Of a stretch of DNA of 64,000 bases, positions 1 to 64,000 are shown one piece after another. The notes under the pieces are model-generated. The model saw only the letters and a program-made list of their open reading frames with translations, made no database searches and had not been told where the DNA came from. The number at the start of each line of letters is the position of its first letter. Position 1 is the first letter of the stretch. The stretch covers positions 64,001-128,000 of the forward strand of contig JAVJNR010000009.1 of assembly GCA_040217195.1 (NCBI GenBank). The letters are read 5' to 3'. The stretch comes from Leptospiraceae bacterium. Its GTDB lineage: Bacteria; Spirochaetota; Leptospiria; Leptospirales; Leptonemataceae. A program made the translations under genes and the position numbers.

Positions 1-52
1 CTGCATTTTAGCAGGTTAGTATTATTAAAAATAGAGAAAAGAAGGACTATCG

Positions 53-532
53 ATGAAAGGTGATCAAAAGGTAATCGAGTATTTAAACAAATCGATTAGA
101 AATGAACTAACGGCCATTAATCAGTATTTTCTGCACTCCAGGATGTTCAAGGACTGGGGCCTGACCAAACTGGCTCAGTATGAGTACAAGGAATCCATCG
201 ATGAGATGAAGCATGCAGATCAGCTTATCGAAAGAGTACTCTTTCTGGAAGGCCTGCCCAATCTTCAGGATCTGAATAAGCTCAGAATCGGCGAAGATGT
301 GGCTGAATGTCTGCGAGGAGACCTTGCTCTGGAAATGGATGCACTACCTATACTCAGAGAATCCATCGAATACTGCGAAGCGAACAAAGACTATGTTAGC
401 CGGGAACTATTTTCCAGTATCCTGGAGTCAGAAGAAGAGCATGTGGATTTCCTGGAAACTCAATTGAGCCTGATCGAGAAAATAGGCATTCAAAACTATC
501 TGCAATCCCAGATGGGCGAGGCAGAGGACTAA
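53..532 (+). CDS. bfr: Bacterioferritin
   Basis: 159 aa; MKGD start, [17 protein letters not shown] (heme Met and ferroxidase residues), [28 protein letters not shown] upstream. Confidence 0.97.
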
Positions 533-548
533 TCCAATTGCCGGCCAT

Positions 549-569
549 GGCGGGCTTTCCTGGCCCGCC
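549..569. terminator. Possible terminator hairpin between convergent bfr and GtrA genes
   Basis: ggcgggc-N7-gcccgcc stem just after the bfr stop; no clear U-tract. Confidence 0.35.
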
Positions 570-633
570 CCCGGCCTGTCATCTCTGCATTTTAAGATCC
601 TTTTTCCGATTCTATGAAAAATCAGCGGGAGGT

Positions 634-1050
634 CTATCCCTCTGTTTCGCCGAAGCCCGCAGAAAAAACCAGGGTTTTGCTCAAAACAAAGTTCAGTACC
701 GTGCCTGCAGCAATGCCCGCCAGCTGAGCCAGAACCACCGGCCAGTGCAAACTTTCAGTAAAGATCATGAGCACTATCAGGTTCGCGCCCAACCCTATCA
801 GATTTACCATTACATACAGTAACCAGGATTTCAGGGAGTCCTGATTTCCAGAAAAGGTCCATCGGCTATTGATTACATAGTTGCTGGTTGCAGCCAGAAG
901 AAATGATAGGGATGCAGATGGAAGATAGTGTAATCCCAGCCTGCGAACTGTTTCAAAAATCGCCAGGTTGATGGCAGTTCCCAGAGCACCCACAAGAGCA
1001 AATCGAATAAACTGGCTTACTGTTTTTTGAAGTGGGCCTTTAATGAGCAT
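634..1050 (-). CDS. GtrA-family membrane protein (lipid-linked sugar translocase-like)
   Basis: QFIRFALVGALGTAINL...NYVINSRWTF...NFVLSKTLVF, four hydrophobic helices; start probably ATG 1050 rather than 1122. Confidence 0.85.
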   Translation of the reverse strand: MLIKGPLQKTVSQFIRFALVGALGTAINLAIFETVRRLGLHYLPSASLSFLLAATSNYVINSRWTFSGNQDSLKSWLLYVMVNLIGLGANLIVLMIFTESLHWPVVLAQLAGIAAGTVLNFVLSKTLVFSAGFGETEG

Positions 1051-1340
1051 TCCATTATCTCCTCGCAGGTAATGGCTCCCCTGCTCAGGCAATTCTTCAC
1101 AGTCCCTGCATGTTTCATACATCCAGAATAGCAGCCGGAGCGAAACGTTTCGGCGCTCATATGCGGCGGCAATTGCGATGAAGCACAGCTAGCGAACTGA
1201 TTGCAGGTTTGCGAACACACAGCAGTTGCCTCTTCAGAAGGCAATTCAGCTCCGGATCGATCCTTCCAGTTCGCCGCCGCCAGGCTCATGCACACCGTAG
1301 CAAATAGTAGCAGGGGTGAATACTTACGGATTCCTTTCAT
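1017..1340 (-). CDS. Small secreted Cys-rich protein
   Basis: Signal peptide followed by 8 Cys (CxxxCxxxxxC...CxxxC...C...CxxxxxC); resembles leptospiral Cys-rich proteins (from memory). Confidence 0.7.
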   Translation of the reverse strand: MKGIRKYSPLLLFATVCMSLAAANWKDRSGAELPSEEATAVCSQTCNQFASCASSQLPPHMSAETFRSGCYSGCMKHAGTVKNCLSRGAITCEEIMECSLKAHFKKQ

Positions 1341-3099
1341 AGATTATACGACTCCTTTGCATGGATTCTGGATTACCCAGATGATTCCAGTACTGCGCTG
1401 CACTGGCTTCTTTCCAGACCGGATGCCGTTCCAGAACGCGATAGCCCTTAAGCGATGCAGCAGGATCATGCTCAACGATAAAAGAACTGCCATCGCATTC
1501 GCCGGCCAGGTCGGGATGACGCTGTTTCAATTGGGATTCCTTCAGCACAGCACCGTATGCAAGAGCACTCCAGGGGTTTTCACTAATAATACAAACTGAT
1601 TCATGGTTCAGTCTTTCTCTGGCAGCGCCGGACAGCAGAGGCGGAAAGATTGCCGGAAAAACAGTAAATGGCAATAGAAGTGAAAACACCAATCCAGGCA
1701 GGATCTGTTTAAATTCCCTGGATTCAGCATTTCGGAAATCCCTGGGACTGGAAATCAGTATGTAGATTGCGGCCATTGCCGGAATCGTACAGGTCAGGGC
1801 CGCCACATAATGACCGAGGTACATCAGGGAAAGACTGACAGTAATGGACAGAAATACAACCAGCCATTGAGTGCTTCGCATGCTCCGGGCCGGTGCCAGG
1901 CCCCCTGCAACAAAGAGCAATCCGAATAGAGGCAGCATGTAGTAATCCGCTTTTCGGTGTGGAACTAAATGAAACAGTAATACAGCCAGAAATGCTAGAA
2001 CCAGCAGCCAGGCAAACTGACGAGCAGGAGTAACCAGTGAGTAAGACGATCTAAACAGGCTTCGTATGGAGCCAAGCAGCAGAAAAGTCCAGGGCAGCGA
2101 ATAGAGTATAATCCCCTGAAGCAGAATCCATTCCCCCTGATTCGCATCGACGAACTTCGCAGCATTTTCAAAGACCAGAAAATAGTTTACCAGATCCATA
2201 CCCCGGGGATGACCCATCAGATAAAGTGCATAGGCAACTAGAGGAATGATAGCACCTGCCATTACCGGAATACCGGCCCGTATCACCGGCCCGATGGCCT
2301 GAGCGTTAATCCCGGCCCTGAACCGACCGGAGGTTCGCACCCATTGCATAAAGGCCCAGGTTAGAAGTCCGAGCACCAGGTAGATGGGCACAAGTGCTCC
2401 TTTATACAAATAACTACTGCCCACCAGTAGCCCCAGGGAGAACAGTTTACCGGAGCCACCTGCCAGAAGCCATCGAGCGAATAGATACAGAGTGGCCAGA
2501 ATATGGGCTGCCATGATTTGCTCGAACATCAGTAAACGCCCGAACTTCATTACACCCAGAGTAGACAGATACATGGCAGCCCACAGGAAAGCTGTCCCTG
2601 GAGCGGCCCGATAAAGTAGTAGAAGCTCAAATATGAACAGAGCCGCCAGCGCACTGGAAAATACAGAAATGATTCTCTCTGCCAGAAGCATTTGATCCAT
2701 GCCCAGCCATTCCGAGACCTTTTCAGAGGCCATGCCCAGCCAGAATAGCAGCGGCGGCTTGTAGTAGTTTACGAATCCGTTTAGTTCCGGATATAGAATG
2801 GAGTCCGATTCCAGCGAATCGTGCACAGTGGCGATGTGCATTACTTCATCGCCCTGGCCGGGATTGGATGTATTCTGTATGTTGGGAATTAGAAGCAGAC
2901 CTGATAACAGCACCAGAGCCCATCTAAGTCTGAAACTCGAGATTGAAAATCCCGGCCCGGAGATTTTGCCCGAGGGACTTGCCGAAGGAACTGGTTGAAA
3001 CCTGTACTGGCCCACAGGCTGAATGCGCACCGGCGGCCGGATAATCGATGGAACACTCATTATAGAGATGTTATTTACTCGGGCAAGTAGCGGCAACAA
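1324..3099 (-). CDS. ArnT/PMT-like (GT-C fold) membrane glycosyltransferase
   Basis: GDE motif after TM1, YYKPPLLFWL, YKG, KADYYMLP, many TM helices; true start may be ATG 3060 or later. Confidence 0.82.
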   Translation of the reverse strand: MLPLLARVNNISIMSVPSIIRPPVRIQPVGQYRFQPVPSASPSGKISGPGFSISSFRLRWALVLLSGLLLIPNIQNTSNPGQGDEVMHIATVHDSLESDSILYPELNGFVNYYKPPLLFWLGMASEKVSEWLGMDQMLLAERIISVFSSALAALFIFELLLLYRAAPGTAFLWAAMYLSTLGVMKFGRLLMFEQIMAAHILATLYLFARWLLAGGSGKLFSLGLLVGSSYLYKGALVPIYLVLGLLTWAFMQWVRTSGRFRAGINAQAIGPVIRAGIPVMAGAIIPLVAYALYLMGHPRGMDLVNYFLVFENAAKFVDANQGEWILLQGIILYSLPWTFLLLGSIRSLFRSSYSLVTPARQFAWLLVLAFLAVLLFHLVPHRKADYYMLPLFGLLFVAGGLAPARSMRSTQWLVVFLSITVSLSLMYLGHYVAALTCTIPAMAAIYILISSPRDFRNAESREFKQILPGLVFSLLLPFTVFPAIFPPLLSGAARERLNHESVCIISENPWSALAYGAVLKESQLKQRHPDLAGECDGSSFIVEHDPAASLKGYRVLERHPVWKEASAAQYWNHLGNPESMQRSRIIYERNP

Positions 3100-3151
3100 G
3101 GAAAATTGGAAAACTGCTGGTCAGCGGTTGGTTTTTCTGTTCCCCTGAGAT

Positions 3152-3745
3152 ATGAGTTTCTGGCCTCTAAATTTCGAAGAGCTCAGCAGTGAAGAAAAAC
3201 TGCTCTTCGGCGCCTATCGAAGCCTTCTGGAAAAAGGCTATCAGGGAACTACATCCCGTAGCATTGCCGAATTCGCAGGAGTGAATCAGGGTCTGATTCA
3301 TCATTATTATGGAAGCCAGGAGAATCTATTTGCTCGAATGATTTTTCGTCTGCATGCAGAGGCCCATAGAATCGTTGCTGAAGCATCCACTCGAAGAGAA
3401 ATGCTGGAATTCTTCTGTCAGGCAGGTGCATCCGCCGGCACCATGGAAGCAGACATTTGTAGTCTGGGCCGTGAAATGCCCAGAGTGAAGGATGCCATGA
3501 TGCAAACCATGGCCTGTAAACGCAGGGATATCTCTGAAGTATTTGGATTTCAGCGTCCAGAAGACATTACTCTGTTTCTGGGCGCTTTGCGCGGAATTCA
3601 AATTGAGCTGGCCCTGAACCCGGATCTGGATCAAAGAGCCTGCCTGGATAGACTGGCCGATTTGCTTCTGGGTGGTTCGCAGGTTCTCGACGAGCCTCTG
3701 GAATGGGATCCTTCGGAACGACTGGCTGCCGCTTCCACCAGATAG
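3152..3745 (+). CDS. TetR/AcrR-family transcriptional regulator
   Basis: N-terminal HTH GYQGTTSRSIAEFAGVNQGLIHHYYGSQENL. Confidence 0.9.
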   Translation: MSFWPLNFEELSSEEKLLFGAYRSLLEKGYQGTTSRSIAEFAGVNQGLIHHYYGSQENLFARMIFRLHAEAHRIVAEASTRREMLEFFCQAGASAGTMEADICSLGREMPRVKDAMMQTMACKRRDISEVFGFQRPEDITLFLGALRGIQIELALNPDLDQRACLDRLADLLLGGSQVLDEPLEWDPSERLAAASTR

Positions 3746-3769
3746 CTCCCCTTTTTCTGTCAGACCAAT

Positions 3770-5071
3770 CTAGCTTTTCAAGAATTCCTGGATGGCCTCT
3801 GCAACGGTGCGATAGGTCTCTTCGAATTTCTGGTCATCCTTTTCCAGAAGTGTGCATCTAAATCCGCTTAAATCGGTAACAAAACTGGAAAGAGGTACCA
3901 CGCAAATATTTCGAGAACCCAGAAGATGGTACACAAACTTTCGATCCGGCTCCACTCCAGGAGGACAGAGCTTATCGATGTAAGCCTGAATTGTAGAATC
4001 TGGCATCTTTAGATGCATATTCTCTTTCAGAGGTTGATCGAAAACAACACTTACGTAGAAAGCTCCATCCGGAGGATTGACGATTACTCCGGGACAATCC
4101 GCAAAAATCTTTCCTATCATCTGACTGCGCTTTTCGAAAAATCCATTTCTCTGTCGCTGCCAGTTCTCGTATTCAGGATTGCTCATTACTTCCGGGATTA
4201 CAGCCTGGGGTAATGTGGTGGAAGACACCTCAAGCATCTTCGCATTCAGAATGCTCTGAATGTAGAGTTCAAACATGGGATCTTTATGATGGTTATAAAC
4301 TTCCATCCATCCGCAGCGCCCGCCTGGCCAGGGAAACTCTTTGGAAATGCCCTTTAATGCGATGGCTGGAACCTCACCCACTACTTCGCTAATGGGTGTG
4401 CATTCCTTGCCATTGTAAACCATGTTGATGTAGATTTCATCTGCTACCAGAAAGAGTTTGTACTTTCTGGCAATCTCCACCATCTCTTCGATTATTTCCC
4501 GGGGAAATACTGCTCCGGTGGGATTGTCCGGATTGATAATCATTATTCCAGCAATGCTTTCGTTGTATTTTACCTTATTTCGTAGCTCTTCCAGATCTGG
4601 CATCCAGCCCCGGGCCGGGTCCAGCTGATAGGTAATGGGCGGATAACCGGAATGAGCTGCTTCTGCAGAAGAATGGGTTGGATAGGCTGGAGAAGGTCCG
4701 ATTACACGGGCTTCCCTTCGCAGAAAACCGTATACTTTGCTGACCGCATCTCCCAGGCCATTAAAGAACAGTATATCGTTTGCATCGATCTTTACAGTTC
4801 CCCTGGAATTTCTTCGCCTGGCCAGAAATTCCCGAGTCTCCAGAAGTCCTTTGGTGGGACTGTAGCCATAGGTTTCATCCTTCATTGCATGACTGGCAAC
4901 AATTTCCTTCATCCATACAGGCAAGGATTCTCCCTTCTGAATGGGATCGCCTATGTTTTCCCACTGGATGGGCTGTCCGCTCATCCGGGCAATTTCGTGG
5001 GCCACATCTACAATCTTACGAATTTCATAGTTAAGCTCGGTAGCACCGATGTGGACTATATTGGTTCTCAT
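3770..5071 (-). CDS. PLP-dependent aminotransferase class I/II (AlaA-like)
   Basis: NIGDP, INPDNPTG, ADEIY, GISKEFPWPGGRCGW (PLP lysine), GAFY. Confidence 0.92.
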   Translation of the reverse strand: MRTNIVHIGATELNYEIRKIVDVAHEIARMSGQPIQWENIGDPIQKGESLPVWMKEIVASHAMKDETYGYSPTKGLLETREFLARRRNSRGTVKIDANDILFFNGLGDAVSKVYGFLRREARVIGPSPAYPTHSSAEAAHSGYPPITYQLDPARGWMPDLEELRNKVKYNESIAGIMIINPDNPTGAVFPREIIEEMVEIARKYKLFLVADEIYINMVYNGKECTPISEVVGEVPAIALKGISKEFPWPGGRCGWMEVYNHHKDPMFELYIQSILNAKMLEVSSTTLPQAVIPEVMSNPEYENWQRQRNGFFEKRSQMIGKIFADCPGVIVNPPDGAFYVSVVFDQPLKENMHLKMPDSTIQAYIDKLCPPGVEPDRKFVYHLLGSRNICVVPLSSFVTDLSGFRCTLLEKDDQKFEETYRTVAEAIQEFLKS

Positions 5072-5072
5072 C

Positions 5073-6026
5073 TTAATTCAAGCGAAATCCGGCTCCGAAA
5101 TACAGACGGCCCAGATACAAACTCCCCTTTTCTGGATTTACCAGCACCTCTGTGAAGTCAATCGGGTTATTTCGCGGCTGCGTAACGGCCCAGTGGCCTA
5201 CCATGTAAGCTTCTGTGTAAAGGAAGTAGGATTCGCTTAGATTGAACCTCAGTCCGGCGGAAACAGCAGCATGGTATTCCATAAGCCAGGCATGGGTTTC
5301 TACATCGCCCAGAAAGCCCCGTCCCACTCCGGCAGAAATCTGCAAATAGGGATCTATGTCCGCCCCGGGACTGAAATGGTAAGCCAGAGTACCGTCCAGA
5401 GCATAGCTGGTAGCCAGAAGAAACCAGCTTCGAGTCCCCTCGGTGGTTTGATAGAATCCAGATAGAGGCGTGTACCGATCCAACTGTACGTAGGTCAGTG
5501 GAACATCAGCGCGGCCCCAAACATTTAAATAGCGAAAGGACACTCCCCAGCTCCATCCACCAGCTTCGCTGGACTGATAGTTAATGGCCACATTGTCCGA
5601 ACGTAGCTCAAACTCGGGGGCCTGATAGATGGGGCCCAGCTGCTGTATGATGGGAGTGTAGGTAGGCTCGTATAGAATCCCTGTGTTGATAAAGCCAGCC
5701 AGCAATTCTAAATCATTTCCTGCACCATCCAGAATGCTTCCGGAGCCCCATAGAGCGGGACCATAGGCAAAAGACACAGAGCTGGAATTAGCAGGATTGT
5801 CAGATTGCTCTGCGTATGCGGAGTTGGTAATCGATCCGAAAGCAAGTAGAGCAACGAGAATTGAAAATAGCAGGGGGGACGAACGCCCCCCTGTTTGTCT
5901 TTCAGGATAGAATAATACCCTCCATGGCTGCCACGAAACAGCCTTTTGTCCGCCTTCAGACAAAGGAGAGAAACCCGTATGCGTCTGGCGGATTCTTCTG
6001 GAGGATCTATTCCTGGAGACTATCAA
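5073..6026 (-). CDS. Putative outer-membrane beta-barrel protein
   Basis: Signal-like segment ending AYA; amphipathic strands (DPYLQISAGVG, AGLRFNLSE); C-terminal YFGAGFRLN; start uncertain. Confidence 0.6.
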   Translation of the reverse strand: MIVSRNRSSRRIRQTHTGFSPLSEGGQKAVSWQPWRVLFYPERQTGGRSSPLLFSILVALLAFGSITNSAYAEQSDNPANSSSVSFAYGPALWGSGSILDGAGNDLELLAGFINTGILYEPTYTPIIQQLGPIYQAPEFELRSDNVAINYQSSEAGGWSWGVSFRYLNVWGRADVPLTYVQLDRYTPLSGFYQTTEGTRSWFLLATSYALDGTLAYHFSPGADIDPYLQISAGVGRGFLGDVETHAWLMEYHAAVSAGLRFNLSESYFLYTEAYMVGHWAVTQPRNNPIDFTEVLVNPEKGSLYLGRLYFGAGFRLN

Positions 6027-6115
6027 TCACAATTCCTTTATCGACTTTCCAAATCCGTACTTAACAGTGGTGGAAAAACAATTCATAAAAAATTCGGAGC
6101 ATTTTCGGGAAGTTT

Positions 6116-6871
6116 TCATTTCTGGCCATCTGAGGAAGAGGACAGCGGGAAGTAGTCCGCAAAATCCTCGGAGCCTATGATCTTTACCTGACCAGGTCGA
6201 AGCTTGTTTTTATACTCCATGGCCGATATGCCATGAATCAAAAATCCCGGATAGTAATAATCCAATCCCATTTCCTGAGCCAGATGAATTTCCAGCAACA
6301 TAGAATAGTGTCCAGGAGAATATGAGCTGTATTCCGGATCGAAAAAGAAATACACCGAACTCCAGGCATCCATGATCAAATCGCATATACCCAGGCCTAT
6401 CATTTTACCCTCATCCCAGATCTGTAATTCGCGAGTTCGATCTCCAAGAAAACTTCGTACGAAAAACTCCATATAGGAAAATTCATCCAGCATCAATGCC
6501 TGTTCCGGATCGCCATGCTGGGCTGCCAGATACTTTCGATATAAATCCATTTTCTCCTGGGTCATTCCCGGTCGCACCAATCTGTACTGAAATCGCTGCT
6601 GACCCGATCGAAACACCCTTCGCTGGCTCTTTCGCATTTCGAAGGAGTCTACATGCACTCTATAAATCTGACATTCCCGGCAGGATGGACAATCCGGACG
6701 ATAAAGGTGATCCCCGCTACGTCTGTACCCTTCATCCAGCAGCATTCGATACATCTGCCCCACATTATCGCCGCGAAGAAAAAGCAATGATGCAGGCCGA
6801 TCCTTGAAGTAAGGACAGAGAGGCTCATGCCTGGCCAGAAAGAATTGCTTTTCCAATTGCGGTAAATTCAT
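6116..6871 (-). CDS. ate: Arginyl-tRNA--protein transferase / Bpt-like aminoacyl transferase (ATE_N + ATE_C)
   Basis: CPY, GYRRSGDHLYRPDCPSCREC, SSVYFFFDP, SPG, YYYPGF, MEYK motifs. Confidence 0.88.
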   Translation of the reverse strand: MNLPQLEKQFFLARHEPLCPYFKDRPASLLFLRGDNVGQMYRMLLDEGYRRSGDHLYRPDCPSCRECQIYRVHVDSFEMRKSQRRVFRSGQQRFQYRLVRPGMTQEKMDLYRKYLAAQHGDPEQALMLDEFSYMEFFVRSFLGDRTRELQIWDEGKMIGLGICDLIMDAWSSVYFFFDPEYSSYSPGHYSMLLEIHLAQEMGLDYYYPGFLIHGISAMEYKNKLRPGQVKIIGSEDFADYFPLSSSSDGQK

Positions 6872-6883
6872 AGTGTTTTATAG

Positions 6884-7501
6884 AGGTACGCTCGCTCGGC
6901 TACCTCCTGTAGCCGCGCTCCCGTTTTCTTTTTTTGCGGTCCTACGGACCTTGCGATCATCCTGATCGCGGAGATCAAGATCTCCAGGTACGCTCACTCG
7001 GCTACCTCCTGTAGCCGCGCTCCCGTTTTCTTTTTTTGCGGTCCTACGGACCTTGCGATCATCCTGATCGCGGAGATCAAGATCTCCAGGTACGCTCGCT
7101 CGGCTACCTCCTGTAGCCGCGCTCCCGTTTTCTTTTTTTGCGGTCCTACGGACCTTGCGATCATCCTGATCGCGGAGATCAAGATCTCCAGGTACGCTCA
7201 CTCGGCTACCTCCTGTAGCCGCCCTCCCGTTATCTTTTTTTGCGGTCCTACGGACCTTGCATGAACCGGTTGGGTTGCGGCGCAACCCCCTCAAATTGCT
7301 GCCGCCTTCCAGTTGGCCTACCTGATCGCGGAGATCAAGATCTCCAGGTACGCTCACTCGGCTACCTCCTGTAGCCGCCCTCCCGTTATCTTTTTTTGCG
7401 GTCCTACGGACCTTGCATGAACCGGGTGGGTTGCGGCGCAACCCTCTCAAATTGCTGCCGCCTTCCAGTTGCCCCACCTGATCGCGGAGATCCGGATCTC
7501 C
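6884..7501. repeat. Tandem array of 3 x 102 bp and 2 x 156 bp units, each a chain of small hairpins
   Basis: Units start at 6884, 6986, 7088, 7190 and 7346; stems cggctac/gtagccg, ggtcc/ggacc, gcgatca/tgatcgc, ggagatc/gatctcc; long units add gggttgcg/cgcaaccc. Confidence 0.97.
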
Positions 7502-7705
7502 CCTAACGCTCGGCCTTTGAAGTCCGGTTTTTACCCACGGATATAAAGACCTCGCAAGCCAAACCACACGATTTGGTTTGTAGCACAATCGATGCACGGA
7601 ATCGTTGCTTGCGCTACCGAGCGGGGGCTCAAAAGCCCAACGTTGTGTCAGCTCTTTTGTCTTGACAGTTTTGTAACATCCGATCCAAGATCGTCGGGAA
7701 ATCCC

Positions 7706-9289
7706 ATGGCTTCCACCGGCAAAAATGATAACGATTCGGCTGACTCCATATTAGCACGGAGTTACCGGTTTTCCAACTATGTTCGGCTTGGCCTTGCCCT
7801 GGTTTTTGCCGGAGCGGTTCTGGCCACTGGAATCGGCCGGTTTCATTTAATCATTATACAGGCAGAAGCAGTGGGCACACTGGTCTACCTATTTCTGGGC
7901 CTTCTGGGACTCTACCTTATGCGGGGCGGTCGTATTCCCCGTCGGTATGCCCGGCTGGCCGTGTTTCTGGATCTAACCACATTGGGCGGCATCTTCGCTG
8001 TAGTCTGCTTTCACGGCACCTACCAGGCCTATCAGATGATAGGTAACATGCCGGTATTTGCCATATTCTTTATTAGCATCGGTTACTCGGCTCTGCTGGG
8101 TTCTCCAAGGTTCACATTTGCACTGACTCTTTATGCCGGTCTACTTTATGCGATGGGCCTGGTCATGGCGGCCAACAATGGCGTTGCATTTGGAGGCAAA
8201 CCCGATCCATTGAATCACGTCCTCAGCTTGCCAAATTGCATATTGCAAACATTGTTCATTGTCCTTACCGGAACCATCATTGCCGGAGTTCTACAGATGC
8301 ACAGGGGGCTTTCTAGAATTGCCGATGACCATGCAGGGGAAAAAGCAGCACTGATTCAGTCATTGAAGGAACGGCGGGAAAAGCTGGCCAATCATGCACT
8401 GGAGCTGGAGGCCACCACGGCCGATTTCAAGAGATTCGTGGAGGATACCACCGGTAGAATCGAAGCCCAGGCAGCAGCGCTGGAGCAAGCCAATGCTGTT
8501 TCAGAAGAGCTTACGGCCAGTGCGACCAGCACATCGGAAACCGTACAATCCCAGAGCCAGGGTATTGAGAGAATGGCAAGCGAAAGCCAGAGGCTGCGAA
8601 GTATCATAGATCATGTAGCCCGCTCCAACGAATCCCTGAATCGTTCAGCCCGAGATAGTATGGACAGTATGCAGGCTACCGGTGAGGCTATTGAGCAGAC
8701 CACAGGTAGCCTTCTGGATCTGGAACAGGCCTTTGCAAGCGTGCAGCAGATAACCACTATTATGATTGAGATCGCAGATAAGACGAATCTACTGTCCTTG
8801 AATGCATCCATTGAAGCAGCCAGAGCCGGAGATGCCGGCCGAGGATTTGCCGTGGTAGCCACTGAAGTTAGCAAACTTGCAGATTATACGGCCGAGAACG
8901 TCCGCAAAATTAGCGATATTGTGGAACAATCACTGCATACAATTGCAAATGCCCGTTCCCATGCGGATAATGCCGTTAGTCAGGCCACCACCCAGAGAAC
9001 CAGGACCAGAGAAACCGAACAGCAGGTCCGGGCTACTTCTGACCTGCTCAAGAGTCAGAATGAAATACTGGAAAACCTGATTGCTGAATTGGAAACTCAG
9101 AGGGACCGGGCCGGAGTTGTTATTAGCACGGCGCGTGAGCAGATAGAAGGACAGCAGGAGCTGGCAAGGACAATAACCAGCCTGGACTCCGAGGTAAGTA
9201 GAATTAACGAGGCCTCCACTCGGTTAAAACAGGGAATTGATAGTATAGCACGGCAGAGCCATGAACTGCGGGCATTGAGTCAGACGTAA
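7706..9289 (+). CDS. Methyl-accepting chemotaxis protein with multi-TM N-terminus
   Basis: [37 protein letters not shown]; about 6 TM helices; ATG 7706 in frame with ORF 7592. Confidence 0.93.
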
Positions 9290-9385
9290 GCAGTCAGTTA
9301 CCAGGCAATTGTGGACTGGCTACACCTATAGCCTGCTCCATAGACTCTGTTCAATACTAATTCGCGGCGAATTCAGCGGTCTATT

Positions 9386-9802
9386 TCAGGGAAGAAATAC
9401 GGCAGCCAGTTCTTCTTCGGTTACTGGTTTGACGATATAGCCGGCTATTTCCTGAATTTTCTTCGCTCTTTCCATGTCTGCAGGATCTGTGCTGGAACTC
9501 ACCATAAATACCGTTACCTGCCTGGGTAGATCGGACCGCATTTGAGAAAATCTCTCCATGAACTCCCAGCCATCCATCACTGGCATATTTATATCCAGCA
9601 AAATTATTTCCGGTATTTGCTCCGGATTACTGGTGACCGCCGTCAGATACTCCAAGGCTTCCGATCCATCTGAGAAAACCATGAGGTTTCTGCACATCTG
9701 GCGGCGCTTGATTAGACGCCCGGCTGTATACGTATAGGCTTCATCGTCATCAATTATACAGGCCAGATCTATCTTTCTTTGAGATTCCATATCCAGTTGC
9801 AC
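9386..9802 (-). CDS. Single-domain response regulator (CheY-like)
   Basis: IIDDD, LLDINMPVMDG, VSSS, IVKP. Confidence 0.92.
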   Translation of the reverse strand: MQLDMESQRKIDLACIIDDDEAYTYTAGRLIKRRQMCRNLMVFSDGSEALEYLTAVTSNPEQIPEIILLDINMPVMDGWEFMERFSQMRSDLPRQVTVFMVSSSTDPADMERAKKIQEIAGYIVKPVTEEELAAVFLP

Positions 9803-9868
9803 ACTTGAACATTCCGCTGACTACAGTTCAAGCTTTTCTCGTTCTGGCCCCGTCGCGCCAACCATCGA

Positions 9869-12376
9869 CTATTTCGACCGGGACTCCGCCTTAATCAATT
9901 GCACCAGTTCTTTCAGCCCATCCGGCTTCAAAAACAGGCGACAGTTAACATTCATTGCCTGATCTTTTGCCTCCTGGGATGAGTCTGCAGTTAAGATATA
10001 CAGCTCAAGATTAGCAGACATGGCCCCCAGAGAGGACCTTACACTGCGGATTAATTCAGGGCCATCCCCATCTGGCAGGTGCATATCAGATATCAAGATA
10101 TCAAACTGGTTCGCTCGGATCTCCTCCATAGCCTCTGCAATAGTGCCTACAGTAGTGATTTCATAAAGAGGGCCCAGCCTTCGGCGTAAGACCTGTTCTG
10201 TGATCACATTATCTTCTACGTATAAGATCCTATTCTTCTCTGGTTCCATTTTCTCTCTCACTAAGGCGGCCTGGCATTTTTCAATGTGCCAGGCTATGAT
10301 GGGATCAGCAGGAGCAATTCGTAAGGTATCTACAAACTGATGATACGCTTCCCTGTACTGCAGAGCTTGCTTCAGGGCCAGCCCGCCAATCAATGCCCCG
10401 GTGGCCGCACTTTTTTGCTCCTTCAGATGAGGTGGATCCGCCTCGAAGCATTCATAGACAGTCACAGGATCCTTTTTTCCTCTGATTTGAATGTGGTCTA
10501 TCTCTCTACGAGCGCAGTCATTTTTGAGCAAACGAACGGTGGCCGCTGACATTAGTATTCCACTTCCCAGTTTCTTCGAAAGGGATTCCAGTCGGGCCGC
10601 AAGGTTTACTGTATCTCCGATAACCGTTGTATCCATTCTTCCCAAAAATCCCACCGTGCCCAGGGCCACCCGACCGGTACTCAATGCAACTACGACATTG
10701 ACCGGCGGCCCTTCTTTGAGCATTCGGCTATCATTGTGGGTTGAAATCTCTTTCTGTATACGTATTGCGCATTCCACAGCGCTATCTGCCGAGCCAGGAA
10801 ACAATGCCAGCAAGCCATCGCCCAAAAACTTATCAATAAAGCCACCCTTTTCATTGACCATGGGTCCCACTCGACTCAAATACTCATTGAGAAATTGCAT
10901 GGTCTTCTCCGGTCCCATGTTTTCTGAGAGTCTGGTAAAATTACGAATGTCCACAAACATCACGGTAACTTGAGTTTCTACTACCTGACCCAGCCTAACA
11001 CTGCGAATGTCATCGCTCAAAAAGGAAAGAAATTGTTCCGGGACAAAGTGGCGCAGAGCTTCATTGGTTTCCCTTAGTTCCGTAGATAGTTCAAAGTTCT
11101 TCTTTGAGAATTTTGCGGTCCGACGCCCGAGCATGACTGCAATTGGGAACAGGAAAAAAAGAAAACCCAGGGATCCGGTCTCATAATGTACCGGGGAGTC
11201 CAGACCATCCGCGCGGAAAAAGTCATTGGCCAGGGCAAACACAAGTACCAGAAATGCAACCCCCACAAGCATGGCCTCTCTTCGAAATTTGAGTACTTCG
11301 CGTGCAAGAATAATGAGGATTATCAGAGCTGTTCCCCCTGAAAACACTTGAGCAGCAATGGTGTATTTCGAATAGACTGCAACAGGTAAAAAGATAGAGG
11401 CCGCAGAGATCAGCACCGGGACGATCAATAGGCTTCGCTTCAGTAGCAGCAATCCGCCTACCTTTAAGAACTCTAAAAGGAAATAGAGAAAAATAGGAGC
11501 GATTAACAGATCAATTGAAAACTCCATCCAGGCAAAAAGCTCATAGCCATGCGGGAACAATTCGTAGCCCAGCAGGGAACCGGTAAGACTGGCCCGCAAA
11601 CCAGCAAATAGCGCTATCCAGAAGAAATAAAAGAAAGATCGATCAGCCGGCCAGGCCAGGAAAATGATGAGAAAAAAGACTGAGCCCACCACCATGCTGC
11701 CAAAAACCAGCATTTGCCGAAGAGCCAGAAAGAGCTCGGCGCGTCGCAGAGATTGAAGGGAGCCAACCATGGACTCTTCCATGGGCCCGCCCAGGGGGTT
11801 CTGAAAATTTGATACCCGAAGTTCAATCTCATTGGACCCTGCATTTAGAACCACCAGCGGTCGCGACAGTGCAGGCTCCATTGCCTCTGCCTGGACAGCC
11901 ACATTTCCTGCCCCGGCCTGGCGCTGGCTGTTTACAAATATTTCGAATGCAGAATTCTGCCTTCCCAGCCAGATTCCGTAGGGCCCCTGAGTCTCCGGTA
12001 CCTGGATTGTAAACCTGTAGATTCCCAGGCCCGATGAGGAGGTTGCCTCATTTCTGGAATCCATGTTCCGCCAGCTTCGATGAATTGGCCGCTCCATTCC
12101 TGAAGCTGATTTTGATCCGGTTGCAGGCTCCTTTATCCACTGGAACGAAACATTGCCCCTTAGCGGATAGATCCGACTGACGTCCCCTTCCTTCCGGTCA
12201 GGAATCTGAAACTGCCCTTGCTGGCTCAGCAGAGGTTTCCCTTCCTTCACGCAGGAGATGACAGACACTGCCAACAACAGAACTGGAATAAACGTTTTAC
12301 GGGCTCCGGAAGACCTGCCGGGTTGTAATCTCATTCGGAGCATTCCTTTAATTGAGGATGGAAACCACTCTACCAA
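9869..12376 (-). CDS. 7TM-DISM-type receptor class III adenylate cyclase with C-terminal receiver domain
   Basis: Lipobox-like VISC, extracellular beta domain (VSNFQNPLGG), about 7 TM, FVDIRNFT / DKFLGDG / TVIGDTVNLAARLES, REC with VEDN, ISDMH, LTA, LKP. Confidence 0.9.
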   Translation of the reverse strand: MVEWFPSSIKGMLRMRLQPGRSSGARKTFIPVLLLAVSVISCVKEGKPLLSQQGQFQIPDRKEGDVSRIYPLRGNVSFQWIKEPATGSKSASGMERPIHRSWRNMDSRNEATSSSGLGIYRFTIQVPETQGPYGIWLGRQNSAFEIFVNSQRQAGAGNVAVQAEAMEPALSRPLVVLNAGSNEIELRVSNFQNPLGGPMEESMVGSLQSLRRAELFLALRQMLVFGSMVVGSVFFLIIFLAWPADRSFFYFFWIALFAGLRASLTGSLLGYELFPHGYELFAWMEFSIDLLIAPIFLYFLLEFLKVGGLLLLKRSLLIVPVLISAASIFLPVAVYSKYTIAAQVFSGGTALIILIILAREVLKFRREAMLVGVAFLVLVFALANDFFRADGLDSPVHYETGSLGFLFFLFPIAVMLGRRTAKFSKKNFELSTELRETNEALRHFVPEQFLSFLSDDIRSVRLGQVVETQVTVMFVDIRNFTRLSENMGPEKTMQFLNEYLSRVGPMVNEKGGFIDKFLGDGLLALFPGSADSAVECAIRIQKEISTHNDSRMLKEGPPVNVVVALSTGRVALGTVGFLGRMDTTVIGDTVNLAARLESLSKKLGSGILMSAATVRLLKNDCARREIDHIQIRGKKDPVTVYECFEADPPHLKEQKSAATGALIGGLALKQALQYREAYHQFVDTLRIAPADPIIAWHIEKCQAALVREKMEPEKNRILYVEDNVITEQVLRRRLGPLYEITTVGTIAEAMEEIRANQFDILISDMHLPDGDGPELIRSVRSSLGAMSANLELYILTADSSQEAKDQAMNVNCRLFLKPDGLKELVQLIKAESRSK

Positions 12377-12410
12377 TTGGATCAGTTCCTTGAATCCATC
12401 AACAATGGGT

Positions 12411-14759
12411 TCAAGGAGACGATTCCATAATTGGTTCTAAAACCATGGGAAGGTCAATACAAAAAGTGGTCCCCTTTCCTACTTCACTTTCTACAGAAAT
12501 AAAACCTCCCAGAGATTCAATTTGCTGAAATGTGAGATATAGTCCCAGACCACGAGCATCCTTATTGCCATGAAAGGTCTTATATAAACCAAACAACTTA
12601 TCGCCATATTTCTCCAGATCCATACCAAGACCGTTATCCTGCACCAGGATCTTCATTCGCTTTTGATCTTCCGTTGCTTCTTCTGCTTCTTTAATAGTAA
12701 TCCGGATTTCAGGTTCCCGATCCGGATGCCTGTATTTTATTGCATTAGATATTAGGTTATACAGGATACTTTCTAGATACGCGGGCTGGCTATGGAACGG
12801 ACGGACAAGGTGATTATCCCGGATCAATTGAAAAGGAACTCCATGGAACGCTCCATGCAATGTTCCCTCGATCTTTTTCAAGAGTGAATTTAAATCAATG
12901 GCTTCGTAGGACAGGTGGATAGAATGCTGAACCTGAACTACCGAAGAAAGATCATCGAGCGTTTGCATCAAGTTATTGGACGATCTCTTAAGCATTTCCC
13001 AGAGCTCTTCCTGTTCTGCCGGCTCAGGCTCAATTTCATACTCATCGATAAGAACCTTAATGTTACCGGCATAGGATCGTAAATTGTGTGCCACGATCTG
13101 TGAAAAGGCCAGCAATCTATTTCTCTGGTTATCCAGTGCCCGGATACTTCTCTTTAATTCCTCGGATTGACTGGCATTTTGAGATTCCAGGTTCTTTCTC
13201 TGGTCAATGTCTACCAGAGAACCAACCATTCTGTGCGGACCGCCATCCGCATCTCGACTGGCAAAACCCGCTGTTTCATACCATTTATAGCTTCCATCCT
13301 TGGTTCGCATACGTACTTCCAGCTTATATCTGTGGCCGCTATTCAAGTGCAGTTCCACTGCATCGAGCACCTGCTGCCGGTTATCTGGATGTAATAGGGT
13401 GTTTAGAAAGGTATCATAGGTGGCCGGAATGTCCCCTGGTTCGTAACCTAGAATTTGATAGAATGAATCAGACCATCGCTCCAGACCGGAATCAATATCC
13501 CATTCCCAGATTCCCGCCGAAATCCCGGCAGTAAAAAGCTGGAATGCCTCCTGATCCTGTGAGGCCTGAATTAGTTCTGCCTCTTTCCCCGAACGCACCG
13601 AGGCGCTATAGAACACTTCATCCCGGCGACTCTCTTCACGGACAAAAAGAATAACTGCCATTGGCTCCTGCCGGGCATCCCAGAGAGTGCCGGAGAAATG
13701 CCCCGGAACCTGTGCGGTTTGTTTAAGTCCCGGCACACCTGGTAGACTGGTTTTGAGATTGCTCTCGGGTGGTATCAGGTCCAGTAATGAAGATCCATGG
13801 ATGGAACGTCTGAGCCCGCCCAGCAAACTACGAAAGGCACCGTTCGTTTCCAGTAACGTTCCATTGGCATCCCATAATAAGAAGGGATAGCCCAGTCGGT
13901 CCGCCATGGCCGAAGTATATGTGCGACGCACGGCCCGATTCAATGCAAATTTGTGCCTCAATATTTGATAACTGAAAGCCAGAAAACCAATCATAGAAAG
14001 CAGGGCCAATGCCTCCGTGCCCAGGGCTACAGAAATAAGGCCGATTCGCAGTAGATGCAAGAACAGCAGTCCGGCCAGGAAAGGAAAACCAAGGGAAACC
14101 ACCAATGCCAGGATGGCCAGACCCAATCTTCGTCCCCGAAATACTGGGATTAAGATTGGATTGCCGGGTCGTAGAAGAAGGATTCCTGCCGCCAGAGCGA
14201 TTATCGAAACCGTGGTGGACCAGGACATCGTGGAATACAGCGCACCGGAGCCTAGATCCACGTCTCCGTACACCCGACCCACCAGGCGAACCAGCCCAGC
14301 AATAAACGCTAGAAAGCCAAGTCCGGTGGAAAGCACGGCCAGCCGAAAAAGACTGATGGCGATGAAGGCACCGCCCAGAAATAGAAGGCCAATGGCCGTC
14401 ATGAAGGACATCTGACCTGGAATCCCGATTTCAGTATAGGAATCCTCGACGAATAGCTCATCCATAGGTGCCCATCCAGCTACCGTTAGCACAGGAATGA
14501 GCATAAGCAAGAGCACAGGGATGGAATAGCGGGCAGAGTTCTTTCGATGAAAAAGAAGGCAGGCCAGAGTAAGCCCCAATAAAGTCAGGGCTGTATTGAA
14601 TTTCATGGTAGCTTTGCCCTGCAGAAGCCAGGGGACTTCGGAAGAAGGCCATACCCAGCATACCAAAGCCAGGCTCGATACAAGCAAAGGAAAAAGGAGA
14701 ATAGACCGCCTGACCAGGTGGAGCCGGTTATAGGTTAGAGCTGTAAAAACTGATGGCAC
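12411..14759 (-). CDS. Membrane PAS-domain sensor histidine kinase
   Basis: Multi-TM N-terminus, PAS (GIWEWD...LHPD...YKW), H-box AHNLRS, N-box NLISNAIKY, G1 DNGLG, G2 GLGL. Confidence 0.93.
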   Translation of the reverse strand: MPSVFTALTYNRLHLVRRSILLFPLLVSSLALVCWVWPSSEVPWLLQGKATMKFNTALTLLGLTLACLLFHRKNSARYSIPVLLLMLIPVLTVAGWAPMDELFVEDSYTEIGIPGQMSFMTAIGLLFLGGAFIAISLFRLAVLSTGLGFLAFIAGLVRLVGRVYGDVDLGSGALYSTMSWSTTVSIIALAAGILLLRPGNPILIPVFRGRRLGLAILALVVSLGFPFLAGLLFLHLLRIGLISVALGTEALALLSMIGFLAFSYQILRHKFALNRAVRRTYTSAMADRLGYPFLLWDANGTLLETNGAFRSLLGGLRRSIHGSSLLDLIPPESNLKTSLPGVPGLKQTAQVPGHFSGTLWDARQEPMAVILFVREESRRDEVFYSASVRSGKEAELIQASQDQEAFQLFTAGISAGIWEWDIDSGLERWSDSFYQILGYEPGDIPATYDTFLNTLLHPDNRQQVLDAVELHLNSGHRYKLEVRMRTKDGSYKWYETAGFASRDADGGPHRMVGSLVDIDQRKNLESQNASQSEELKRSIRALDNQRNRLLAFSQIVAHNLRSYAGNIKVLIDEYEIEPEPAEQEELWEMLKRSSNNLMQTLDDLSSVVQVQHSIHLSYEAIDLNSLLKKIEGTLHGAFHGVPFQLIRDNHLVRPFHSQPAYLESILYNLISNAIKYRHPDREPEIRITIKEAEEATEDQKRMKILVQDNGLGMDLEKYGDKLFGLYKTFHGNKDARGLGLYLTFQQIESLGGFISVESEVGKGTTFCIDLPMVLEPIMESSP

Positions 14760-14923
14760 TCAGTACCCCCCTATTCCAGAGGCTGATTGTAATCGATCAT
14801 ACATTCAAGGCTTTTTCCGAAGCGGAGAGACAGAACAGGCAGAGAACCTGGATTCAACTTAGCCTGTTGCATCGCCTCAAATCTCACTTTACGCGGCGGG
14901 TGCCTGCAGGTTTTTCGTAAAGA

Positions 14924-16006
14924 ATGAGTAGAATTTTCAACTTTTCCGCCGGACCGGCTACTTTGCCGGTTGAAGTTCTGGAGAAGGCCAGGGATGAGTT
15001 CCTGGATTTTCAGGGCAGCGGCATGTCTATTATTGAGATGTCTCATCGCGGCAAGATCTTTGATGCCGTTCATGAAAAATCATTTGAGTTACTGCGCAAA
15101 CTAGCAAATATTCCAGATCGTTTTGACATCAACTACATGGGAGGCGGCGCATCCACGCAGTTCGCACTCATTCCTATGAATCTTTCCGGTAAAGGAAGAA
15201 AGGCGGGCTACATCAATACTGGTAGTTGGTCCAAGAAAGCGATTGAGCAGGCCAAGATCCAGGGTCTTGATTTCCAGGTAATTGCAAGCTCCAAAGATAC
15301 AAACTTCAATCATATTCCGGATCCAATTAATGTTCCAGAAGGCCTGGACTATGTACATGCAACGTCCAACAACACCATCTTCGGAACTCAGTTCAAAACC
15401 TTCCCGAATCCCAATGGAAGTGTACTGACTATTGATATGAGCTCAGATTTTCTGAGCAAGCCAATCAGCTGGGATGGAGTAGGCATTGCCTATGCTGGTC
15501 TGCAAAAAAATGCAGGCCCATCGGGAATGGCTGTGGCCATTGTGGACAAGGAATTATATAAGCGCGAGAAAGAAGACACTCCTACAATGTTTCGCTATAG
15601 TACTTATGGCGAAAATAAGAGCCTCTATAACACTCCTCCTACATTTCAAATCTATATGCTGGGTTTGATTCTGGAATGGATCGATGGAAAAAGCGGCCTG
15701 GAAGGGATTGCCAGACACAATGAAAGCAAGGCAGCCCTGATCTACGATGTAATCGATGCCAATCCTGAGTTCTACATAGGTCATTCGCAAAAAGAAAGCC
15801 GCTCTTTGATGAATATCACATTCAATTGCAAAAGCGATGATCTGAATGCGAAATTCTTGGAAGAGACCAAAAAGCAGGGCATGGATGGCCTGAAAGGGCA
15901 TCGCTCTGTGGGTGGTCTACGAGCCTCAATTTACAATGCTATGAGTCAGGAAGGCTGCAAAGCATTGGCTGACTTCATGAAGGATTTTGCACAGAGGAAC
16001 GGATAA
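14924..16006 (+). CDS. serC: Phosphoserine aminotransferase
   Basis: FNFSAGPA, EMSHR, GGAS, NNTIFG, DMSSD, YAGLQKNAGPSG, NTPP, GHRSVGGLRASIYNA. Confidence 0.97.
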   Translation: MSRIFNFSAGPATLPVEVLEKARDEFLDFQGSGMSIIEMSHRGKIFDAVHEKSFELLRKLANIPDRFDINYMGGGASTQFALIPMNLSGKGRKAGYINTGSWSKKAIEQAKIQGLDFQVIASSKDTNFNHIPDPINVPEGLDYVHATSNNTIFGTQFKTFPNPNGSVLTIDMSSDFLSKPISWDGVGIAYAGLQKNAGPSGMAVAIVDKELYKREKEDTPTMFRYSTYGENKSLYNTPPTFQIYMLGLILEWIDGKSGLEGIARHNESKAALIYDVIDANPEFYIGHSQKESRSLMNITFNCKSDDLNAKFLEETKKQGMDGLKGHRSVGGLRASIYNAMSQEGCKALADFMKDFAQRNG

Positions 16007-16209
16007 TGTGGCTTCGCCTGGGCGATGGGGAAATTATTAATCTGGCTTTTGCCAGAACCATTCGCAAAGGCGATGAATCCACAATTGTTATCGAGATGAG
16101 TGGGGAAGATGGTCGCAAAGTGTTGCCCTTCCCCACCGATCCTCACCGGGATCAAACCTTTGAAAAACTGGTAGAGAATCTATCCAGGTTACGCCTGGCT
16201 CTCAAGTAG
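16006..16209 (+). CDS. Small conserved hypothetical protein coupled to serC
   Basis: TAATG stop/start overlap with serC; compact 67-aa sequence. Confidence 0.7.
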   Translation: MWLRLGDGEIINLAFARTIRKGDESTIVIEMSGEDGRKVLPFPTDPHRDQTFEKLVENLSRLRLALK

Positions 16210-16435
16210 CCGCCCCGTGACCCCGAAGAACGATTTCCAGCCATGGAATACTGTGCTGAGGGTGCAACCTTGCCATCAGAATTATCCGCTGCCTGAGTAA
16301 TATCCAGACGCAATAAATTATCCAGACCGAGAAAACCAGATGATGCATTCTGGCTAGAGTATCAGGTGCACGAAATGGTTTTGGGATTACCAGTGGAGCA
16401 TTCGCCCGGTAGGGATTGTTCTGCTGAGCGTCCAC
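16202..16435 (-). pseudogene. Possible truncated paralogue of the neighbouring DUF4328-like gene
   Basis: NPYRANAPL...FRA resembles NPYQVNVPL...FHA of 16472-17341; one hydrophobic segment; GTG start. Confidence 0.3.
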
Positions 16436-16471
16436 CTGTTCACAAGTTAGAGAATAATTATCGTATAGATA

Positions 16472-17341
16472 TCAGTTTCCGGATCCCGGGCCAAATCCTT
16501 GCTCGCTTTCGCTTGTGGGAAACCGACCTTCTGATGATGGAAATCGCGGTTCCGATTGGTCTTCCCGGGTTTCGCCGGAGGAGCCCGTAGCTGATTCCAG
16601 GTTCGCTACTGTATGGCTGGCTTTTTCCTGGGCTTCGGTAATTCCTGAAACGATCTTATAATACATCAATGCAAGAAAAATCTCCAGAGGAGCAAGCACG
16701 AGATCCAGATAACCGATTCCCAGTAGCTCATCTAGAGTTTCGGCTCGCATCCCCAATCGAAAGGAGATGGATCCACCAATATTGCTTATTACCCAGAGCG
16801 CCCACCAGCCAGCCATAAATCCGGGTACTGCTAGCGACTTCCAACTGGATCCGGTTCCACCATCTCTGGCAGAAATACTTGCCTGCCATAACTGCTTCAT
16901 GGCTTCATAGGGTTTCCAGTAATTGGCGATTGGCACAAAAAACCAGCCCACTGCCCAGCCTGGTGTAATGGTCATTCCTCGAGCGCCCAGCAGAGGTAAA
17001 TTCTTATGAGCCCGGACAATCCACATTATGGATGCGATGATGGTGGCCCAGTATACGATAATTACCATTATCGCAGTGAGGCCTATTAGTCCATCCTGCA
17101 AATCGCCCTCCTCCTGAATTGAGGAGGTCAGAGTCGTCTGTCCGTCCAATAAACGGGACACTACTACAACATATAGAAGATGCAGACCAGTCATGAGGAT
17201 GGCCAGAACCAGATAAGCTCTCAGAGAAATTTTCAGAAATCTCCCCGGGCCACCCAATGCATGAAAACCGTTTCCAGCTCCACGGGTATCCAGAGGTACA
17301 TTCACTTGATAGGGGTTGGATTGACTCATAAAGAAGACCAA
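16472..17341 (-). CDS. DUF4328-like membrane protein
   Basis: WIVRAHKNL...TPGWAVGWFFVPIANYWKPYEAMKQLW...WWALW motif. Confidence 0.82.
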   Translation of the reverse strand: MVFFMSQSNPYQVNVPLDTRGAGNGFHALGGPGRFLKISLRAYLVLAILMTGLHLLYVVVVSRLLDGQTTLTSSIQEEGDLQDGLIGLTAIMVIIVYWATIIASIMWIVRAHKNLPLLGARGMTITPGWAVGWFFVPIANYWKPYEAMKQLWQASISARDGGTGSSWKSLAVPGFMAGWWALWVISNIGGSISFRLGMRAETLDELLGIGYLDLVLAPLEIFLALMYYKIVSGITEAQEKASHTVANLESATGSSGETREDQSEPRFPSSEGRFPTSESEQGFGPGSGN

Positions 17342-17478
17342 ACCATAAAGATAACTTCATTGCTGACAAGCATTTACTGCAAAAGCAACTACCGTAATTG
17401 TATAGAAATTCCATTTTTCGAAAATCGACCGTAGGTGAAGAATCGGCGATCAGTGCGCAGTATGCTCCAGTTTCTTTT

Positions 17479-18939
17479 TCAGGAGAAATACCTTCGGATC
17501 ACCGAATGCAAATCCGTTAGTCTGGACGGTAGCTTCCCCCGATGAGCCTCCGCACCAATCATCAATGGTCCTTTGTAGAGTTCATTGAGTCGGCCATGGC
17601 TTCCTCGGACCAGATCCGGCCGAAGGGGGATCACATCCATTAGCATTCTAAAGCCCATCTTCTTTTTGAGGACTTTCCAGGCTATGCGAGACTTGAGAAA
17701 TGGCCTGGAATCTGTGAATAGTTCCACTGGATCATAACCGGGCTTTCGGTGAATGTCCACTGTGCGTGCAAAATCCGGAGCCAGATCTTCATCCAGCCAG
17801 TAGTAATAATTAAACCAGACTCCCGGCCGAGCCACAGCAACCAGGTCCCCTGCCCTTTGAGCAGCAACACCGGCCCATTTACCATCCAGAGCTCTAGATG
17901 AGATCTCTCCACCGGTAAGCCCTAGATTGCGCATACCCCGTCGGTCCAGCACCGTTTCCACTCCCTGGATTCCCTCCAGGAAAGTCTGGACTTCTTTGAT
18001 TCTGCTACGATCCCGAACATATACGTGGGCTATCTGATGATCTGCCACTGCGAAAGCGGTACTGGAACCTGTATCCAGGAGCTCTGTTTTCAAGGAATCC
18101 CGGACGCTTAGAAAACCGGCTTTTCTCAGTTCCTGATTGATTGAAATGCTACTGTGAACCGGACTTATACCATATTCTGATACTATCATGCTATCGCAGC
18201 CCTGATCGCCCAGCTCATGTACCAATTCACCTACCACCGCATCGATTTGCCTTAAGTCTTTGCGAATATCCGGATGGGCGGGTCCCAGCTTCTGCAAATT
18301 GTAATCCAGGTGCGGAAGATACACTAACTGAAGGTTTGGTCTATGAATACGAAATTCCTCCACGGCACATCGTCCAATCCACTGACTGGCTTCAATGCCG
18401 GAGCGAGGCCCCCAGAAAGAGAAGAAAGGAAATTTGCCTATCTTTGATTCAATATCACGATGAAAAGCCGGACTGGAATAAACATCAAAATCCTTTCGCC
18501 CATCGGCGCCGTAATGGGGTTTGGGAGTCATGGAATAGTCTACCGTGGTATTCATGTTATACCACCAGAATAGATTTGATGTGCGAAATCCAGGAAGCTT
18601 TCTGCCCAGGGTTTGCCAGATCTTTTCGCCTCGGACCAGCTCATTGGACTGTTTCCAGAATGCGATTTCATCCTGTTCGCGAAAGTACCATCCATTGCCA
18701 ACAATTCCATGATCCGCTGGTTGCAATCCTGTAAGCATGGAACTCTGGGCTGTAGTTGTTACCGATGGGAAAACTCCCTGCACAGGCTGCAAAAATCTCT
18801 GTGCGGCAAGATTCTTTAAATTCGGTGTATCTTCGCCTATCAATTCAGGAGTTAAGCCAACTACGTTGATGACGGCCAGATGCTTCTGTAGCGGATCCTT
18901 TCCAGAGTTGCGCTTCACGATGGATTCATTCTTTTTCAT
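17479..18939 (-). CDS. eboF: EboF, nucleotide pyrophosphatase/alkaline phosphatase superfamily
   Basis: INVVGLT, FPSVTTTAQSS, HGIVGNGWY, YLPHLDY, SEYGI, DFARTVDIHRKPGYDPVELF, GSHG; ebo context. Confidence 0.88.
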   Translation of the reverse strand: MKKNESIVKRNSGKDPLQKHLAVINVVGLTPELIGEDTPNLKNLAAQRFLQPVQGVFPSVTTTAQSSMLTGLQPADHGIVGNGWYFREQDEIAFWKQSNELVRGEKIWQTLGRKLPGFRTSNLFWWYNMNTTVDYSMTPKPHYGADGRKDFDVYSSPAFHRDIESKIGKFPFFSFWGPRSGIEASQWIGRCAVEEFRIHRPNLQLVYLPHLDYNLQKLGPAHPDIRKDLRQIDAVVGELVHELGDQGCDSMIVSEYGISPVHSSISINQELRKAGFLSVRDSLKTELLDTGSSTAFAVADHQIAHVYVRDRSRIKEVQTFLEGIQGVETVLDRRGMRNLGLTGGEISSRALDGKWAGVAAQRAGDLVAVARPGVWFNYYYWLDEDLAPDFARTVDIHRKPGYDPVELFTDSRPFLKSRIAWKVLKKKMGFRMLMDVIPLRPDLVRGSHGRLNELYKGPLMIGAEAHRGKLPSRLTDLHSVIRRYFS

Positions 18940-19024
18940 AGTTGTTGCGATAGTTTCGGATTTAGACCGATTCGGTCATCGTCGACATAGATCTAATGCA
19001 CTGATCGCTTCTGAATTGGTACTT

Positions 19025-20374
19025 CTATTCCAGGAGCTTTCGACGCTCCAGCTCTTTTTCCAGATACTGAAATTCCAATTGAATAGCTTCAATTACATTC
19101 TCATATCGATTTCGAATTCCGGGCGGCAAAACGGTCCAGGTATAGGTTTCAATTTCAAGAATTGGCCTGGCCTGGCTTTCCATTAAGAAATCCAGAGCTT
19201 CTTCAATCTGCTTTCGCGTTGTGAACAGATATCCATCCGAAGTGTCGCTTTGTTCCAGGTCATTCAGATGAATGGGAACATGATAGTGGATTCTCCAGGT
19301 TTCACGATCTTTAAATCCGCCTCCGGGACCGGACCTGGATTCTTTTTCATTCAGTGCCATGGGCAGATCCAGAAATCGCTGCAAGCTGCCAGACACGGAC
19401 CGGCTCTGACCCTCATTGGCGGCCGGTGTCTGACTTTCCAGAGAACCAGAATAGACAGAGGTCTGATGTAAATAGCGTTCATCGCAAAATGGACTTAGCC
19501 TGTCTATGATCAATTGCTCCTTCGCCGCCGGATCTTCCGCAGATTTCGCCCCAGGCCATCTTACTTCGATGGCGCTGGAAATCTGGATCTTGAACACTGG
19601 AATTCCTGCTCTATGCAAAGAGCGTAGCGAGAAGCCAATGTCCTCAAACATAACAGCCTGATGGCAAACATCATAGCATACACCCAGATGAGAGATTGAA
19701 TTCGCATTTCGATGTTCTTTGTCTGAATTCTGGTTCGAACGATTATCATTGCTGGCAGCGAAGTCCCGGAGACGGTCCCAGAACTGAATTAGTTCATCCG
19801 TCGCTTCCAGTGCGCAGCCAGGCTCCATTTCCAGGCATATAGAAATATCCACTCCAGAATCCTTATTTACCTGTTCCAGGCGATTCTGTATTTTTATAAG
19901 ATTTGCCAGGGCATCCTGTTCTTTTTCGAAAGACCAGGATGCCTTAAATCCCAGAGGCACAGTGGATATAGCACAATGCCGAAAACCCGCCGGAGCTTCC
20001 TGGAGTGCCTCTGCAGCCAGGTTCACCAGCATCATTGAATACTCGAGACGATCCGATTCAGACCAGTCCGGCTCATATACGGTTTCCTTAACACGGCTGT
20101 CATGAAATCCGCCAAACGGAAAACCATTGATCGATACAGGCCAGAGATTTTCCTTTTTCAGTGTCTCTATATATTTCTTACGAAGCCCGGGATCCTGTAG
20201 CTCTCTGGCCGCACGATCACTGATCCAGATTCCGGCAGACATTACATCCAGACCTCGATCCTGGCGAGTCTGGCCAACGTAGCGACGCAGATTCTGGATT
20301 ACAGATTCTGCGCTTTCTCCGGGATGGACATTGCTACAATAAGTCAGTTCCGATTTTTCTATTCTGGAGATCAA
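19025..20374 (-). CDS. eboE: EboE, xylose-isomerase-like TIM barrel
   Basis: LTYCSNVHPGE, NGFPFGGFH..VKETVYEPDW, EMEP, CYDVCHQAV, YLHQ, WRIHYHVP, EIETYTW. Confidence 0.9.
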   Translation of the reverse strand: MISRIEKSELTYCSNVHPGESAESVIQNLRRYVGQTRQDRGLDVMSAGIWISDRAARELQDPGLRKKYIETLKKENLWPVSINGFPFGGFHDSRVKETVYEPDWSESDRLEYSMMLVNLAAEALQEAPAGFRHCAISTVPLGFKASWSFEKEQDALANLIKIQNRLEQVNKDSGVDISICLEMEPGCALEATDELIQFWDRLRDFAASNDNRSNQNSDKEHRNANSISHLGVCYDVCHQAVMFEDIGFSLRSLHRAGIPVFKIQISSAIEVRWPGAKSAEDPAAKEQLIIDRLSPFCDERYLHQTSVYSGSLESQTPAANEGQSRSVSGSLQRFLDLPMALNEKESRSGPGGGFKDRETWRIHYHVPIHLNDLEQSDTSDGYLFTTRKQIEEALDFLMESQARPILEIETYTWTVLPPGIRNRYENVIEAIQLEFQYLEKELERRKLLE

Positions 20375-21256
20375 CTAACCCTCTACGGTTGGTTCCTGGC
20401 CTCGGAGCGCGGAGTTATCCATCCATAACCTGGTCTGGTCCACTCTGGGGCGCTGAACCTCTTCAATGGAAATGCGACCACTGAGCGCATAAAAATTGAT
20501 CGGGTTTTCGAAAAGCACTGTGCGAATCTCCGAATCGCTAAATCCAGCTTCCTTCATCGCATGGCCGGTTTTTGGCACCTTTAGAGGATCGCTGACGCCC
20601 CAGTCTGCTGCGCTATTAACAACCATCTTCCTGGTTCCGTATTGCTGAAGCAATTTGACCATTCTATCTTCGCTCATTTTAGTCTTTGGATAGATGGAAT
20701 GTCCACGCCAGCAATCTGTTTCCAGAACCAGCGGTAACGTCTGTTCATTTAGATGATCGATAAGCACCATATTCTCTTCAATGCCCACTTCCTTTACTAT
20801 CTCGATGATCCGGCGGGTACCGCTTAGCTTATCTCGATGAGGGGTATGAATCAATGCAGGCAGCTCCATTTCCATGGCCAGTTCTAGCTGCTTTCTCAAA
20901 AATCGCTCTTCAACCTCCGTGCCATCGTCCAGGCCAATTTCGCCTACAGCTACCACACCATCTTTCTCGCAATATCGTGGAAGGAGTTCCATAACAGACT
21001 CGGCCAATTCAAGATTATTGGCTTCTTTTGGATTCAATGCCATGGTGCAATAATGTAGAATGCCGAACTGACTGGCCCGAAACCGTTCCCAGCCCACCAG
21101 GGCATCGAAGTAGTCTATAAAGGTGCCCACATGCGTTCTGGGCTGTCCTTGCCAGAATGCAGGCTCTACGACTCCGATGATTCCAGCTTTTGCCATCGCT
21201 TCGTAGTCATCCGTAGTTCGAGAAATCATGTGAATATGTGGATCAAAGTATTGCAT
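20375..21256 (-). CDS. eboB: EboB, TatD-family metallohydrolase
   Basis: FDPHIHMISRTTDDY, EPAFWQGQPR, GEIG, IHTPHRDK, DH, NSAADWG. Confidence 0.9.
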   Translation of the reverse strand: MQYFDPHIHMISRTTDDYEAMAKAGIIGVVEPAFWQGQPRTHVGTFIDYFDALVGWERFRASQFGILHYCTMALNPKEANNLELAESVMELLPRYCEKDGVVAVGEIGLDDGTEVEERFLRKQLELAMEMELPALIHTPHRDKLSGTRRIIEIVKEVGIEENMVLIDHLNEQTLPLVLETDCWRGHSIYPKTKMSEDRMVKLLQQYGTRKMVVNSAADWGVSDPLKVPKTGHAMKEAGFSDSEIRTVLFENPINFYALSGRISIEEVQRPRVDQTRLWMDNSALRGQEPTVEG

Positions 21257-21328
21257 AAAACGGTTCCTCCAATGTCTTCCAGTTTAGTCCGGCGAAAACC
21301 GGTTTGCAGGCCTTGCTGCGGTCTGGAT

Positions 21329-22021
21329 CTATTCCAGTATCAAGCGAATGCTTCCAGGAACAGTTCTGCCTGCTGCCTCTCTTTCTTCCCTAAAGTCATG
21401 CGCCATCTGGATCAGGGCAGCGGTAGTCCTACCGGCCAATCCCTGGACCCTGGATATGTCCATTTCCAGGAAGAGAGCCTTCAGCACCATCTGATTGAAC
21501 TCGGACTCTTCAAAGTATATACAGGGATAGGGATTGCCCATTGCAACCGAAGCAAATAGATCCAGGCTGTTGGTCCTGCATGCATCCACACACACCGAAC
21601 GGAGCCGTCCATTCGGGTCCAGTAGCAGGATGCCTTTCATAATGGCACATTTCTCTTTTTCGTCGCCTCTGCGAAATGCTTCTTTCACTATTTGCTCAGA
21701 ACCGGAGCGACCATACATACAACTGAGAAGTAGAAGAATCCTGGCTACATCGGAAACGTCCCAGCCCGCGGTTTCCCAGGAAGATCCAGACAGGAGAGCG
21801 GAGGGCTCGCTCCATTCAAGGATAGAATAAGGGATCTGCAACTTCACCGGATGATGGCCCACTTTTCTTCTGGCAGCCGCCATCCTGCGATCCAGTACGG
21901 AATACAGATCCGGCTCGAACAGTACCTCTTGAAGCCAGTGCCTGCCTGTCTCTTCCAGATGAGCCGTGAGACTTTCCAGTAACCAATCATAAACTCCATT
22001 TTTTTCCCGTTGAATCGCCAT
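21329..22021 (-). CDS. eboA: EboA-domain protein
   Basis: ARRKVG, GDEKEK, ACRTN, NPYP, FNQMVLKALF, EREAAGRTVP; likely start ATG 22021 within ORF 22174. Confidence 0.85.
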   Translation of the reverse strand: MAIQREKNGVYDWLLESLTAHLEETGRHWLQEVLFEPDLYSVLDRRMAAARRKVGHHPVKLQIPYSILEWSEPSALLSGSSWETAGWDVSDVARILLLLSCMYGRSGSEQIVKEAFRRGDEKEKCAIMKGILLLDPNGRLRSVCVDACRTNSLDLFASVAMGNPYPCIYFEESEFNQMVLKALFLEMDISRVQGLAGRTTAALIQMAHDFREEREAAGRTVPGSIRLILE

Positions 22022-22170
22022 GGAAACAACCAGATTGGAAGACTGCACCTTCCCCGGAAAGAAAAAGCTTCCCCTGGGAAACGGCCGATTTATCCGAACG
22101 ACGGAGCCGCCGTTGCCTGCCATGTGGACCCGCATTGAATTGTGCCGGACCGGCGCCTTCCCTGGGCGTA

Positions 22171-23121
22171 TCATGTCACTGCGAATCTGCCAGAAAGAGC
22201 TCTTGCCGGCCAGAGCAGCAGTAGCACTGCTCCTGCTGCAAGCACGCTTTCCATCCAGTCCGTTCCTGCAGAAAGCACAAGCAACGCATCCAGAGGGATG
22301 ATACCCAGAACCATCATCTTGATGATAGACTGTATAGTACCACTACGAAAATCCCTGCTCAGGGCGAATAGTCGATAAATAAGATAGATTAAGCCGGATG
22401 CCAGGGCAACCAGACCCCACCATCCCCGGAGCACCTCAGCATCATAGAGAACTATTACAGAGGCAGCGCAAAGGAATAGACCAGAAATGGACACATACAG
22501 AGGCCATCTTCGCCGGGCCTCGGTCTCTTCTTTACTCAATATGGTAAGCGAGAATACATAAAGAAATATCGGTACAGGAATCAGAAGAATCGTTTGCAAT
22601 ACTTGAGGCACATGTCCCAGTAAAAGCCCTGACTGTATACCCTGCAGTGAAGAAGTTGCATTAAAGAGAAAGCTGATTCCAAGAAACCAGTTCAAATAGC
22701 GACATAGACCCATCATCAATGAGCCAGAAAGGCCCTCTTTCAGAATTCGATTGTACACCAGAATAGATAGTGCAAGCAACCCTGCCACCGTCGCAGAAGC
22801 AATCCCCTGAAATGCAGCGAAAATCCAACCGCAAAGTAGAAGGTAGAAGCCCATTAAACCGGCGGCCCTGGAGGAGATTCTGCCCCTGGGAATCGGGCGT
22901 TCCGGTCTTTCCAGGGCATCCCGGGATTGATCAAAAAAATCGTTCAGTACCATGCCACCGTAGTAGAAGCATATCGTGGAAAGTACCAGAAATCCCGGAA
23001 ATGGAAGCCAGCCTTTCCAGGCAGAGATTATGAAATAGGCAGCGAGAATGTTGGAAATGGCCGTAAATCCATTAGCCAATCGCATCAATGAAGCCCATGT
23101 TTTCAGTGTACTCAGTATCAA
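22171..23121 (-). CDS. eboC: EboC, UbiA-family prenyltransferase
   Basis: GMVLNDFFDQSRDALERPERPIPRG, MGLCRYLN, IIPLDA; multi-TM. Confidence 0.9.
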   Translation of the reverse strand: MILSTLKTWASLMRLANGFTAISNILAAYFIISAWKGWLPFPGFLVLSTICFYYGGMVLNDFFDQSRDALERPERPIPRGRISSRAAGLMGFYLLLCGWIFAAFQGIASATVAGLLALSILVYNRILKEGLSGSLMMGLCRYLNWFLGISFLFNATSSLQGIQSGLLLGHVPQVLQTILLIPVPIFLYVFSLTILSKEETEARRRWPLYVSISGLFLCAASVIVLYDAEVLRGWWGLVALASGLIYLIYRLFALSRDFRSGTIQSIIKMMVLGIIPLDALLVLSAGTDWMESVLAAGAVLLLLWPARALSGRFAVT

Positions 23122-24518
23122 CTTGCACTTCCGATATCAGATTCAGATTTATTCTCAGAATTTTTTTCAGGTTCAGATTTAGTTTCAATTTTTCCGGGCA
23201 ATCCACCCTCACCGTTGATATGCACTCTACGATCCTCCGGCTTCGCAAACCGGGCCTGCAGGTATTGCAGGGATTCATGCATTTTCCTGGCATCGATGGT
23301 ATGCACTTCTCTGGCCTGGCCAGTCGCTTCCAGTAACGTTATGCACAGTTCGCCACCAAGATGCTCCCGGAACTCCTGCAACGACTGTTCAATGGACAGT
23401 TGATTCCAGAACTCCGTATATAAAGGAAACTCCAGTAATCGCAGCAGCGACAGAACTCGATTAACTTCCTTTTCTTCCAGAATTCCCATTTTCCAGGAAT
23501 AGATAGAGTCCAGGGCCATACCCATGGCCACCGCTTCCCCATGCCGAATACTATGACCGGAGAGTTCTTCCAGCTTATGCGCCGACCAATGACCAAAGTC
23601 CAGAGGCCTTGCAGAGCCGCTTTCAAATGGATCCCCTCCTCGGCTGATCTGATTTAAATGTAATTCCGCACAGCGAAAAATCAAATGTTCAAGAGCCCAG
23701 CTCTCAAAACGCCCCAGTTGACCTGCATGGGCTTCCATCCACTGAAAAAAAGCTCCGTCCCGAATTAAAGCCACCTTGATAGCTTCTGCCATCCCGGCCC
23801 GTTTATCTCTGTCCGAAAGGCTGTCCAGGAATGCGAAATCATTTATAACTGCATTCGGTGGAGCAAAGCTGCCAATAAAGTTTTTTCGGCCAGCGAAATT
23901 CATTCCGTTCTTGACTCCCACCGATGCATCGTTTTGAGCCAGTACGGTTGTAGGGATGCGAATCAATCGAATCCCGCGATGAGCGGTGGCTGCTGCAAAT
24001 CCAGCTACATCGATGAGGGCTCCACCTCCTATGGCCAGAATGTAGGAGTGACGGTCAATCCTCTGCCGGGCAACGGCTTCATAGATAGAAGTTAGATGCG
24101 AAAATTCGTTCTTACAGGCCTCACCTCCGGGCAACACAATAGTTTGCCCAGGACCAGGATCGATGGAATGATAGTTCTTGAAATAGCTGTACAGTTCTTG
24201 TTGCAAACCCGGCCGTGCTTCCAGCAATCCGGCATCCAGGATAATCAGATATCGCACCGGCCGCCTATTTCTGGTCCGCGCCATGTCCTGTAGCGATGTG
24301 CTGTCAGACGAAATACTCAGTTCGGAGGAAGTGGCATCCAAACCAGGTATTGACTCTTTCTCGTTTGGCAATTCTGCACCCTTCAGTTCCATGGCTCTTG
24401 CCAGAAGATCATTGGCCGGGTCCAGAGCATTCCTGGTGAAGTACACCGGATAGCTATGTTCCATGCGAAAGGAAGGATTGAGAGATTCTATGGACTGTTT
24501 TTCGCCGGAGGATGGCAT
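23118..24518 (-). CDS. eboD: EboD, 3-dehydroquinate synthase-like sugar-phosphate cyclase
   Basis: GGEACKN, IGGGALID, PTTVLAQNDASVGVKNG, EAIKVAL, DFGHWSAHKLE, HGEAVA; start likely ATG 24518 because the ORF to 24692 overlaps the divergent MCP. Confidence 0.88.
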   Translation of the reverse strand: MPSSGEKQSIESLNPSFRMEHSYPVYFTRNALDPANDLLARAMELKGAELPNEKESIPGLDATSSELSISSDSTSLQDMARTRNRRPVRYLIILDAGLLEARPGLQQELYSYFKNYHSIDPGPGQTIVLPGGEACKNEFSHLTSIYEAVARQRIDRHSYILAIGGGALIDVAGFAAATAHRGIRLIRIPTTVLAQNDASVGVKNGMNFAGRKNFIGSFAPPNAVINDFAFLDSLSDRDKRAGMAEAIKVALIRDGAFFQWMEAHAGQLGRFESWALEHLIFRCAELHLNQISRGGDPFESGSARPLDFGHWSAHKLEELSGHSIRHGEAVAMGMALDSIYSWKMGILEEKEVNRVLSLLRLLEFPLYTEFWNQLSIEQSLQEFREHLGGELCITLLEATGQAREVHTIDARKMHESLQYLQARFAKPEDRRVHINGEGGLPGKIETKSEPEKNSENKSESDIGSAS

Positions 24519-24643
24519 TGATATCAAGTATTCAATTCCTGGGCCTGGAGCAAAGAAAAAACCCGGCCTGCCAATTAATTCGCAAAAATAGTAAGTGGAA
24601 AGGACTTCCACGGCCCGTCCCCTCAGATACAGGTGGATCGCAT

Positions 24644-26587
24644 ATGGATGAGCTACAAAGGGAAAGTGAAAATTCGGAAAAAGGACTGGCAAGATTCAGC
24701 ATAACGGCACGACTTTTGATGGTGGTCGGACTTCTATGTTTGGCCTACCCTTTCCTGATATTCCTTCTGGTTATCGAACAGAATCGAGCCATCGACTTTG
24801 CGAATAAGGAAATACTGGGTGCCGGCTACCTTGATCAGGGAATTCCTGTATTGATCTCCCTCACCCAAAGAGATCTGGGGTTTTCTGAAATTACGGTACT
24901 ACCGGAATCCCTGAAGAAAGCTCACTCCGACCAGGGCGCAGCTCTGGATGTTGAAAAGCAATTTCAGGACCTGGCCCGACTTGATGCAGAGGCATTCGAG
25001 AAGGGTCGGGCTCTGGTCAAACGAATTGGGGATCAGTCCAACCTCATCCTGGACCCGGATCTGGACTCCTATTACTTGATGGACATTGTTCTGCTTCGCA
25101 TCCCGGAACTAATCAGTATAACTCGAGATCTGGAGCTGGCCAGAAAAGCAGAGGATGAATATGCAATTCGCACCCAGCAAACCCTGCTAGATTCCAGCCT
25201 GGAAAGTGTGCAAGACTCCATGGGCACCGCTTTCGAAGAAAACTCAAAAACCGCCGAGTTACTGAAACCGGTATTTCAGGAATTTCTTGAGGCAGCCCGA
25301 AGGTATCGCAACAGTGAAGGTACCCGAACGGCCACTGAATCCTGGCTCAAATCCTTACAGGACTTCCTCCATCCTGCGAATACAGAACTGCAGAGACTGC
25401 TGGAGGCTCGTATTTCTGGATTCAGGTACGAGCAAATGCTGAAGCTGGTCAGTATAACCATTGCTCTTTTTATTTCCTTCGTAGTTCTATGGCGAGTCAT
25501 CCTTTCCATGGTCAGACCAATTCGCGCCCTGGAATCCAGAATGGAAGACTTGAGTCAGGGCGAAGGGGATTTAACTCTTCGACTGGATGCGAATCAGAGT
25601 AGCGAAATTGGAAGATCGGCCGGATATTTTAATCGTTTCGCAGAGAGGCTTTCTGGATCCATCCGGGGCATTGGATCGGTGGCAGTATCAATTGAAGATA
25701 ATGGGAACATTTCTATGGGAACGGTGGATATGATCAGTACCGGCTTGCAGGATCAGGCAGCATCGCTGGAGCAGATTTCGGCAGCCATGGAAGAAGTTAG
25801 TGCCTCTGCAGACAGAGTAAACTCCTCTATGGATGAGGAGAAGTCCCGGCTTACCGAGTTGCAAACATCTATGAAAAAGCTGCGAGCTTTATCCGATAGT
25901 CTCGAAGAGCAAATCAGAAATGGTAGCAATCAAGCCCAGCAGCTGGCCGGCGATGCCCAGGAAGGTACTCAGGAAATGAAAAATGCTAGCACGGAAATGG
26001 AGGCAATCGTGCGAAACACCCGGGAAATGTCCACAATTGGAGTCGAAATCCAGGAGATCGCAGAACGTATCAATCTACTGGCCTTGAATGCATCCATTGA
26101 GGCTGCAAGAGCAGGCGAATATGGTAGGGGATTTGCGGTTGTAGCCTCGGAAGTATCACGTCTGGCCGATCGCACAAATGAAAGTATTGTCCGGATATCA
26201 TCCATGATGAAAGAAAATGGAATGCGAGTCGAGACAAGCACGGCTGTGATCGAAAATGCTGTAAAGAGAGCACTCAGAATGAGCGAAGGAGTGCTGGAGT
26301 TGAAATCAGCCCTGGTGCAAGTGGCTGAAGAATTGCCGCAGCAGGAATTGATTCAGATGCAGACTAAATCCAACCTGGACATGCTGGAAGATCAAACAGA
26401 ATTGATCTATTCGATTGTAAGCGAGCAGAAGAAGGCCATCCAGGAAGCCTCAGATACCATTGGACAGATCAACAATGCAGCTCAGAAACATGCAGAAGCT
26501 TCCAGGCACCTTTCGGAACTATCAGCCCAGAATGTGGAGCTGGCCTCCCGGCTAAAGCAACAAACTACATGGTTCAAAACAGAATAA
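24644..26587 (+). CDS. Methyl-accepting chemotaxis protein (2 TM, periplasmic helical domain, HAMP)
   Basis: IGDQSNLILDPDLDSYYLMD periplasmic motif, [52 protein letters not shown] before ATG 24644. Confidence 0.93.
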   Translation: MDELQRESENSEKGLARFSITARLLMVVGLLCLAYPFLIFLLVIEQNRAIDFANKEILGAGYLDQGIPVLISLTQRDLGFSEITVLPESLKKAHSDQGAALDVEKQFQDLARLDAEAFEKGRALVKRIGDQSNLILDPDLDSYYLMDIVLLRIPELISITRDLELARKAEDEYAIRTQQTLLDSSLESVQDSMGTAFEENSKTAELLKPVFQEFLEAARRYRNSEGTRTATESWLKSLQDFLHPANTELQRLLEARISGFRYEQMLKLVSITIALFISFVVLWRVILSMVRPIRALESRMEDLSQGEGDLTLRLDANQSSEIGRSAGYFNRFAERLSGSIRGIGSVAVSIEDNGNISMGTVDMISTGLQDQAASLEQISAAMEEVSASADRVNSSMDEEKSRLTELQTSMKKLRALSDSLEEQIRNGSNQAQQLAGDAQEGTQEMKNASTEMEAIVRNTREMSTIGVEIQEIAERINLLALNASIEAARAGEYGRGFAVVASEVSRLADRTNESIVRISSMMKENGMRVETSTAVIENAVKRALRMSEGVLELKSALVQVAEELPQQELIQMQTKSNLDMLEDQTELIYSIVSEQKKAIQEASDTIGQINNAAQKHAEASRHLSELSAQNVELASRLKQQTTWFKTE

Positions 26588-26616
26588 TCCGGAGAAAAAT
26601 TCAGCAGGCACAGATC

Positions 26617-27177
26617 CTACTTCAAAACACTGCCATCCGGTTGCACCAGAAAATGAAATGAGTCCTGAGCTGTAGGTAAGATAACTCCCGTTATCGACTG
26701 ACCTTCCCGAAGGGATGCGTAGAGCGATTCAGAGATCAAAATTTCCCTTTCAACATTTTCCGGCTCTATACTTTCTAGAATGCCTGAATCGTCAAATTTG
26801 CCGGACTCATTGGTTTGGAAACGAATCCAGTAGGTAATTTCAGGCTCCATAATACCGGTGGTCTTTTTGACAACCTGCTTCTTTCGAATCTTTTCCAGCA
26901 CAGTACCCTTATGGAATTCCGCGGGCTGCCCCGGTTTGACGCCAGAACTCTTCAAAACCATAAATCCAATAAAACCACAGAAAAAAAGCAGTACAACACC
27001 TCCCAGTTTTACCTTTAAGGGCGCCCAGATGATCAGTGCAATTCCGGCCAGGGCGAAAAGGCCCACCATAACATAGACCCAGATGGGAGGTCCGGACGAA
27101 AAATTCGCAAGAACCGGGCTTACTTCAGATTTATAGATGGCATCCCATTGCATGCAGGATGGTGCGTTGCAGGCCAT
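26617..27177 (-). CDS. Hypothetical protein with two TM helices and a beta-rich C-terminus
   Basis: ORF with two hydrophobic segments; no family recognised. Confidence 0.6.
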   Translation of the reverse strand: MACNAPSCMQWDAIYKSEVSPVLANFSSGPPIWVYVMVGLFALAGIALIIWAPLKVKLGGVVLLFFCGFIGFMVLKSSGVKPGQPAEFHKGTVLEKIRKKQVVKKTTGIMEPEITYWIRFQTNESGKFDDSGILESIEPENVEREILISESLYASLREGQSITGVILPTAQDSFHFLVQPDGSVLK

Positions 27178-27385
27178 TCTGGCGCAAGTGAATTTCCCAT
27201 CTAATTAAATGTGAATAGTTGGCAATAGCTGCTTATGGCGTGGCGGGCTGCAATCATGCAATTAAAGCCAGCATTGCCCGGTTTAGGCTACTGCAAACCG
27301 TATGCAAGGAACGCCGTACACCGAACTCCGCCTGGTGCCGCAGCCAGATGCCAGGATTAAGGTGCTTTCTTGCTTTAGCACGGAG

Positions 27386-28735
27386 TCAGGTAGTTTGCGC
27401 GCGGAGGGTTTCCAGTTTCGCACGCATGATTGGTCCTGGCACTCTTCCCTGGTCGTCCTGACAGTGGATCGCTTTAATACGATCCACAAAATACATATCA
27501 ATGCTTCCTTTATTTTTAGCCGGAACGGACCCACGAAAAGTGCAATCAAAGTAATCCTTCACCAGATCATAGGTGCCAGATGTAATGTTGATCCGACCTA
27601 CTTCGCCGGAGGACTCGGCACGACTGGCGGTATTTACGGTATCACCCCATACATCGTAGGAGAACTTTTTTTCGCCGATAACCCCTGCCACCAGAGGTCC
27701 AGAATGGATGCCCAGACGAAGCTGCCAGTACGGTAGTCCTTGCTTCTCGCGAATGACTTTCATTTCTTGCATGAAGGATTGAATTTCCAGAGCGGCCAGA
27801 CAGCAGTCCAGGGCATGGCTTTGATTTTGAACTGGCACCCCGCCAGCGCACATAAAGGAATCGCCAATGGTCTTCAATTTTTCCAGGTTATTGCGAGAGA
27901 CCACAGCATCAAAGTAGCTGAAGCATTGATCCAGCTCGCCCACCAGCTCCTCCGGCGAAAGCGCTTCTGCAATGGCTGTAAATCCCTTGAAATCGGTGAA
28001 GAGCACCGAGGCGGATTCGAATCCAACTGGTTTGACCTGATTTCGCGCTTTAAGCTCTTCGGCAATTTCAGCCGGGAGTATGTTAAGAAGCAGCTTATCA
28101 GATTTCTTCTTTTCTTCGGCCACGTCTCGTGCTGCTTTGCCGGCCCTTCTGCGAAGCTCAGCAATCCGATCAGTACGGCTCTGCTCTATCCTGGATCGTG
28201 TCAGAATAGCGATACCGCAGAGCGACGTCATTACACTGAGCCAGACACGGTCCAGCATATCCGGTTTTTCTTCCAGCCCGGCGAATTGCACGGTGATCAA
28301 GTAAGTGGGAATGAAAGAAAATACAATCAGGGCCAGCCGGAACCTACCCATAACACCCACAAAGGGAGTCACTCCACCTACAATCATAAGAGCGGCGAAC
28401 CCGGCGGGACCACCGGTTCGAATCACAGAAAATGTGATAGAAATACTCATAATAAATGCGGCAGCGAAGGCATACCAGCTCCATTTCTCCAGGCTAATGC
28501 GCCCGGAAAACAGTCGAAAATTGGAAATCGGAATGATCAGAAATGGAGTAAACACTGGAATCATCGTTTCGATCCAGGTGAACCGATGGGCCGATGGATG
28601 ATCGAACCAGTGAAGACTCAACTTATAGAGGATTACCATCGCCGGACCCACAGTGTATTGGAGCGTGAATGAGCTGGTGAGTGTTTTCTTTAGCGGACTC
28701 ATGGGAGAAACGAAAGGCTGAGGACGCATCTCCAC
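27386..28735 (-). CDS. Membrane-anchored class III adenylate cyclase (about 6 TM)
   Basis: LLLNILP, FTDFKGFT, KLKTIGDSFM, KFSYDVWGDTVNTASRAES; Lys/Asp pair specifying ATP. Confidence 0.92.
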   Translation of the reverse strand: MEMRPQPFVSPMSPLKKTLTSSFTLQYTVGPAMVILYKLSLHWFDHPSAHRFTWIETMIPVFTPFLIIPISNFRLFSGRISLEKWSWYAFAAAFIMSISITFSVIRTGGPAGFAALMIVGGVTPFVGVMGRFRLALIVFSFIPTYLITVQFAGLEEKPDMLDRVWLSVMTSLCGIAILTRSRIEQSRTDRIAELRRRAGKAARDVAEEKKKSDKLLLNILPAEIAEELKARNQVKPVGFESASVLFTDFKGFTAIAEALSPEELVGELDQCFSYFDAVVSRNNLEKLKTIGDSFMCAGGVPVQNQSHALDCCLAALEIQSFMQEMKVIREKQGLPYWQLRLGIHSGPLVAGVIGEKKFSYDVWGDTVNTASRAESSGEVGRINITSGTYDLVKDYFDCTFRGSVPAKNKGSIDMYFVDRIKAIHCQDDQGRVPGPIMRAKLETLRAQTT

Positions 28736-28956
28736 ATGAAGTAGAGGCCCCGGCTACCTATTCGGAAATTGCCCCGTGTGGGCGGGCCTGGTCAAGCCTG
28801 ATTCAGTCAACGGAGGCATGGCTGCGGTGATTGCCCGGGCGGTGCGGGGCGCTGCGGCGCACCCCGATTTTCTAAAGTTCGGATAGCCTGGCCGAGTCTG
28901 GCAATCCCAGTATTCAGTACTTTCGCATTACCTGAGCGCCCCGAACCGTTTCGCAT

Positions 28957-28972
28957 CCCCCCGAACAGGGGG
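28957..28972 (+). promoter_or_regulatory. 7-2-7 palindromic box, copy 1
   Basis: ccccccg-aa-caggggg followed by ttt, in the divergent intergenic region upstream of cyclase 1. Confidence 0.75.
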
Positions 28973-28999
28973 TTTCGGAAGGCAGAAACTGTAATTCTG

Positions 29000-29028
29000 T
29001 TGCTGCCGGCATTGCAGCACATCATACT
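29000..29028 (+). promoter_or_regulatory. Candidate sigma70 promoter for cyclase 1
   Basis: TTGCTG-17 nt-CATACT, starting 43 nt after the start of box 1. Confidence 0.5.
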
Positions 29029-29039
29029 GCCGGCCCGTT

Positions 29040-32000
29040 ATGGAATGCCGGATCTTTTCACTTCGAAGCCACCGTTGCCGACGCTGGGTTCTAACGCTAT
29101 TTGTGTTTTCGCTCTTAGCCGGTTGTTCTCAAGTTGAGCAAGCACCCCGTTCTGTCCAAAAGGGGATCCTGGAAATTAAAGAAAACCGGCTGGACACAGA
29201 CGTTCTGGACCTAAATGGAGAATGGCATTTCCAGTCCGAATTTCTGGCTCCAGAGAAATGGAAAGAACGATTGCCTACCATCGGGGTTTCAGAATCCGAA
29301 GGACGTAATCTGCGATCTATCGAAGGCTCATGGACAATGGCCACCGAACTGGATCCTGCATTACCATCGGATGGACGTGCAAGCTATGCTCTGAAATGGC
29401 TTCTATCGGATCCAGAGAGCTACAACGATCTGGCCCTGAAAATTCCAACCATTAACACTTCGTATCAGCTTTTTCTGAACGGACAACTGCTGCTAGAGAT
29501 GGGAGATATTCAGTCCCGATCCAGAACTCTTACAGATGCGATGAGACCCAGGATCGTTCGAATCCCCGGTGAAATCCTGGAAAAAGAAAATGAAATCCTG
29601 ATAAACGTAGCCAACTACGGACACAGACAGGCCGGGCTCTGGTCCGCTCCCAGGCTGGGCAATGAAAGTTATCTGCGAAACCAGGATGAAAGATCCGTGG
29701 CCATGGGGCTGTTTCTGGCCGGTGGACTGGTTCTGATTGGTCTGTATCATCTGGGCCTATTCCTTACTCGAAGAAGCGAAAGTGCTCCTCTGTATTTCGC
29801 GCTTTACTGTATTCTGGTAGCACTCTGGGCCGCCCAGAGCGGGGAAAAGCTACTGGCCCGTCTTATTTCAGGCCTGGATGGTGAAACGGCACTTCGACTG
29901 GAATATATTTGTCTGTACCTTTCCGTGGCCTCCTTTCTCATGTTCGCCCGCCGATTGTATCGGGAGGATATGCCCCGCTGGCCGGCAAGATTTGTAGGAG
30001 CATTCGCACTTCTAAGTTCAGTCTCTGGTTTAGTTCTACCATTAAGGCAATTTGTCTGGACTCTCCCACCCATGCAGATCGCCGCTCTGGCAGCTGTAGC
30101 AATCTGTACTTTCTGGACTGTTCAGATTCTTCGAAGGAAAAGACTGGGAGCCAGACCGGTGGCTTTTTCGCTGGCGATCCTGGCGCTAACAGTAACCAAC
30201 GATGTACTGGTAGCTATGTCCATACTTCCTGGGATCTACCTGGCCCAGTACGGACTAATGATATTCATTGTAGGCCAATCGTTCGCCCTTTCCACACGTC
30301 TTTCCAATGCATTCAATGAACTGGAAGATCTATCCCGGGATCTGGAAACCAGAGTGGATCAGCGAACCGGCGAACTGGATGCATTGAATGAGCTTACACG
30401 ATCCGTAAACGAAAGCCAGGACCTGGGATTCATTGTAAGCCGTACATCGGACTTCATGGTGAAGCGTCTGGGTATGCGACGGATGTTTCTATTTATGATC
30501 CATACGCAGGACAACACCCTTCGTGGCAACGGAGGACAGATTGGAGATCTTCCAGAAGAAGACCGACAATTCTTCGAAGATCTTCGCACACCCATTGAGC
30601 CCGATCTGGGCACACTGTATCGCACCATTCAAAGAAAGAAGACACTATACCTTGATTTCAGCCGGGTACGTCCGCCGGAATCGATGATCGACCGTCGGGT
30701 GGTGGAACGGCTAAAGATGACCTCGGTGGTACAGATACCGGCCATGGTGGATGGCAAAGTGCTGGGAGTGGCCACCATAGATCCAGGAAGCAAGAAACTG
30801 AACCGACACGATTTGTCGCGCCTGGAGGCTGTAGTGGCGCAGATCTCTGGTGCCGTTCAAAAGCAATTTCTGCTTCAGGCCGTAGAAGAAGAAAACCAGG
30901 AGGTTAAAGAGTCCAAAGCCCTGGCGGATAAAGAACAGAAAAACAGCGAAATCCTGGCCGAACTGTCCCGGGTAGCCATTGAAAGCAAGGACATCGACTC
31001 CATTCTCATCGCCATGCAGAAACCGGTGACTGAGCTTGTAGGTCCACACGGAATCACCATCTATTTGCCGGACCCGGAAGCCACACTGTTAAGCGCCCGT
31101 TCCGTCATCCATACCGGCACTCTGGTTTCGCCGGAGGATCTACCGAACAGCATACGCTATGTTGCTCTGAAGCCTGAAAGCGGTACTCTACACCGATGCT
31201 TCTCCCGGGCAAAAACAATGTATCTACCGCGAATATCAAAAGCCTTTCTGGAAACCTCGCCGGTGGACCTGGCCATCCAAAGCCACTATCAGCTTACCTG
31301 GTGCTATCATATACCCCTGGTTGTAAACGATCGAGTGATTGGCATCGCATCTCTGGCGGGTCAGCAGCCGTCTTCTCTGGGTTTTCAGGACAAGCTATAT
31401 CTGGAAAGGATGATCGCCCAGGTGGCCGGCGCCATTCAAATGCAGGAGTTACTGCATACCATCGAACTGGAAAAGGAAACAGCCCATTTACTACAACGGG
31501 AATCCACGGCCCTGGCTGATTTTACCAGGTTGCTGAATCAAAGAGCGGATCTAAACTCCATTGTAGAAGAGGTGTGTCGCTACGCCGTGCAGTCCCTGGG
31601 ACTCCGGGGCGCCTTTATCGCTATAGTAGATGATGTAGAACATGAATTCCAGAGCATTGGCGGATCTGGTATAGATTACACCTATCAGCAGGAGATATTC
31701 GTCCGGGGATCCAGGGTATCCATAAATGCAGATGCTGGTCTGTACTTCAGTGTCTATCAACGAAAGAAGTCATTGTATCTTCCTCGAATTCCTTCCGGTC
31801 AGGGCCCGTTCAATGCTATGCTTGCGGATTTATTTGAGCTACAAAGCTTTGCGTTGATTCCTCTGCTTCTGGAAGACAGGGTAATTGGACTCATGGCAGT
31901 GGATCCCGGAAAACGGAAGCTTTCCAGGCAGGATCTGAAGCGACTGGAAACCTATGCTGATCATGTGGCAGGGGCCATAAACAATGCCAGTCTGTTCCAA

Positions 32001-34055
32001 CGAGTGGAGGAACAGCGAAGCAGCATCGAAGGACTGGCTCGAATTACGCGAATCGCAGCCTCCACAGACAATCTGGACGAAATCCTGGATCAGATCTTTG
32101 CCTATGTTCATAGAAGATACGGTATCGCATCCGGAGTGGTAATGCTACCCAATCCGGACGGAACCGAACTGGTAAGCTACCGGGTCTTTTCCTACGAGGA
32201 TCGGGACGCTCTGGTCCTGCACGATGCCTTTGCATACGCCCAGAACCTGCGGCTTCCCATCGCAGAATCCGGAGGGATCCTGGCCAGAACCTTCCTTCGC
32301 GGTAAACCCTTCTATGTGGCCGATGCCCGCCGGTTAGGTGTCTCAGACCGGGAGTATCCAGGGGCAGAGATGGACCGAGAGATAGCAAACAACCTAAAAT
32401 ACCGCGGCTATTTCAGCCTGCCCATGCACGTCAAAGAAGAGCCTGTGGCACTGTTAAATTTTACCGCATACAAAGAAAGCTTCAAACTGAATCGAAGCGT
32501 GCGAGAGGAATTAAAGACCCTTGCAGATCAATTGGCCGGCATCATTCGCACCAACAGCCTGGTCCGGGCTGTGCGCGAAGAAAGCAGAAGAGCCGCCCAG
32601 GCAAAAAAAGAAACCGATATTCTGGCCAGGCTTTCCAGGAAGGCCAACGAAACCACAAATCTGCAGATGCTCAGTCAGGGAGTGTTCGATGTACTTAGAG
32701 AAACCCTGAATCTGCAAAATCAGGGACTGTTTCTGGTAAACGACACCGATACAGAATTGGTTCCGGTACATTTTGACACCCATGAGAATATTCAGAACTG
32801 GGATACCGAATTTCGCGTACCTTTAAAGCCCGAAGGAGGCACTCTGTTCAAGACCTGGACCAGACGAAAATCCACCTATCTGCCCCGACTTCCGTTGCAG
32901 GGGGCGGCCTGGCCGGACCTGGAAATTGTGCGAAGGCTCAAGATTACCTCCGTTTTACAGATTCCACTGATTGTTACAGACCGGGTGGTGGCCATTTTTG
33001 CCTGCGGACCCACACGCTCCCTGTCCCGGGAAGAGATCCGATCCGCAGAAAGGTATTGCGAACAGATCGCCGGTGCAGTTCGAGTCATAGCTCTTTTGCA
33101 GGCCACTCAGGAAGCCAGGGAAGAGGCGGTGGTGGCCAAAGAGGAGGCTGAAGTGGCTCGCGCCGAATCCGATGCGCTTCTGGAAAATGTGCTGCCCAGC
33201 GCAGCCGCCCGGGAGCTCAAGGAAAGAGGACATGTGGAGCCCATCTATTATGATTCCGTTTCTGTGCTGTTTACAGACTTCGTGGGATTCACAAAAGCGG
33301 CGGCCAATTTGAGTCCGGCGGAACTCATCCAGGAGCTGGATGGCTGCTTTTCCCAGTTCGATGAAGTAAGCTGGCGCAACTCTATGGAAAAACTAAAGAC
33401 CATCGGCGATGCCTACATGTGCGCCGGTGGGCTTCCCGTGCCCAACGAAGGGCATGCCATCGATGCCTGCCTTACAGCTCTTGAGTTTAGAAGCTTTATG
33501 AAACAAATGGCCGAAGTCAAGCAACAACTGGGATTTCAATTCTGGCAGATTCGAATTGGTATCCACAGCGGTCCGGTAACGGCCGGGGTAATCGGTCAAA
33601 ACAAGTTCGCCTATGATATCTGGGGCGATACTGTAAACGTGGCCAGTCGAATGGAGTCATCCGGCAGCCCCGGAATGGTAAACATCTCCGGAGCCACGTA
33701 TGATCTGGTAAAAGATCTGTTCGAATGCGAGCATCGAGGCAAGGTGCAGGCCAAAGGAAAAGGAGAAATGGATATGTATTTTCTTCATCGAATCAAGCCA
33801 GAGCTTTCTGCAGATGAAGATGGTCTTCTGCCCAATGCAATGTTTGAGCTTGCACGCACCGATATGGACATGGAGGAGCTGGATGAACTGCGACGGGATG
33901 TGGCAGTCCTGAAGGGCGAAGTCTCCACGGAAGCAGCGGGGAATTCTAATAAGAATGGATCCAATTCCGGCCCTGACAGCCCGGGACGCAAAAAGAAAAA
34001 ACTGGCCGGGGCTCGTCCTCTTTCTGATATAGACGATAGTCGACAGGGATGGTAA
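29040..34055 (+). CDS. Giant adenylate cyclase 1: 7TM-DISM-type sensor, 5 GAF-like modules, class III cyclase, conserved tail
   Basis: Lipobox-like LAGC; 7TM; five repeats ending QISGA/QVAGA/HVAGA/QLAGI/QIAGA; FTDFVGFT, KTIGDAYM, YDIWGDTVNVASRMES. Confidence 0.92.
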   Translation: MECRIFSLRSHRCRRWVLTLFVFSLLAGCSQVEQAPRSVQKGILEIKENRLDTDVLDLNGEWHFQSEFLAPEKWKERLPTIGVSESEGRNLRSIEGSWTMATELDPALPSDGRASYALKWLLSDPESYNDLALKIPTINTSYQLFLNGQLLLEMGDIQSRSRTLTDAMRPRIVRIPGEILEKENEILINVANYGHRQAGLWSAPRLGNESYLRNQDERSVAMGLFLAGGLVLIGLYHLGLFLTRRSESAPLYFALYCILVALWAAQSGEKLLARLISGLDGETALRLEYICLYLSVASFLMFARRLYREDMPRWPARFVGAFALLSSVSGLVLPLRQFVWTLPPMQIAALAAVAICTFWTVQILRRKRLGARPVAFSLAILALTVTNDVLVAMSILPGIYLAQYGLMIFIVGQSFALSTRLSNAFNELEDLSRDLETRVDQRTGELDALNELTRSVNESQDLGFIVSRTSDFMVKRLGMRRMFLFMIHTQDNTLRGNGGQIGDLPEEDRQFFEDLRTPIEPDLGTLYRTIQRKKTLYLDFSRVRPPESMIDRRVVERLKMTSVVQIPAMVDGKVLGVATIDPGSKKLNRHDLSRLEAVVAQISGAVQKQFLLQAVEEENQEVKESKALADKEQKNSEILAELSRVAIESKDIDSILIAMQKPVTELVGPHGITIYLPDPEATLLSARSVIHTGTLVSPEDLPNSIRYVALKPESGTLHRCFSRAKTMYLPRISKAFLETSPVDLAIQSHYQLTWCYHIPLVVNDRVIGIASLAGQQPSSLGFQDKLYLERMIAQVAGAIQMQELLHTIELEKETAHLLQRESTALADFTRLLNQRADLNSIVEEVCRYAVQSLGLRGAFIAIVDDVEHEFQSIGGSGIDYTYQQEIFVRGSRVSINADAGLYFSVYQRKKSLYLPRIPSGQGPFNAMLADLFELQSFALIPLLLEDRVIGLMAVDPGKRKLSRQDLKRLETYADHVAGAINNASLFQRVEEQRSSIEGLARITRIAASTDNLDEILDQIFAYVHRRYGIASGVVMLPNPDGTELVSYRVFSYEDRDALVLHDAFAYAQNLRLPIAESGGILARTFLRGKPFYVADARRLGVSDREYPGAEMDREIANNLKYRGYFSLPMHVKEEPVALLNFTAYKESFKLNRSVREELKTLADQLAGIIRTNSLVRAVREESRRAAQAKKETDILARLSRKANETTNLQMLSQGVFDVLRETLNLQNQGLFLVNDTDTELVPVHFDTHENIQNWDTEFRVPLKPEGGTLFKTWTRRKSTYLPRLPLQGAAWPDLEIVRRLKITSVLQIPLIVTDRVVAIFACGPTRSLSREEIRSAERYCEQIAGAVRVIALLQATQEAREEAVVAKEEAEVARAESDALLENVLPSAAARELKERGHVEPIYYDSVSVLFTDFVGFTKAAANLSPAELIQELDGCFSQFDEVSWRNSMEKLKTIGDAYMCAGGLPVPNEGHAIDACLTALEFRSFMKQMAEVKQQLGFQFWQIRIGIHSGPVTAGVIGQNKFAYDIWGDTVNVASRMESSGSPGMVNISGATYDLVKDLFECEHRGKVQAKGKGEMDMYFLHRIKPELSADEDGLLPNAMFELARTDMDMEELDELRRDVAVLKGEVSTEAAGNSNKNGSNSGPDSPGRKKKKLAGARPLSDIDDSRQGW

Positions 34056-34099
34056 ACCCTGAACCTGGAATGCCAGGGCCATTCCCGAGGCAGAACGAT

Positions 34100-34780
34100 T
34101 TAAATCAACTGCAACTCCTGAACCTTTCGAACCAGCTCCGCCCGATTGTGTACCTCAAGCTTCTTGTATATACTCTTCACGTAATCGTGCACTGTATGAG
34201 GACTTAGCAATAAGAACTCGGCCACGGATTTGATAGTTTTTCCTCGCACCATAAGCTCCAGAATCTGACGCTCCCGATCGGTCAAATTTGGCCCGGAAAG
34301 AGGGGCCTTCTGAAAGGAGGACATGACTCGCAATGCAATGGTGGGAGTTATCATGGCTCCACCTCCCAGCACAACGTGAATGGCATCGGCCAGGCTGGAA
34401 AGTTCAGATTTAAGAAGGTAACCTTTTACTCCGTTCTGGATGGCCTGGAAAATAGCTTCATCCGAAGTCAGGTTGCTCAGAATGATAATAGGAAGGTCCG
34501 GTTGCTTCAATGCCAGAATTCCAGCCAGTTGAATGCCGCTTATTCCAGATAGATCAATATCCAGAAGCAATAGATCCAGTTCCAACCGTGTTTCATCGCG
34601 CAAGAATAACTCGGCTGAATTCCAGGAGTGCACAGGAGGACGAACCACCGAAATGGCAGTGAGCTCAGAGATTAGATGATCCCTGTATACAGGGTCATTT
34701 TCAACGACTCCGACTCTGGAAGCCTTACTTCCCGGCCCTTCATCTGGAGTATTTTGGTTATCCATTATTTGTTCTTTCAT
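34100..34780 (-). CDS. NarL/FixJ-family response regulator (REC + LuxR HTH)
   Basis: VVEND, LLDID, ILSN, GYLLKS; LTDRERQILEL...LSPHTVHDYVKSIYKKLEVHNRAEL. Confidence 0.95.
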   Translation of the reverse strand: MKEQIMDNQNTPDEGPGSKASRVGVVENDPVYRDHLISELTAISVVRPPVHSWNSAELFLRDETRLELDLLLLDIDLSGISGIQLAGILALKQPDLPIIILSNLTSDEAIFQAIQNGVKGYLLKSELSSLADAIHVVLGGGAMITPTIALRVMSSFQKAPLSGPNLTDRERQILELMVRGKTIKSVAEFLLLSPHTVHDYVKSIYKKLEVHNRAELVRKVQELQLI

Positions 34781-34847
34781 AAGACCTTCCAGCGCACCAG
34801 AAGCTAGTATGTATTCAAATCTGTCATCCAGGGCGTTTCCGCAAATG

Positions 34848-34863
34848 CCCCCTGTTCAGGGGG
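34848..34863 (-). promoter_or_regulatory. 7-2-7 palindromic box, copy 2 (perfect arms)
   Basis: ccccctg-tt-caggggg on +, i.e. ccccctg-aa-caggggg on -; upstream of regulator 1. Confidence 0.75.
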
Positions 34864-34884
34864 TTTGCGTACAATATTTAATGG

Positions 34885-36774
34885 TTAATAGGGCAACTTC
34901 GCTCGAAAACAATAGGACTCTCCCAGAATTCGCACCCTGGTTACGCCGCCCATTTTACCGGCTCTTTTTCGAGCATGGACGGCTAAATGGGTCTCCGGTT
35001 CCTCCTCAGGCTCAGTCCTCGCGTAAATCGGAGCTGCGGCGGCCTCATTACGGATTCGATTCTTCTGACTCAGAAGCAGTGAATCCGATGTTGCAGCCAG
35101 CCGCCACACTGATTCGCCGGTACCGTATTTTAGATCATTCGTGCATAACTCCCGCGTAAGCTGAAGAAAGTCCATACGCAATGCATCATCACTTAGAGCT
35201 CGGTCCAGGGCATCTGGCCTTTCGCATTGAAATATCAGTTCTCGGCCTGAATCCGAATACCTTCGCAATAAGGAAAGCTGAATTCCAGTTGTAGGCTCCC
35301 TGGAGGCAAATTCCAGATCTTCCATGAATAGCAATTCACCGCGAAACAGATCATTTATCTCCGCTACCCTGGTCTGCAGCAATGATGAAGAATTTCCGGG
35401 TCCCAGTTCCCGGGACAACTGAATCTGCAAATCCACAAGCTTGCTTCCCAGAGTATCATGCAGATCATTTTCCAGGGACTGTCTTTGATGAATCAACGCT
35501 TCCTTACTTCTTTCCAGACGTATTCCAAGAGCCTTTTCGTTTTCCAGGCTTTCTTTATGCCTCTGTGCCACACCAATGCCCTGGAACAGTCCAAAGCTTA
35601 CAAATGCTAAAACAGCCAGATCCGCCGCCCCTTCTCGGCTCTGCCAGTTCTGAAAAATGGCCAGCAAACCGAATATACAGACGATGACCATCCCGAATCC
35701 CATGATCCGGGTGCTTCCTGCTTCCTGAAACGATCGAATCAAGACAATGTATGCACAAATAAGCAATACCGGACCGGCCACAAATAAATAGTATCCGTAC
35801 ATCAACATTGCCAGAACCGCCGTATCTGCAATCAGGGTTACTACAAAGGCTCCACAGACCGAAAGCAAGATAGCAAAAGGGATGCGGCCCAGGGCCGATG
35901 GAAACAGTCCGCGAAAATACATGAGCATTAACGGTGGACTCAAGATATTCAGAGTCATATTAAATCGATATTGCCACTCCCAGTTCAACTCCGGCCATAT
36001 ATCATGGATGGTCCTTTCTCCCAGCAAAGGAATGCGAAGAGCAAAACTAAGACATAGAAATGCAAATACCAGATAGGCCTTTTCTCTTCTTTGCATCCAG
36101 AACAGGAAAAGATTATAGAAAGCGATGGCACCCAGAAAGCCCGTGGCCAGGATTTCCAGAAAGTCCCTTCTGTTTTGAAGAGTCTTAATCTTATCTGGCC
36201 AACCTATTTCGAAGGCTGCCCGTAAGCCGCCGCGAAACGTATGGAAATTGGCAATATGCAGGATTATTTCAGTTCGGGGTTTCCGCGGCGTATATTCAAA
36301 GTAAAGTTCACCCCTGGATGGTTCCGTATTTGTTTCGCTTGTGCCTGGATGTCCATCACTGGCAAGAAGTTGTCCATCCACGTATACCCGGGCCGAAGTT
36401 AGCTGCTGGGAGAGAATAAATGCAATTGGTCGACCTTGAGGAAGATCCAGCAAGGTTCGATAGCTTGCATAACCCTTTCCAGTGGTTCCTGGTAGCCGGG
36501 TCCAGGGTCTCATGCCCTGGACTCTAAAATCCGGCTTCAGTCGTTCCGGGGCCGAAGACTGGATTGCCCCGGGTTCAATGTAGCGATTCCAGAAAAAATC
36601 CCAGACAGGCTCCACAACGGAGTATCCCTGGTGCTGCAGAGTATTGAGGTGCACTTTGGAAACTGGGTCACCCTGGATGGAAGCTTCCGAAGGCAATTTC
36701 CCCTGGCAATGAAGAGAGCTCAACACCAGCACGGACAGTAAGAAGCATTTGAGAAAGAAATTGAACACCTGCAC
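34885..36774 (-). CDS. 7TM-DISM-type sensor kinase, HisKA_3-like, with degenerate ATPase domain
   Basis: HIANFHTFRGG extracellular motif, 7TM, H-box LENDLHDTLGSKL, N-box-like ELCTNDLKYG, no G1/G2 boxes. Confidence 0.85.
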   Translation of the reverse strand: MQVFNFFLKCFLLSVLVLSSLHCQGKLPSEASIQGDPVSKVHLNTLQHQGYSVVEPVWDFFWNRYIEPGAIQSSAPERLKPDFRVQGMRPWTRLPGTTGKGYASYRTLLDLPQGRPIAFILSQQLTSARVYVDGQLLASDGHPGTSETNTEPSRGELYFEYTPRKPRTEIILHIANFHTFRGGLRAAFEIGWPDKIKTLQNRRDFLEILATGFLGAIAFYNLFLFWMQRREKAYLVFAFLCLSFALRIPLLGERTIHDIWPELNWEWQYRFNMTLNILSPPLMLMYFRGLFPSALGRIPFAILLSVCGAFVVTLIADTAVLAMLMYGYYLFVAGPVLLICAYIVLIRSFQEAGSTRIMGFGMVIVCIFGLLAIFQNWQSREGAADLAVLAFVSFGLFQGIGVAQRHKESLENEKALGIRLERSKEALIHQRQSLENDLHDTLGSKLVDLQIQLSRELGPGNSSSLLQTRVAEINDLFRGELLFMEDLEFASREPTTGIQLSLLRRYSDSGRELIFQCERPDALDRALSDDALRMDFLQLTRELCTNDLKYGTGESVWRLAATSDSLLLSQKNRIRNEAAAAPIYARTEPEEEPETHLAVHARKRAGKMGGVTRVRILGESYCFRAKLPY

Positions 36775-36944
36775 CGCAAATTGTGACTATTCCATGAAGC
36801 GGGCAAGCGCATTCCAGAGAATTGTGGGCCCTCTTTTTTTACTGAAAATACTATAGCTCTGGAGGAAGCAATGGAGGAGTTCCCTTTGCTGCAGTTCCGG
36901 CAAAATCTGCCGCTCATTTTGAGCGATCCAATAAGGAATTGATC

Positions 36945-37727
36945 CTACATCAAGGACAGTTCCTGTACCTTTCGAACAAGCTCCGCCCGATTATGCACCT
37001 CCAGTTTCTTGTAGATGCTCTTTACATGATGATGAACTGTATGCGGGCTCAAGAGTAAAAACTCTGCCACCGAAGCGATGGTTTTTCCTTCCACCATAAG
37101 TTCGAGAATCTGCCTCTCCCGGTCCGTAATCTCCGGCGCCGGACTGCGCTCCTGTCTAAAGGAGGCCATTACACGCAATGCGATGGTAGGAGTAATCATA
37201 GCGCCGCCGCCAAGAACGATATCAATGGCATTCATCAGATTCTCCAGCTCCGATTTCAGCAGGTATCCGTTAACCCCATTCTTTATGGCTTCTACGATGG
37301 CTTCATCGGAAGTAAGATTGCTAAGGATAATGACCGTCAAATCCGGCTGTTTTACCGAAAGAATACCGGAAAGCTGAACGCCGCTAATGCCGGATAAATC
37401 GATGTCCAGAAGTAATAGATCGAGCTCATGCCTTTGTTCATCGCGCAGGAATTGTTCGGCGCTGGGCCAGGTAAGGATGGGCTCCTGAAACCGGCCAGAT
37501 GCCTTCAATTCGGCTACCAGAAAACGGCAGTATCTGGGATCGTTTTCTACCAGGCCAATCCGCAAACCGGTAGGGCGGCCATTTCGTTTGAGACCCGGCG
37601 CCGGAGTGCCTTTGCCCATTTCTTCTCTGGATTCTACTCTGGACCCTTCGCTTCCTTTGAATCCTTCTGATTCTGCGGATTCTCCAGATTCTTCGGATCC
37701 CATGATTCTGTTCGATTCTTCAGACAT
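36945..37727 (-). CDS. NarL/FixJ-family response regulator 2
   Basis: Close paralogue of 34100-34780 with a Ser/Glu/Gly-rich N-terminal extension; start uncertain. Confidence 0.93.
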   Translation of the reverse strand: MSEESNRIMGSEESGESAESEGFKGSEGSRVESREEMGKGTPAPGLKRNGRPTGLRIGLVENDPRYCRFLVAELKASGRFQEPILTWPSAEQFLRDEQRHELDLLLLDIDLSGISGVQLSGILSVKQPDLTVIILSNLTSDEAIVEAIKNGVNGYLLKSELENLMNAIDIVLGGGAMITPTIALRVMASFRQERSPAPEITDRERQILELMVEGKTIASVAEFLLLSPHTVHHHVKSIYKKLEVHNRAELVRKVQELSLM

Positions 37728-37790
37728 AAGGTCCCCCGGACGAGATTCGCAGCGCTCCCTGTTGCGTCATGCAGCAAGCAGCAGAAAGCA

Positions 37791-37806
37791 TCCCCTGTTC
37801 AGGTGA
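37791..37806 (-). promoter_or_regulatory. 7-2-7 palindromic box, copy 3, overlapping the stop codon of kinase 2
   Basis: tcccctg-tt-caggtga on +; upstream of regulator 2. Confidence 0.62.
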
Positions 37807-39892
37807 TTTTCGCTGCATCGGGCTTTCCGGGTATAGTAATCTGAACTGCAAAAACCGCTCCTATAATCCTTTTCCGCACTGTTCCATTCAATCGCCGGGC
37901 CCGTCGTCGTAGATGCTCCGGCGCAGCGGCCGAGTCCCCTCTCTGCCCCTTCACCCATACATTTTCGGAATCCCCGGAAGCTTCCCATGATTCCGGAGAG
38001 CCAAATCCTCCGCCCCGAATTGGATTCGCCTGATTCGTAGCGGCGGGCCCGGATGCCTCGGAAGAAGCGTTGGAAAGGCCAGGTTCATCTTCCGCTGCAA
38101 CGCCCGACCATTCCGGTCCCGGGGTTGAATCTTCGGATCGGATTCGATTCAACTGCAATAGTCTGATACAGCGATCCTTATCTATGGATATACGCCAGCG
38201 GGAATCCCGGACTCCGTATTTCAGATCGTTGGTACATATTTCCCGGGTAATCTGTAGAAACTCCATTCGAAAGGAATCATCCTGTAATTGGCTATCCAGC
38301 ATCGCACGGTCTTTCTCCGAAATACGAAACTTTAGCTCTCGACCGGCGCTGGAGTACCGGCGCAGAATCGATAGCTGAATGCCGGTAATCGGATCCCTGG
38401 ATGAATATTCCAGGTCTTCAATAAACAGAAGCTGCCCGCGAAACAACTGGTTTATTTCCTCAATCTGCTTTCGCAAGCCAGAGAGGCCAGCTTCATTTAT
38501 CCGGGCGGACTCCAGCTTCAGATCCACCAATCGACTCCCCAGGTTGTCATGCAGATCGTTTTCCAGGCTCTGCCTTTGATACGAAAGTGCCTGGCGGCTT
38601 CGTTCCAGATGCAAACCCAGCATCTTTTCTTTTTCAATACTTTCATTATGCCTCTGGGCCACTCCAATGGCCTGGAAAAAACCGAATGATACGAATGCAA
38701 GAATAGCTAGCTGCCCGGCATAATCCCTGGTATACCAGTTCTGATAGATTGCCATCACTCCCAGAATAGAGACTAATCCCATCCCCACAGCCATAGTTCG
38801 CCCACTACCTTTCTGGCGAATGCCATATACCAGCGCCATATAGAAGCCCAGGAGCAACGCTGGTCCGGCAGCCACCAGATAATAAGCAAACATGATGCGA
38901 CCCAGACTTATTGTATCCAGAAAAATACTGAGCGAAAAAGCACCGCATACGATTAGAAATCCGTAGAACAGTTTTCGATTCAAAGCAGCCGGGAACAGTC
39001 TATGGAAGAAAAGTAGCAAGAAAGGAGGGGTCACAATGTTCAAGCTCATGTTCGAACGATACTGGACCTCCCAGGACAAGCCCGGTAGTATTTCATGAAT
39101 CGTCTTTTCGCCCAGAAGAGGAATGCGAAGAGCAAAGCTCAAACATGTGAGCGCAAAAATTAGATAGACCCATTGACGCCTTTGAAGAGCGAAAAGAAAC
39201 AGGTGATAGAGAGCGATGGATCCCAGAAAACCAGAAGCCAGCAATTCCAGGCTTCTTTGCAGATTCCGGCTTTCCCGCACCTCATCCACAGGTCCCACCT
39301 GGATCATGCCCCGGGCACCCCCTCGGAAGGAATGAAAATTGGCAATGTGGAGCACTAGCTCGATCATTCCGCTTTGTGAAGTGTGTTCTATGATTAGATT
39401 CCCTCGGGCCGGCAGGGTTTCTTGCTCGGAGATGGCGGGCGAACCATCTACTGCCACTGCCTCCCCGTCAATAAAGACTCGAACCGAGGTAAGTTGCTGA
39501 GAGAGCCTGAATGCCAGAGGGATGTTCCTGGGCACAGGAATCAATGTCCTGTAGGTAGCATAACCGCTACTGGAATAACCTAACTTCTTCCAGATATCCA
39601 TGCCCCGGATTCTTCGGGAGGGGACTTCCTTCCTCGCTTGCTCGGGACTGAGCAGTTGCATCCAGTAGAAGTCCCATACCGGATGGACAATTTCAATGCG
39701 TCCTTCCTGTAGCGACCGTTTATAGACTTCGGACACCGGTTCCTTCTGCATTTCCCCTGATTGTAATTCGAAATGCAGCGGGGCCTCGCCATACAGATGA
39801 CTAACGTCCAGAGAATTACCAAAGCAAACTAAGGCAAATATGGGGAGTACGCGCCAGAGCCCAGGATTCTTTCGGTAAAAGGTCGAATGCAT
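37799..39892 (-). CDS. 7TM-DISM-type sensor kinase 2, HisKA_3-like, with degenerate ATPase domain
   Basis: HIANFHSFRGG, LENDLHDNLGSRL, EICTNDLKYG, low-complexity insertion in place of G boxes; likely start ATG 39892. Confidence 0.85.
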   Translation of the reverse strand: MHSTFYRKNPGLWRVLPIFALVCFGNSLDVSHLYGEAPLHFELQSGEMQKEPVSEVYKRSLQEGRIEIVHPVWDFYWMQLLSPEQARKEVPSRRIRGMDIWKKLGYSSSGYATYRTLIPVPRNIPLAFRLSQQLTSVRVFIDGEAVAVDGSPAISEQETLPARGNLIIEHTSQSGMIELVLHIANFHSFRGGARGMIQVGPVDEVRESRNLQRSLELLASGFLGSIALYHLFLFALQRRQWVYLIFALTCLSFALRIPLLGEKTIHEILPGLSWEVQYRSNMSLNIVTPPFLLLFFHRLFPAALNRKLFYGFLIVCGAFSLSIFLDTISLGRIMFAYYLVAAGPALLLGFYMALVYGIRQKGSGRTMAVGMGLVSILGVMAIYQNWYTRDYAGQLAILAFVSFGFFQAIGVAQRHNESIEKEKMLGLHLERSRQALSYQRQSLENDLHDNLGSRLVDLKLESARINEAGLSGLRKQIEEINQLFRGQLLFIEDLEYSSRDPITGIQLSILRRYSSAGRELKFRISEKDRAMLDSQLQDDSFRMEFLQITREICTNDLKYGVRDSRWRISIDKDRCIRLLQLNRIRSEDSTPGPEWSGVAAEDEPGLSNASSEASGPAATNQANPIRGGGFGSPESWEASGDSENVWVKGQRGDSAAAPEHLRRRARRLNGTVRKRIIGAVFAVQITIPGKPDAAKIT

Positions 39893-40031
39893 AAGGCCAG
39901 AGTAGCATTCTGCCCGGCTAAAGGTTCGCCAACAGCGGCCTGTACTTACATCGTAGCGGAGCAATGTACCACACAAACGATACAGGTTTTGAATTAATCG
40001 ATGAAACCGACTCAATCTGTCCTATTCCTTA

Positions 40032-40047
40032 TCCCCTGAACAGGTGG
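40032..40047 (+). promoter_or_regulatory. 7-2-7 palindromic box, copy 4
   Basis: tcccctg-aa-caggtgg then ttt; divergent region between kinase 2 and cyclase 2; TTGCCA at 40075. Confidence 0.75.
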
Positions 40048-40190
40048 TTTTGGCCAGCTACACCCTGGAATCGATTGCCAGTCCATCGAAAATAGGATCG
40101 GGATGGTAGGAAATGCTAAAACCGGTAGGGGGTACCCACCTCAGGGTGGTAGATCCGGACCCGAAGTGCACCCTGGAAAAAGCAAATCCA

Positions 40191-43100
40191 ATGGATACAA
40201 ATCATAAAGACTACAAGAAGGCCGCAACCAGGCAGCGGGCGAGGGTTTCGCGCTCCAGCCTGCTACTGGCAAGTGTTTTGCTTCTTTCGGCTTCCCTGCC
40301 CGGCGCACTGTTGGCCGGGCCGACTTCCGCGGAGACCCGGGAGACCACAACTCCCGAGGCAAGAAACGGCATTCTGGATCTGCGGCAATGGGACTTCGAA
40401 CGCGACGGATCGGCCAAATTGAGTGGAGATTGGAAGCTGGTATGGAGCCAGTTCACCTCACCGAACCGGCCATTGAGAAACGCTCATGCCGCCCGCGTTC
40501 CCCGTAGCTGGGATCAGCTGGGAATCGAAGGTGTGGGCGGTCGCGGCTTCGGAACATTTCAACTTGTACTTCAAGGCCTGCCGGACACTGGACTGATGAT
40601 TTCACTACCTTCCATGACCGGTGCCTACCGGCTTTATTGTGGAGATTCGTTGATTGCTTCCACCGGCACCGCTGGCAGCTCCTTCGAGACAACGATCCCC
40701 AAACGCATTCCCCGCCTCGCCGCCCTTCCACCGAATTGTATCAAGGACAGCGGGGCTGTGCTCACCTGGCATGTTGCCAATTTTAGACATCGAACCGGTG
40801 GCGGCGCGGCCGAGCTAACTTCCACGATGACCATCGGGCTGCCCGCTCAAATGATGGGTTCCGTGTATCAAAGGCATCTTTCCGATCTTTCCCTGCTTGC
40901 CATCGCATTCATTATGGGTCTCTATCATCTGGTCTTCTGGCTTTTTCGCCGTAATGACATCCAGTTGATTCTCTTTTCCGCCGTGGCCAGCCTGTTCTGC
41001 GTCCGCATTATTGGAACGCAAACACTTTTACAACAGGCCTTTCCCGCAGCCGATTTTTACGAGTTTGAGTTCATGCTGGAATACCTGGGCTACTATCTGC
41101 TCGTTCCGGTGTTTTTCTCATACCTGCGAGCCTGGTATCCCCGGGAATTCAATCGCATTGTATCATACGCGCTCTGGACCGTCGCGGCGCTGTTTTCAGC
41201 TACTGTTCTCTTTGGTCCCGTAGACTTTTATAGCAATTTCATTCGGTATTATGAATCGGTGAGCCTGGCTGCCTTCCTCTACACTCTGATCGCGCTTGGT
41301 ATTGCAATTGCTCGAAAACATCGCGGCGCCTGGATTATCAGCGCCGGTGTCTGGATTATCATTGGAACCGCAACCCACGACATCCTGGGCAATATGGGTG
41401 TCCTTCAATCCGAGACGTATCTGGCACAGTTTGGCTTTCTTACATTTCTTCTGTCTCAGTCTTCTCTGATGGCAGCCCTTTTTTCGGATGCCTTTCGACG
41501 CGCCGAAGATCTTTCGGAAAACCTGGAAAAAAAGGTAGTTTCCCGGACAGAGGAGCTGGCCCGGGAAAAGGATCATGCAGAGACAGCCCGGGCTACTGCT
41601 CTTGCGGCGCAGTCTGAATCGGAAATCCTGGCCGATCTTGCTCAGCAGGCCAATCGGGGAACCGATGCCAGAAGTTTGCTGGAGCCTCTGGCGCAAATTC
41701 TGATTTCCAGGCTGGGAGCGGATCGTCTGGGACTGTGGCTTGCTCGAGAGGACGGATACCTGCATCTGGTGGCAGGATATTCGGACGGCAGCCCCACAGA
41801 TCCAGGTCAGTACTCCGACATTGTGGCCCGGATCAGCACAGGCGAAGAAGGGGGAATCCTTGCCCGAGGGCTTCGGGAAGGACGAACCATCTATACTCCC
41901 AGAGTTAATCAAAAGTACCTGGAGTCATCGCCGGTAGATCGAGAAATCCAATCCACCTGGAATTTTGACTGGTTCGTAAATATACCTCTTCTGGTGCAGC
42001 AACGCTCTGTAGGTTTGATTGCCGCCTCCGGACCGAAGGCGCAAAGGATTCCTAAAACGGAAATCAAGTTTCTGGAAAGAGCTGCGGCCACCGTGGCCGG
42101 CGCCACCCAAAAGCAAAGCCTATTAGAGCGGATTGAAGCAGAAAAGAATCAGGCGGAGTCCCTTAGAATCGAAGCCGAGCGCGAAAAAGAAGAAAGCGAG
42201 CTACTGGCGGAACTGGCCCGGGAAACCAACCAGGGAGCAAGCATCGAAGAATTGCTGGCTCCCATTTATCGCGCTTCCCGCTCCCGCATAGGAGCGCGAA
42301 ACATCGCTCTGTATCTGGCAGATGAATCAAATCGAATTTTGAAGCTGCGCGCCAGCTACAGCAAAGGACGAAGCGATACCCCGGCGGATTATCCGGAAAT
42401 ACTGCAAGACGTTCCCGTAGAAGACAGAGACAACAGTCTGATTCGCACCTATCTGAGGGGACGTTCCAATTTTCAAGACCGAATGGATCCGGAAATTCTC
42501 AAAGAATATCCGGTGGATCAGGCTCTCTACGAACAATGGAACTATGACTGGGCGGCCATTGTGCCTCTGACCATCAAGGGCCAGTCCATGGGTCTTATTG
42601 TCTGGTCCGGTGAGGGCAAGAATCAAATCTCTCGCTCCGATTTACCCTTCCTGGAAAGCGTGGCCGACATCATCACCGGCGCCATACATAATTTGCAGCT
42701 GCTGGAGCAGGTAAAAGAGAAACAAAGCATCGCAGAGCAGGAAAGACAGGCCACGGAGATGCTGGCGGAGCTCTCCAGGAAAGCCATGGAAGGCGGCAAA
42801 CTGGAAGAGATTGTGCGCTCCCTTTCGGATTTTCTAAGACCCATGGTGGGTAATCATGGCGTTAGCCTGTATCTGCCAGATCCGGAGGCGAGGCTACTTG
42901 TTCAGCAGACGGCTTCCGAAAACGGTAAGGTCCTTCCGCTGGATACGATTCCGGACATTGTTCGCAACGTCCCTCTGGCTTCCGAAGGCGGTAGTCTGCC
43001 AATTGTTTTTGGCAGCGGCAAGCCAATGTACTTCGCTCGAATCACGCAGAGAATGCTAGACAGCAGCGAAGTGGACCGGGCAGTAGCTGACCATTTCAAA

Positions 43101-46100
43101 TTGCAATGGGTATACCATTTACCGCTTTCGGTTGGAGATAAGGTCATCGGTATTGCAACCATAGGCGGTCGTTACCAGCGGCGAATACCTCCCTCAGACA
43201 AAGCCTTGATTGGGCGAATGATTGCCCAGGTGGCTGGCGCCGTGCAACAGCAAAGTCTGTTACAGACCATTGAAGAAGAAAAGGATTCCGCCAACAAGCT
43301 GGAACAGGAAACCAGGGCTCTTGCCGAATTCACCCGGCTTCTAAATGAAAGACAGGACCTGGATTCTGTAGTAAAAGAGGTATGTCGATTTGCCGTAGAG
43401 GCCCTGGATCTTCGTGGAACCTTTATTACTGTAATCAACGAAAAAGAACGAGAATTCCAAAATATTGGAGGGTTTGGCCGCGATTACAACGACCAGCAAT
43501 TGCTATTTGCCACTGGTTCCCGGGCGCCTCTGAATCCGGATGCTGGCACCTATTATCGTACCTACGAACGCAAGAAACCTCTGTATTTTCGCCGTCTGCC
43601 GCAACTGGATAATCCCACCGACCGCTACGTAGTGGAACTGTTGGAGCTAAAAAGCTACGCCCATGTACCTTTGATTTTGCAGGGTAATGTTATCGGCATC
43701 ATGGGGGTCGATCCAGGACAGCGAAAGCTCAAACGGGAGGACCTGAATCGACTGCAAAGATATGCCGACCAGGTCACCGGGGCCATCAACAATGCAGCGC
43801 TGCTAAAACAGGTTCAGCAGCAAAGATTCAGTATCGAAGGCATGGCCAAAATCACAGAAGTGGCCGCTTCAACAGATAACCTGGACGAAATCATCGATCA
43901 GATCTTTGACTATGTGCGACAGAGGTATGGCATATTATCTGGCATTGTCATGCTTCCAGATGACAAACATGCGAATCTAAGAACCTATCGGGTCGTTACA
44001 TTCGAAGACAAAGATAAGCTACAACTACATGAAGTTGGCCGATACTCGGAGAACCTTTCTATTCCCATCAATGACCGTGGTGGTACGCTGGCCCGCACAT
44101 TTCGGCGAGGTCGTCCGTTCTACGTACCCGACGCCTCTCGTATACAAAACGTTAAGCGAAACTATCCAGGGGCAGAGACCGACCGGGAGATCTTCAGCAA
44201 TCTTCGCTACAAGGGGTATCTGGCCCTTCCCATGTCAGTAAACAATGAACCTGTAGCGCTTTTAAACTTCACCTCCTACGGCGGTGAATTGCGATTGAGC
44301 AAATCGGACAGGGAAGAACTGGGCACCCTGGCAGATCAACTGGCCGGCATCATTCGATCCAGGCAACTTGCAGACAGACTCGCTATAGAAAAGAAGCGGG
44401 CAGAGCAGGAGAAAAAGGTGAATGAGGCGCTGGCCAATCTGGCCAGGCAGGCTAACGAAGGCGCTGGCATAGAAGACATTTTAACGCAGACTTCCCGATA
44501 TGTACAATCGGAGTGCGGCGTTTCCAGACTGGGGCTCTATATCGTTAATCACGAAAGAAATACCCTGGAATTGCACTCTATTCTGGAATCTGCACAGTTG
44601 CAAAATCTGGAAGAGGCGCCGGAAATAATCAAGACCATACCGATCGAATTTGAGAGCGGAAGCCTGGCAACCGTAGTCCGCAGAAATAGAAAGTTTTTCA
44701 TGCCGTACATGAAACAACAGTTTCTCGAAGCATCTCACGTTGATAAAGCTCATGTGGAATTCCACAAGTTTGACTGGGCATTGCAGGCCCCACTGAACAC
44801 AAGCGGCTCGATTATTGGAATACTTGTATTCGTGGGGCCGCATTCAACCCGTCCAGGTCTTCGCGAAAGACAACTGATGGAACGAATCGTTGATCAGATT
44901 GCTGGCGCCGTGCAAAGCAAGCAGCTATTGGATCAGGTCCGGGAAGCGCGAAAGGATAGCGAAGCGCTGGCCGAACTGGCCCGTCGTGCAGATGAAGGGG
45001 CCGATCTAACAGAAATTGGAGAACTGGTATTACACTATGCCCGGGAAAGATGCGGGGTGGATACGATGGGCCTCTATACCGTAGATCGAGAGCACCATCG
45101 AATGGAAGCTCATGCTATTGCGCGCAAGGGCGTCATAGAGCCGGTAAGAGCGGTACCGGAAGAACTACGGTTTCCTCCTCTCGCCGAAGAAACCGGTAGT
45201 CTCAGCCAGGTTGTGGCACGGGGGAAACCTCTATATATGGGAAGGCTTCCGGGCCGGGTGAAGATCCGAATGAGCGACCATGACCGAAAGAATCTGGAGT
45301 TCATGGGATTCGACTGGTTTCTGGATATTCCAATGATAGCTCAAGAAGAAGTGATTGGAGTGATCGCTTTTGCCGGCCCTGCCAGGCAAAAACTCTCGAA
45401 GAGCGAAAGAAGTTTTCTGGAGCGAATCACCGTGCAGGTCGCGGGCTCCGTACAGAATCGACAGCTTTTGAAGCAGGTGGAATCAGAACGAAACGTAGCT
45501 CGCACTCTTCAAAAGGAAACGGAAGGACTGAACCAGCTTCTGAAGCGAATAGCGGCCATGGAAGACCTGGAAGCAATCATGGATGAGGTAATCGCATTTT
45601 CCGAAGAAGCCTACGGCATAGGCATTTATTCCCTGTATTCTGTGGACAACGCAACCAAGCAGATGCAAGCGCTGGCTATGAACTTCCCGGATCATATTGC
45701 GCCCGAAGATCGACAGTATATCATGGACACTCCGGTTCCCCTGGATTTTCGCGGCGGGGCCTTTACCACCGCCTATCGGCGTAGTCCCCGCTACACATAC
45801 TTCAAGAATGCGAAATCGGAAGGTACATCGCCCATAGAGCAGTTTGTCACCGAGACGTACAATCTAACAAACATGGTGGTGTATCCGCTCATGGAAGGCG
45901 ACCAGGTAATGGCCTTTCTGAACTTTCTGACATACACTGAGGAAGGGTTGAATCGAGATCAGTTAAGTCAGCTATCCATTCTCAGCGATCAGATCTCTGG
46001 CATCATTCGAATGAATGGATTGATTCGTCAGGTAAAAGAGCAAAGCGCCCGAACCGAAGCCGCCAGGCAGGAAGTAGAGGCCCTGGCACGTATCACCCGA

Positions 46101-48713
46101 AAAGCCAATGAGTCCGCAGATCTGGAGCAGATCTTCGACATTATCCTGTCCTATGCCCAGGAAAACTTCGGCATTGAAGGGGCCATGCTGCAACTGGCTG
46201 ATGCGAACGCCAATGAGCTGTTCTACTATCGCACAAACAAGGTCGCGCGCCATACAGATGATATGTGGGATTTTATGCAAAACCTGCGCATTCCGCTGGA
46301 TGAGAGTGGAGGATTGGCGCACAACATTGCCCGGCGGGGCAAACCGATGTATCTATTGGATATGAAACGCGCAGCTCTGGAGCTTTCCGATCCGTTAAAG
46401 AAACTGGTCAAAGTTGTGGACCTGAAGTCGGCGCTCATCGTTCCACTGAAGGTAAAGCATCAAACCATCGGAATGATGTATTTCTCCAATTATTCCAGCC
46501 GCCTGCAATTAAATCGGGATCAAATCAATAGTATTGCACGGTTCGCCGAACAGATAGCAGGCACCATTTACGGTGCCAATCTTCTGGAACAGGCCGAAAC
46601 AGAGCGTGCTCGCGCTGAGGCCGCCCGAAAAGAAACCGAGATACTGGCAGACCTTTCGCGAAAAGCCAATGAAGCCACGGACCTGGAGGCTGTGAGCCAG
46701 ACACTCTTTGACTATCTTCGAGAATCCCTGGAGCTGGACGATTTCTGTCTCTTTGTCCTGGAACCCGAAACCATGTTGCTCCATGCAGCTGCCTGGGATA
46801 CCACGGCTGCCCATGACCCGGAAAACCTGCGCTGGCTGGAAACCACTCGCTTCAAGCTGGAGCCAGAAATTGGTACCCTGTACCGCACATACACAAAGAA
46901 AAAGTCAACCTACCTGCCCCGCTTTCCAGAAGCCTTCTTTGCGGAGGGGGACCGGGCTATTGTAGAAAAACTAAAGCTAACGTCTGCCCTTCAGGTGCCT
47001 CTCATCATCCAGGATGAGGTAATTGGTTTTTTTACATCCGGTCCCCGCCGCCGATTAAGCCGAGAAGAAATTACATCCGTAGAGCGATTCTGCAACCAGG
47101 TGGCAGGCGCCATTCGCGCAACCGCGCTGCTCAACAGTACAGTCCAGGCCAGGCAGCGGGCCGAAGCGGCGCGGCAGGAAACAGAGGCCCTGGCCATGCT
47201 TGCCAAACAGGCAAACGAAACTTCCAACCTGCAGAGCCTATGCGATACACTCTTTGATCACCTGGAAAAGCACTACAGCATACACAATCAGGCGCTATTT
47301 GTGGTGCATACCGAAAGCCATGAAATGACACCTGTAGCTGCCCGGGGTGGCCGAACAGAGCAGCAGAGACAACAGTGGCTGGACACCTTTCGCATTAATC
47401 TCAGCCGGGATCCGGGAACTCTGTCCTCGACATACAAAAGGCAAAAGACCTTCTATATCAAAGAAATACCCAAGACCCTGGCCGGAAAGGACCTCGAAAT
47501 TGTAAATACCTTGAATCCAGGCTCCATACTCCAGGTTCCACTTGTACTTCAGGGGCATACGGTAGCCATCATGGTGGCCGATCCAATCAAGGCTTTGAAC
47601 CGCAGCGACATTTCCTCTATTGAGCGACTATGCGATCAGATCGCCGGAGCTGTTCGAACCACCGCGCTGCTTCAGGCTACCCAGGAAGCCCGGGAAGAAG
47701 CCGTGGCAGCCAAAGAGGAAGCAGAAGTGGCCCGGGCCGAATCCGATGCACTTCTGGAGAATGTGCTGCCCAGCGTAACAGCAAAGGAGCTGAAAGAGTC
47801 TGGTCGAGTCGAGCCGGTGTACTTCGATAATGTTTCCGTCCTGTTCACAGACTTTGTAGGATTTACGAAAGCAGCGGCCAATCTAAGTCCCGCCGAGCTA
47901 ATCCAGGAGTTGGACGGCTGCTTTTCGCAATTCGATGAAGTATCCCGCCGAAACAACATGGAAAAGCTAAAGACCATTGGCGATGCCTATATGTGCGCCG
48001 GAGGCCTGCCGGTGCCCAACGAAGGTCATGCTATCGATGCCTGCTTGACAGCTCTTGAATTTCGCAGCTTCATGAATCAGATGGCAGCAGTAAAAGGACA
48101 GCTGGGCTATGAATTCTGGCAGATTCGCATTGGCATACACAGCGGACCGGTTACGGCCGGCGTCATTGGCCAGAACAAGTTCTCCTACGATATCTGGGGA
48201 GATACCGTAAACGTGGCCAGCCGAATGGAGTCCTCCGGTAGCCCTGGCATGGTGAATATATCGGGCACCACATACGAACTGGTGAAAGATCTATTCGAAT
48301 GCGAATATCGAGGCAAAGTTCAGGCCAAGGGAAAGGGCGAACTGGACATGTACTTTGTGCATAGAATCAAGCCGGAGCTTTCTGCTGACGAGGAAGGACT
48401 GCTTCCCAATGCCATGTTTGAGCTTGCACGGACGGATATGGATATGGAGGAACTGGATGACCTACGCAGGAACGTGGCCGCGCGAAAGGCCGAAGGATTC
48501 CAGGACGGAGTATCCACGGATTCCAGAGATCATTCAGAACCGAACGGATCTTTTGACCTCTCGAATGCTCTGAATCCCTCAAATCGTCCGAACAGCGCGA
48601 GCAGCCACGAAAGTCCAATTCATGGCCCCTCCTCCGGAACCCGACACCGAAAGAAGAAACTGGCCGGCGCCCGTCCGCTTTCAGACATAGATGAAAGCCG
48701 CCAGGGATGGTAA
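40191..48713 (+). CDS. Giant adenylate cyclase 2: 7TM-DISM-type sensor, 11 GAF-like modules, class III cyclase, conserved tail
   Basis: ORF 40113-48713 (2866 aa), likely start MDTNHK at 40191; eleven repeats of about 190 aa linked by coiled coils; intact cyclase motifs. Confidence 0.92.
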   Translation: MDTNHKDYKKAATRQRARVSRSSLLLASVLLLSASLPGALLAGPTSAETRETTTPEARNGILDLRQWDFERDGSAKLSGDWKLVWSQFTSPNRPLRNAHAARVPRSWDQLGIEGVGGRGFGTFQLVLQGLPDTGLMISLPSMTGAYRLYCGDSLIASTGTAGSSFETTIPKRIPRLAALPPNCIKDSGAVLTWHVANFRHRTGGGAAELTSTMTIGLPAQMMGSVYQRHLSDLSLLAIAFIMGLYHLVFWLFRRNDIQLILFSAVASLFCVRIIGTQTLLQQAFPAADFYEFEFMLEYLGYYLLVPVFFSYLRAWYPREFNRIVSYALWTVAALFSATVLFGPVDFYSNFIRYYESVSLAAFLYTLIALGIAIARKHRGAWIISAGVWIIIGTATHDILGNMGVLQSETYLAQFGFLTFLLSQSSLMAALFSDAFRRAEDLSENLEKKVVSRTEELAREKDHAETARATALAAQSESEILADLAQQANRGTDARSLLEPLAQILISRLGADRLGLWLAREDGYLHLVAGYSDGSPTDPGQYSDIVARISTGEEGGILARGLREGRTIYTPRVNQKYLESSPVDREIQSTWNFDWFVNIPLLVQQRSVGLIAASGPKAQRIPKTEIKFLERAAATVAGATQKQSLLERIEAEKNQAESLRIEAEREKEESELLAELARETNQGASIEELLAPIYRASRSRIGARNIALYLADESNRILKLRASYSKGRSDTPADYPEILQDVPVEDRDNSLIRTYLRGRSNFQDRMDPEILKEYPVDQALYEQWNYDWAAIVPLTIKGQSMGLIVWSGEGKNQISRSDLPFLESVADIITGAIHNLQLLEQVKEKQSIAEQERQATEMLAELSRKAMEGGKLEEIVRSLSDFLRPMVGNHGVSLYLPDPEARLLVQQTASENGKVLPLDTIPDIVRNVPLASEGGSLPIVFGSGKPMYFARITQRMLDSSEVDRAVADHFKLQWVYHLPLSVGDKVIGIATIGGRYQRRIPPSDKALIGRMIAQVAGAVQQQSLLQTIEEEKDSANKLEQETRALAEFTRLLNERQDLDSVVKEVCRFAVEALDLRGTFITVINEKEREFQNIGGFGRDYNDQQLLFATGSRAPLNPDAGTYYRTYERKKPLYFRRLPQLDNPTDRYVVELLELKSYAHVPLILQGNVIGIMGVDPGQRKLKREDLNRLQRYADQVTGAINNAALLKQVQQQRFSIEGMAKITEVAASTDNLDEIIDQIFDYVRQRYGILSGIVMLPDDKHANLRTYRVVTFEDKDKLQLHEVGRYSENLSIPINDRGGTLARTFRRGRPFYVPDASRIQNVKRNYPGAETDREIFSNLRYKGYLALPMSVNNEPVALLNFTSYGGELRLSKSDREELGTLADQLAGIIRSRQLADRLAIEKKRAEQEKKVNEALANLARQANEGAGIEDILTQTSRYVQSECGVSRLGLYIVNHERNTLELHSILESAQLQNLEEAPEIIKTIPIEFESGSLATVVRRNRKFFMPYMKQQFLEASHVDKAHVEFHKFDWALQAPLNTSGSIIGILVFVGPHSTRPGLRERQLMERIVDQIAGAVQSKQLLDQVREARKDSEALAELARRADEGADLTEIGELVLHYARERCGVDTMGLYTVDREHHRMEAHAIARKGVIEPVRAVPEELRFPPLAEETGSLSQVVARGKPLYMGRLPGRVKIRMSDHDRKNLEFMGFDWFLDIPMIAQEEVIGVIAFAGPARQKLSKSERSFLERITVQVAGSVQNRQLLKQVESERNVARTLQKETEGLNQLLKRIAAMEDLEAIMDEVIAFSEEAYGIGIYSLYSVDNATKQMQALAMNFPDHIAPEDRQYIMDTPVPLDFRGGAFTTAYRRSPRYTYFKNAKSEGTSPIEQFVTETYNLTNMVVYPLMEGDQVMAFLNFLTYTEEGLNRDQLSQLSILSDQISGIIRMNGLIRQVKEQSARTEAARQEVEALARITRKANESADLEQIFDIILSYAQENFGIEGAMLQLADANANELFYYRTNKVARHTDDMWDFMQNLRIPLDESGGLAHNIARRGKPMYLLDMKRAALELSDPLKKLVKVVDLKSALIVPLKVKHQTIGMMYFSNYSSRLQLNRDQINSIARFAEQIAGTIYGANLLEQAETERARAEAARKETEILADLSRKANEATDLEAVSQTLFDYLRESLELDDFCLFVLEPETMLLHAAAWDTTAAHDPENLRWLETTRFKLEPEIGTLYRTYTKKKSTYLPRFPEAFFAEGDRAIVEKLKLTSALQVPLIIQDEVIGFFTSGPRRRLSREEITSVERFCNQVAGAIRATALLNSTVQARQRAEAARQETEALAMLAKQANETSNLQSLCDTLFDHLEKHYSIHNQALFVVHTESHEMTPVAARGGRTEQQRQQWLDTFRINLSRDPGTLSSTYKRQKTFYIKEIPKTLAGKDLEIVNTLNPGSILQVPLVLQGHTVAIMVADPIKALNRSDISSIERLCDQIAGAVRTTALLQATQEAREEAVAAKEEAEVARAESDALLENVLPSVTAKELKESGRVEPVYFDNVSVLFTDFVGFTKAAANLSPAELIQELDGCFSQFDEVSRRNNMEKLKTIGDAYMCAGGLPVPNEGHAIDACLTALEFRSFMNQMAAVKGQLGYEFWQIRIGIHSGPVTAGVIGQNKFSYDIWGDTVNVASRMESSGSPGMVNISGTTYELVKDLFECEYRGKVQAKGKGELDMYFVHRIKPELSADEEGLLPNAMFELARTDMDMEELDDLRRNVAARKAEGFQDGVSTDSRDHSEPNGSFDLSNALNPSNRPNSASSHESPIHGPSSGTRHRKKKLAGARPLSDIDESRQGW

Positions 48714-48781
48714 CGATATAGCCAATCAATGTAGCCGGTTCCTCCGCTACAATGGCTGAAGTATCGCATGATGATCGAGCA

Positions 48782-48985
48782 GATCAGCTGGAGTTCCAAT
48801 ACCCTTCGCTCGAGCTCCGCCCGATTGTGCACCTGCGCCTTACTGTAAATGCTTTCTACTTGATGATATGGCGCAGGAGGGCTCATAAACAAGAACTCCG
48901 CCACCGAAGCGATGGCTTTGCCTCCCATCCTTAGTTCGAGAATCAGCCACCCCCGCTCCGTAATATCCGGCGCCAGGCTGCGCAC
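48782..48985 (-). pseudogene. Remnant of a third NarL-type regulator (LuxR HTH only)
   Basis: APDITERGWLILELRMGGKAIASVAEFLFMSPPAPYHQVESIYSKAQVHNRAELERRVLELQLI aligns with the C-termini of both intact regulators; REC domain and stop codon lost. Confidence 0.85.
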
Positions 48986-49145
48986 CAGGTTTCGTCATAC
49001 GGCAAGCATGGGTAAGGGTCCATTTCTCAGATGATTATTGCTGAATCGGGCTTTTCGGGTAGAACGGTCCCTTTGCTCCTTCCTGGACCACCGAAAAGAT
49101 TTCGGGATTTTCCCCGAATTTCGAACCAAACCTAACGTTTCCTGC

Positions 49146-49161
49146 CCCCCTGAATTGGGGG
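49146..49161 (+). promoter_or_regulatory. 7-2-7 palindromic box, copy 5
   Basis: ccccctg-aa-ttggggg then tttt; TTGCCA at 49189. Confidence 0.7.
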
Positions 49162-49291
49162 TTTTCTTCGACTACATGCTGGATTCGGTTGCCAGTCTTT
49201 CGAAAATAAGGGATTGATGGCAATAAATGTTAGAAGTGGCAAATGGGCCGCTTTTAATCGGGGCCCATACGATACCAGGACAGTAGAGCCG

Positions 49292-52200
49292 ATGGAGACA
49301 ATTAGCCAGAAATACAGCAGGTCTGGAAACACAAAGGGAACCGGGTTTCAGCTCGCAGATTTGCTGCTAGCAAGTATACTGTTCTGGCTGCCAAAAAGAA
49401 TAGTCAGTTTATTGGCCGGAATTCCAGCCCGGCTCCGTCTTTTCTTTCCAGTGCGATCCTTTATGTCAGCCGCGATTCCGGGGCCCCTTTTTCTTATAGC
49501 CTTGTTCTCAATGGTCGCTATTGGTTGCTTTCAATCAGCCCGGCCCGGCCCACCGGTTGCCCGGGATGGAGTTCTGGATCTACGACAATGGGATTTCGAA
49601 AGCAATGGATCGGCCAATTTGAGCGGAGATTGGAAACTTGTATGGGGCCAGTTCGCCTCTCCAAACAGTCCATTGAGAAACGCCTATGACGCGCGTGTTC
49701 CCCGTAGCTGGGATCACCTCGGAATCGAAGGCGTTAGCGGCCGCGGCTTCGGAACATTGCAGCTTGTTCTTCAAGGCCTACCGGAGACGACCTCCGGCCT
49801 GACCATTTCCCTCCCTTCCATGACCGGTGCCTACCGGCTTTATTGTGGAGAATCGTTGATTGCTGCCACCGGCACGGCCGGCAACTCCTATGAGACAACG
49901 ACCCCTGAACGCATTCCTCGTGTGGCCATCCTTCCAACGGAATGCATTAAGGAAAATCAGGCTGTACTCACATGGCATGTTGCAAACTTCCGGCATCGAA
50001 CCGGTGGAGGTGCGGCCGAGCTAACTTCCACGATGACAATCGGGCTACCCGCTCAAACCATGAGTTCCGTGTATCGGAGACATCTGGCCGATCTTTCCCT
50101 GCTTGCCATCGCATTCATTATGGCCCTCTACCATCTGGTCTACTGGCTGTTTCGCCGCGATGACGTCCAGTTGGTCCTTTTTTCGGCCGTGGCCGCTCTA
50201 TTCTGCGTTCGAATTACTGGAACGCAAACGCTTTTGCAACAGGCCTTTCCCTCCGCCGATTTTTACGAAATTGAATTCATGCTGGAATACCTGGGCTACT
50301 ATTTGCTCGTGCCGGTTTTCTTTTCCTATCTACGAGCATGGTACCCGGGCGAGTTCAATCGATTTGTATCGTACACGCTCTGGATCATCGGAGGGCTTTT
50401 TTCAGCCACCGTTCTTTTTGGTCCGGTAGATTTCTATAGCAATTACATTCGCTATTATGAAAGCGTCAGCCTGGCTGCCTTTCTTTACACCCTGATCGCG
50501 CTTGGTTTTGCCATTGTTCGAAAACGTCGCGGTGCCTGGATCCTAAACGCCGGCGTCTGGATTATAATCGGAACCGCAACGCATGACATCCTGGGCAATA
50601 TGGGTGTGCTTCAGTCCGAAACCTATCTGGCGCAGTTTGGCTTTCTTACATTTCTGTTATCTCAGTCTTCTCTGATGGCAGCTCTTTTCTCGGACGCCTT
50701 TCGTCGCGCCGAGGATCTTTCAGAGAATCTGGAAAAAAAGGTCGTCTCCCGGACAGGGGAACTGGCCCGTGAAAAGGATCGCGCAGAGACAGCGCGAGCG
50801 ACCGCACTTGCGGAGCAGTTGGAATCGGAGATTCTGGCGGATCTGGCCCAACAGGCCAACCGTGGTACAGATGCAAAAAGCCTGCTGGACCCTCTGGCCA
50901 GGGTTTTGACTGCACGCCTTGGAGCGGACCGCCTGGGACTCTGGGTTGCCCGGGATGACGGGTATCTTGAACTGGTGGCCGGTTTTGCGGATGGCCAACC
51001 AACGGATCCGAAGCAATATTCCGACGTTGTGGCTCGAATCAGTACCGGCGAAAAAGGAGGTATTCTGGCACGCGGCTATCGAGAAGGCCGAATCATCTAT
51101 GTTCCTCGAGTAAACCGCAAGCTTCTGGAGAATTCGCCTGTGGACCGGGAAATCCAATCCACCTGGAAGTTTGACTGGTTCGTTAATCTACCGCTGGTTG
51201 TGGACCGGGGCTCGGTGGGAATGATTGCCGCTTCCGGTCCCAGAGCAAAAAGAATTCCCCGAAAGGAAATCCGATTTCTGGAACGAGCGGCGGCCACCGT
51301 GGCCAGCGCTACCCAGAAACAAATGCTTCTGGAGCGAATCGAAGAAGAAAAGGATGCAGCGAAAAAACTGGAGCGCGAAACCAGGGCTCTGGCCGAGTTT
51401 ACGCGACGACTTAACGAAAGGCAGGACCTGAACTCCATTGTATCAGAGGTTTGTCAATACTCAGTAAATTCCATGGCTCTGCGAGGAGCCTACGTAACCG
51501 TAATCAATGAGAAGGAAAGGGAATTTCAAAGCATTGGAGGGTATGGCCTGGATTACAATGATCAGCAAATGGCCTTCGTGCGTTCCTCCCGCGTACCTCT
51601 TAGCCAGGAATCCGGATTGATCTATTCCACGTATCGAAGAAAGAAAAATGTGCACCTTCGTAGATTACGTCAATCCTCAAGTCCGGTGGATGAATATGCC
51701 CGGGAAATACTGCAGCTAAATTCTATTGCACACTTCCCTCTGCTTCTGGAAGGAAATGTAATCGGTGTTCTCGCAGTGGATCCGGGGCGGCGAAAATTAA
51801 GCCAGAAGGACCTGGGTAAGCTGCAGAATTATGCCGACCAGGTAACAGGAGCCATTAACAATGCCGCTTTGCTGCAACAGGTTCAGCAGCAGAGGATGAG
51901 CATTGAAGGTCTGGCAAGAATTACCGAGACTGCCGCCTCTACAGATAACCTGGACGAAATCCTGAATCAGATCTTTCACTATGTGCATTCTCGTTTTGGG
52001 ATTTTGTCAGGGCTTGTAATGGTTCCCAACGAAGACCGCACCGAGCTTCAAAGCATTAAGGTACATACATTCGAAGATAAAGAGTCCCTGCAACTGGCTG
52101 CTGCTGGCGAATACGCAGAAGGTCTATCGGTAGCAATTAACTTACAGGGAGGCACTCTTGCGCGAACCTTTCTACGTGGCAGGCCTTTCTACGTACCGGA

Positions 52201-55200
52201 CGTTTCGCGGTTCATGGAAACGGGGCGAAATTACCCCGGCTCCGAGATTGACCGGGACATCTTTCAAAATCTTCGCTACAAGGGATATCTGGCCCTTCCC
52301 ATGACCGTTAACAAAGAGCCCGTAGCGTTGCTCAATTTCACCTCCTATGGAGCAGATCTACGATTAAGCAGGGCAGACCGGGAAGAACTGGGCACTCTTG
52401 CCGATCAGCTGGCAGGCATCATCCGATCCAGGCAGCTGGCCGAGAACCTGTCCAGAGAGAAAAAGCGGGCCGAGCAGGAGAAAGCAGAGAACGAGGTTCT
52501 GGCAAATCTGGCCCGGCGCGCCAACGAAGGCGCTGGCATAGAAGACATACTGATCGAGACTTCCCGAATCACGGAGGCTCACTGCGGTGTATCCAGACTG
52601 GGTCTTTACCTGGTCGATACGGAGAAAAACACGCTTGAGTTGCATTCATTCCTATCGTCGGGCGAAGTGAACGATGAACGGCCGGTACCGGATATTATCA
52701 AATCCATACCCATAGAATTCGAAAGCGGAAGTCTGGCCGCTGTAGTACAGCGAATGCGAAAGATGTTTCTTCCCTCCATCAGGCCTCCGTTTCTGGAGGC
52801 TTCGCCCGTAGATGCCGCTCAAGTAGAGTTTCACAAATTTGATTGGTTTCTTCAAGCACCGTTGATGACCGGAGGTTCCATGATCGGCGTATTGGCCTTT
52901 GTAGGTTCACAGGATCATCGCCCTGGCCTGCGCCAAAGACAGCTGATGGGTCGCATCGTAGATCAGATTGCAGGTGCCGTTCAGAGCAAGCAACTTCTGG
53001 ATCAGGTGGAGGACGCACGAAGAGACAGCGAGGCGCTGGCAGAACTGGCCCGCCGTGCAGATGCAGGCGCCGATCTTTTTGAAATTGGAGAACTGGTACT
53101 GGATTATGCGCGGGCAAAGTGCGGAGTAGATACTCTGGGTCTATACACCGTCAACCGGGAGCTCAATCGACTGGAAGTACAGGCCTTCGCGCGAAAAGGT
53201 CCGATTGAGCCGGGAAGCGTGCTGCCCGATGAACTGCGCTTTCCTCCACTGTTTGAGCAGACCGGTTCCCTGAGTCAGGTCGTATCCCGAGGCAGGCCTC
53301 TTTATATGGACCGACTGCCGGAACGACTGAAACGAAAAATGAGCGACCATGACCGAAAGAACCTGGAGTTCATGCAATTTGACTGGTTTCTGGATATTCC
53401 AATGATTGCTCAAGAAGAGGTAATTGGAGTCATTGCTTTTGCCGGCCCCGCCAGGCAGAAGCTTTCAGAAAGCGAAAGAAATTTTCTGGAACGGATCACA
53501 GTACAGGTGTCCGGTTCTGTAAAGAACCGACAGCTCTTGAAGCAGGTAGAATCGGAGCGAAACGTAGCTCGCACTCTACAGAAAGAAACAGAAGGTCTGA
53601 ATCAATTACTCAAGCGCATCGCGCCGATGGAAGACCTGGAAGAAATCATGGAGGAGGTTATGGCATTCTCAAAGGATGCATATGACATAGGTGTTTATTC
53701 CCTGTATTCCGTGGACAATGAAAGAAAGCAGATGCAAGCACTTGCCATGAACTTCCCTGATCATATAGGACCAGAAGACCGGCAATACATTATGGAGACT
53801 CCGGTTCCGCTGGATTTTCGCGGAGGGGCCTTTACCATAGCCTATCGTCGCAGCCCGCGATACACTTATTTTAAAAATGCGAAGCAAGAAGGCACATCAC
53901 CAATTGAAGAATTTGTCAGCAAGAAGTACGACTTAACGAACATGGTGGTCTATCCGCTTATGGAAGGCGACCAGGTAATGGTTTTCCTGAATTTTTTAAC
54001 CTACAATAAAGAAGGCCTGAACAGGGATCAGCTGAGTCAACTCTCCATTTTGAGCGATCAGATCTCAGGAATTATCAGGATGAACGGATTGATCCGCGAA
54101 GTGAAAGAGCAGAGCGTGCGCACAGAAGCCGCGAGAAAGGAAACCGATATGCTGGCCGAACTCTCCAGGAAGGCCAACGAAGCAACAGACCTGGAAGCTG
54201 TGAGCCAGACACTCTTTGACCATCTTCGCGAGTCCCTTGAACTGGACGACTTCTGTTTGTTTGTCCTGGAGCCCGAAACCAGGTTGCTGCATGCGGCAGC
54301 CTGGGACACATCCGCCGCCGAGGATCCGGAAACCAGGCGATGGCTGGAAACCACGCACCATAAACTGGAACCGGATGTGGGAACCCTTTACCGCACCTAT
54401 TCAAAAAAGAAAACAACCTATCTGCCTCGTTTTCCGGAAGCATTTTTTGCACCCGGAGATCGGATCATTGTAGAAAAACTAAAACTAACCTCAGCTCTTC
54501 AAGTACCTCTACTCATCCAGGATGAGGTTATTGGGTTCCTTACCTCCGGCCCCCGCCGGCGATTGACCAGGGAGGAGATCACTTCGGTGGAACGATTCTG
54601 CAACCAGGTGGCCGGCGCCATTCGCGCAACAGCTTTGCTCAACAGCACAGCGCAGGCGCGGCAGCGGGCCGAGAATGCCAGGCGTGAAACCGAAGCCCTG
54701 GCCGTTCTTTCCAGAGAAGCAAACGAAACCGTAAACCTGGAGAATCTTTCACAAACCGTTTTTCATCTAATGCGTCAGACTCTGGATCTGGAAAATTTCA
54801 CTTTATTCATCGTGGACGATCAGGACAGCGAGCTTCTTCCAGCAAAATGGGATACAGTGCAGGATGTCAGTGAATGGAAACGGAACTTTCGCGTACCACT
54901 ACAACCCGACGCGGGAACGCTGCATCGGACGTGGAGTCGTAAACGTACCCTCTATTTGCCCGCATTTCCGGAAGAATTCGGGGGATGGGCGGACCAGGAA
55001 ATCGTCGGGAATTTGAAGATTGAATCCGTACTGCAAATCCCGCTGGTGGTATCCGACCGAGTCGTAGGCATCTTCGCATGTGGTCCTACCAGGAAACTGA
55101 ATCGTGAGGAAATTCGATCCGCAGAGCGTTATATTCAACAGATTGCCGGCGCAGTAAGGATCATTGCTCTGCTCCAGGCCACCCAGGAGGCCCGAGAAGA

Positions 55201-56182
55201 AGCTGAGGTGGCCAAAGAGGAGGCAGAAGTAGCCCGGGCCGAGTCCGATGCTTTGCTGGAGAATGTGCTGCCCAGCGTAACCGCAAAAGAGCTAAAAGAG
55301 TCCGGCCGAGTGGAACCTGTGTACTTTGACAACGTTTCCGTGATGTTCACAGACTTTGTAGGATTCACAAAGGCAGCGGCCCGGCTGACTCCTGCCGAGC
55401 TTATCCAGGAGCTGGATGGTTGCTTTTCGCAATTCGATGAGGTATCCCGCCGAAACAATCTGGAAAAGCTAAAGACCATTGGTGATGCCTATATGTGCGC
55501 GGGAGGCCTGCCGGTGCCCAACGAAGGTCATGCTATCGATGCCTGCTTGACCGCCCTTGAATTTCGCAGCTTCATGAATCAGATGGCAGCAGTAAAAGGA
55601 CAGCTGGGCTATGAATTCTGGCAGATTCGCATTGGCATACACAGCGGGCCGGTTACGGCCGGCGTCATTGGCCAGAACAAGTTCTCCTACGATATCTGGG
55701 GCGATACGGTAAACGTGGCCAGCCGCATGGAATCCTCGGGCAGCCCGGGAATGGTTAATATTTCAGGTGCCACCTACGAACTCGTCAAAGATCTATTCCA
55801 ATGCGAATATCGAGGCAAAGTTCAGGCCAAGGGAAAGGGCGAACTGGACATGTACTTTGTGCATAGAATCAAGCCGGAACTTTCTGCAGATGAGGGAGGA
55901 CTGCTTCCCAATGCCATGTTTGAGCTTGCACGGACGGATATGGACATGGACGAAATCAATGCCATGAAATCAGAAATCCATGAGAATCATGCCGCCTCCA
56001 GGTATCCAGATAAATCGGAACCTGATACAGGGTCCACACAGGCACAGAATAATACCTCCACTGGTAAGTCGAAAGCCTCAAGCGGCGACCAAAAAGCCGA
56101 TCGGCGCGCCGGGTCGGAAAGAAGAAAACATGCGGGGGCCCGACCACTGTCCGAACTGGACAAAGAAAGACAGGGCTGGTAA
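49292..56182 (+). CDS. Giant adenylate cyclase 3: 7TM-DISM-type sensor, 8 GAF-like modules, class III cyclase, conserved tail
   Basis: ORF 49214-56182; METISQ start at 49292 matches the cyclase 2 start; lipobox-like AIGC; sensor and catalytic domains nearly identical to cyclase 2. Confidence 0.92.
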   Translation: METISQKYSRSGNTKGTGFQLADLLLASILFWLPKRIVSLLAGIPARLRLFFPVRSFMSAAIPGPLFLIALFSMVAIGCFQSARPGPPVARDGVLDLRQWDFESNGSANLSGDWKLVWGQFASPNSPLRNAYDARVPRSWDHLGIEGVSGRGFGTLQLVLQGLPETTSGLTISLPSMTGAYRLYCGESLIAATGTAGNSYETTTPERIPRVAILPTECIKENQAVLTWHVANFRHRTGGGAAELTSTMTIGLPAQTMSSVYRRHLADLSLLAIAFIMALYHLVYWLFRRDDVQLVLFSAVAALFCVRITGTQTLLQQAFPSADFYEIEFMLEYLGYYLLVPVFFSYLRAWYPGEFNRFVSYTLWIIGGLFSATVLFGPVDFYSNYIRYYESVSLAAFLYTLIALGFAIVRKRRGAWILNAGVWIIIGTATHDILGNMGVLQSETYLAQFGFLTFLLSQSSLMAALFSDAFRRAEDLSENLEKKVVSRTGELAREKDRAETARATALAEQLESEILADLAQQANRGTDAKSLLDPLARVLTARLGADRLGLWVARDDGYLELVAGFADGQPTDPKQYSDVVARISTGEKGGILARGYREGRIIYVPRVNRKLLENSPVDREIQSTWKFDWFVNLPLVVDRGSVGMIAASGPRAKRIPRKEIRFLERAAATVASATQKQMLLERIEEEKDAAKKLERETRALAEFTRRLNERQDLNSIVSEVCQYSVNSMALRGAYVTVINEKEREFQSIGGYGLDYNDQQMAFVRSSRVPLSQESGLIYSTYRRKKNVHLRRLRQSSSPVDEYAREILQLNSIAHFPLLLEGNVIGVLAVDPGRRKLSQKDLGKLQNYADQVTGAINNAALLQQVQQQRMSIEGLARITETAASTDNLDEILNQIFHYVHSRFGILSGLVMVPNEDRTELQSIKVHTFEDKESLQLAAAGEYAEGLSVAINLQGGTLARTFLRGRPFYVPDVSRFMETGRNYPGSEIDRDIFQNLRYKGYLALPMTVNKEPVALLNFTSYGADLRLSRADREELGTLADQLAGIIRSRQLAENLSREKKRAEQEKAENEVLANLARRANEGAGIEDILIETSRITEAHCGVSRLGLYLVDTEKNTLELHSFLSSGEVNDERPVPDIIKSIPIEFESGSLAAVVQRMRKMFLPSIRPPFLEASPVDAAQVEFHKFDWFLQAPLMTGGSMIGVLAFVGSQDHRPGLRQRQLMGRIVDQIAGAVQSKQLLDQVEDARRDSEALAELARRADAGADLFEIGELVLDYARAKCGVDTLGLYTVNRELNRLEVQAFARKGPIEPGSVLPDELRFPPLFEQTGSLSQVVSRGRPLYMDRLPERLKRKMSDHDRKNLEFMQFDWFLDIPMIAQEEVIGVIAFAGPARQKLSESERNFLERITVQVSGSVKNRQLLKQVESERNVARTLQKETEGLNQLLKRIAPMEDLEEIMEEVMAFSKDAYDIGVYSLYSVDNERKQMQALAMNFPDHIGPEDRQYIMETPVPLDFRGGAFTIAYRRSPRYTYFKNAKQEGTSPIEEFVSKKYDLTNMVVYPLMEGDQVMVFLNFLTYNKEGLNRDQLSQLSILSDQISGIIRMNGLIREVKEQSVRTEAARKETDMLAELSRKANEATDLEAVSQTLFDHLRESLELDDFCLFVLEPETRLLHAAAWDTSAAEDPETRRWLETTHHKLEPDVGTLYRTYSKKKTTYLPRFPEAFFAPGDRIIVEKLKLTSALQVPLLIQDEVIGFLTSGPRRRLTREEITSVERFCNQVAGAIRATALLNSTAQARQRAENARRETEALAVLSREANETVNLENLSQTVFHLMRQTLDLENFTLFIVDDQDSELLPAKWDTVQDVSEWKRNFRVPLQPDAGTLHRTWSRKRTLYLPAFPEEFGGWADQEIVGNLKIESVLQIPLVVSDRVVGIFACGPTRKLNREEIRSAERYIQQIAGAVRIIALLQATQEAREEAEVAKEEAEVARAESDALLENVLPSVTAKELKESGRVEPVYFDNVSVMFTDFVGFTKAAARLTPAELIQELDGCFSQFDEVSRRNNLEKLKTIGDAYMCAGGLPVPNEGHAIDACLTALEFRSFMNQMAAVKGQLGYEFWQIRIGIHSGPVTAGVIGQNKFSYDIWGDTVNVASRMESSGSPGMVNISGATYELVKDLFQCEYRGKVQAKGKGELDMYFVHRIKPELSADEGGLLPNAMFELARTDMDMDEINAMKSEIHENHAASRYPDKSEPDTGSTQAQNNTSTGKSKASSGDQKADRRAGSERRKHAGARPLSELDKERQGW

Positions 56183-56328
56183 TGCCAATACCTGAGGGTG
56201 CCAGACTGAGCGATTTCACTTCGCAGGATGCTAATTGCATCAAAAGAATCACGTCTATATAGTTGCCGTTCGCCCCTGGTTAAAGCATCTAATTCGCAGA
56301 GGCATCATAATTCATCGCTGACTTCCCT

Positions 56329-56344
56329 CCCCCTGAACAGGGGG
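56329..56344 (+). promoter_or_regulatory. 7-2-7 palindromic box, copy 6 (perfect arms)
   Basis: ccccctg-aa-caggggg then ttttt; TTGCGC at 56372. Confidence 0.75.
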
Positions 56345-56538
56345 TTTTTGCTCCCGGACCAGGAATTGGTATTGCGCATCCCTTACCGTAGTATCTTCTA
56401 ATGCCCCTGAGCAAGGAAACTGGTTTGCTAGCGCCGGGGGATAACCTATTGCTTTCTGTCCAGGATCAGTAACGTTGCGAAAGAGCCGGCGCAGGCAATC
56501 CTTTTTGCCGGACAAAGAGCCACAGAGGAGAATTGGGA

Positions 56539-57015
56539 ATGTCAATACTGACCGATGAAATGATAGGGATCTGGAATGGTCCTGTAATGGGAGCAATCTG
56601 CACCGTAAACTCCCGACTGGAACCGTTCTATACAAGAGTCTGGGGAGCTACCGGGAAAGCCGGAGAAGCAACCATGAATTGTTTTATTCCGGAATCCCTT
56701 TCCGCTCGGCCACTGGCCGATCTCAAAGAACGCCCGAGGCTAGCAATTAACATGGTGGATGCTACCAATTTTTCCGGATACCAATTCAAAGGCCCCTTTC
56801 TGCAATCGATGAAAGCCACCCCCGAGGAAGAAGAGTACCTGGCAGGTATCAAGGCAAATACTCTTCATGTAGTAAGTCAGTTCTTTGGAGCGTCCGCCGG
56901 AGCAGGCTGGGAACGCTATATAATCAGTCCTGCCATTCGCCTGGAAATACAAGTAGAAGAAATCTACAACCAGGCCCCCGGCATGATGACCGCAGAAGAG
57001 AGGAAAATAGTATGA
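56539..57015 (+). CDS. Divergent PNPOx-like split-barrel protein
   Basis: GPVMGAICTVNSRLEP, YQFKG, VEEIYNQAPG; GAGGAG RBS before ATG 56539; ATGA overlap with the next gene. Confidence 0.7.
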   Translation: MSILTDEMIGIWNGPVMGAICTVNSRLEPFYTRVWGATGKAGEATMNCFIPESLSARPLADLKERPRLAINMVDATNFSGYQFKGPFLQSMKATPEEEEYLAGIKANTLHVVSQFFGASAGAGWERYIISPAIRLEIQVEEIYNQAPGMMTAEERKIV

Positions 57016-57422
57016 AGTTGCCCGAAGAGATCAAACCAGCGCTACAGGGTGTCATCCCGGCTACCATCGCCACATGCGATCCATCCGGCAATCCGAATGC
57101 CACTATATTGTCCCAGGTTTTCCCTGTAGACGATGAGCATATTGCATTGTCCCATCAATTCTTTACCAAGACCTACCAGAACATTCGAACACACCCAAAA
57201 GTACACATACAGGTGGTGCATCCTGCCGATTGCACCCCCTGGTTACTGGAAGCGGAATTTGTAAGAGAAGAAACGGAAGGTCCTTTGTTCGAACAGATGG
57301 ATATGCAACTGGAAGCCATTGCTTCCATGTCCGGAATGGCCGATGTATTTAAGCTACACTCCGCTCTTGTTTGCAAGGTCCTGAGCGCATCCATTCTCGA
57401 AGGAGCCCAGAGGCCTGCATGA
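57012..57422 (+). CDS. Pyridoxamine 5'-phosphate oxidase-like (FMN-binding split barrel) protein
   Basis: GVIPATIATCDPSGNPNATILSQV, IALSHQFFTKTYQNI, GPLFEQM, IASMSGMADVFKL. Confidence 0.85.
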   Translation: MKLPEEIKPALQGVIPATIATCDPSGNPNATILSQVFPVDDEHIALSHQFFTKTYQNIRTHPKVHIQVVHPADCTPWLLEAEFVREETEGPLFEQMDMQLEAIASMSGMADVFKLHSALVCKVLSASILEGAQRPA

Positions 57423-57423
57423 C

Positions 57424-60400
57424 ATGAGCTTTGAATCCGAGATCAGCCCGGACGAGGATTCCGCCGTTTGCGTCAACCAGCTGCGGCAGCAACTGGCTCG
57501 CAAGGAAAGAGAGTTCCAGGTGATCCATGAGCTTTCGTCTGAAATCAATACTACGCTGGATCCGGATCGAATCTTCAAGGTTTCCATGGATGGCCTGGAC
57601 CAGGCTTTCGATTTTCACCATTCTCTGATTCTGCTAACTGATGAAGCCGGTAAGAATCTGGAAGTTGTGGCCAGCCATGGTTATCCGGACCCGGGCCTGG
57701 GAGCCACACTGCCGGTGGGCATGGGCGTCATTGGTGTTGCCGCAAAAAGAAAGAAGCTACTGAGATCGGTGGCGATAACCTACCAATCCCTGTATGCTCG
57801 GATGACCATGATGGGAAAGGCAGACCAGGTGAAGAACCGGAGTCCCATGCCCGGGCTGGAAAATGCGGCCAGTCAGATGGCCATTCCACTCATTGTACAG
57901 GATGCTTTGATCGGAATCTATGCGGTGGAAAGCCCGGCGGTGGGGGCCTTTGATTCTCTGGATGAGCAACTTCTTTCCATCATCGGAAGCATGGTGGGTG
58001 CCGCCATAGCAAATGCAAGAACCTATCGGGACGTGGAGGATTTAAGCAGAAACCTGGAACAAAAGGTTCAGCGCCGCACAGAAGAGCTCAATTCTCTAAA
58101 TACACTTACGCGTACAGTAAACCGAAGTCATCAGCTAGAAACGATAGTCCGGGACACAGCGCAATACATGGTAAGACATCTGGCCGTGCGAAAGATGTTT
58201 CTCTTTCTGTTGAACTCTGAAGAAAATGAAATTCGGGGAATGGCAGGCTATTTAGAGACTCTCAGTGATGAACAGCAAGACCTACTAAAAAACTTTCGAG
58301 CCCGGGTGGAGCCAGAGCTGGGCACGTTGTACCGTACTATTCAGCGAAAAAGGACCGTGTACCTGGATCTCACTCGAATCAAGCAGGCCCGCTCTGCAGC
58401 AGACCGGTTTGTTATAGAACAAATTGGACTGAGCAGCGTCATCCAGATTCCTGTTATGGTGAGCGGCCGCGTTCTGGGAGTGGCCTGTATGGATCCTGGC
58501 GGGTTTCGCATGGATCGTGCCGCACTGCGCAAACTGGAATCCGTGGTAGCCCAGATTGCAGGCGCTGCAGACAACGCCTATCTTCTGGAACAGGTAAGCG
58601 CACAGAAACAGGATGCCTTACGAGAACGGGCGGATAGTGAAATTCTGGCAGAAGTGGCCCGCAGAGCAAACGAGGCCCGCAGCAGCGAGGAAATCCTGCA
58701 ATTGATGGCCGAACATGTACTCGGACATTGTGCTGTGAACACCATATCCCTGCGATTGGTAGATCCCACCGGCGAACTGTTGGAAACTCATTCTGTGATA
58801 GAAGACGGCATCCGAACCAGCCTGGACGATTTGCCCGCAGAAATCCGGTCTATACCGCTAAAATATGAAAGCGGAAGTCTGTACCAGGTCTTTTCCAGGA
58901 ATCGCAAGATGTATCTGCCTCGCATCCGGCCCTCCTTTGTGCAGAATTCCCCGGTGGATCAGACCATTCATGCCCATCACGGATTTGAGTGGTTTTTGAA
59001 CGTTCCTCTGTCAATCCAGGGCAGTGTCATCGGCATTTTCAGTTTCGCTGGCAAGAAAGCAAACCTGCCGGACTTTAGAGCGCGATTATTAATGGAACGA
59101 ATGGTTGCACAGGTGGCCGGAGCTGTTCATAGCAAGCAGCTACTGCTGCAGGTTCAGGAAGAAAGAAACATTGCCACACGACTCCAGGAAGAGACAGAAG
59201 GCCTCAATCAATTGCTCAAGCGAATCGCCAGCATTGAAGATATCCAGGAATTGATGAATGTAGTCCAGAAGTATGTTGCGAAGGCATACGATATCCATTA
59301 CTACTCTCTCTACTCCATGGACCCGGAAAACCAACAGGTAGTGCCGACCGCGCTGAACATTCCCGAATGGATTTCAGGAGATGACCTGGAGCATATTCGC
59401 ACGACTCCCGTGCCACTAAATGTTCGATTTGGAGCTCTAAGCGTGGCCTACCGCAGAGTCCCGAATTACACATACTACAGGTCTCTTCGCCCATCCATTG
59501 CTTCCGACATTGAACGATTCATTATCGAAAAATACAGGATGAACAATCTGGTGGTCTACCCATTGATGAATAACAATGAGCCCATCGCTTTCCTGAATTT
59601 TATGACTCACACTGAGGGAGGGCTCAATCGGGAACAACTGAATCAACTCTCTATTTTGAGCGATCAGATCTCCGGCATTATTCGGATGAATGGACTACTT
59701 CGCGAAATAAAAGAAGAAGGGCGAAAGACCGAACAGGCCCGGGCCGAAACCCAGGCTCTGGCCACTCTTTCAAGGCATGCCAACGAAAGCACAAACCTGG
59801 AAAGTATTTGCCACGCTCTTTTTACCTATCTGGAAGATACCCTCAGTCTTACGAACTTCTGTCTATTTATGGTGGATCAGCCCCGGTCCGAGATCTATGT
59901 CGTTGCAGGTGCCGGCGCTGGGTGGTCCACTCACATTCAGGAGTGGACCCGGGATCTGAGAATTAAGTTGGAACCAGAATCCGGCACCCTTTATAGCACG
60001 TATAGTAGGCAAAAACCCATGTACCTTCGGCGAATTCCTGGAAACATGGATTCAGCTGTGGATCTGACCATAGTAGAAAAATTCAATCTTGATTCTATAT
60101 TGCAGGTGCCTCTGGTCATCCAGGGAAATACCATCGGAATACTGGCCTGCGAACCATCCCGAAGGCTCCGCCCGGAAGATATTCAATCCGTTGAACGATT
60201 TTGTAATCAGATCGCAGGCGCCATGCGAACCATGGCTTTGCTTCAGATCACCCAGGAGGCCCGGGAAGAAGCCGTGGTGGCCAAAGAGGAAGCGGAGCAG
60301 GCCCGGGCCGAATCCGATGCACTCCTGGACAATGTGCTTCCGGCTGCTGCAGCAAGAGAACTCAAAGAAACCGGCCGAGTCGAACCCATATACTTTGACT

Positions 60401-61269
60401 CCGTTTCAGTGCTTTTCACAGACTTCGTAGGATTCACCAGGGCGGCCGCCAACCTGACACCTGCCGAACTGATCCAGGAACTGGATGGTTGCTTTTCTCA
60501 GTTCGACGAAGTAAGTCGCAGAAACAACCTGGAAAAACTGAAAACAATCGGCGATGCCTATATGTGTGCAGGCGGTCTCCCGGAACCCGGTAATTCCCAT
60601 CCTGTGGACATCTGCCTGGCTGCACTTGAGCTACGAGCGTTCATGCAGCAAATGGCAGAAGTGAAGCAACAACTGGGATTTCAATTCTGGCAGATTAGAA
60701 TCGGAATTCATACTGGCCCGGTTACCGCCGGCATTATTGGACAGAATAAATTTGCATACGATATCTGGGGAGATACCGTCAACGTAGCCAGCAGAATGGA
60801 GTCCTCCGGAAGTCCCGGTATGATCAACATCTCTGGATCCACGTATTCGCTGGTCAAAAATCTGTTCGAATGCGAACACCGGGGCAAAGTAGAGGCAAAA
60901 GGTAAAGGCGAAATGGATATGTATTTTCTGCATCGTATCAAGCCCGAACTTTCTGCCGATGAAGAAGGATTGCTACCAAATGCAATGTTTGAAATGGCTC
61001 GCACCGATCTGGATAGAGATGAGATCCATTCGCTCAAGCAGGGTCCCTCAGAGACTCCCGGATTTCGATCTTCTGAAAGTTACAGCGAAGGGGCTACCGA
61101 TGAGATAGCTCATTCAGCCACAAATTGCGGGTTTCAGACCTCTTTGAATCAGTCTGATAACAGCGTAGAGAGTGGACAGTGTATTTCGGACAGAAAGCAA
61201 TCCATCCGAAAAAAGCCAGCAGGAGCCCGGCCGCTATCCGAGATCGATGCGGACCGCGAGGGCTGGTAA
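57424..61269 (+). CDS. Soluble adenylate cyclase 4: 5 GAF-like modules, class III cyclase, conserved tail
   Basis: No TM segment; first GAF is canonical (VASHGY, GVIGVAA, SQMAIPL, AVES, AFD), followed by four family-specific modules; intact catalytic motifs. Confidence 0.92.
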   Translation: MSFESEISPDEDSAVCVNQLRQQLARKEREFQVIHELSSEINTTLDPDRIFKVSMDGLDQAFDFHHSLILLTDEAGKNLEVVASHGYPDPGLGATLPVGMGVIGVAAKRKKLLRSVAITYQSLYARMTMMGKADQVKNRSPMPGLENAASQMAIPLIVQDALIGIYAVESPAVGAFDSLDEQLLSIIGSMVGAAIANARTYRDVEDLSRNLEQKVQRRTEELNSLNTLTRTVNRSHQLETIVRDTAQYMVRHLAVRKMFLFLLNSEENEIRGMAGYLETLSDEQQDLLKNFRARVEPELGTLYRTIQRKRTVYLDLTRIKQARSAADRFVIEQIGLSSVIQIPVMVSGRVLGVACMDPGGFRMDRAALRKLESVVAQIAGAADNAYLLEQVSAQKQDALRERADSEILAEVARRANEARSSEEILQLMAEHVLGHCAVNTISLRLVDPTGELLETHSVIEDGIRTSLDDLPAEIRSIPLKYESGSLYQVFSRNRKMYLPRIRPSFVQNSPVDQTIHAHHGFEWFLNVPLSIQGSVIGIFSFAGKKANLPDFRARLLMERMVAQVAGAVHSKQLLLQVQEERNIATRLQEETEGLNQLLKRIASIEDIQELMNVVQKYVAKAYDIHYYSLYSMDPENQQVVPTALNIPEWISGDDLEHIRTTPVPLNVRFGALSVAYRRVPNYTYYRSLRPSIASDIERFIIEKYRMNNLVVYPLMNNNEPIAFLNFMTHTEGGLNREQLNQLSILSDQISGIIRMNGLLREIKEEGRKTEQARAETQALATLSRHANESTNLESICHALFTYLEDTLSLTNFCLFMVDQPRSEIYVVAGAGAGWSTHIQEWTRDLRIKLEPESGTLYSTYSRQKPMYLRRIPGNMDSAVDLTIVEKFNLDSILQVPLVIQGNTIGILACEPSRRLRPEDIQSVERFCNQIAGAMRTMALLQITQEAREEAVVAKEEAEQARAESDALLDNVLPAAAARELKETGRVEPIYFDSVSVLFTDFVGFTRAAANLTPAELIQELDGCFSQFDEVSRRNNLEKLKTIGDAYMCAGGLPEPGNSHPVDICLAALELRAFMQQMAEVKQQLGFQFWQIRIGIHTGPVTAGIIGQNKFAYDIWGDTVNVASRMESSGSPGMINISGSTYSLVKNLFECEHRGKVEAKGKGEMDMYFLHRIKPELSADEEGLLPNAMFEMARTDLDRDEIHSLKQGPSETPGFRSSESYSEGATDEIAHSATNCGFQTSLNQSDNSVESGQCISDRKQSIRKKPAGARPLSEIDADREGW

Positions 61270-61426
61270 TCGGAACCGCATTCGGACGTCGATGGAAATA
61301 TTTTTAGTCAATTGTGTAACCCGGATTTATGGATCATCGAATTTGAGAACCGGAAGGGACCGAGGAAAATAATGTAATCGGGCCGCCATATTCCGAAATA
61401 CTGGATATTACATAAGGGGTTCCCAT

Positions 61427-62419
61427 TTGAAAGCAGCAGTGATTGATCGTTTCGGCGATGCGGAGGTTCTGCGCATTGCCGAGGATTTACCAGGGCCTGA
61501 AATCCAGGCAAACCAGGTTCTTGTTCGAGTAGCGGCCGCCGGGATCAACCCGCTGGATCTCCGAACTCGTGAAGGGGATCTTCGCTGGATTCGCGGCAAT
61601 CGCTTTCCCATGATTCTGGGCAATGACCTTTCTGGCATTGTGGTGGAATGCGGAAAGGATGTCTCTCAATTTCATCCGGGAGATCTTGTATTTGGCATGA
61701 TAGATCCCAATCCGGTCCTCGCCTGGAATGGATTCACTCAATGCGGCGCGTATGCTGAATTTGCAGTAGCCCGGGCAGATACCCTGGCCCATAAACCGGA
61801 GAGCATCTCGCACGTGGAGGCAGCCTCCATTCCCCTCGTTGCACTCACTGCGTATCAGGCCCTGGGCACAGACTTGAAGAATAAAGACGTACTGATCAAT
61901 GGAGCATCCGGTGGCGTGGGGACCTTTGCGGTTCAGCTGGCACGAGCCGCCGGCGCCCGGGTTACAGCTTTTTGCAGTGAGCCCAATCGGGAGGCTGTGC
62001 GCGATCTGGGGGCCCGGGAGGTATATGATTATCGAAAACAATCCGTTACAGACCTGCCCGGCCAATTCGACGTAATCTATGACGTGGCAGTCACCCTCAA
62101 GTATTCAGAATGCCACGAGCTACTGAAACCCGATGGCCGATTCATCTCTAACCTGATCAGCCCGTCGAACTTCCTATCCACTATTCTACAACCTGCGCTT
62201 AAGCCATTTTGCCATGGCCGCATAAACACCTACGCCTTCGTAAAGCCGTCAGGTCAGGAACTTGAAGAAATCTCCAAACTGATTGAGCTGGGTCACATTC
62301 GGCCGGTTATCGACCGAGTCTTCGATTTGCAAGATGTGGCGGCAGCCCATGAGCATAGTCAGAAAACCAGGGGTTACGGAAAAGTAGTCCTGAATGTGGC
62401 CGAAAACCGGGTGGACTGA
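61427..62419 (+). CDS. NAD(P)H-dependent oxidoreductase, MDR/Qor-like
   Basis: AAGINPLD, LGNDLSG, GAYAEF, LTAYQAL, INGASGGVG, IRPVIDRVF, GKVVL; TTG start. Confidence 0.92.
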   Translation: MKAAVIDRFGDAEVLRIAEDLPGPEIQANQVLVRVAAAGINPLDLRTREGDLRWIRGNRFPMILGNDLSGIVVECGKDVSQFHPGDLVFGMIDPNPVLAWNGFTQCGAYAEFAVARADTLAHKPESISHVEAASIPLVALTAYQALGTDLKNKDVLINGASGGVGTFAVQLARAAGARVTAFCSEPNREAVRDLGAREVYDYRKQSVTDLPGQFDVIYDVAVTLKYSECHELLKPDGRFISNLISPSNFLSTILQPALKPFCHGRINTYAFVKPSGQELEEISKLIELGHIRPVIDRVFDLQDVAAAHEHSQKTRGYGKVVLNVAENRVD

Positions 62420-62475
62420 CAGTTTTCTTGAGGCCTGCAGTAGCCGCAGACCGGATTAGTTAGGCAGAACCGCAC

Positions 62476-62491
62476 TCCCCTGATCAGGTGG
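62476..62491 (+). promoter_or_regulatory. 7-2-7 palindromic box, copy 7
   Basis: tcccctg-at-caggtgg then tttt; TTGGCA at 62519. Confidence 0.68.
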
Positions 62492-62596
62492 TTTTATTCA
62501 TTTTCAGATTCGAATGCATTGGCATGGAAAATGATGCCCGCAAAACCAGTATGACCCGGGGAGCGTAATCCTGGGGCAAGGAGCAGTGCATCGAAA

Positions 62597-63088
62597 ATGG
62601 CGAACCAACAAATGAAAGAATACCACTTCGTTACAATCTGGAGAACAAAAGCTCCTCTTTCGGACGTTTACAGGGAAATCCATAGCAGCGACTCCTGGCC
62701 GGAGTGGTGGCCCGCGGTCAAAAAGGTAGAAACACTGAGCAAGGGAAATGATCAGGATCTGGGGACTGTGCGAAGGATGACCTGGAAAGGGGCTCTGCCC
62801 TATTCCCTGGCTTTTGACATGAAATCCACCATCGTAGAGCCGGAGAAGGTTCTGGCCGGAGATGCCTTTGGCGAACTGGAAGGGCACGGCCGATGGGAGT
62901 TCAACCGCGAAGGGAATGACACTATCATTCGCTACGACTGGAAGGTTTACACAACAAAAGCCTGGATGAACCTGTTCGCACCCATTGCAAAGCCTATCTT
63001 TCAATGGAATCACGACCATGTAATGGAAGGCGGGGCCCGGGGGCTGAGCAAACGCCTGGGCGTGGAAGTTACCGACGAAAGTCCCTGA
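62597..63088 (+). CDS. SRPBCC (START/Bet v1, polyketide cyclase-like) protein
   Basis: YHFVTIW, WPEWWPAV, LPYSL, GELEGHGRW, YDW, KPIFQWNHDHVM. Confidence 0.88.
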   Translation: MANQQMKEYHFVTIWRTKAPLSDVYREIHSSDSWPEWWPAVKKVETLSKGNDQDLGTVRRMTWKGALPYSLAFDMKSTIVEPEKVLAGDAFGELEGHGRWEFNREGNDTIIRYDWKVYTTKAWMNLFAPIAKPIFQWNHDHVMEGGARGLSKRLGVEVTDESP

Positions 63089-63165
63089 AAGAGGCCCATA
63101 GCGCAGGACTCATCTCAGACGAAGAGTATGAACAAAAACGAACCAGGATCCTGAAAGAATCTTGA
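63085..63165 (+). pseudogene. Orphan SHOCT-like C-terminal fragment
   Basis: Manual translation LKEAHSAGLISDEEYEQKRTRILKES* in the -1 frame over the SRPBCC stop. Confidence 0.5.
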
Positions 63166-63171
63166 GACCAA

Positions 63172-63381
63172 TTAATCGGCCAGACCACGAATAATGTATC
63201 CGGCCACAACCTGCGCCAGAGCCAGGCAGAGCAATGTACGGCCAATAGATGATATCATTACCTTTCTTTCATCATCGCTGGCCCGCTGCACTGACTCATC
63301 CGCTTCCGCCCCCACCTCCTGGTGAAGACGATCCAGTTTTTAGTTAAATAGTTCTTCCTCTTCCTGAAGCCTGCTCTCCAT
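63172..63381 (-). pseudogene. Possible decayed fragment of a membrane receptor (helix plus TM)
   Basis: Manual translation MESRLQEEEELFN*KLDRLHQEVG...RTLLCLALAQVVAGYIIRGLAD* with an internal stop. Confidence 0.3.
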
Positions 63382-63481
63382 CCAGATAACCCGCCTTGAA
63401 TACCCTTTCTCGGATTCTAGCACAAAAGTAAGCCTGTCCGGTATTTAATGTTCACAGGAAGTATCTGTACTGCAGTGACAT

Positions 63482-63946
63482 ATGCGAACCTTTCGAGCCC
63501 TGACGGGAGCTATTCTACTTGGCATTATTTCTCAATGTATCTGGATTCCTGCGCGAGACCCGGAAGACAGCCGTGGACTGTTCTGGTGCCCTCCCCTTCC
63601 TAACTGCGCCTCCACCGAGTCCTGGGTTCCCTATCTTCATGGAACGGATCCATTTATCCTGAAAATGCCAATGGATGAGGCATGGCCCATAGTTCTGGCA
63701 ACCGTGAAAGAGATGGAGCGAACGGATGTGAGCACTCAGTGGGATGGTTATCTATATGCGAAGGCCTACAGTCGCGTTTTTCATTTCCTGGACTTTCTGG
63801 AAGTTTTGGCTGTGCCCGAAGAAAATCGGCTGGCGGTACGCTCCTCTTCTATGCTGGGTATTACAGATTTCTGGGTCAACTATCGCAGAGTGGAGCGATT
63901 AAGAGATTTGCTGGTGGAAAAAGGAGTCATAGAAGGCGAAAACTAA
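63482..63946 (+). CDS. DUF1499-like lipoprotein
   Basis: Signal ending ISQC; CPPLPNCAST, SRVFHFLDFLE, VRSSS, DFWVNYRRVERLR. Confidence 0.82.
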   Translation: MRTFRALTGAILLGIISQCIWIPARDPEDSRGLFWCPPLPNCASTESWVPYLHGTDPFILKMPMDEAWPIVLATVKEMERTDVSTQWDGYLYAKAYSRVFHFLDFLEVLAVPEENRLAVRSSSMLGITDFWVNYRRVERLRDLLVEKGVIEGEN

Positions 63947-64000
63947 ACTTGTATAGGCCACAGGATTGAACTTTTCTGGTGGCGTCTGACAAGAGATGTC

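Follow-up and report, generated by a model that had tools for sequence, protein, structure and literature searches.

The window analysed here, a stretch of 64,000 nucleotides from a Leptospiraceae genome (G000 below), contains an array of five head-to-tail repeat units at positions 6884-7501, with lengths of 102, 102, 102, 156 and 156 nt. The array, which is read here on the minus strand, lies between two divergent genes. At its 3′ end is an ate-family gene (6116..6871, minus strand; domains ATE_N and ATE_C) with a start codon 13 nt from the array, so the ate mRNA likely includes part of the array. On the other side is a methyl-accepting chemotaxis protein gene (7709..9289, plus strand), which lies outside the element. 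A preliminary description of the locus had reported the five tandem units, the distance to the ate start codon and, in the last unit, a loop in which AA changes to CG; all three are confirmed here.

Each of the short units contains four hairpins, H1 to H4. In unit 1, the 3′-most (6884..6985; 104 bits against the family model R2, described below), H1 is at 6970-6985, H2 at 6953-6969 with an AGGAT loop, H3 at 6938-6950 with a C-GTA-G triloop and an A-rich linker next to it, and the H4 core at 6897-6915 with an AGGAG loop. The H4 core is enclosed by an outer ACG/CGT stem that is closed by a GGA/GAG internal loop, and the tail of the unit is GAGCGTACCT. A terminal CTA at 6881..6883, which reads TAG on the opposite strand, marks the sharp 3′ end. 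Unit 2 (6986..7087) is one base off unit 1, and unit 3 (7088..7189) is identical to unit 1. In the long units, 4 (7190..7345) and 5 (7346..7501), a second module of the CAACTG.AAGGCGGCAG type breaks H2, with 61 nt (7260..7320 and 7416..7476, respectively; all of these features are on the minus strand) in place of 7 nt of this CAGGATG hairpin. The four stems per unit reported previously therefore hold for the short units, whereas the two long units have three intact hairpins. H1 of unit 5 is a perfect 16-nt palindrome. The second module recurs elsewhere: arrays of congeners have it, and so does a PT-HINT ORF (G000:C1:3245), where it is in frame. The element continues past the end given in the preliminary description: on the plus strand, back to back with the array, is an inverted module of two loops (7550..7628, boundaries by eye); the loops contain ACGAT and ACGGAA, and the module ends in GAGCG. 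Relatives of this module occur at the same place in genomes G002 and G005, and inside arrays that are found only in genome G004.

Could the array be an artefact of assembly? This is unlikely because the unit contig has a depth of 30 in sequencing run X1, which may be related to the source sample, compared to 7 for the flanks (about four times), and because there are arrays at the ate site in 4 other genomes besides G000. Across these five genomes, the array ends 3-13 nt before the ate start codon, and in G003 it includes an inverted unit. We also considered a leader peptide and rejected it: the 239-aa ORF spanning the array is without a Pfam match, and unit spacings in relatives (104-107, 113 and 122 nt) are mostly not multiples of 3. 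The surroundings of the array differ between genomes. A block of about 7 kb (window 7592-14800), with chemoreceptor, response regulator, adenylate-cyclase-like and histidine-kinase-like genes, sits between the array and a class-V aminotransferase (serC-like) gene. G003 and G004 are without this block, and their serC-like gene adjoins the array; G002 and G005 have a chemoreceptor at the ate-array site. A short tandem repeat (18 nt, 2.5 copies) is present further along the window, at 37668-37710.

A repeat family centred on one genus

BLAST and nhmmer searches found diverged copies of the unit elsewhere in G000. After 12 loci had been set aside as duplicates or non-family sequences, 41 of 53 full-length units were aligned with MAFFT (near-duplicates and one over-long unit were left out), and the model R2 was built from this alignment. 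R2 has 31 matches at 12 sites in G000. The copies are dispersed and in both orientations, an outcome that the preliminary description had itself set against its proposal of a CsrA-titrating RNA. The unit is about 105 bases long and has four hairpins, in the order H1, H2, H3, linker, ACG-GGA-stem-loop-stem-GAG-CGT and a tail of ACCT(CT)A. Units are 76% identical within an array, 63% at the same site across genomes and 55-57% between sites, and the arrays are mosaics of three module types. The main unit is nearly always intergenic; related hairpin modules are in frame in one HTH ORF and two PT-HINT ORFs. The genes flanking the sites have no common pathway.

R2 matches are present in all seven genomes of the genus, with 44, 24, 16, 14, 6 and 2 in the six congeners. 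Under stricter filters, 3 of the 35 remaining genomes of the family had one match each, and the 99 genomes of the sister family had none. The rest of the phylum (148 genomes) yielded 2 weak single matches, which are AGGAT-loop hairpins and not the unit. There were no matches to the hairpin pattern in viral contigs, and pattern matches in Methylorubrum, Oligoflexus, Dehalococcoidia and one metagenome contig were rejected with model scores at or near background. The only strong match outside the genus (L116:4072-4182, genome G051) is head-on to the 3′ end of a tmRNA-like gene, as judged by eye.

Copies are antisense to the flanking operon at 2 sites. A tally by hand covered 17 sites, and the junctions that were divergent (3) or convergent (3) gave no information; of the 11 informative ones, 9 run in sense with the surrounding transcript (binomial P about 0.03, calculated by hand), which fits an effect at the RNA level. 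The replication strand shows no bias, the skew being negative at 9 of 17 positions and positive at 8.

Several other features of these genomes touch on the family. Contig C8 of G000 (234 kb, 5% of the genome) has 4 of the 12 sites, with a binomial P of 0.002 for sites that are orthologous and not independent. Contigs similar in size with several sites are found in G004 and G005, and C8 is possibly a second replicon. At G000:C4:615700 and C1:7102, units flank foreign-looking DNA that includes a PT-HINT ORF and separates acyl-CoA dehydrogenase and aldo-keto reductase genes, which are adjacent in G003 and G004. This suggests that arrays may serve as insertion points. Another module family, with CCACATC...GATGTGG ends and two ACGAN/ANGGAN loops, is present at G000:C7:230-1700, C1:1048079 and C2:499914; the copies at C7 flank a PIN-domain toxin-antitoxin pair, and the copy at C2 adjoins a tRNA-like sequence. 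A separate family of intergenic tandem repeats with the core GGTTCGC(C/A)T(T/A)A occupies at least 10 sites in G000 (e.g., C4:241589, C5:523941, C5:605380, C6:25675 and C10:318581).

Folding and loop conservation

The preliminary description had called for a folding check. When compared to shuffled sequences, one unit folds far better than chance, with z scores of −4.9 for RNA and −5.9 for DNA. Its account of the loops stands: the hairpin CGGCTA-CAGGAGG-TAGCCG is present in 5 of 5 units, GCGAT-CAGGATG-ATCGC is present in the three short units, and in total there are 8 CAGGA(T/G)G hairpin loops on one strand of the array. The count of 26 GGA triplets on the minus strand (5, 5, 5, 5 and 6 per unit) is also correct, with 11 on the plus strand. 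By contrast, the excess of GGA does not hold up: a unit has 5, and 2000 dinucleotide shuffles average 3.2 (P = 0.15), which is within chance. Counting the same unit five times is what gives the total of 26. Only 8 of the 26 GGAs are inside CAGGA(U/G)G loops; in a short unit, terminal loops and stems account for two each and an internal loop for one.

The second check that had been called for was covariation across homologues. The fold is kept and the stems vary freely. In a structure-blind alignment made with MAFFT only, 90.5% of cells pair, H2 and H3 reach 99.6-100%, and 329 cells have changes on both sides vs. 107 in the shuffled control, which is inflated by related sequences. Further, 102 units were aligned to the model, in an alignment that leans to the model. 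In this alignment, the H2 and H3 stems have 1046 Watson-Crick cells, 8 G-T cells and 5 A-C cells; H1 and H4 have somewhat more G-T than A-C cells (56 vs. 37). In H3, 85 of the 102 units carry a C-GNA-G loop (GAA 45, GTA 25, GGA 8, GCA 7), against a genome-wide background of 7.5% among 2856 C-NNN-G hairpins. Among the 64 triloop classes, GNA alone is described as giving DNA mini-hairpins (PMC13037366), and C:G is the favoured closing pair (PMC3201870).

What is conserved in the larger loops? It is not GGA. The conserved loop is C-A-[G/C]-G-A-N-G, and GGA is found in 56 of 87 H2 loops, with ACGAN in another 29 (position 2: G 56, C 29, T 1, A 0). GGA is present in 67 of 91 H4 loops, where 15 of 91 are hexaloops, and 35 of 77 units have GGA in both H2 and H4. 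Csr proteins need GGA, and the G-to-C switch removes it (PMC4005645, PMC8668096). Antisense sites keep GGA in 15 of 21 loops vs. 101 of 148 elsewhere.

Filled and empty sites

For 41 array loci in four congeners, the flanking sequences were mapped onto G000. Most sites are common across the genus, with array size ranging from one unit to more than 700 nt. Other sites are filled in G004 and empty in its relatives. For example, the junction between the alpha and beta genes of a 2-oxoacid oxidoreductase is 388 nt with an array in G004 vs. 4-18 nt in 6 of 6 congeners; in outgroups, the same junction is 32-148 nt and array-free by eye (5 of 5 genomes). Similarly, a junction before a CCG/4Fe-4S gene has an array in G004 only and is empty in 6 of 6. 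An antisense array lies behind a TPR gene in G004, and this junction is empty in G000, G002 and G005, the three genomes scored as having both flanks on one contig. Lastly, one G004 unit lies within a Transposase_31 (Rpn-type) gene that is intact in G000; the unit replaces about 31 bp and brings a stop. The insertion in this gene (L084 in G004; cf. G000:C10:288236-289213) is just before an internal ribosome site and ATG, and it leaves a small C-terminal frame open. Such C-terminal products can act as antitoxins.

The 3′ end of the element is sharp at ...GTACCT(CT)A and the 5′ end is ragged. The CTA end is found in 46 of 59 array-terminal units vs. 14 of 43 internal units, and the terminal CTA provides the TAG stop of convergent genes. 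At the G004-only insertions, we saw no terminal inverted repeats of the kind that mark TIR-type MITEs and no clear target duplication; there is a possible duplication of CTA at one. The best source match for units at the G004-only sites is 0.63-0.84, with 0.84 being the window's own unit in G000, and no near-identical donor was found for these units. Units at different sites of one genome are only 57% identical on average, and they give no sign of recent copying. Movement is slow or past, given that most sites are common across the genus. A tree resting on two part-genes makes G004 sister to the other six genomes with weak support (87/95), and with G004 branching first, the tree taken by itself is also compatible with loss in the other six.

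The seven genomes, which are 58-94% complete, yielded no mobilising enzyme. Y1_Tnp (PF01797, RAYT) was detected in 0 of 7, with the control positive in 6 of 14. RVT_1 is present in 1 of 7, and standalone GIY-YIG genes are not flanked by the hairpins. The Y2_Tnp profile had no match in any genome, nor in any control, which makes that result uninformative. An integron attC-like reading was rejected by eye, there being no GTTRRRY core at the unit ends.

Interpretation and relation to known systems

We propose that the five tandem copies belong to a non-autonomous mobile DNA repeat similar in kind to BIME and TwoAYGGAY elements, one that would be recognised in the form of a folded single strand of DNA; we put the probability of this at about 0.72. 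A mobile DNA repeat is likelier than a dedicated CsrA-sponge RNA because there are 12 sites in this genome and lineage-specific sites in relatives. Indeed, the preliminary description had held a REP/VNTR-type repeat to be an equal alternative, and the dispersed sites, the two orientations and the filled/empty pairs support that alternative. How might such an element move? The C-GNA-G mini-hairpins and ASGAN-capped stems would be targets for a nuclease or recombinase acting on folded single-stranded DNA, which would join the 3′ end at CT/CTA and in doing so replace a short stretch of the target. TnpA-REP is an example of an enzyme that cleaves at CT. Units would then increase in number and become uniform in tandem through slippage or unequal recombination, while palindrome correction, which can occur by template switching, would keep the stems Watson-Crick as the sequence drifts. 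The insertion at ate, being present in 5 genomes, is old and would be carried passively in the mRNA leader.

There is evidence that could support a role in CsrA regulation, either for a small RNA or for the mRNA leaders. The preliminary description had put forward both, the first being a stand-alone CsrB/Rsm-like small RNA from the minus strand that titrates CsrA. The eight CAGGA(U/G)G hairpin loops on one strand fit such an RNA, as does the csrA gene located behind fliW in G000 (contig C2), a gene order known from Leptospira (PMC8668096), and CsrB is the best Rfam match. However, this match is weak (9.5 bits vs. a cut-off of 71), and no Rfam family matches the window at gathering score. Moreover, the minus strand of the array has no terminator, its 3′ end runs into the ate start codon, and no sigma-70-like promoter was found for it. 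The CAGGATG hairpin is broken by an insertion in 2 of 5 units, and the family is multi-site and lineage-variable, with copies that are antisense, inverted or inside a gene. In addition, a protein antagonist of CsrA is already present in the form of FliW (PMC8668096). A stand-alone sponge RNA is thus highly improbable. A predicted CsrA-related ncRNA is mentioned for L. biflexa (PMC8668096). A cis-acting role is compatible with the mobile-repeat explanation: the element could have been co-opted as a CsrA platform, with CsrA on the AGGAN loops tuning how ate and other mRNAs are translated, or how stable they are, through their leaders, or with these mRNAs serving as diffuse sponges. The loops of the array might bind CsrA where they are transcribed. 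For L. biflexa CsrA, binding to a probe around ACACAGGAGGGU depends on GGA, the probe contains ACAGGAGG (PMC8668096), and H4 of the unit reads ACAGGAGGU. The position of the array just before the ate start codon in five genomes and the 9:2 sense lean are also consistent with co-option. GGA is found in 19 of 22 scorable loops at the ate site vs. 97 of 147 elsewhere, but this excess falls short of significance (P = 0.08), and the units are not independent. The last loop lies outside the ribosome site, some 30 nt ahead of the ate start, and AGGAX pentaloops are described as binding 1-3 orders more weakly than ANGGAX hexaloops (PMC4005645); 3 of 4 native flagellin leaders in G000 show the ANGGAG type. 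Furthermore, antisense copies keep GGA equally, and the downstream genes are unrelated. On balance, co-option is rather unlikely.

It is also conceivable that the element is not mobile, but is an ancient mRNA-structure element, with a role in stability, processing or spacing, that was present in the ancestor of the genus and was lost piecemeal. The deep divergence of stems between sites, the many orthologous sites in common and the sense bias are all consistent with this, as is the possibility that G004 branches first. The empty junctions in the outgroups argue against it, as do the unit that breaks a gene intact in G000 and the existence of antisense and inverted copies; junctions of 4-18 nt would need precise restoration. 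An origin of this kind is very unlikely. Returning to the mobile repeat, it may be more than a passenger: a mini-element moved by a non-RAYT single-stranded DNA mechanism could bring CsrA loops ahead of start codons and wire the genes into the CsrA regulon, turning their mRNAs into sponges. This combined scenario is unlikely. The host is a spirochaete presumed to rely on FliW alone.

What are the implications? The element is an undescribed structured repeat with GGA-like loops, and its empty sites offer a way to read mobility. It is a warning that hairpin arrays with CAGGA in groups other than Gammaproteobacteria, including TwoAYGGAY, may be DNA elements rather than Csr RNAs. With a sharp 3′ end, GNA triloops and no RAYT, the element offers a defined substrate on which the question of movement can be tested. 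If CsrA does bind, mobile DNA would be a route to rewired post-transcriptional control. No description of the family was found in the literature searched; the supplements of the Minerva preprint, on TwoAYGGAY variants by lineage, and of PMC3733652, on spirochaete CGTC repeats, may bear on novelty.

How does the element compare to known systems? It shares with CsrB/CsrC/RsmXYZ (RF00018 and its clan) the repeated CAGGA(U/G)G in short hairpin loops and a host with CsrA. It differs in falling below the model cut-off, in having no terminator, in being multi-site and lineage-variable, in the change of GGA to CGA in a quarter to a third of loops, and in a host that has FliW. Rickettsia palindromic elements are palindromic inserts in frame in genes (PMC3733652), and the related modules in frame in the HTH and PT-HINT ORFs are similar, when compared by description only; the main unit, in contrast, is nearly always intergenic. 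The likeness to REP/BIME/REPIN sequences is more extensive: these are extragenic palindromic units in mosaic tandem clusters, dispersed in multiple copies, with presence or absence at orthologous sites. Some REP families have 20-100 copies, with occasional insertion into genes (PMC3733652, PMC3116915). GTAG REP ends supply TAG stops (PMC3733652), and the terminal CTA does likewise here. Nevertheless, the unit of about 105 nt with four hairpins is unlike a REP of 20-40 nt with one hairpin, there is no GTAG or CGTC tag (the end is TAG(AG)GTACGCTC on the opposite strand), and the Y1_Tnp gene of REP/RAYT systems was detected in none of the seven incomplete genomes. TwoAYGGAY (RF01731) is likewise a multi-copy structured element with two GGA-type loops and tandem G-A pairs, and its function is not known (PMC4333381). 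Its copy number is variable between strains, and it forms divergent doublets with a link to REP arrays (bioRxiv 10.64898/2026.09.22.753630). TwoAYGGAY has itself been proposed as a CsrA binder from its loops alone. The conserved GGA/GAG internal loop, with putative non-canonical pairs, and the one back-to-back module at 7550-7628 are possible counterparts here. AGGAN and ACGAN would both be one deletion from ACGGAN, which hints at kinship with TwoAYGGAY. However, RF01731 has no match at the array at E up to 10, and its best match in G000 is below cut-off (19.5 vs. 43 bits) and away from the array. The loops here are mostly A[G/C]GAN pentaloops and not two AYGGAY terminal loops, the hairpins follow one another with no shared basal stem, two of them have GNA triloops, and the units are in direct tandem arrays. 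The element works like BIME/REPIN clusters and TwoAYGGAY, yet it falls outside both.

Follow-up and report, generated by a model that had tools for sequence, protein, structure and literature searches.

A palindromic site linked to a NarL/FixJ-type regulator, a 7TMR-DISM sensor and receptor adenylyl cyclases in Leptospirales

Which protein recognizes a short palindrome that recurs ahead of regulator and adenylyl cyclase genes, and what would it do there? The question is raised by a 64,000-nucleotide stretch of DNA (the window) from an uncultured member of Leptospirales (genome G000), where an earlier note described seven copies of a 7-2-7 palindrome and proposed them as the operator of two local NarL-type regulators. 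Our analysis makes it very probable that the palindrome is the site of a NarL/FixJ clade regulator that would activate its own gene, the sensor gene and the genes of 7TMR-DISM/GAF adenylyl cyclases.

The palindrome in the window and in the genome

The seven copies are real, 16 bp long, intergenic and far above chance, and each begins at the position given in Table 1. The term palindrome applies strictly to only two of them, the other five carrying one to three mismatches counted against CCCCCTGNNCAGGGGG. Allowing up to three mismatches, the window contains 12 matches compared with a mean of 3.86 and a maximum of 10 in 100 shuffles; the remaining five of these matches are weak and none scores 17 bits. 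A weight matrix built solely from sites of related genomes yields seven window matches of at least 17 bits, compared with a mean of 0.06 and a maximum of 1 in 200 resampled windows. The matrix gives no such match in the first 28 kb, in agreement with the earlier note, which had also assigned the downstream genes correctly and rightly placed two copies (1 and 4) between divergent genes. Its observation that the central dinucleotide, read in the direction of the named gene, is AA is true for the window copies (AT in copy 7) but does not extend further: over 67 gene-oriented rows from this genome and its relatives, A and T are nearly equal at both centre positions (A 37/T 30 and A 35/T 32) and the central AA therefore has no polarity. 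On the + strand every one of the seven copies has a TTT tract behind it, regardless of gene direction. Copies 4 and 5 are duplicates, with 74% identity between their promoters across the next 50 bases, and copies 2 and 3 probably are as well. No Rfam family matched the window at gathering score.

Table 1. Candidate operator copies and surrounding genes in the window
Feature	Position	Strand	Description
Cyclase 0	27386..28735	-	membrane class III cyclase (ORF of 449 aa); 222 bp from copy 1 and divergent from it
Operator copy 1	28957..28972	.	CCCCCCGAACAGGGGG, 1 mismatch; between divergent cyclase 0 and cyclase 1; TTGCTG at 29000
Cyclase 1	29040..34055	+	7TMR-DISM, GAF repeats and class III cyclase, adenylate-type K/D pair
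Regulator 1	34100..34780	-	REC and LuxR-type HTH, 226 aa; Asp74 and Lys124 kept; acidic pocket E-N-D
Operator copy 2	34848..34863	.	perfect (0 mismatches); 68 bp upstream of regulator 1; ATGACA 20 bases behind on - strand (34827-34822)
Sensor 1	34885..36774	-	7TMR-DISM_7TM, HisKA_3-like DHp (His439) and CA fold with N-box, Q-x-N replacing G1, no G2
Regulator 2	36945..37727	-	recent paralogue within same clade; recognition helix altered (TVHHHVK)
Operator copy 3	37791..37806	.	weakest, 3 mismatches; 64 bp upstream of regulator 2 ORF; overlaps stop codon of upstream 7TM gene (sensor 2); ATGACG 20 bases behind on - strand
Sensor 2	37799..40015	-	sensor 1 paralogue, 50% identical; same degenerate CA domain
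Operator copy 4	40032..40047	.	2 mismatches; between divergent sensor 2 and cyclase 2; TTGCCA at 40075
Cyclase 2	40113..48713	+	7TMR-DISM, about nine GAF and cyclase, 2866 aa
Third-regulator remnant	48782..48973	-	HTH part only, 58% identical to regulator 1
Operator copy 5	49146..49161	.	2 mismatches; upstream of cyclase 3; TTGCCA at 49189
Cyclase 3	49214..56182	+	7TMR-DISM, about seven GAF and cyclase
Operator copy 6	56329..56344	.	perfect; upstream of hypothetical-PNPOx-cyclase 4 operon; TTGCGC at 56372
Three-gene operon	56533..61269	+	hypothetical protein, PNPOx-like protein, cyclase 4
Hypothetical protein	56533-57015	+	first gene of cyclase 4 operon
PNPOx-like protein	57012-57422	+	second gene of cyclase 4 operon
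Cyclase 4	57424-61269	+	GAF repeats and cyclase, no 7TM match
Operator copy 7	62476..62491	.	2 mismatches; upstream of SRPBCC gene; TTGGCA at 62519
SRPBCC protein	62597..63088	+	polyketide cyclase/lipid-binding

In a matrix scan of the 4.6 Mb genome, the nine top matches are all intergenic and are followed by a gap before the first matches in coding DNA. Of the nine, two strong ones (G000:C3:202666 and C10:307849) fall beyond the window, and the regulon is thus not purely local. One of the distal target operons encodes a cNMP-binding protein. Of the 46 cyclase matches in G000, the site accompanies those of the window only.

With its C/G stem, 4-base loop and T tract, the repeat could also be read as an intrinsic terminator or attenuator hairpin, which we consider very improbable. 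For copies 1, 2, 5 and 6 the folding energy is indeed -10.7 to -12.5 kcal/mol, with a run of 3-5 T behind each on the + strand, and several sites lie just past a stop codon (copies 2, 3 and 7, and locus L153). However, the hairpins of copies 3, 4 and 7 are weak (-3.5 to -4.2 kcal/mol), the T tract of copies 2 and 3 is on the strand opposite both flanking genes, and four of the nine genomic sites sit between divergent genes. A scan of 28-41 kb for terminators lists none of copies 1-4, and a true terminator-shaped look-alike with a longer stem (G000:C10:721471) scores only 13 bits. In a base-pair test, partly circular because the sites were picked by matrix, pairs 2/15 and 4/13 are C-G in 60/60 physical sites with no swap, while substitutions at pair 3/14 disrupt pairing in 10 of the 60. 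The terminator was rejected on the grounds that a stable hairpin with a U run on the strand of the upstream gene is not found across the copies.

The copies might instead be leftovers of the tandem duplication of a cyclase cassette, or direct-repeat recombination sites that shuffle such cassettes. The shared strand of the T tract, the tandem paralogy of both the cyclases and the regulator-sensor pairs, the homologous flanks of copies 4 and 5 and the third-regulator remnant, a trace of a third module duplication, all fit this explanation. Yet except for copies 4 and 5 the flanks are unrelated (10-40% identical upstream, at most 46% downstream), other contigs carry sites ahead of genes that are not related, the majority of genomes in one genus contain just one site, located at the operon head, and no recombinase is found among the Pfam matches between 24.5 and 64 kb. 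We regard duplication or recombination as extremely unlikely to account for the site.

The site and the regulator clade across Leptospirales

Of 11 relative loci, ten have the site immediately ahead of the best regulator orthologue, and the remaining one includes just 63 bases of upstream sequence. Across five orthologous promoters of the genus, identity is 88-100% within the core and 20-28% over the preceding 40 bases. Among 20 fresh clade loci, picked by sensor and independent of the motif, 17 have a site of at least 17 bits at the head of the regulator operon; the exceptions are two cut-off contigs and one variant of 11 bits. None of 20 sister-module loci has a site of at least 13 bits, and none of 29 NarL-like loci outside the order reaches 10 bits. 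An unseeded dyad count identified CCCC-N6..8-GGGG in 24-26 of 27 clade upstream regions and no dyad above 4/20 in other upstream regions; a search for a sister-clade-specific palindrome gave none. The regulator may precede or follow the sensor and the cyclase may be tandem or divergent, with the site constant at the operon head. The consensus over the order is YCCCC-HRWWYD-GGGGR with an optimum of CCCCCTGAACAGGGGG.

At the genome level, 36 of the 40 genomes that carry the sensor clade contain the exact pattern (control pattern 5/40), although this pattern was tuned on loci already inspected and matches 5 of 7 uninspected holders; the four holders without an exact match are G012, G050, G065 and G132, of which G050 and G132 are among the uninspected. 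Genomes without the module show the pattern in 11 of 91 cases and the control in 14 of 91. Within one genus it occurs in 16 of 18 genomes with the module versus 1 of 19 without. These counts overstate the support, since relatives are not independent samples and share the site as a single inherited feature of one clade.

The regulator is the sole DNA-binding protein common to these modules. An unlinked Leptospirales factor, for example a CRP/FNR-type cAMP receptor providing cyclase feedback, could nevertheless bind the site, with the regulator merely one of its targets. This would suit a site whose main targets are adenylyl cyclases, the distal operon with its cNMP-binding protein, and the 11 module-less genomes carrying the exact pattern, including a convincing intergenic site of 21 bits beside FG-GAP genes in G030, which has the sister module only. 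We judge it improbable: module-less genomes are at the control rate, which disfavours a global factor, the site is restricted to the window cyclases among the 46 matches of G000, and it also precedes regulators without a nearby cyclase (L062, L064, L149, L153, L156 and L168). In sequence, the palindrome also bears no evident likeness to the CRP site.

Phylogenetic footprinting, co-occurrence with the module and the failure of the terminator reading support the earlier proposal of an operator of the local NarL-type regulator that includes autoregulation. They likewise support the view that the palindrome is a putative operator of the whole Leptospirales regulator clade and not a local oddity. 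The features expected of such an operator are found here: a linked regulator with REC and LuxR-type HTH domains, inverted heptamers 2 bp apart (in an approximate half-site register taken from sequence alone) in intergenic DNA upstream of genes, and inheritance of the site together with the regulator and before its own gene.

Target genes differ in how well the site is conserved. The methyltransferase operon has a site in two of nine orthologues outside G000, the hypothetical-PNPOx operon in one of two, and the SRPBCC gene a strong site in one of three orthologues and a weak site in another; a close MBOAT orthologue was not found in five genus relatives. Judged by these comparisons, accessory targets are poorly conserved and the predicted core regulon consists of the regulator, the sensor and the 7TM-GAF adenylyl cyclases. 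The cyclase motifs are intact (FTDF, KTIGD and DxWGDTVNxASRME). L. interrogans likewise has annotated class III cyclases whose inputs are 7TMR or GAF domains (lic10024 and lic12327, PMC5100919), a likeness compared by annotation only. No regulator or operator for Leptospira 7TMR/GAF cyclases was found in the searched literature, nor were the motif strings or a description of the module, in a search that covered mostly the main text of open-access papers.

Regulators and promoter geometry

The regulators resemble DesR (E 1e-19), VraR, DevR and NarL (E 5e-15) in the PDB and fall short of the NCBIfam NarL cut-off (70 and 83 bits vs 250). All site-bearing regulators form one branch (99/96). The recognition helix reads TVHDYVK in regulator 1 and TV(H/Q)GYVK in most of the clade; that of regulator 2 resembles the site-less sister clade. 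Regulator 1 is the better candidate binder, and regulator 2 may bind in a different mode. As in E. coli NarL, the domain architecture is REC plus LuxR HTH, common to the NarL/FixJ family including DesR, VraR and DevR, and the inverted heptamers are 2 bp apart. Unlike in NarL, the half-site is a C tract followed by TG, the small regulon is centred on receptor cyclases, the acidic pocket is E-N-D and the partner sensor lacks G1 and G2.

A TTG is located 27-28 bases behind the site in 15 of 16 promoters facing the T tract, and again at offset 27 in L196. This fixed distance suggests class I activation. The -35-like hexamer is 27 bases away on the T-tract side and 20 on the A-tract-distal side; the two spacings differ by 7 bases, which is not a helical turn. 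If the hexamers are sigma-70 -35 boxes, the sites would be centred near -63.5 and -70.5. E. coli NarL is described as binding 7-2-7 sites and activating from -67.5 and -77.5 (PMC7419079), and the upstream position observed here is compatible with class I activation of that kind. With the sigma-70 matrices applied here, no -10 box was found at constant spacing behind the TTG, so the -35 reading is a loose one. A sigma-54 reading of the downstream TTGC was rejected, since visual inspection showed the GG at the proper spacing in copy 6 alone.

Together, these features suggest a positive circuit. A dimeric NarL/FixJ-family regulator (here regulator 1 and perhaps regulator 2) would bind the palindrome upstream of the -35-like hexamer and activate, in class I fashion, its own gene, the 7TMR-DISM sensor and a set of 7TMR-DISM/GAF adenylyl cyclases. 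An outside signal could in this way enter a positive loop and raise the capacity for making cAMP. The computation establishes the sites and where they lie, their link with the regulator clade, the sensor fold with its missing motifs and the intact cyclase motifs; direct binding by the regulator, activation over repression, the -35 assignment and the route of regulator phosphorylation are what we infer in this scheme.

A sensor family with a degenerate kinase fold

The C-terminus of the sensors is predicted to fold like the CA domain of DesK/VraS (Z 15.0, rmsd 2.4 over 121 residues). The phospho-accepting His is kept in 34/34 sensors, and His and N-box (E-x-T-N-D-x-K) are invariant in all 33 aligned ones; L074, an ammonium transporter-SpoIIE protein, was left out of sensor alignments A3 and A5. 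The cyclase-like matches of L073, L074 and L078 are 7TM matches to hybrid kinases. The G1 position, as located from strand order in the structural model, reads Q/E-x-N in 34/34 sensors, and a G-x-G anywhere after the N-box occurs in only 3 of them and in 5 of 68 high-scoring homologues, with the G2 box kept in 100 of 109 lower-scoring members of the wider family. Pfam HATPase_c has no match in the sensors, HisKA_3 matches 8 of 33 only at E 0.001-0.1, and no NCBIfam family matched. The sensors accordingly have the DHp His and the GHKL catalytic fold with N-box of HisKA_3 kinases and lack D-x-G at G1 and the glycine-rich G2. The new element, as modelled, is that the 7TMR-DISM partners end in a DesK-like DHp-CA fold with His and N-box and without G1/G2 (34/34).

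Like B. subtilis DesK and S. aureus VraS, the sensors have a DHp with an LHDxLG His box and are paired with a NarL-type regulator, and the two are among the top structural matches of the modelled CA fold, DesK being a weak sequence match. Unlike them, the sensors have a 7TMR-DISM input, Q-x-N in place of D-x-G and no glycine-rich G2. Caulobacter ChpT is described as a pseudo-kinase histidine phosphotransferase with a DHp His and a functionally degenerate CA domain (PMC9981736). The sensors share this combination of a His-bearing DHp and a degenerate CA, and in sister hybrids HATPase-REC precedes the sensor-type domain in 11 of 24 scanned proteins, which appears to place the DesK-like domain at the phosphotransferase position, after HisKA-HATPase-REC. 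Unlike ChpT, the sensors are HisKA_3-type, fused to a seven-helix membrane sensor and encoded in a module without a donor kinase, and the phosphotransferase-receiver complex 4qpj ranks only 42nd (Z 10.9). G000 contains only the two window sensors and no hybrid donor kinase partner in the module, and many members of the family occur singly next to a regulator, unaccompanied by another kinase.

The missing G1 and G2 ATP-binding motifs put the usual kinase-to-regulator step in doubt. Normal autophosphorylation from ATP is probably absent, and the sensor would more likely control the regulator as a ligand-gated phosphotransferase or phosphatase. Given the invariant N-box and the G2 box of the wider family, the sensors may bind nucleotide in another way. 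It is also conceivable, if unlikely, that the regulator's operator acts as a repressor or dual switch and that the sensor is an ATP-dependent kinase of the usual kind that has diverged. The promoter reading is itself predicted from sequence, and Leptospira promoters are reported to fit E. coli matrices poorly (PMC5243855); the invariant His and N-box and the many solitary family members also suit this alternative. Against it, the fixed TTG implies that the likely -35 box lies well downstream of the site, the G1 Asp and the G2 glycines are missing in the site-linked clade, and in hybrid relatives the domain comes after a complete kinase and receiver.

On the preferred reading of an activating operator, a more specific and tentative proposal can be made, which we hold as possible but doubtful. 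Leptospirales would have a two-component branch of their own, based on this kinase-fold domain, which within hybrid proteins would serve as an internal ChpT-like phosphotransferase. In the site-linked clade the domain, having lost both ATP-lid motifs and being joined directly to a seven-helix receptor, would gate a NarL-type regulator and not autophosphorylate. The one conserved job of this regulator would be the induction of adenylyl cyclases with the same kind of receptor domain. The result would be a feed-forward circuit: the first effect of a ligand would be to turn on genes encoding its own cAMP-producing receptors.

Few transcription-factor sites were known in Leptospira and its relatives as of 2017 (PMC5243855), and the present work defines a site to 16 bp, names a candidate protein for it and outlines a compact regulon. 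The regulon is readily testable because sensor homologues are recorded in cultured species, among them L. meyeri, L. levettii, L. terpstrae and L. bourretii. The kinase-fold family, missed by the Pfam and NCBIfam libraries, is present in 104 of 131 genomes. Its members are annotated merely as '7TM-DISM' or 'signaling protein'. The operator alone would be a new member of a well-known class, and the sensor is the surprising part for the specialist. The finding would link two-component control to cAMP synthesis in a cyclase-rich order (46 matches in G000) and exposes a widespread kinase-fold family in which the lack of ATP motifs raises a genuine question of mechanism.

Distribution of the palindrome and the terminator alternative

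The earlier note had reported seven copies of a 16-bp palindrome in the window, and all seven were confirmed with 0-3 mismatches to CCCCCTGNNCAGGGGG (see table). At up to three mismatches the window holds 12 matches, against a mean of 3.86 and a maximum of 10 in shuffled sequence. A weight matrix of 30 distinct sites from related genomes, which is not fully independent because these sites were found using the window's own matrix, gives seven window hits of at least 17 bits, compared with at most one in each of 200 resampled windows. None lies in the first 28 kb, which bears out the earlier observation that comparable copies are absent there. A genome-wide scan places copies 1-7 and two further sites, on contigs C3 and C10, as the best nine hits in the 4.6 Mb genome (G000); all nine are intergenic by crude ORF calling and the tenth lies inside coding DNA. 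The set therefore clusters in the window without being confined to it.

Features of the cluster in window order, followed by the further genomic sites and the hybrid kinases (mismatches are to CCCCCTGNNCAGGGGG)
Feature	Position	Strand	Description	Basis
Cyclase 0	27386-28735	-		Pfam
Copy 1	28957		1 mismatch
Cyclase 1			7TMR-DISM, GAF, cyclase	Pfam
Regulator 1		-		Pfam
Copy 2	34848		0 mismatches
7TM protein 1		-		Pfam
Regulator 2		-		Pfam
Copy 3	37791		3 mismatches
7TM protein 2		-		Pfam
Copy 4	40032		2 mismatches
Cyclase 2				Pfam
Third response regulator remnant	48782-48973	-	HTH part only
Copy 5	49146		2 mismatches
Cyclase 3				Pfam
Copy 6	56329		0 mismatches
Hypothetical-PNPOx-cyclase 4				Pfam
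Zinc-type dehydrogenase				Pfam
Copy 7	62476		2 mismatches
SRPBCC gene				Pfam
Site on C3	C3:202666		78 bp upstream of MBOAT gene, divergent from flagellin genes
Site on C10	C10:307849		92 bp upstream of operon: SAM methyltransferase, MpaB-like oxygenase, cNMP-binding protein, P450
Hybrid kinases, loci	L169:2026-5274, L174:3259-6450, L178, L180, L182, L186
Hybrid kinases, proteins	P0049, P0084, P0093, P0095, P0114

Tandem duplication built up the cluster. Over the 50 bases behind the site, identity is 74% between copies 4 and 5 and at most 46% for other copy pairs. The cyclases keep the metal, substrate and transition-state motifs together with the K/D pair that denotes ATP specificity. The class III cyclase family has 46 matches in the genome, with the site borne only by those of the window. 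Contig C9 of the same genome (82 kb) has 53% G+C, compared with 48-49% in the remainder.

An intrinsic terminator was considered as an alternative and rejected. Copies 1, 2, 5 and 6 do fold at -10.7 to -12.5 kcal/mol, but copies 3, 4 and 7 fold weakly (-3.5 to -4.2 kcal/mol), the T tract of copies 2 and 3 lies on the wrong strand, divergent genes flank four of the nine genomic sites and the conserved feature is the sequence, not the pairing. Copies 1-4 are absent from a terminator scan of 28-41 kb, and Rfam has no match in the window. A look-alike just past a stop codon at G000:C10:721471 has the shape of a true terminator: its centre is 3 bases long, and its stem, which is longer, runs into T on the minus strand.

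Association of the site with one regulator-sensor clade

The nearest relatives of the regulators are found in Leptospiraceae, Leptonemataceae and Leptospirales assemblies. The best orthologue (57-82% protein identity) is directly preceded by the palindrome at 10 of 11 relative loci, the eleventh having only 63 bases of upstream contig. Identity among five orthologous promoters from the genus is 88-100% in the core, 20-28% in the preceding 40 bases and 30-50% in the following 50 bases.

For a motif-blind test, loci were picked by an alignment search with the sensor C-terminus in 131 Leptospirales genomes; 20 were fetched from the high-scoring class (at least 190 bits; 44 places listed) and another 20 from the classes below it. 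At 17 of the 20 high-scoring loci the regulator operon begins with a site of 17 bits or better, which supports the NarL-type operator with autoregulation proposed in the earlier note. Two of the other three lie on contigs that end before the promoter, and the third carries an 11-bit variant in the right place. No lower-class locus has a site of at least 13 bits (0/20), with 11-12-bit variants near the module in two (L181, L182), and all 29 NarL-like loci of other phyla stay below 10 bits. Counting palindromic 4-mer dyads without a seed, with G000 excluded and region ends set by hand, recovers CCCC-N6..8-GGGG in 24-26 of 27 clade upstream regions; in non-clade regions no dyad exceeds 4/20. All 24 regulators with the site form a single branch in a tree of 42 (support 99/96). 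The site stays at the operon head although gene order varies, and a close cyclase homologue adjoins the regulator-sensor pair at 12/20 fresh and 9/13 first-set clade loci.

The exact pattern YCCCCHRWWYDGGGGR occurs in 36 of the 40 genomes with a high-scoring sensor (reversed control 5/40) and in 11 of the 91 without (control 14/91), counts in which kin genomes are not independent; in genus g22 the figures are 16/18 and 1/19. Loci inspected beforehand served to tune the pattern; of the holders not inspected until then, 5/7 match. Four holders lack an exact match, which speaks against a strict tie, as does G030, a genome that has only the sister module and carries a site of 21 bits in intergenic DNA next to FG-GAP genes. 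Overall, the palindrome is very probably the operator of this regulator clade, with binding predicted from sequence. It would work like an autoregulated operator of the NarL family and shows the testable features of that class, the regulator not being NarL itself.

Several loci show further arrangements. FG-GAP repeat genes lie beside the palindrome in two genomes, one without the sensor clade (L075:9772 in G030, L042:7381 in G004). A 476-aa protein with no Pfam match and a weak delta-60 repeat has a perfect site upstream in two genus relatives (L042:5866-7296, L050:5053-6483). In L058 (G040:C1:547840-551217) two pairs of sites 106 bp apart recur at a distance of 3256 bp, and the DNA between them has no long ORF; either a promoter block was duplicated or this is an insertion. 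A cyclase-hemerythrin fusion (L061:4373-5686, G014) has its site in common with a divergent regulator, and sites in L068 and L070 precede GGDEF genes.

Recognition helix and sensor domain

Based on alignments to DesR, VraR and DevR and the NarL helix sequence, Lys188, Val189 and Lys192 of NarL would correspond to H, D and K of the regulator 1 helix TVHDYVK. Through these residues NarL helix 9 contacts bases (PMC10853779, sections consulted). The middle position is G or D in the clade; regulator 2 has H there, like most members of the sister clade without sites. Regulator 2, a recent paralogue, sits on the longer branch (0.33 vs 0.11). Relatives with a single regulator 1-type protein bear the same sites, including a GGTGG variant (G004), and regulator 1 therefore suffices as explanation. 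In the regulators the Lys is retained, as is the acceptor Asp, and the acidic pocket is E-N-D.

The two 7TM proteins, which the earlier note did not discuss, possess a C-terminal domain uncalled by Pfam and NCBIfam. Its model (mean pLDDT 81) best matches the DesK and VraS catalytic domains (Z 15.0 and 14.7); in another structure comparison DesK-DesR complexes rank top. All 34 clade sensors retain the His and N-box; in all 34 the strand expected to end D-x-G ends Q/E-x-N, and the glycine-rich lid is absent. The domain shares the HisKA_3 kinase fold but lacks the G1/G2 motifs, and we lean towards site-linked sensors that do not autophosphorylate from ATP. The wider family (854 representatives at E 0.001) occurs in 104/131 Leptospirales genomes and, among 121 sampled genomes of the phylum, only once and weakly beyond the order. 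The G1 Asp is also missing from most lower-scoring members, but 100/109 keep G-x-G. Of 24 family proteins scanned, 11 have the domain behind a complete HATPase-REC unit, in the phosphotransferase position, comparable to the pseudo-kinase phosphotransferase ChpT (PMC9981736, sections consulted). The same DHp-CA domain, in this position, forms the end of hybrid kinases whose input is 7TMR-DISM or another domain and which carry HisKA, HATPase and REC; they adjoin sister-clade NarL-type regulators, where the palindrome was not found.

Promoter layout and proposed circuit

The true asymmetry of the site is a one-sided A/T tract. In 67 gene-oriented rows, TTT lies between site and gene in 16, AAA on the far side in 36 and neither in 15. 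Of the 16 TTT-class rows, several of which are homologous promoters, 13 have a TTG that begins 27 bases past the site and two have one at 28 bases; all five plus-strand window copies are among these. In 13/36 AAA-class and 9/15 neither-class rows, TTG or RTGAC begins at 19-21, with ATGACA (copy 2) and ATGACG (copy 3) at exactly 20. If these hexamers are sigma-70 -35 boxes, the sites centre near -70.5 and -63.5; for comparison, the positions from which E. coli NarL activates are -67.5 and -77.5 (PMC7419079, sections consulted). No -10 box at constant spacing was found behind TTG and E. coli matrices describe Leptospira promoters poorly (PMC5243855, sections consulted), so activation through the site is what we infer.

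In the proposed circuit, an outside ligand would act on the 7TMR-DISM sensor, which would determine how far regulator 1 is phosphorylated. Once bound to the palindrome as a dimer, this regulator would bring RNA polymerase to the genes for itself, the sensor and the receptor cyclases, a positive loop that would increase cAMP output. Targets particular to a lineage (SRPBCC, the PNPOx operon, the methyltransferase-oxygenase-P450 operon and MBOAT) would be gained and lost. The methyltransferase site is present in 2/9 orthologues outside G000, the hypothetical gene has a site in 1/2, and SRPBCC orthologues have a strong site in 1/3 and a weak one in 1/3. The methyltransferase operon (G000:C10:302774-307757, L039), whose oxygenase is MpaB/rubber-oxygenase-like and whose cNMP-binding protein has a methyltransferase-like part, may encode a small pathway for a lipid or secondary metabolite; an FAD oxidoreductase converges on it, and G004 has the same order.

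The literature searched, which takes in few subscription journals, yielded neither the motif strings nor an account of the module, the latter also for the sections consulted of PMC5100919, PMC5243855, PMC4863578, PMC7419079, PMC10853779 and PMC9981736. The module represents a clean candidate regulon open to direct testing in a poorly charted order, together with an unusual kinase-fold sensor.

Follow-up and report, generated by a model that had tools for sequence, protein, structure and literature searches.

A candidate autoregulated adenylate cyclase regulon in Leptospirales and a C-terminal tail common to its cyclases and Lon

Do four very large cyclases encoded next to two-component genes in a member of the Leptonemataceae (order Leptospirales; genome of 4.6 Mb) belong to one regulatory circuit, and which protein controls them? 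An earlier note on the 64,000 nucleotides analysed here (the window) had proposed a cAMP signalling island in which related 7TM sensors feed both cAMP synthesis and transcription of the cyclases. Judged from anatomy, conservation, co-occurrence and motif statistics, the locus probably represents an autoregulated signalling regulon of Leptospirales that was amplified by tandem duplication. A NarL-type regulator would bind a box that precedes both its own gene and genes for GAF-type adenylate cyclases, and the bound regulator would most likely activate them. A sensor with membrane or periplasmic input, a phosphorylatable histidine and an ATPase fold devoid of G1 and G2 would act on the regulator, and the induced cyclases would make cAMP as directed by different inputs of their own and by variable GAF arrays. 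Among the top matches of searches in a largely openly accessible literature, no description of the operon, the box or the tail was found. A conserved three-gene core, sisters of the sensor in hybrid kinases, two unlinked box sites and a tail shared with Lon go beyond the earlier note.

Anatomy of the locus

The window contains four class III adenylate cyclases that look intact, two pairs of a NarL-type regulator and a 7TM sensor, the decayed remains of a third copy, and seven boxes with a palindromic sequence. The reading frames and cyclase lengths given previously (1671, 2866, 2322 and 1281 aa for cyc1 to cyc4) were all recovered, as were both pairs, the regulator remnant, a zinc-type dehydrogenase gene and an SRPBCC gene. 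Box 1, a candidate operator (28958..28971, plus strand, 26.8 bits), is located between the divergent genes cyc0 (27386..28735, minus strand) and cyc1 (29040..34055, plus strand). cyc1 combines a 7TMR-DISM input with five GAF domains, a class III cyclase domain, a linker and a C-terminal RQGW tail, the codons of which occupy 34041..34055 (plus strand) together with the stop codon. The minus strand then carries RR1 (34100..34780) with box 2 upstream (34849..34862, 27.1 bits), the sensor S1 (34885..36774), the RR1 paralogue RR2 (36945..37727; 73% identical over the aligned part) and the S1 paralogue S2 (37799..40015; about 50% identical); box 3, upstream of RR2, overlaps the stop codon of S2 (37792..37805, minus strand, 19.9 bits). 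Box 4 (40033..40046, plus strand, 23.1 bits) separates the divergent genes S2 and cyc2 (40113..48713, plus strand; 7TMR-DISM, eleven GAF domains, class III cyclase, linker and RQGW tail). The decayed copy (48782..49061, minus strand) consists of the HTH end of a regulator (77% identical to RR2 at the DNA level) and, after it, a duplicate of the end of S2. Box 5 (49147..49160, plus strand), in a flank that repeats the cyc2 promoter, precedes cyc3 (49214..56182, plus strand), a protein with 7TMR-DISM, eight GAF domains, class III cyclase, a linker with DRR/ERR repeats and an RQGW tail.

Box 6 (56330..56343, plus strand, 28.2 bits) is found upstream of an operon in which two split-barrel genes (56533..57015 and 57012..57422, plus strand) would be co-transcribed with cyc4 (57424..61269, plus strand), a soluble protein with five GAF domains, class III cyclase, linker and REGW tail. 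Both barrels had been described as flavin barrels: the second matches PF01243 (PNPOx), and the first, without Pfam match, is PNPOx-like by its Atlas feature and by structure matches to PNPOx-like clusters. The same three-gene cassette is present in genomes G036, G040 and L075. The locus ends with the zinc-type dehydrogenase/quinone oxidoreductase (61427..62419, plus strand), box 7 (62477..62490, plus strand, 24.1 bits) and the SRPBCC gene (62597..63088, plus strand), which is linked to the locus in the sister genomes G035, G036 and G037 and has a box in G035 and G037. The claim that one box precedes seven transcription units holds for the seven boxes as such, but neither the dehydrogenase gene nor S1 has one. 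The dehydrogenase, counted as a member before, is also absent from this place in the sister genomes, has nine relatives in the genome and probably lies outside the system. cyc0, a small membrane class III adenylate cyclase (PF00211) with intact catalytic residues, is 220 bp away from box 1 and outside the span of the earlier note (28957..63088); its membership is uncertain.

The locus is a core module of box, GAF cyclase, NarL-type regulator and sensor that has been locally amplified by tandem duplication. The duplication is evident in the window, and the boxes upstream of cyc2 and cyc3 are copies of each other. Of 156 genomes examined from the order, 46 have the sensor clade. The core operon of box, cyclase, regulator and sensor is present in 18/18 loci of genus g33, with a box within two mismatches in 17, and the compact three-gene form also occurs in loci titled Leptospira sp. 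A cyclase is located at most 3.5 kb away in 30/40 genomes; none was found within that distance in the other ten, some of which have short contigs. The co-occurrence of the components in relatives is supported. An island in the mobile sense is not supported, because the locus occupies the same neighbourhood in G035, G036 and G037 and a tRNA scan of the window was negative; no integrase was found among 18 ORFs scanned.

All four cyclases match PF00211 and GAF repeats, and three match 7TMR-DISM (Pfam). Both metal-binding Asp residues, the Lys of KTIGD, the Asp of YDIWGD and the transition-state Asn/Arg pair are intact in cyc1 to cyc4, and the best PDB matches are adenylate cyclases. In agreement with the earlier expectation, the four proteins should be making cAMP from ATP; cyc0 passes the same residue test. 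The genome encodes 46 class III cyclase domains, so a cyclase by itself is nothing unusual in it. Cyclases of the CyaB1/CyaB2 type are known to carry tandem GAF domains that precede a class III catalytic domain. The present enzymes share this order but have 5 to 11 GAF domains of about eleven shuffled types, 7TMR-DISM or split-barrel input and a C-terminal tail, and an alignment of the 29 repeats of cyc1 to cyc4 revealed no NKFDE-like motif, the mark of cNMP-binding GAF domains of PDE and CyaB enzymes. The GAF chain gave a weak profile match to the cyanobacterial cyclase GAF chain (1ykd) and to a Leptospira GAF domain (5w10); a single-sequence model of four repeats (pLDDT 37) was too poor for use. 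A quick tree of 24 input domains of this genome, weakly supported in its deep branches, placed those found in the sensors, in cyc1 and in cyc2/cyc3 in three separate lineages. On the evidence of that tree, the 7TM input proposed earlier to feed both cAMP synthesis and transcription is not supported as a shared one, and one ligand common to sensors and cyclases was rejected.

The box and its regulator

A single IUPAC form matches six of the seven boxes (0.05 expected from shuffles). The 4.6 Mb genome was scanned with a matrix built on 43 sites taken from other genomes; these had been selected because they resemble the window core, and kin are not independent. Nine sites reached at least 19.9 bits, and the next best scored 14.0. 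Seven are the window boxes and two are unlinked; all nine lie upstream of genes. When the genome of each case was left out of the matrix, a box of at least 15 bits was present upstream of the regulator's unit in 39/41 evaluable cases; of 20 loci taken from sister systems or from related ones, all lack such a box. By hand count the core pattern occurs in 37/46 genomes with the sensor clade versus 9/110 without it. Seven of these nine exceptions were examined: five fell below 15 bits once the flanks were included, and the other two, from fragmented genomes, scored strongly. In 10/14 box-bearing regions an unlinked box is followed by a gene for a cyclase, a GAF protein, a kinase or a receiver. 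The box behaves like the operator of the NarL-type regulator, in line with the shared operator proposed earlier, and it precedes cyclases, also at unlinked loci.

Could the box instead be an intrinsic terminator or a repeat element, and the cluster a mere tandem duplication of genes common in the family? The palindromic box is rich in GC, T's often follow it, a stop codon shortly precedes three of the window copies, and both the duplication and the abundance of cyclase domains fit such a view. However, divergent genes flank at least four of the nine top sites, and convergent genes flank none of them. One-sided changes that break the stem occur in 6/43 training sites and 3/7 window sites and are never compensated, and the centre is conserved. 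Moreover, the presence of the box tracks the regulator clade, a TTG starts exactly 28 nt past the box in all five plus-strand window targets, and an Rfam scan of the window gave no match. We regard a terminator or repeat as very improbable. A scan upstream of cyc1 revealed no sigma-70 site, and the spacing generally known for sigma-54 promoters fits only one of the five plus-strand targets.

Nucleotide-binding cNMP domains hold the phosphate by a conserved Arg. The cNMP-domain gene of operon C10 is a poor candidate for a cAMP effector because this Arg is replaced and because only 3/15 orthologous regions have a box.

RR1 and RR2 consist of a REC and a GerE domain. The acceptor Asp, Ser/Thr and Lys are invariant or nearly so (D74 and K124 in RR1), and the acidic pocket of RR1 reads E27-N28-D29. 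The position of the metal-binding Asp is Asn in 20/20 regulators of the clade; 58 of the 67 receivers of this genome keep the Asp, and no other receiver of this genome has Asn there. Phosphorylation of the regulator may therefore be weak or absent. This would suit a phosphorylation-independent regulator that the sensor controls purely through binding and release, or whose state the sensor reads as described in the accessible text for DivL (PMC4211667), with His and Asp as relics or interface residues. The phosphatase Gln of HisKA_3 kinases is also absent from the sensors. Near invariance of His, acceptor Asp, Ser/Thr and Lys, together with the Asn pocket of regulators encoded behind intact hybrid kinases, makes such a mechanism improbable. 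Regulators and sensors each form one branch (support 96 and 100, respectively).

Sensors with a degenerate ATPase fold

S1 features a 7TMR-DISM domain, a HisKA_3-like DHp domain (H439) and an ATPase fold (within 34885..36774, minus strand) in which the N-box is kept, G1 is replaced by Q570-x-N572 and G2 is lost. The phospho-His is present in 24/24 aligned rows, and His, the N-box (Glu, Asn, Lys, aromatic), QxN, a Trp and an Arg are invariant in 22/22 sensors. The Asn of QxN aligns with the G1 Asp of DesK, replacing DxGxG. The lid glycines of G2 are not conserved in the clade (a loose GxG test was positive in 4/26 QxN rows). The structural model (pLDDT 85.6) matches kinase cores, with a lid region of variable length that is poorly modelled, and no Pfam or NCBIfam kinase model matches the ATPase domain. 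The description as pseudokinase-like sensors is consistent with the loss of G1 and G2. Note that the invariance of the N-box exceeds what a dead domain needs.

We slightly favour, within the regulon proposed here, a sensor that makes no phosphate of its own and acts as a gate on the regulator: it would either relay phosphate from the receiver of another kinase or hold or drain the regulator, as PhyT does. Among the 150 nearest relatives, 47 are hybrids of kinase, receiver and a sensor-type module, usually followed by a sister regulator. Such close sisters behind kinase-receiver modules favour a candidate role as a signal-gated phosphotransferase or a sequestering partner, similar to PhyT. No hybrid phosphate donor of the sensor family was found in this genome, where a search gave two matches only. 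The nearest known systems of this kind are PhyT/PhyP of Sphingomonas melonis, besides ChpT and Spo0B. PhyT is, according to the accessible text, a membrane-anchored kinase-like protein with a periplasmic sensor, a retained His, a degenerate ATPase domain and an adjacent regulator gene, and it relays phosphate and restrains the regulator (PMC5898713). The sensors here keep His and have lost G1 and G2; they differ by the HisKA_3-like DHp domain, the 7TMR-DISM input, the invariant N-box and a DNA-binding NarL-type partner with an E-N-D pocket whose output would be cyclase genes. NarQ/NarL and DesK/DesR are similar in HisKA_3 and ATPase fold, REC and GerE regulator, adjacent genes and palindromic operator; they differ from the present pairs, which lack G1 and G2, have Asp after the N-box Asn and Asn in the acidic pocket of the receiver.

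In GHKL folds, the residue that follows the N-box Asn lies next to the G1 Asp. In most of the 150 relatives, an Asp at this position coincides with absence of the G1 Asp, and such an Asp is found in 0/51 ordinary ATPase domains of the genome, 44 of which keep the G1 Asp. The same regulon could contain an active, non-canonical autokinase: the Asp past the N-box and the invariant Gln/Asn would rebuild the nucleotide pocket, basic residues would replace the glycine lid, and ATP would be used weakly or another nucleotide instead. Stand-alone sisters without G1 and with G2 kept pair with regulators and have no kinase in the same chain, which suggests that the family can be active and counts against a sensor that makes no phosphate. 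VanS and ThkA carry Asn in place of the G1 Asp, and a GTP-using kinase is cited in the accessible text of the same source (10.1101/2022.12.12.520123). In the sensor clade, unlike in the sisters, the glycines of both G1 and G2 are gone, and the lid varies in length and is poorly modelled. An autokinase is therefore unlikely, although less so than a terminator or a phosphorylation-free regulator. The wider G1-less kinase family comprises 1293 clusters.

A C-terminal tail common to cyclases and Lon

All four cyclases end in R[EQ]GW, as does the Lon protease of the genome; this common tail is the new observation of this study. Of 2524 ORFs of at least 250 aa, five end in R-x-G-W (0.16 expected): those of Lon and of the four cyclases. 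Lons of 23/26 complete Leptonemataceae sequences end in R-x-x-W versus 0/34 other spirochaete Lons. The tail is present on 19/37 GAF cyclases of Leptonemataceae in seven genera versus 0/20 in the other family; 18/37 have none, and in one genus Lon is tailed and the cyclases are not. It is a free C-terminal motif past a variable linker and is present on Lon itself. No box was found near Lon in 27 loci, nor a conserved small neighbour that would suggest an adaptor.

In Leptonemataceae the tail would most likely serve many cyclases as a short recognition tag, and its presence on both cyclases and Lon suggests a common degron or docking tag. A degron that limits enzyme lifetime and a docking or localisation tag are, in our view, equally plausible, and each remains tentative. 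In Caulobacter the C-terminal tail of Lon is a degron, according to the accessible text (10.1101/2020.06.12.149492). This case and the His-ended Lon degrons (PMC11986505, accessible text) resemble the present one in that a clade-specific Lon extension ends in a conserved residue and is common in kind to substrates. R-x-G-W does not fit the consensus ending in His given there; it was found in one family among those searched, it is common to signalling enzymes, and a degron is one candidate role.

It is rather doubtful, though conceivable, that all parts act together: the four-residue code, gained or lost several times on signalling proteins, would couple Lon to cAMP enzymes as common degron or docking tag, a sensor whose ATPase pocket has ceased to drive autophosphorylation and yet binds a nucleotide (possibly cAMP) would gate an autoregulated NarL switch, a loop of transcription, synthesis and destruction would make cAMP pulses, and the wider G1-less family would represent a hitherto unrecognised class of two-component transmitters.

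In the LprA system of a saprophytic Leptospira, cAMP made by a class III cyclase at the cell pole tunes swimming (PMC9043183, accessible text); in the Lvr system, LvrB is a receiver-controlled kinase (PMC13269768; PMC5863495, accessible texts). By the architecture described in these texts LprA and Lvr are other proteins than those reported here, and these descriptions involve neither the present box nor the sensor clade nor the tail. Leptospirales carry dozens of adenylate cyclases, and the control of any one is little known. The present locus provides the first named candidate operator, regulator and target set for a Leptospirales cyclase. The sensor defines a clade within a large family that no Pfam kinase model recognises and bears on the question of what a histidine kinase needs. 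The tail on Lon and on signalling enzymes leads to the sharp prediction that it acts as a signal, new in kind, for proteolysis or localisation.

A three-gene core and its amplified form

The open reading frames and lengths of the earlier note were confirmed when the window was read again. According to Pfam, it encodes four class III cyclases with GAF repeats (cyc1 to cyc4), three of them with a 7TMR-DISM input, together with two NarL-type REC+GerE regulators (RR1 and RR2), a PNPOx gene, a dehydrogenase and an SRPBCC gene; neither of the two 7TM sensors (S1 and S2) gave a kinase domain match. A repeat profile resolved 5, 11, 8 and 5 GAF units in cyc1 to cyc4, which reuse about eleven GAF types in differing order. 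The catalytic residues are all intact in these four proteins, and the whole genome contains 46 cyclase domains.

The profile of the cytoplasmic part of the sensor reaches at least 184 bits in 46 of 156 genomes of the order (by hand count 19 of the window's family f1, presumably Leptonemataceae, and 27 of the family f2, presumably Leptospiraceae), and below this value the matches fall off to longer hybrid proteins. The genus g33, sampled in 18 of its 20 high-scoring genomes, has a single operon of GAF cyclase, regulator and sensor in all 18 fetched loci, with the 14-bp palindromic box of the window upstream, within two mismatches in 17 of them. Over all loci examined, 43 regulators adjoin such a sensor, a count whose filter missed one regulator with a variant pocket. 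Scored with a matrix from which the own genome was left out, 39 of the 41 regulators with enough upstream DNA are preceded by a box of at least 15 bits. A cyclase lies within 3.5 kb in 30 of 40 genomes, and it is a GAF cyclase in 27.

In three sister genomes, all of the window's genus, the corresponding position next to an ebo cluster is likewise occupied by giant cyclases, two or three per genome. Between cyc2 and cyc3, RR2, the end of S2 and the cyc2 promoter recur in decayed form, which indicates that the locus grew by tandem duplication. The term island, used before for this locus, does not hold in the mobile sense. As far as the sequence goes, the window is a locally amplified form of a conserved three-gene core.

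Several further features were seen. The adjoining ebo-type cluster (window 17479-24692; EboA, EboC and EboE models match) is complete, and adjoins the locus in the sister genomes too. A further 7TMR-DISM cyclase (window 9869-12376) has a C-terminal receiver domain and neither box nor C-terminal R-x-G-W tail. Tandem repeats at 6878-7597, possibly a non-coding array, yield a repetitive ORF that lies ahead of a chemoreceptor gene. Tandem DRR/ERR repeats occur in cyclase linkers (window 56072-56179; loci L011-L016, L041 and L046), and similar repeats end two GAF kinases (L017, L220); we take them, as a candidate likeness, to recall arginine-rich c-di-GMP-binding motifs. The five-GAF cyclase of L048 (genome G041) bears a long, putatively globin-like (by eye) C-terminal extension.

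The box as a candidate operator

Seven boxes are present where they had been placed earlier, and six fit one IUPAC form against 0.05 expected. With a matrix of 43 sites from other genomes, which were picked by likeness to the window core and are not fully independent, nine sites of the whole genome score at least 19.9 bits and the next 14.0. These nine are the seven window boxes and two unlinked sites. The first (G000:C10:302774-307863, L281) lies upstream of an operon of methyltransferase, MpaB-like oxygenase, cNMP-domain/methyltransferase fusion and P450; its box recurs in G037 and G049 and is missing from the other orthologous regions. The second (G000:C3:200020-204128, L282) precedes an MBOAT acyltransferase and an SGNH-like gene; two flagellin-like genes lie divergently to it, about 600 bp off. 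In two sister genomes, G037 (L284) and G036 (L285), an unlinked locus has strong boxes ahead of genes for predicted lipoproteins.

That the palindrome is a terminator is argued against by its placement, since all nine top sites lie upstream of genes, at least four of them between divergent and none between convergent genes, and by a recurring one-sided change through which the stem is disrupted. The core box pattern is found in 37 of the 46 genomes with the sensor clade versus 9 of the 110 without, and a looser full pattern in 40 of 46 versus 25 of 110. The box is missing from all 20 loci chosen to represent sister or related systems, most of whose regulators have a different recognition helix. 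Twenty further regions fetched around pattern matches gave a strong box in 14, which in 10 cases stands before a gene for a cyclase, GAF protein, kinase, receiver or split-barrel protein, so the link between box and cyclase is not merely local duplication. The box is discussed here as a candidate operator of the NarL-type regulator. For all five window targets on the plus strand, and for 10 of the 39 such targets overall, a TTG begins 28 nt past the box; we read it as a putative -35 element and the regulator as a probable activator.

The sensor and its regulator

In the predicted structure, the cytoplasmic part of the sensor folds as a DHp (phospho-His dimerisation) and an ATPase domain. The His, the N-box and a Q-x-N motif, the Asn of which aligns with the G1 Asp of DesK, are invariant in 22 of 22 sensors, and the G2 glycines are gone from those aligned. 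The wider family (1293 clusters at E 0.001) is mostly without G1 and has G2 and an Asp directly after the N-box Asn; among 51 ordinary kinase domains of this genome, 44 keep G1 and none has that Asp. A kinase and then a receiver precede the module in 47 of the best 150 relatives, and the gene of a sister regulator usually comes after such a hybrid. Kinase-like modules without G1 and with G2, often ending 7TM-kinase-receiver hybrids and followed by a NarL regulator, were seen in L314-L321, L331 and proteins P0030-P0150; this large family is widespread in the order, and Pfam kinase models miss it. The palindrome that precedes the regulator in L319 is a different one. In quick trees, the window sensors form one branch and the window regulators another. 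The regulators keep acceptor Asp, Ser/Thr and Lys, with Asn where a metal-binding Asp is expected.

On these features the window sensor falls outside the canonical kinases. The nearest tested precedent is PhyT, a membrane sensor that has kept its His while its ATPase domain is degenerate, and that both relays phosphate and holds its regulator in check (PMC5898713). Against this likeness, the N-box of the window sensor is better preserved than a dead domain would need, stand-alone sister modules exist, an Asn at G1 is tolerated in VanS and ThkA (10.1101/2022.12.12.520123), and a phosphate-donor hybrid of the sensor family was not found in this genome. Sequence evidence does not suffice to class the sensor as a phosphotransferase. 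The proposal of a ligand common to sensors and cyclases is unsupported, because among the 24 input domains compared in the genome those of the sensors, of cyc1 and of cyc2/3 do not group as nearest neighbours of one another.

The C-terminal tail and the proposed circuit

The cyclases cyc1 to cyc4 all end in R[EQ]GW, 83-111 residues past the catalytic domain. The sole other long ORF of the genome with R-x-G-W (0.16 expected among 2524) is one of two Lon proteases (G000:C7:42596-44989; L104, L105), which carries it at its end as the cyclases do. In the best 30 loci of 38 f1 genomes, its orthologues end in R-x-x-W in 23 of 26 complete ORFs (23 of 25 under a stricter filter) and in R-x-G-W in 20, behind unrelated linkers; this end occurs in 0 of 34 Lons from f2 and other spirochaetes. 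The family orthologues also have an unusual conserved N-terminal stretch in common. Among cyclases of fetched loci, the tail is found on 19 of 37 GAF cyclases of f1, in seven genera, and on none of 20 from f2. Genus g11 has a Lon ending in R-x-x-W without the Gly and no tail on the four cyclases compared, and genus g19 has the tail on Lon, not on cyclases. Mapped on the cyclase tree the tail needs eight changes, at least four forced by well-supported branches, and its history would comprise gains, losses or both. The R-x-G-W end also occurs on a metallo-hydrolase carrying two apparent cNMP-binding domains and on a 7TM cyclase of more distant kinship (L174 of G006, L207 of G033).

A degron and a pole-docking tag are equally plausible functions of the tail. 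The former has a lead in Caulobacter Lon, whose tail, clade-specific like the present one, is a degron (10.1101/2020.06.12.149492), although the R-x-G-W motif differs from published Lon degrons (PMC11986505); the latter is plausible because of the LprA precedent (PMC9043183).

No account of the system was found in the literature searched. From the observed anatomy and co-occurrence we infer every step of the following chain. A signal at the sensor would most likely change the state of the regulator, which would raise its own expression and that of the cyclases; these would integrate further inputs into cAMP, and the tail would limit or place them. The system is real and built from known kinds, and it may be likened to a PhyT-type or two-component switch that is here wired to a cyclase.
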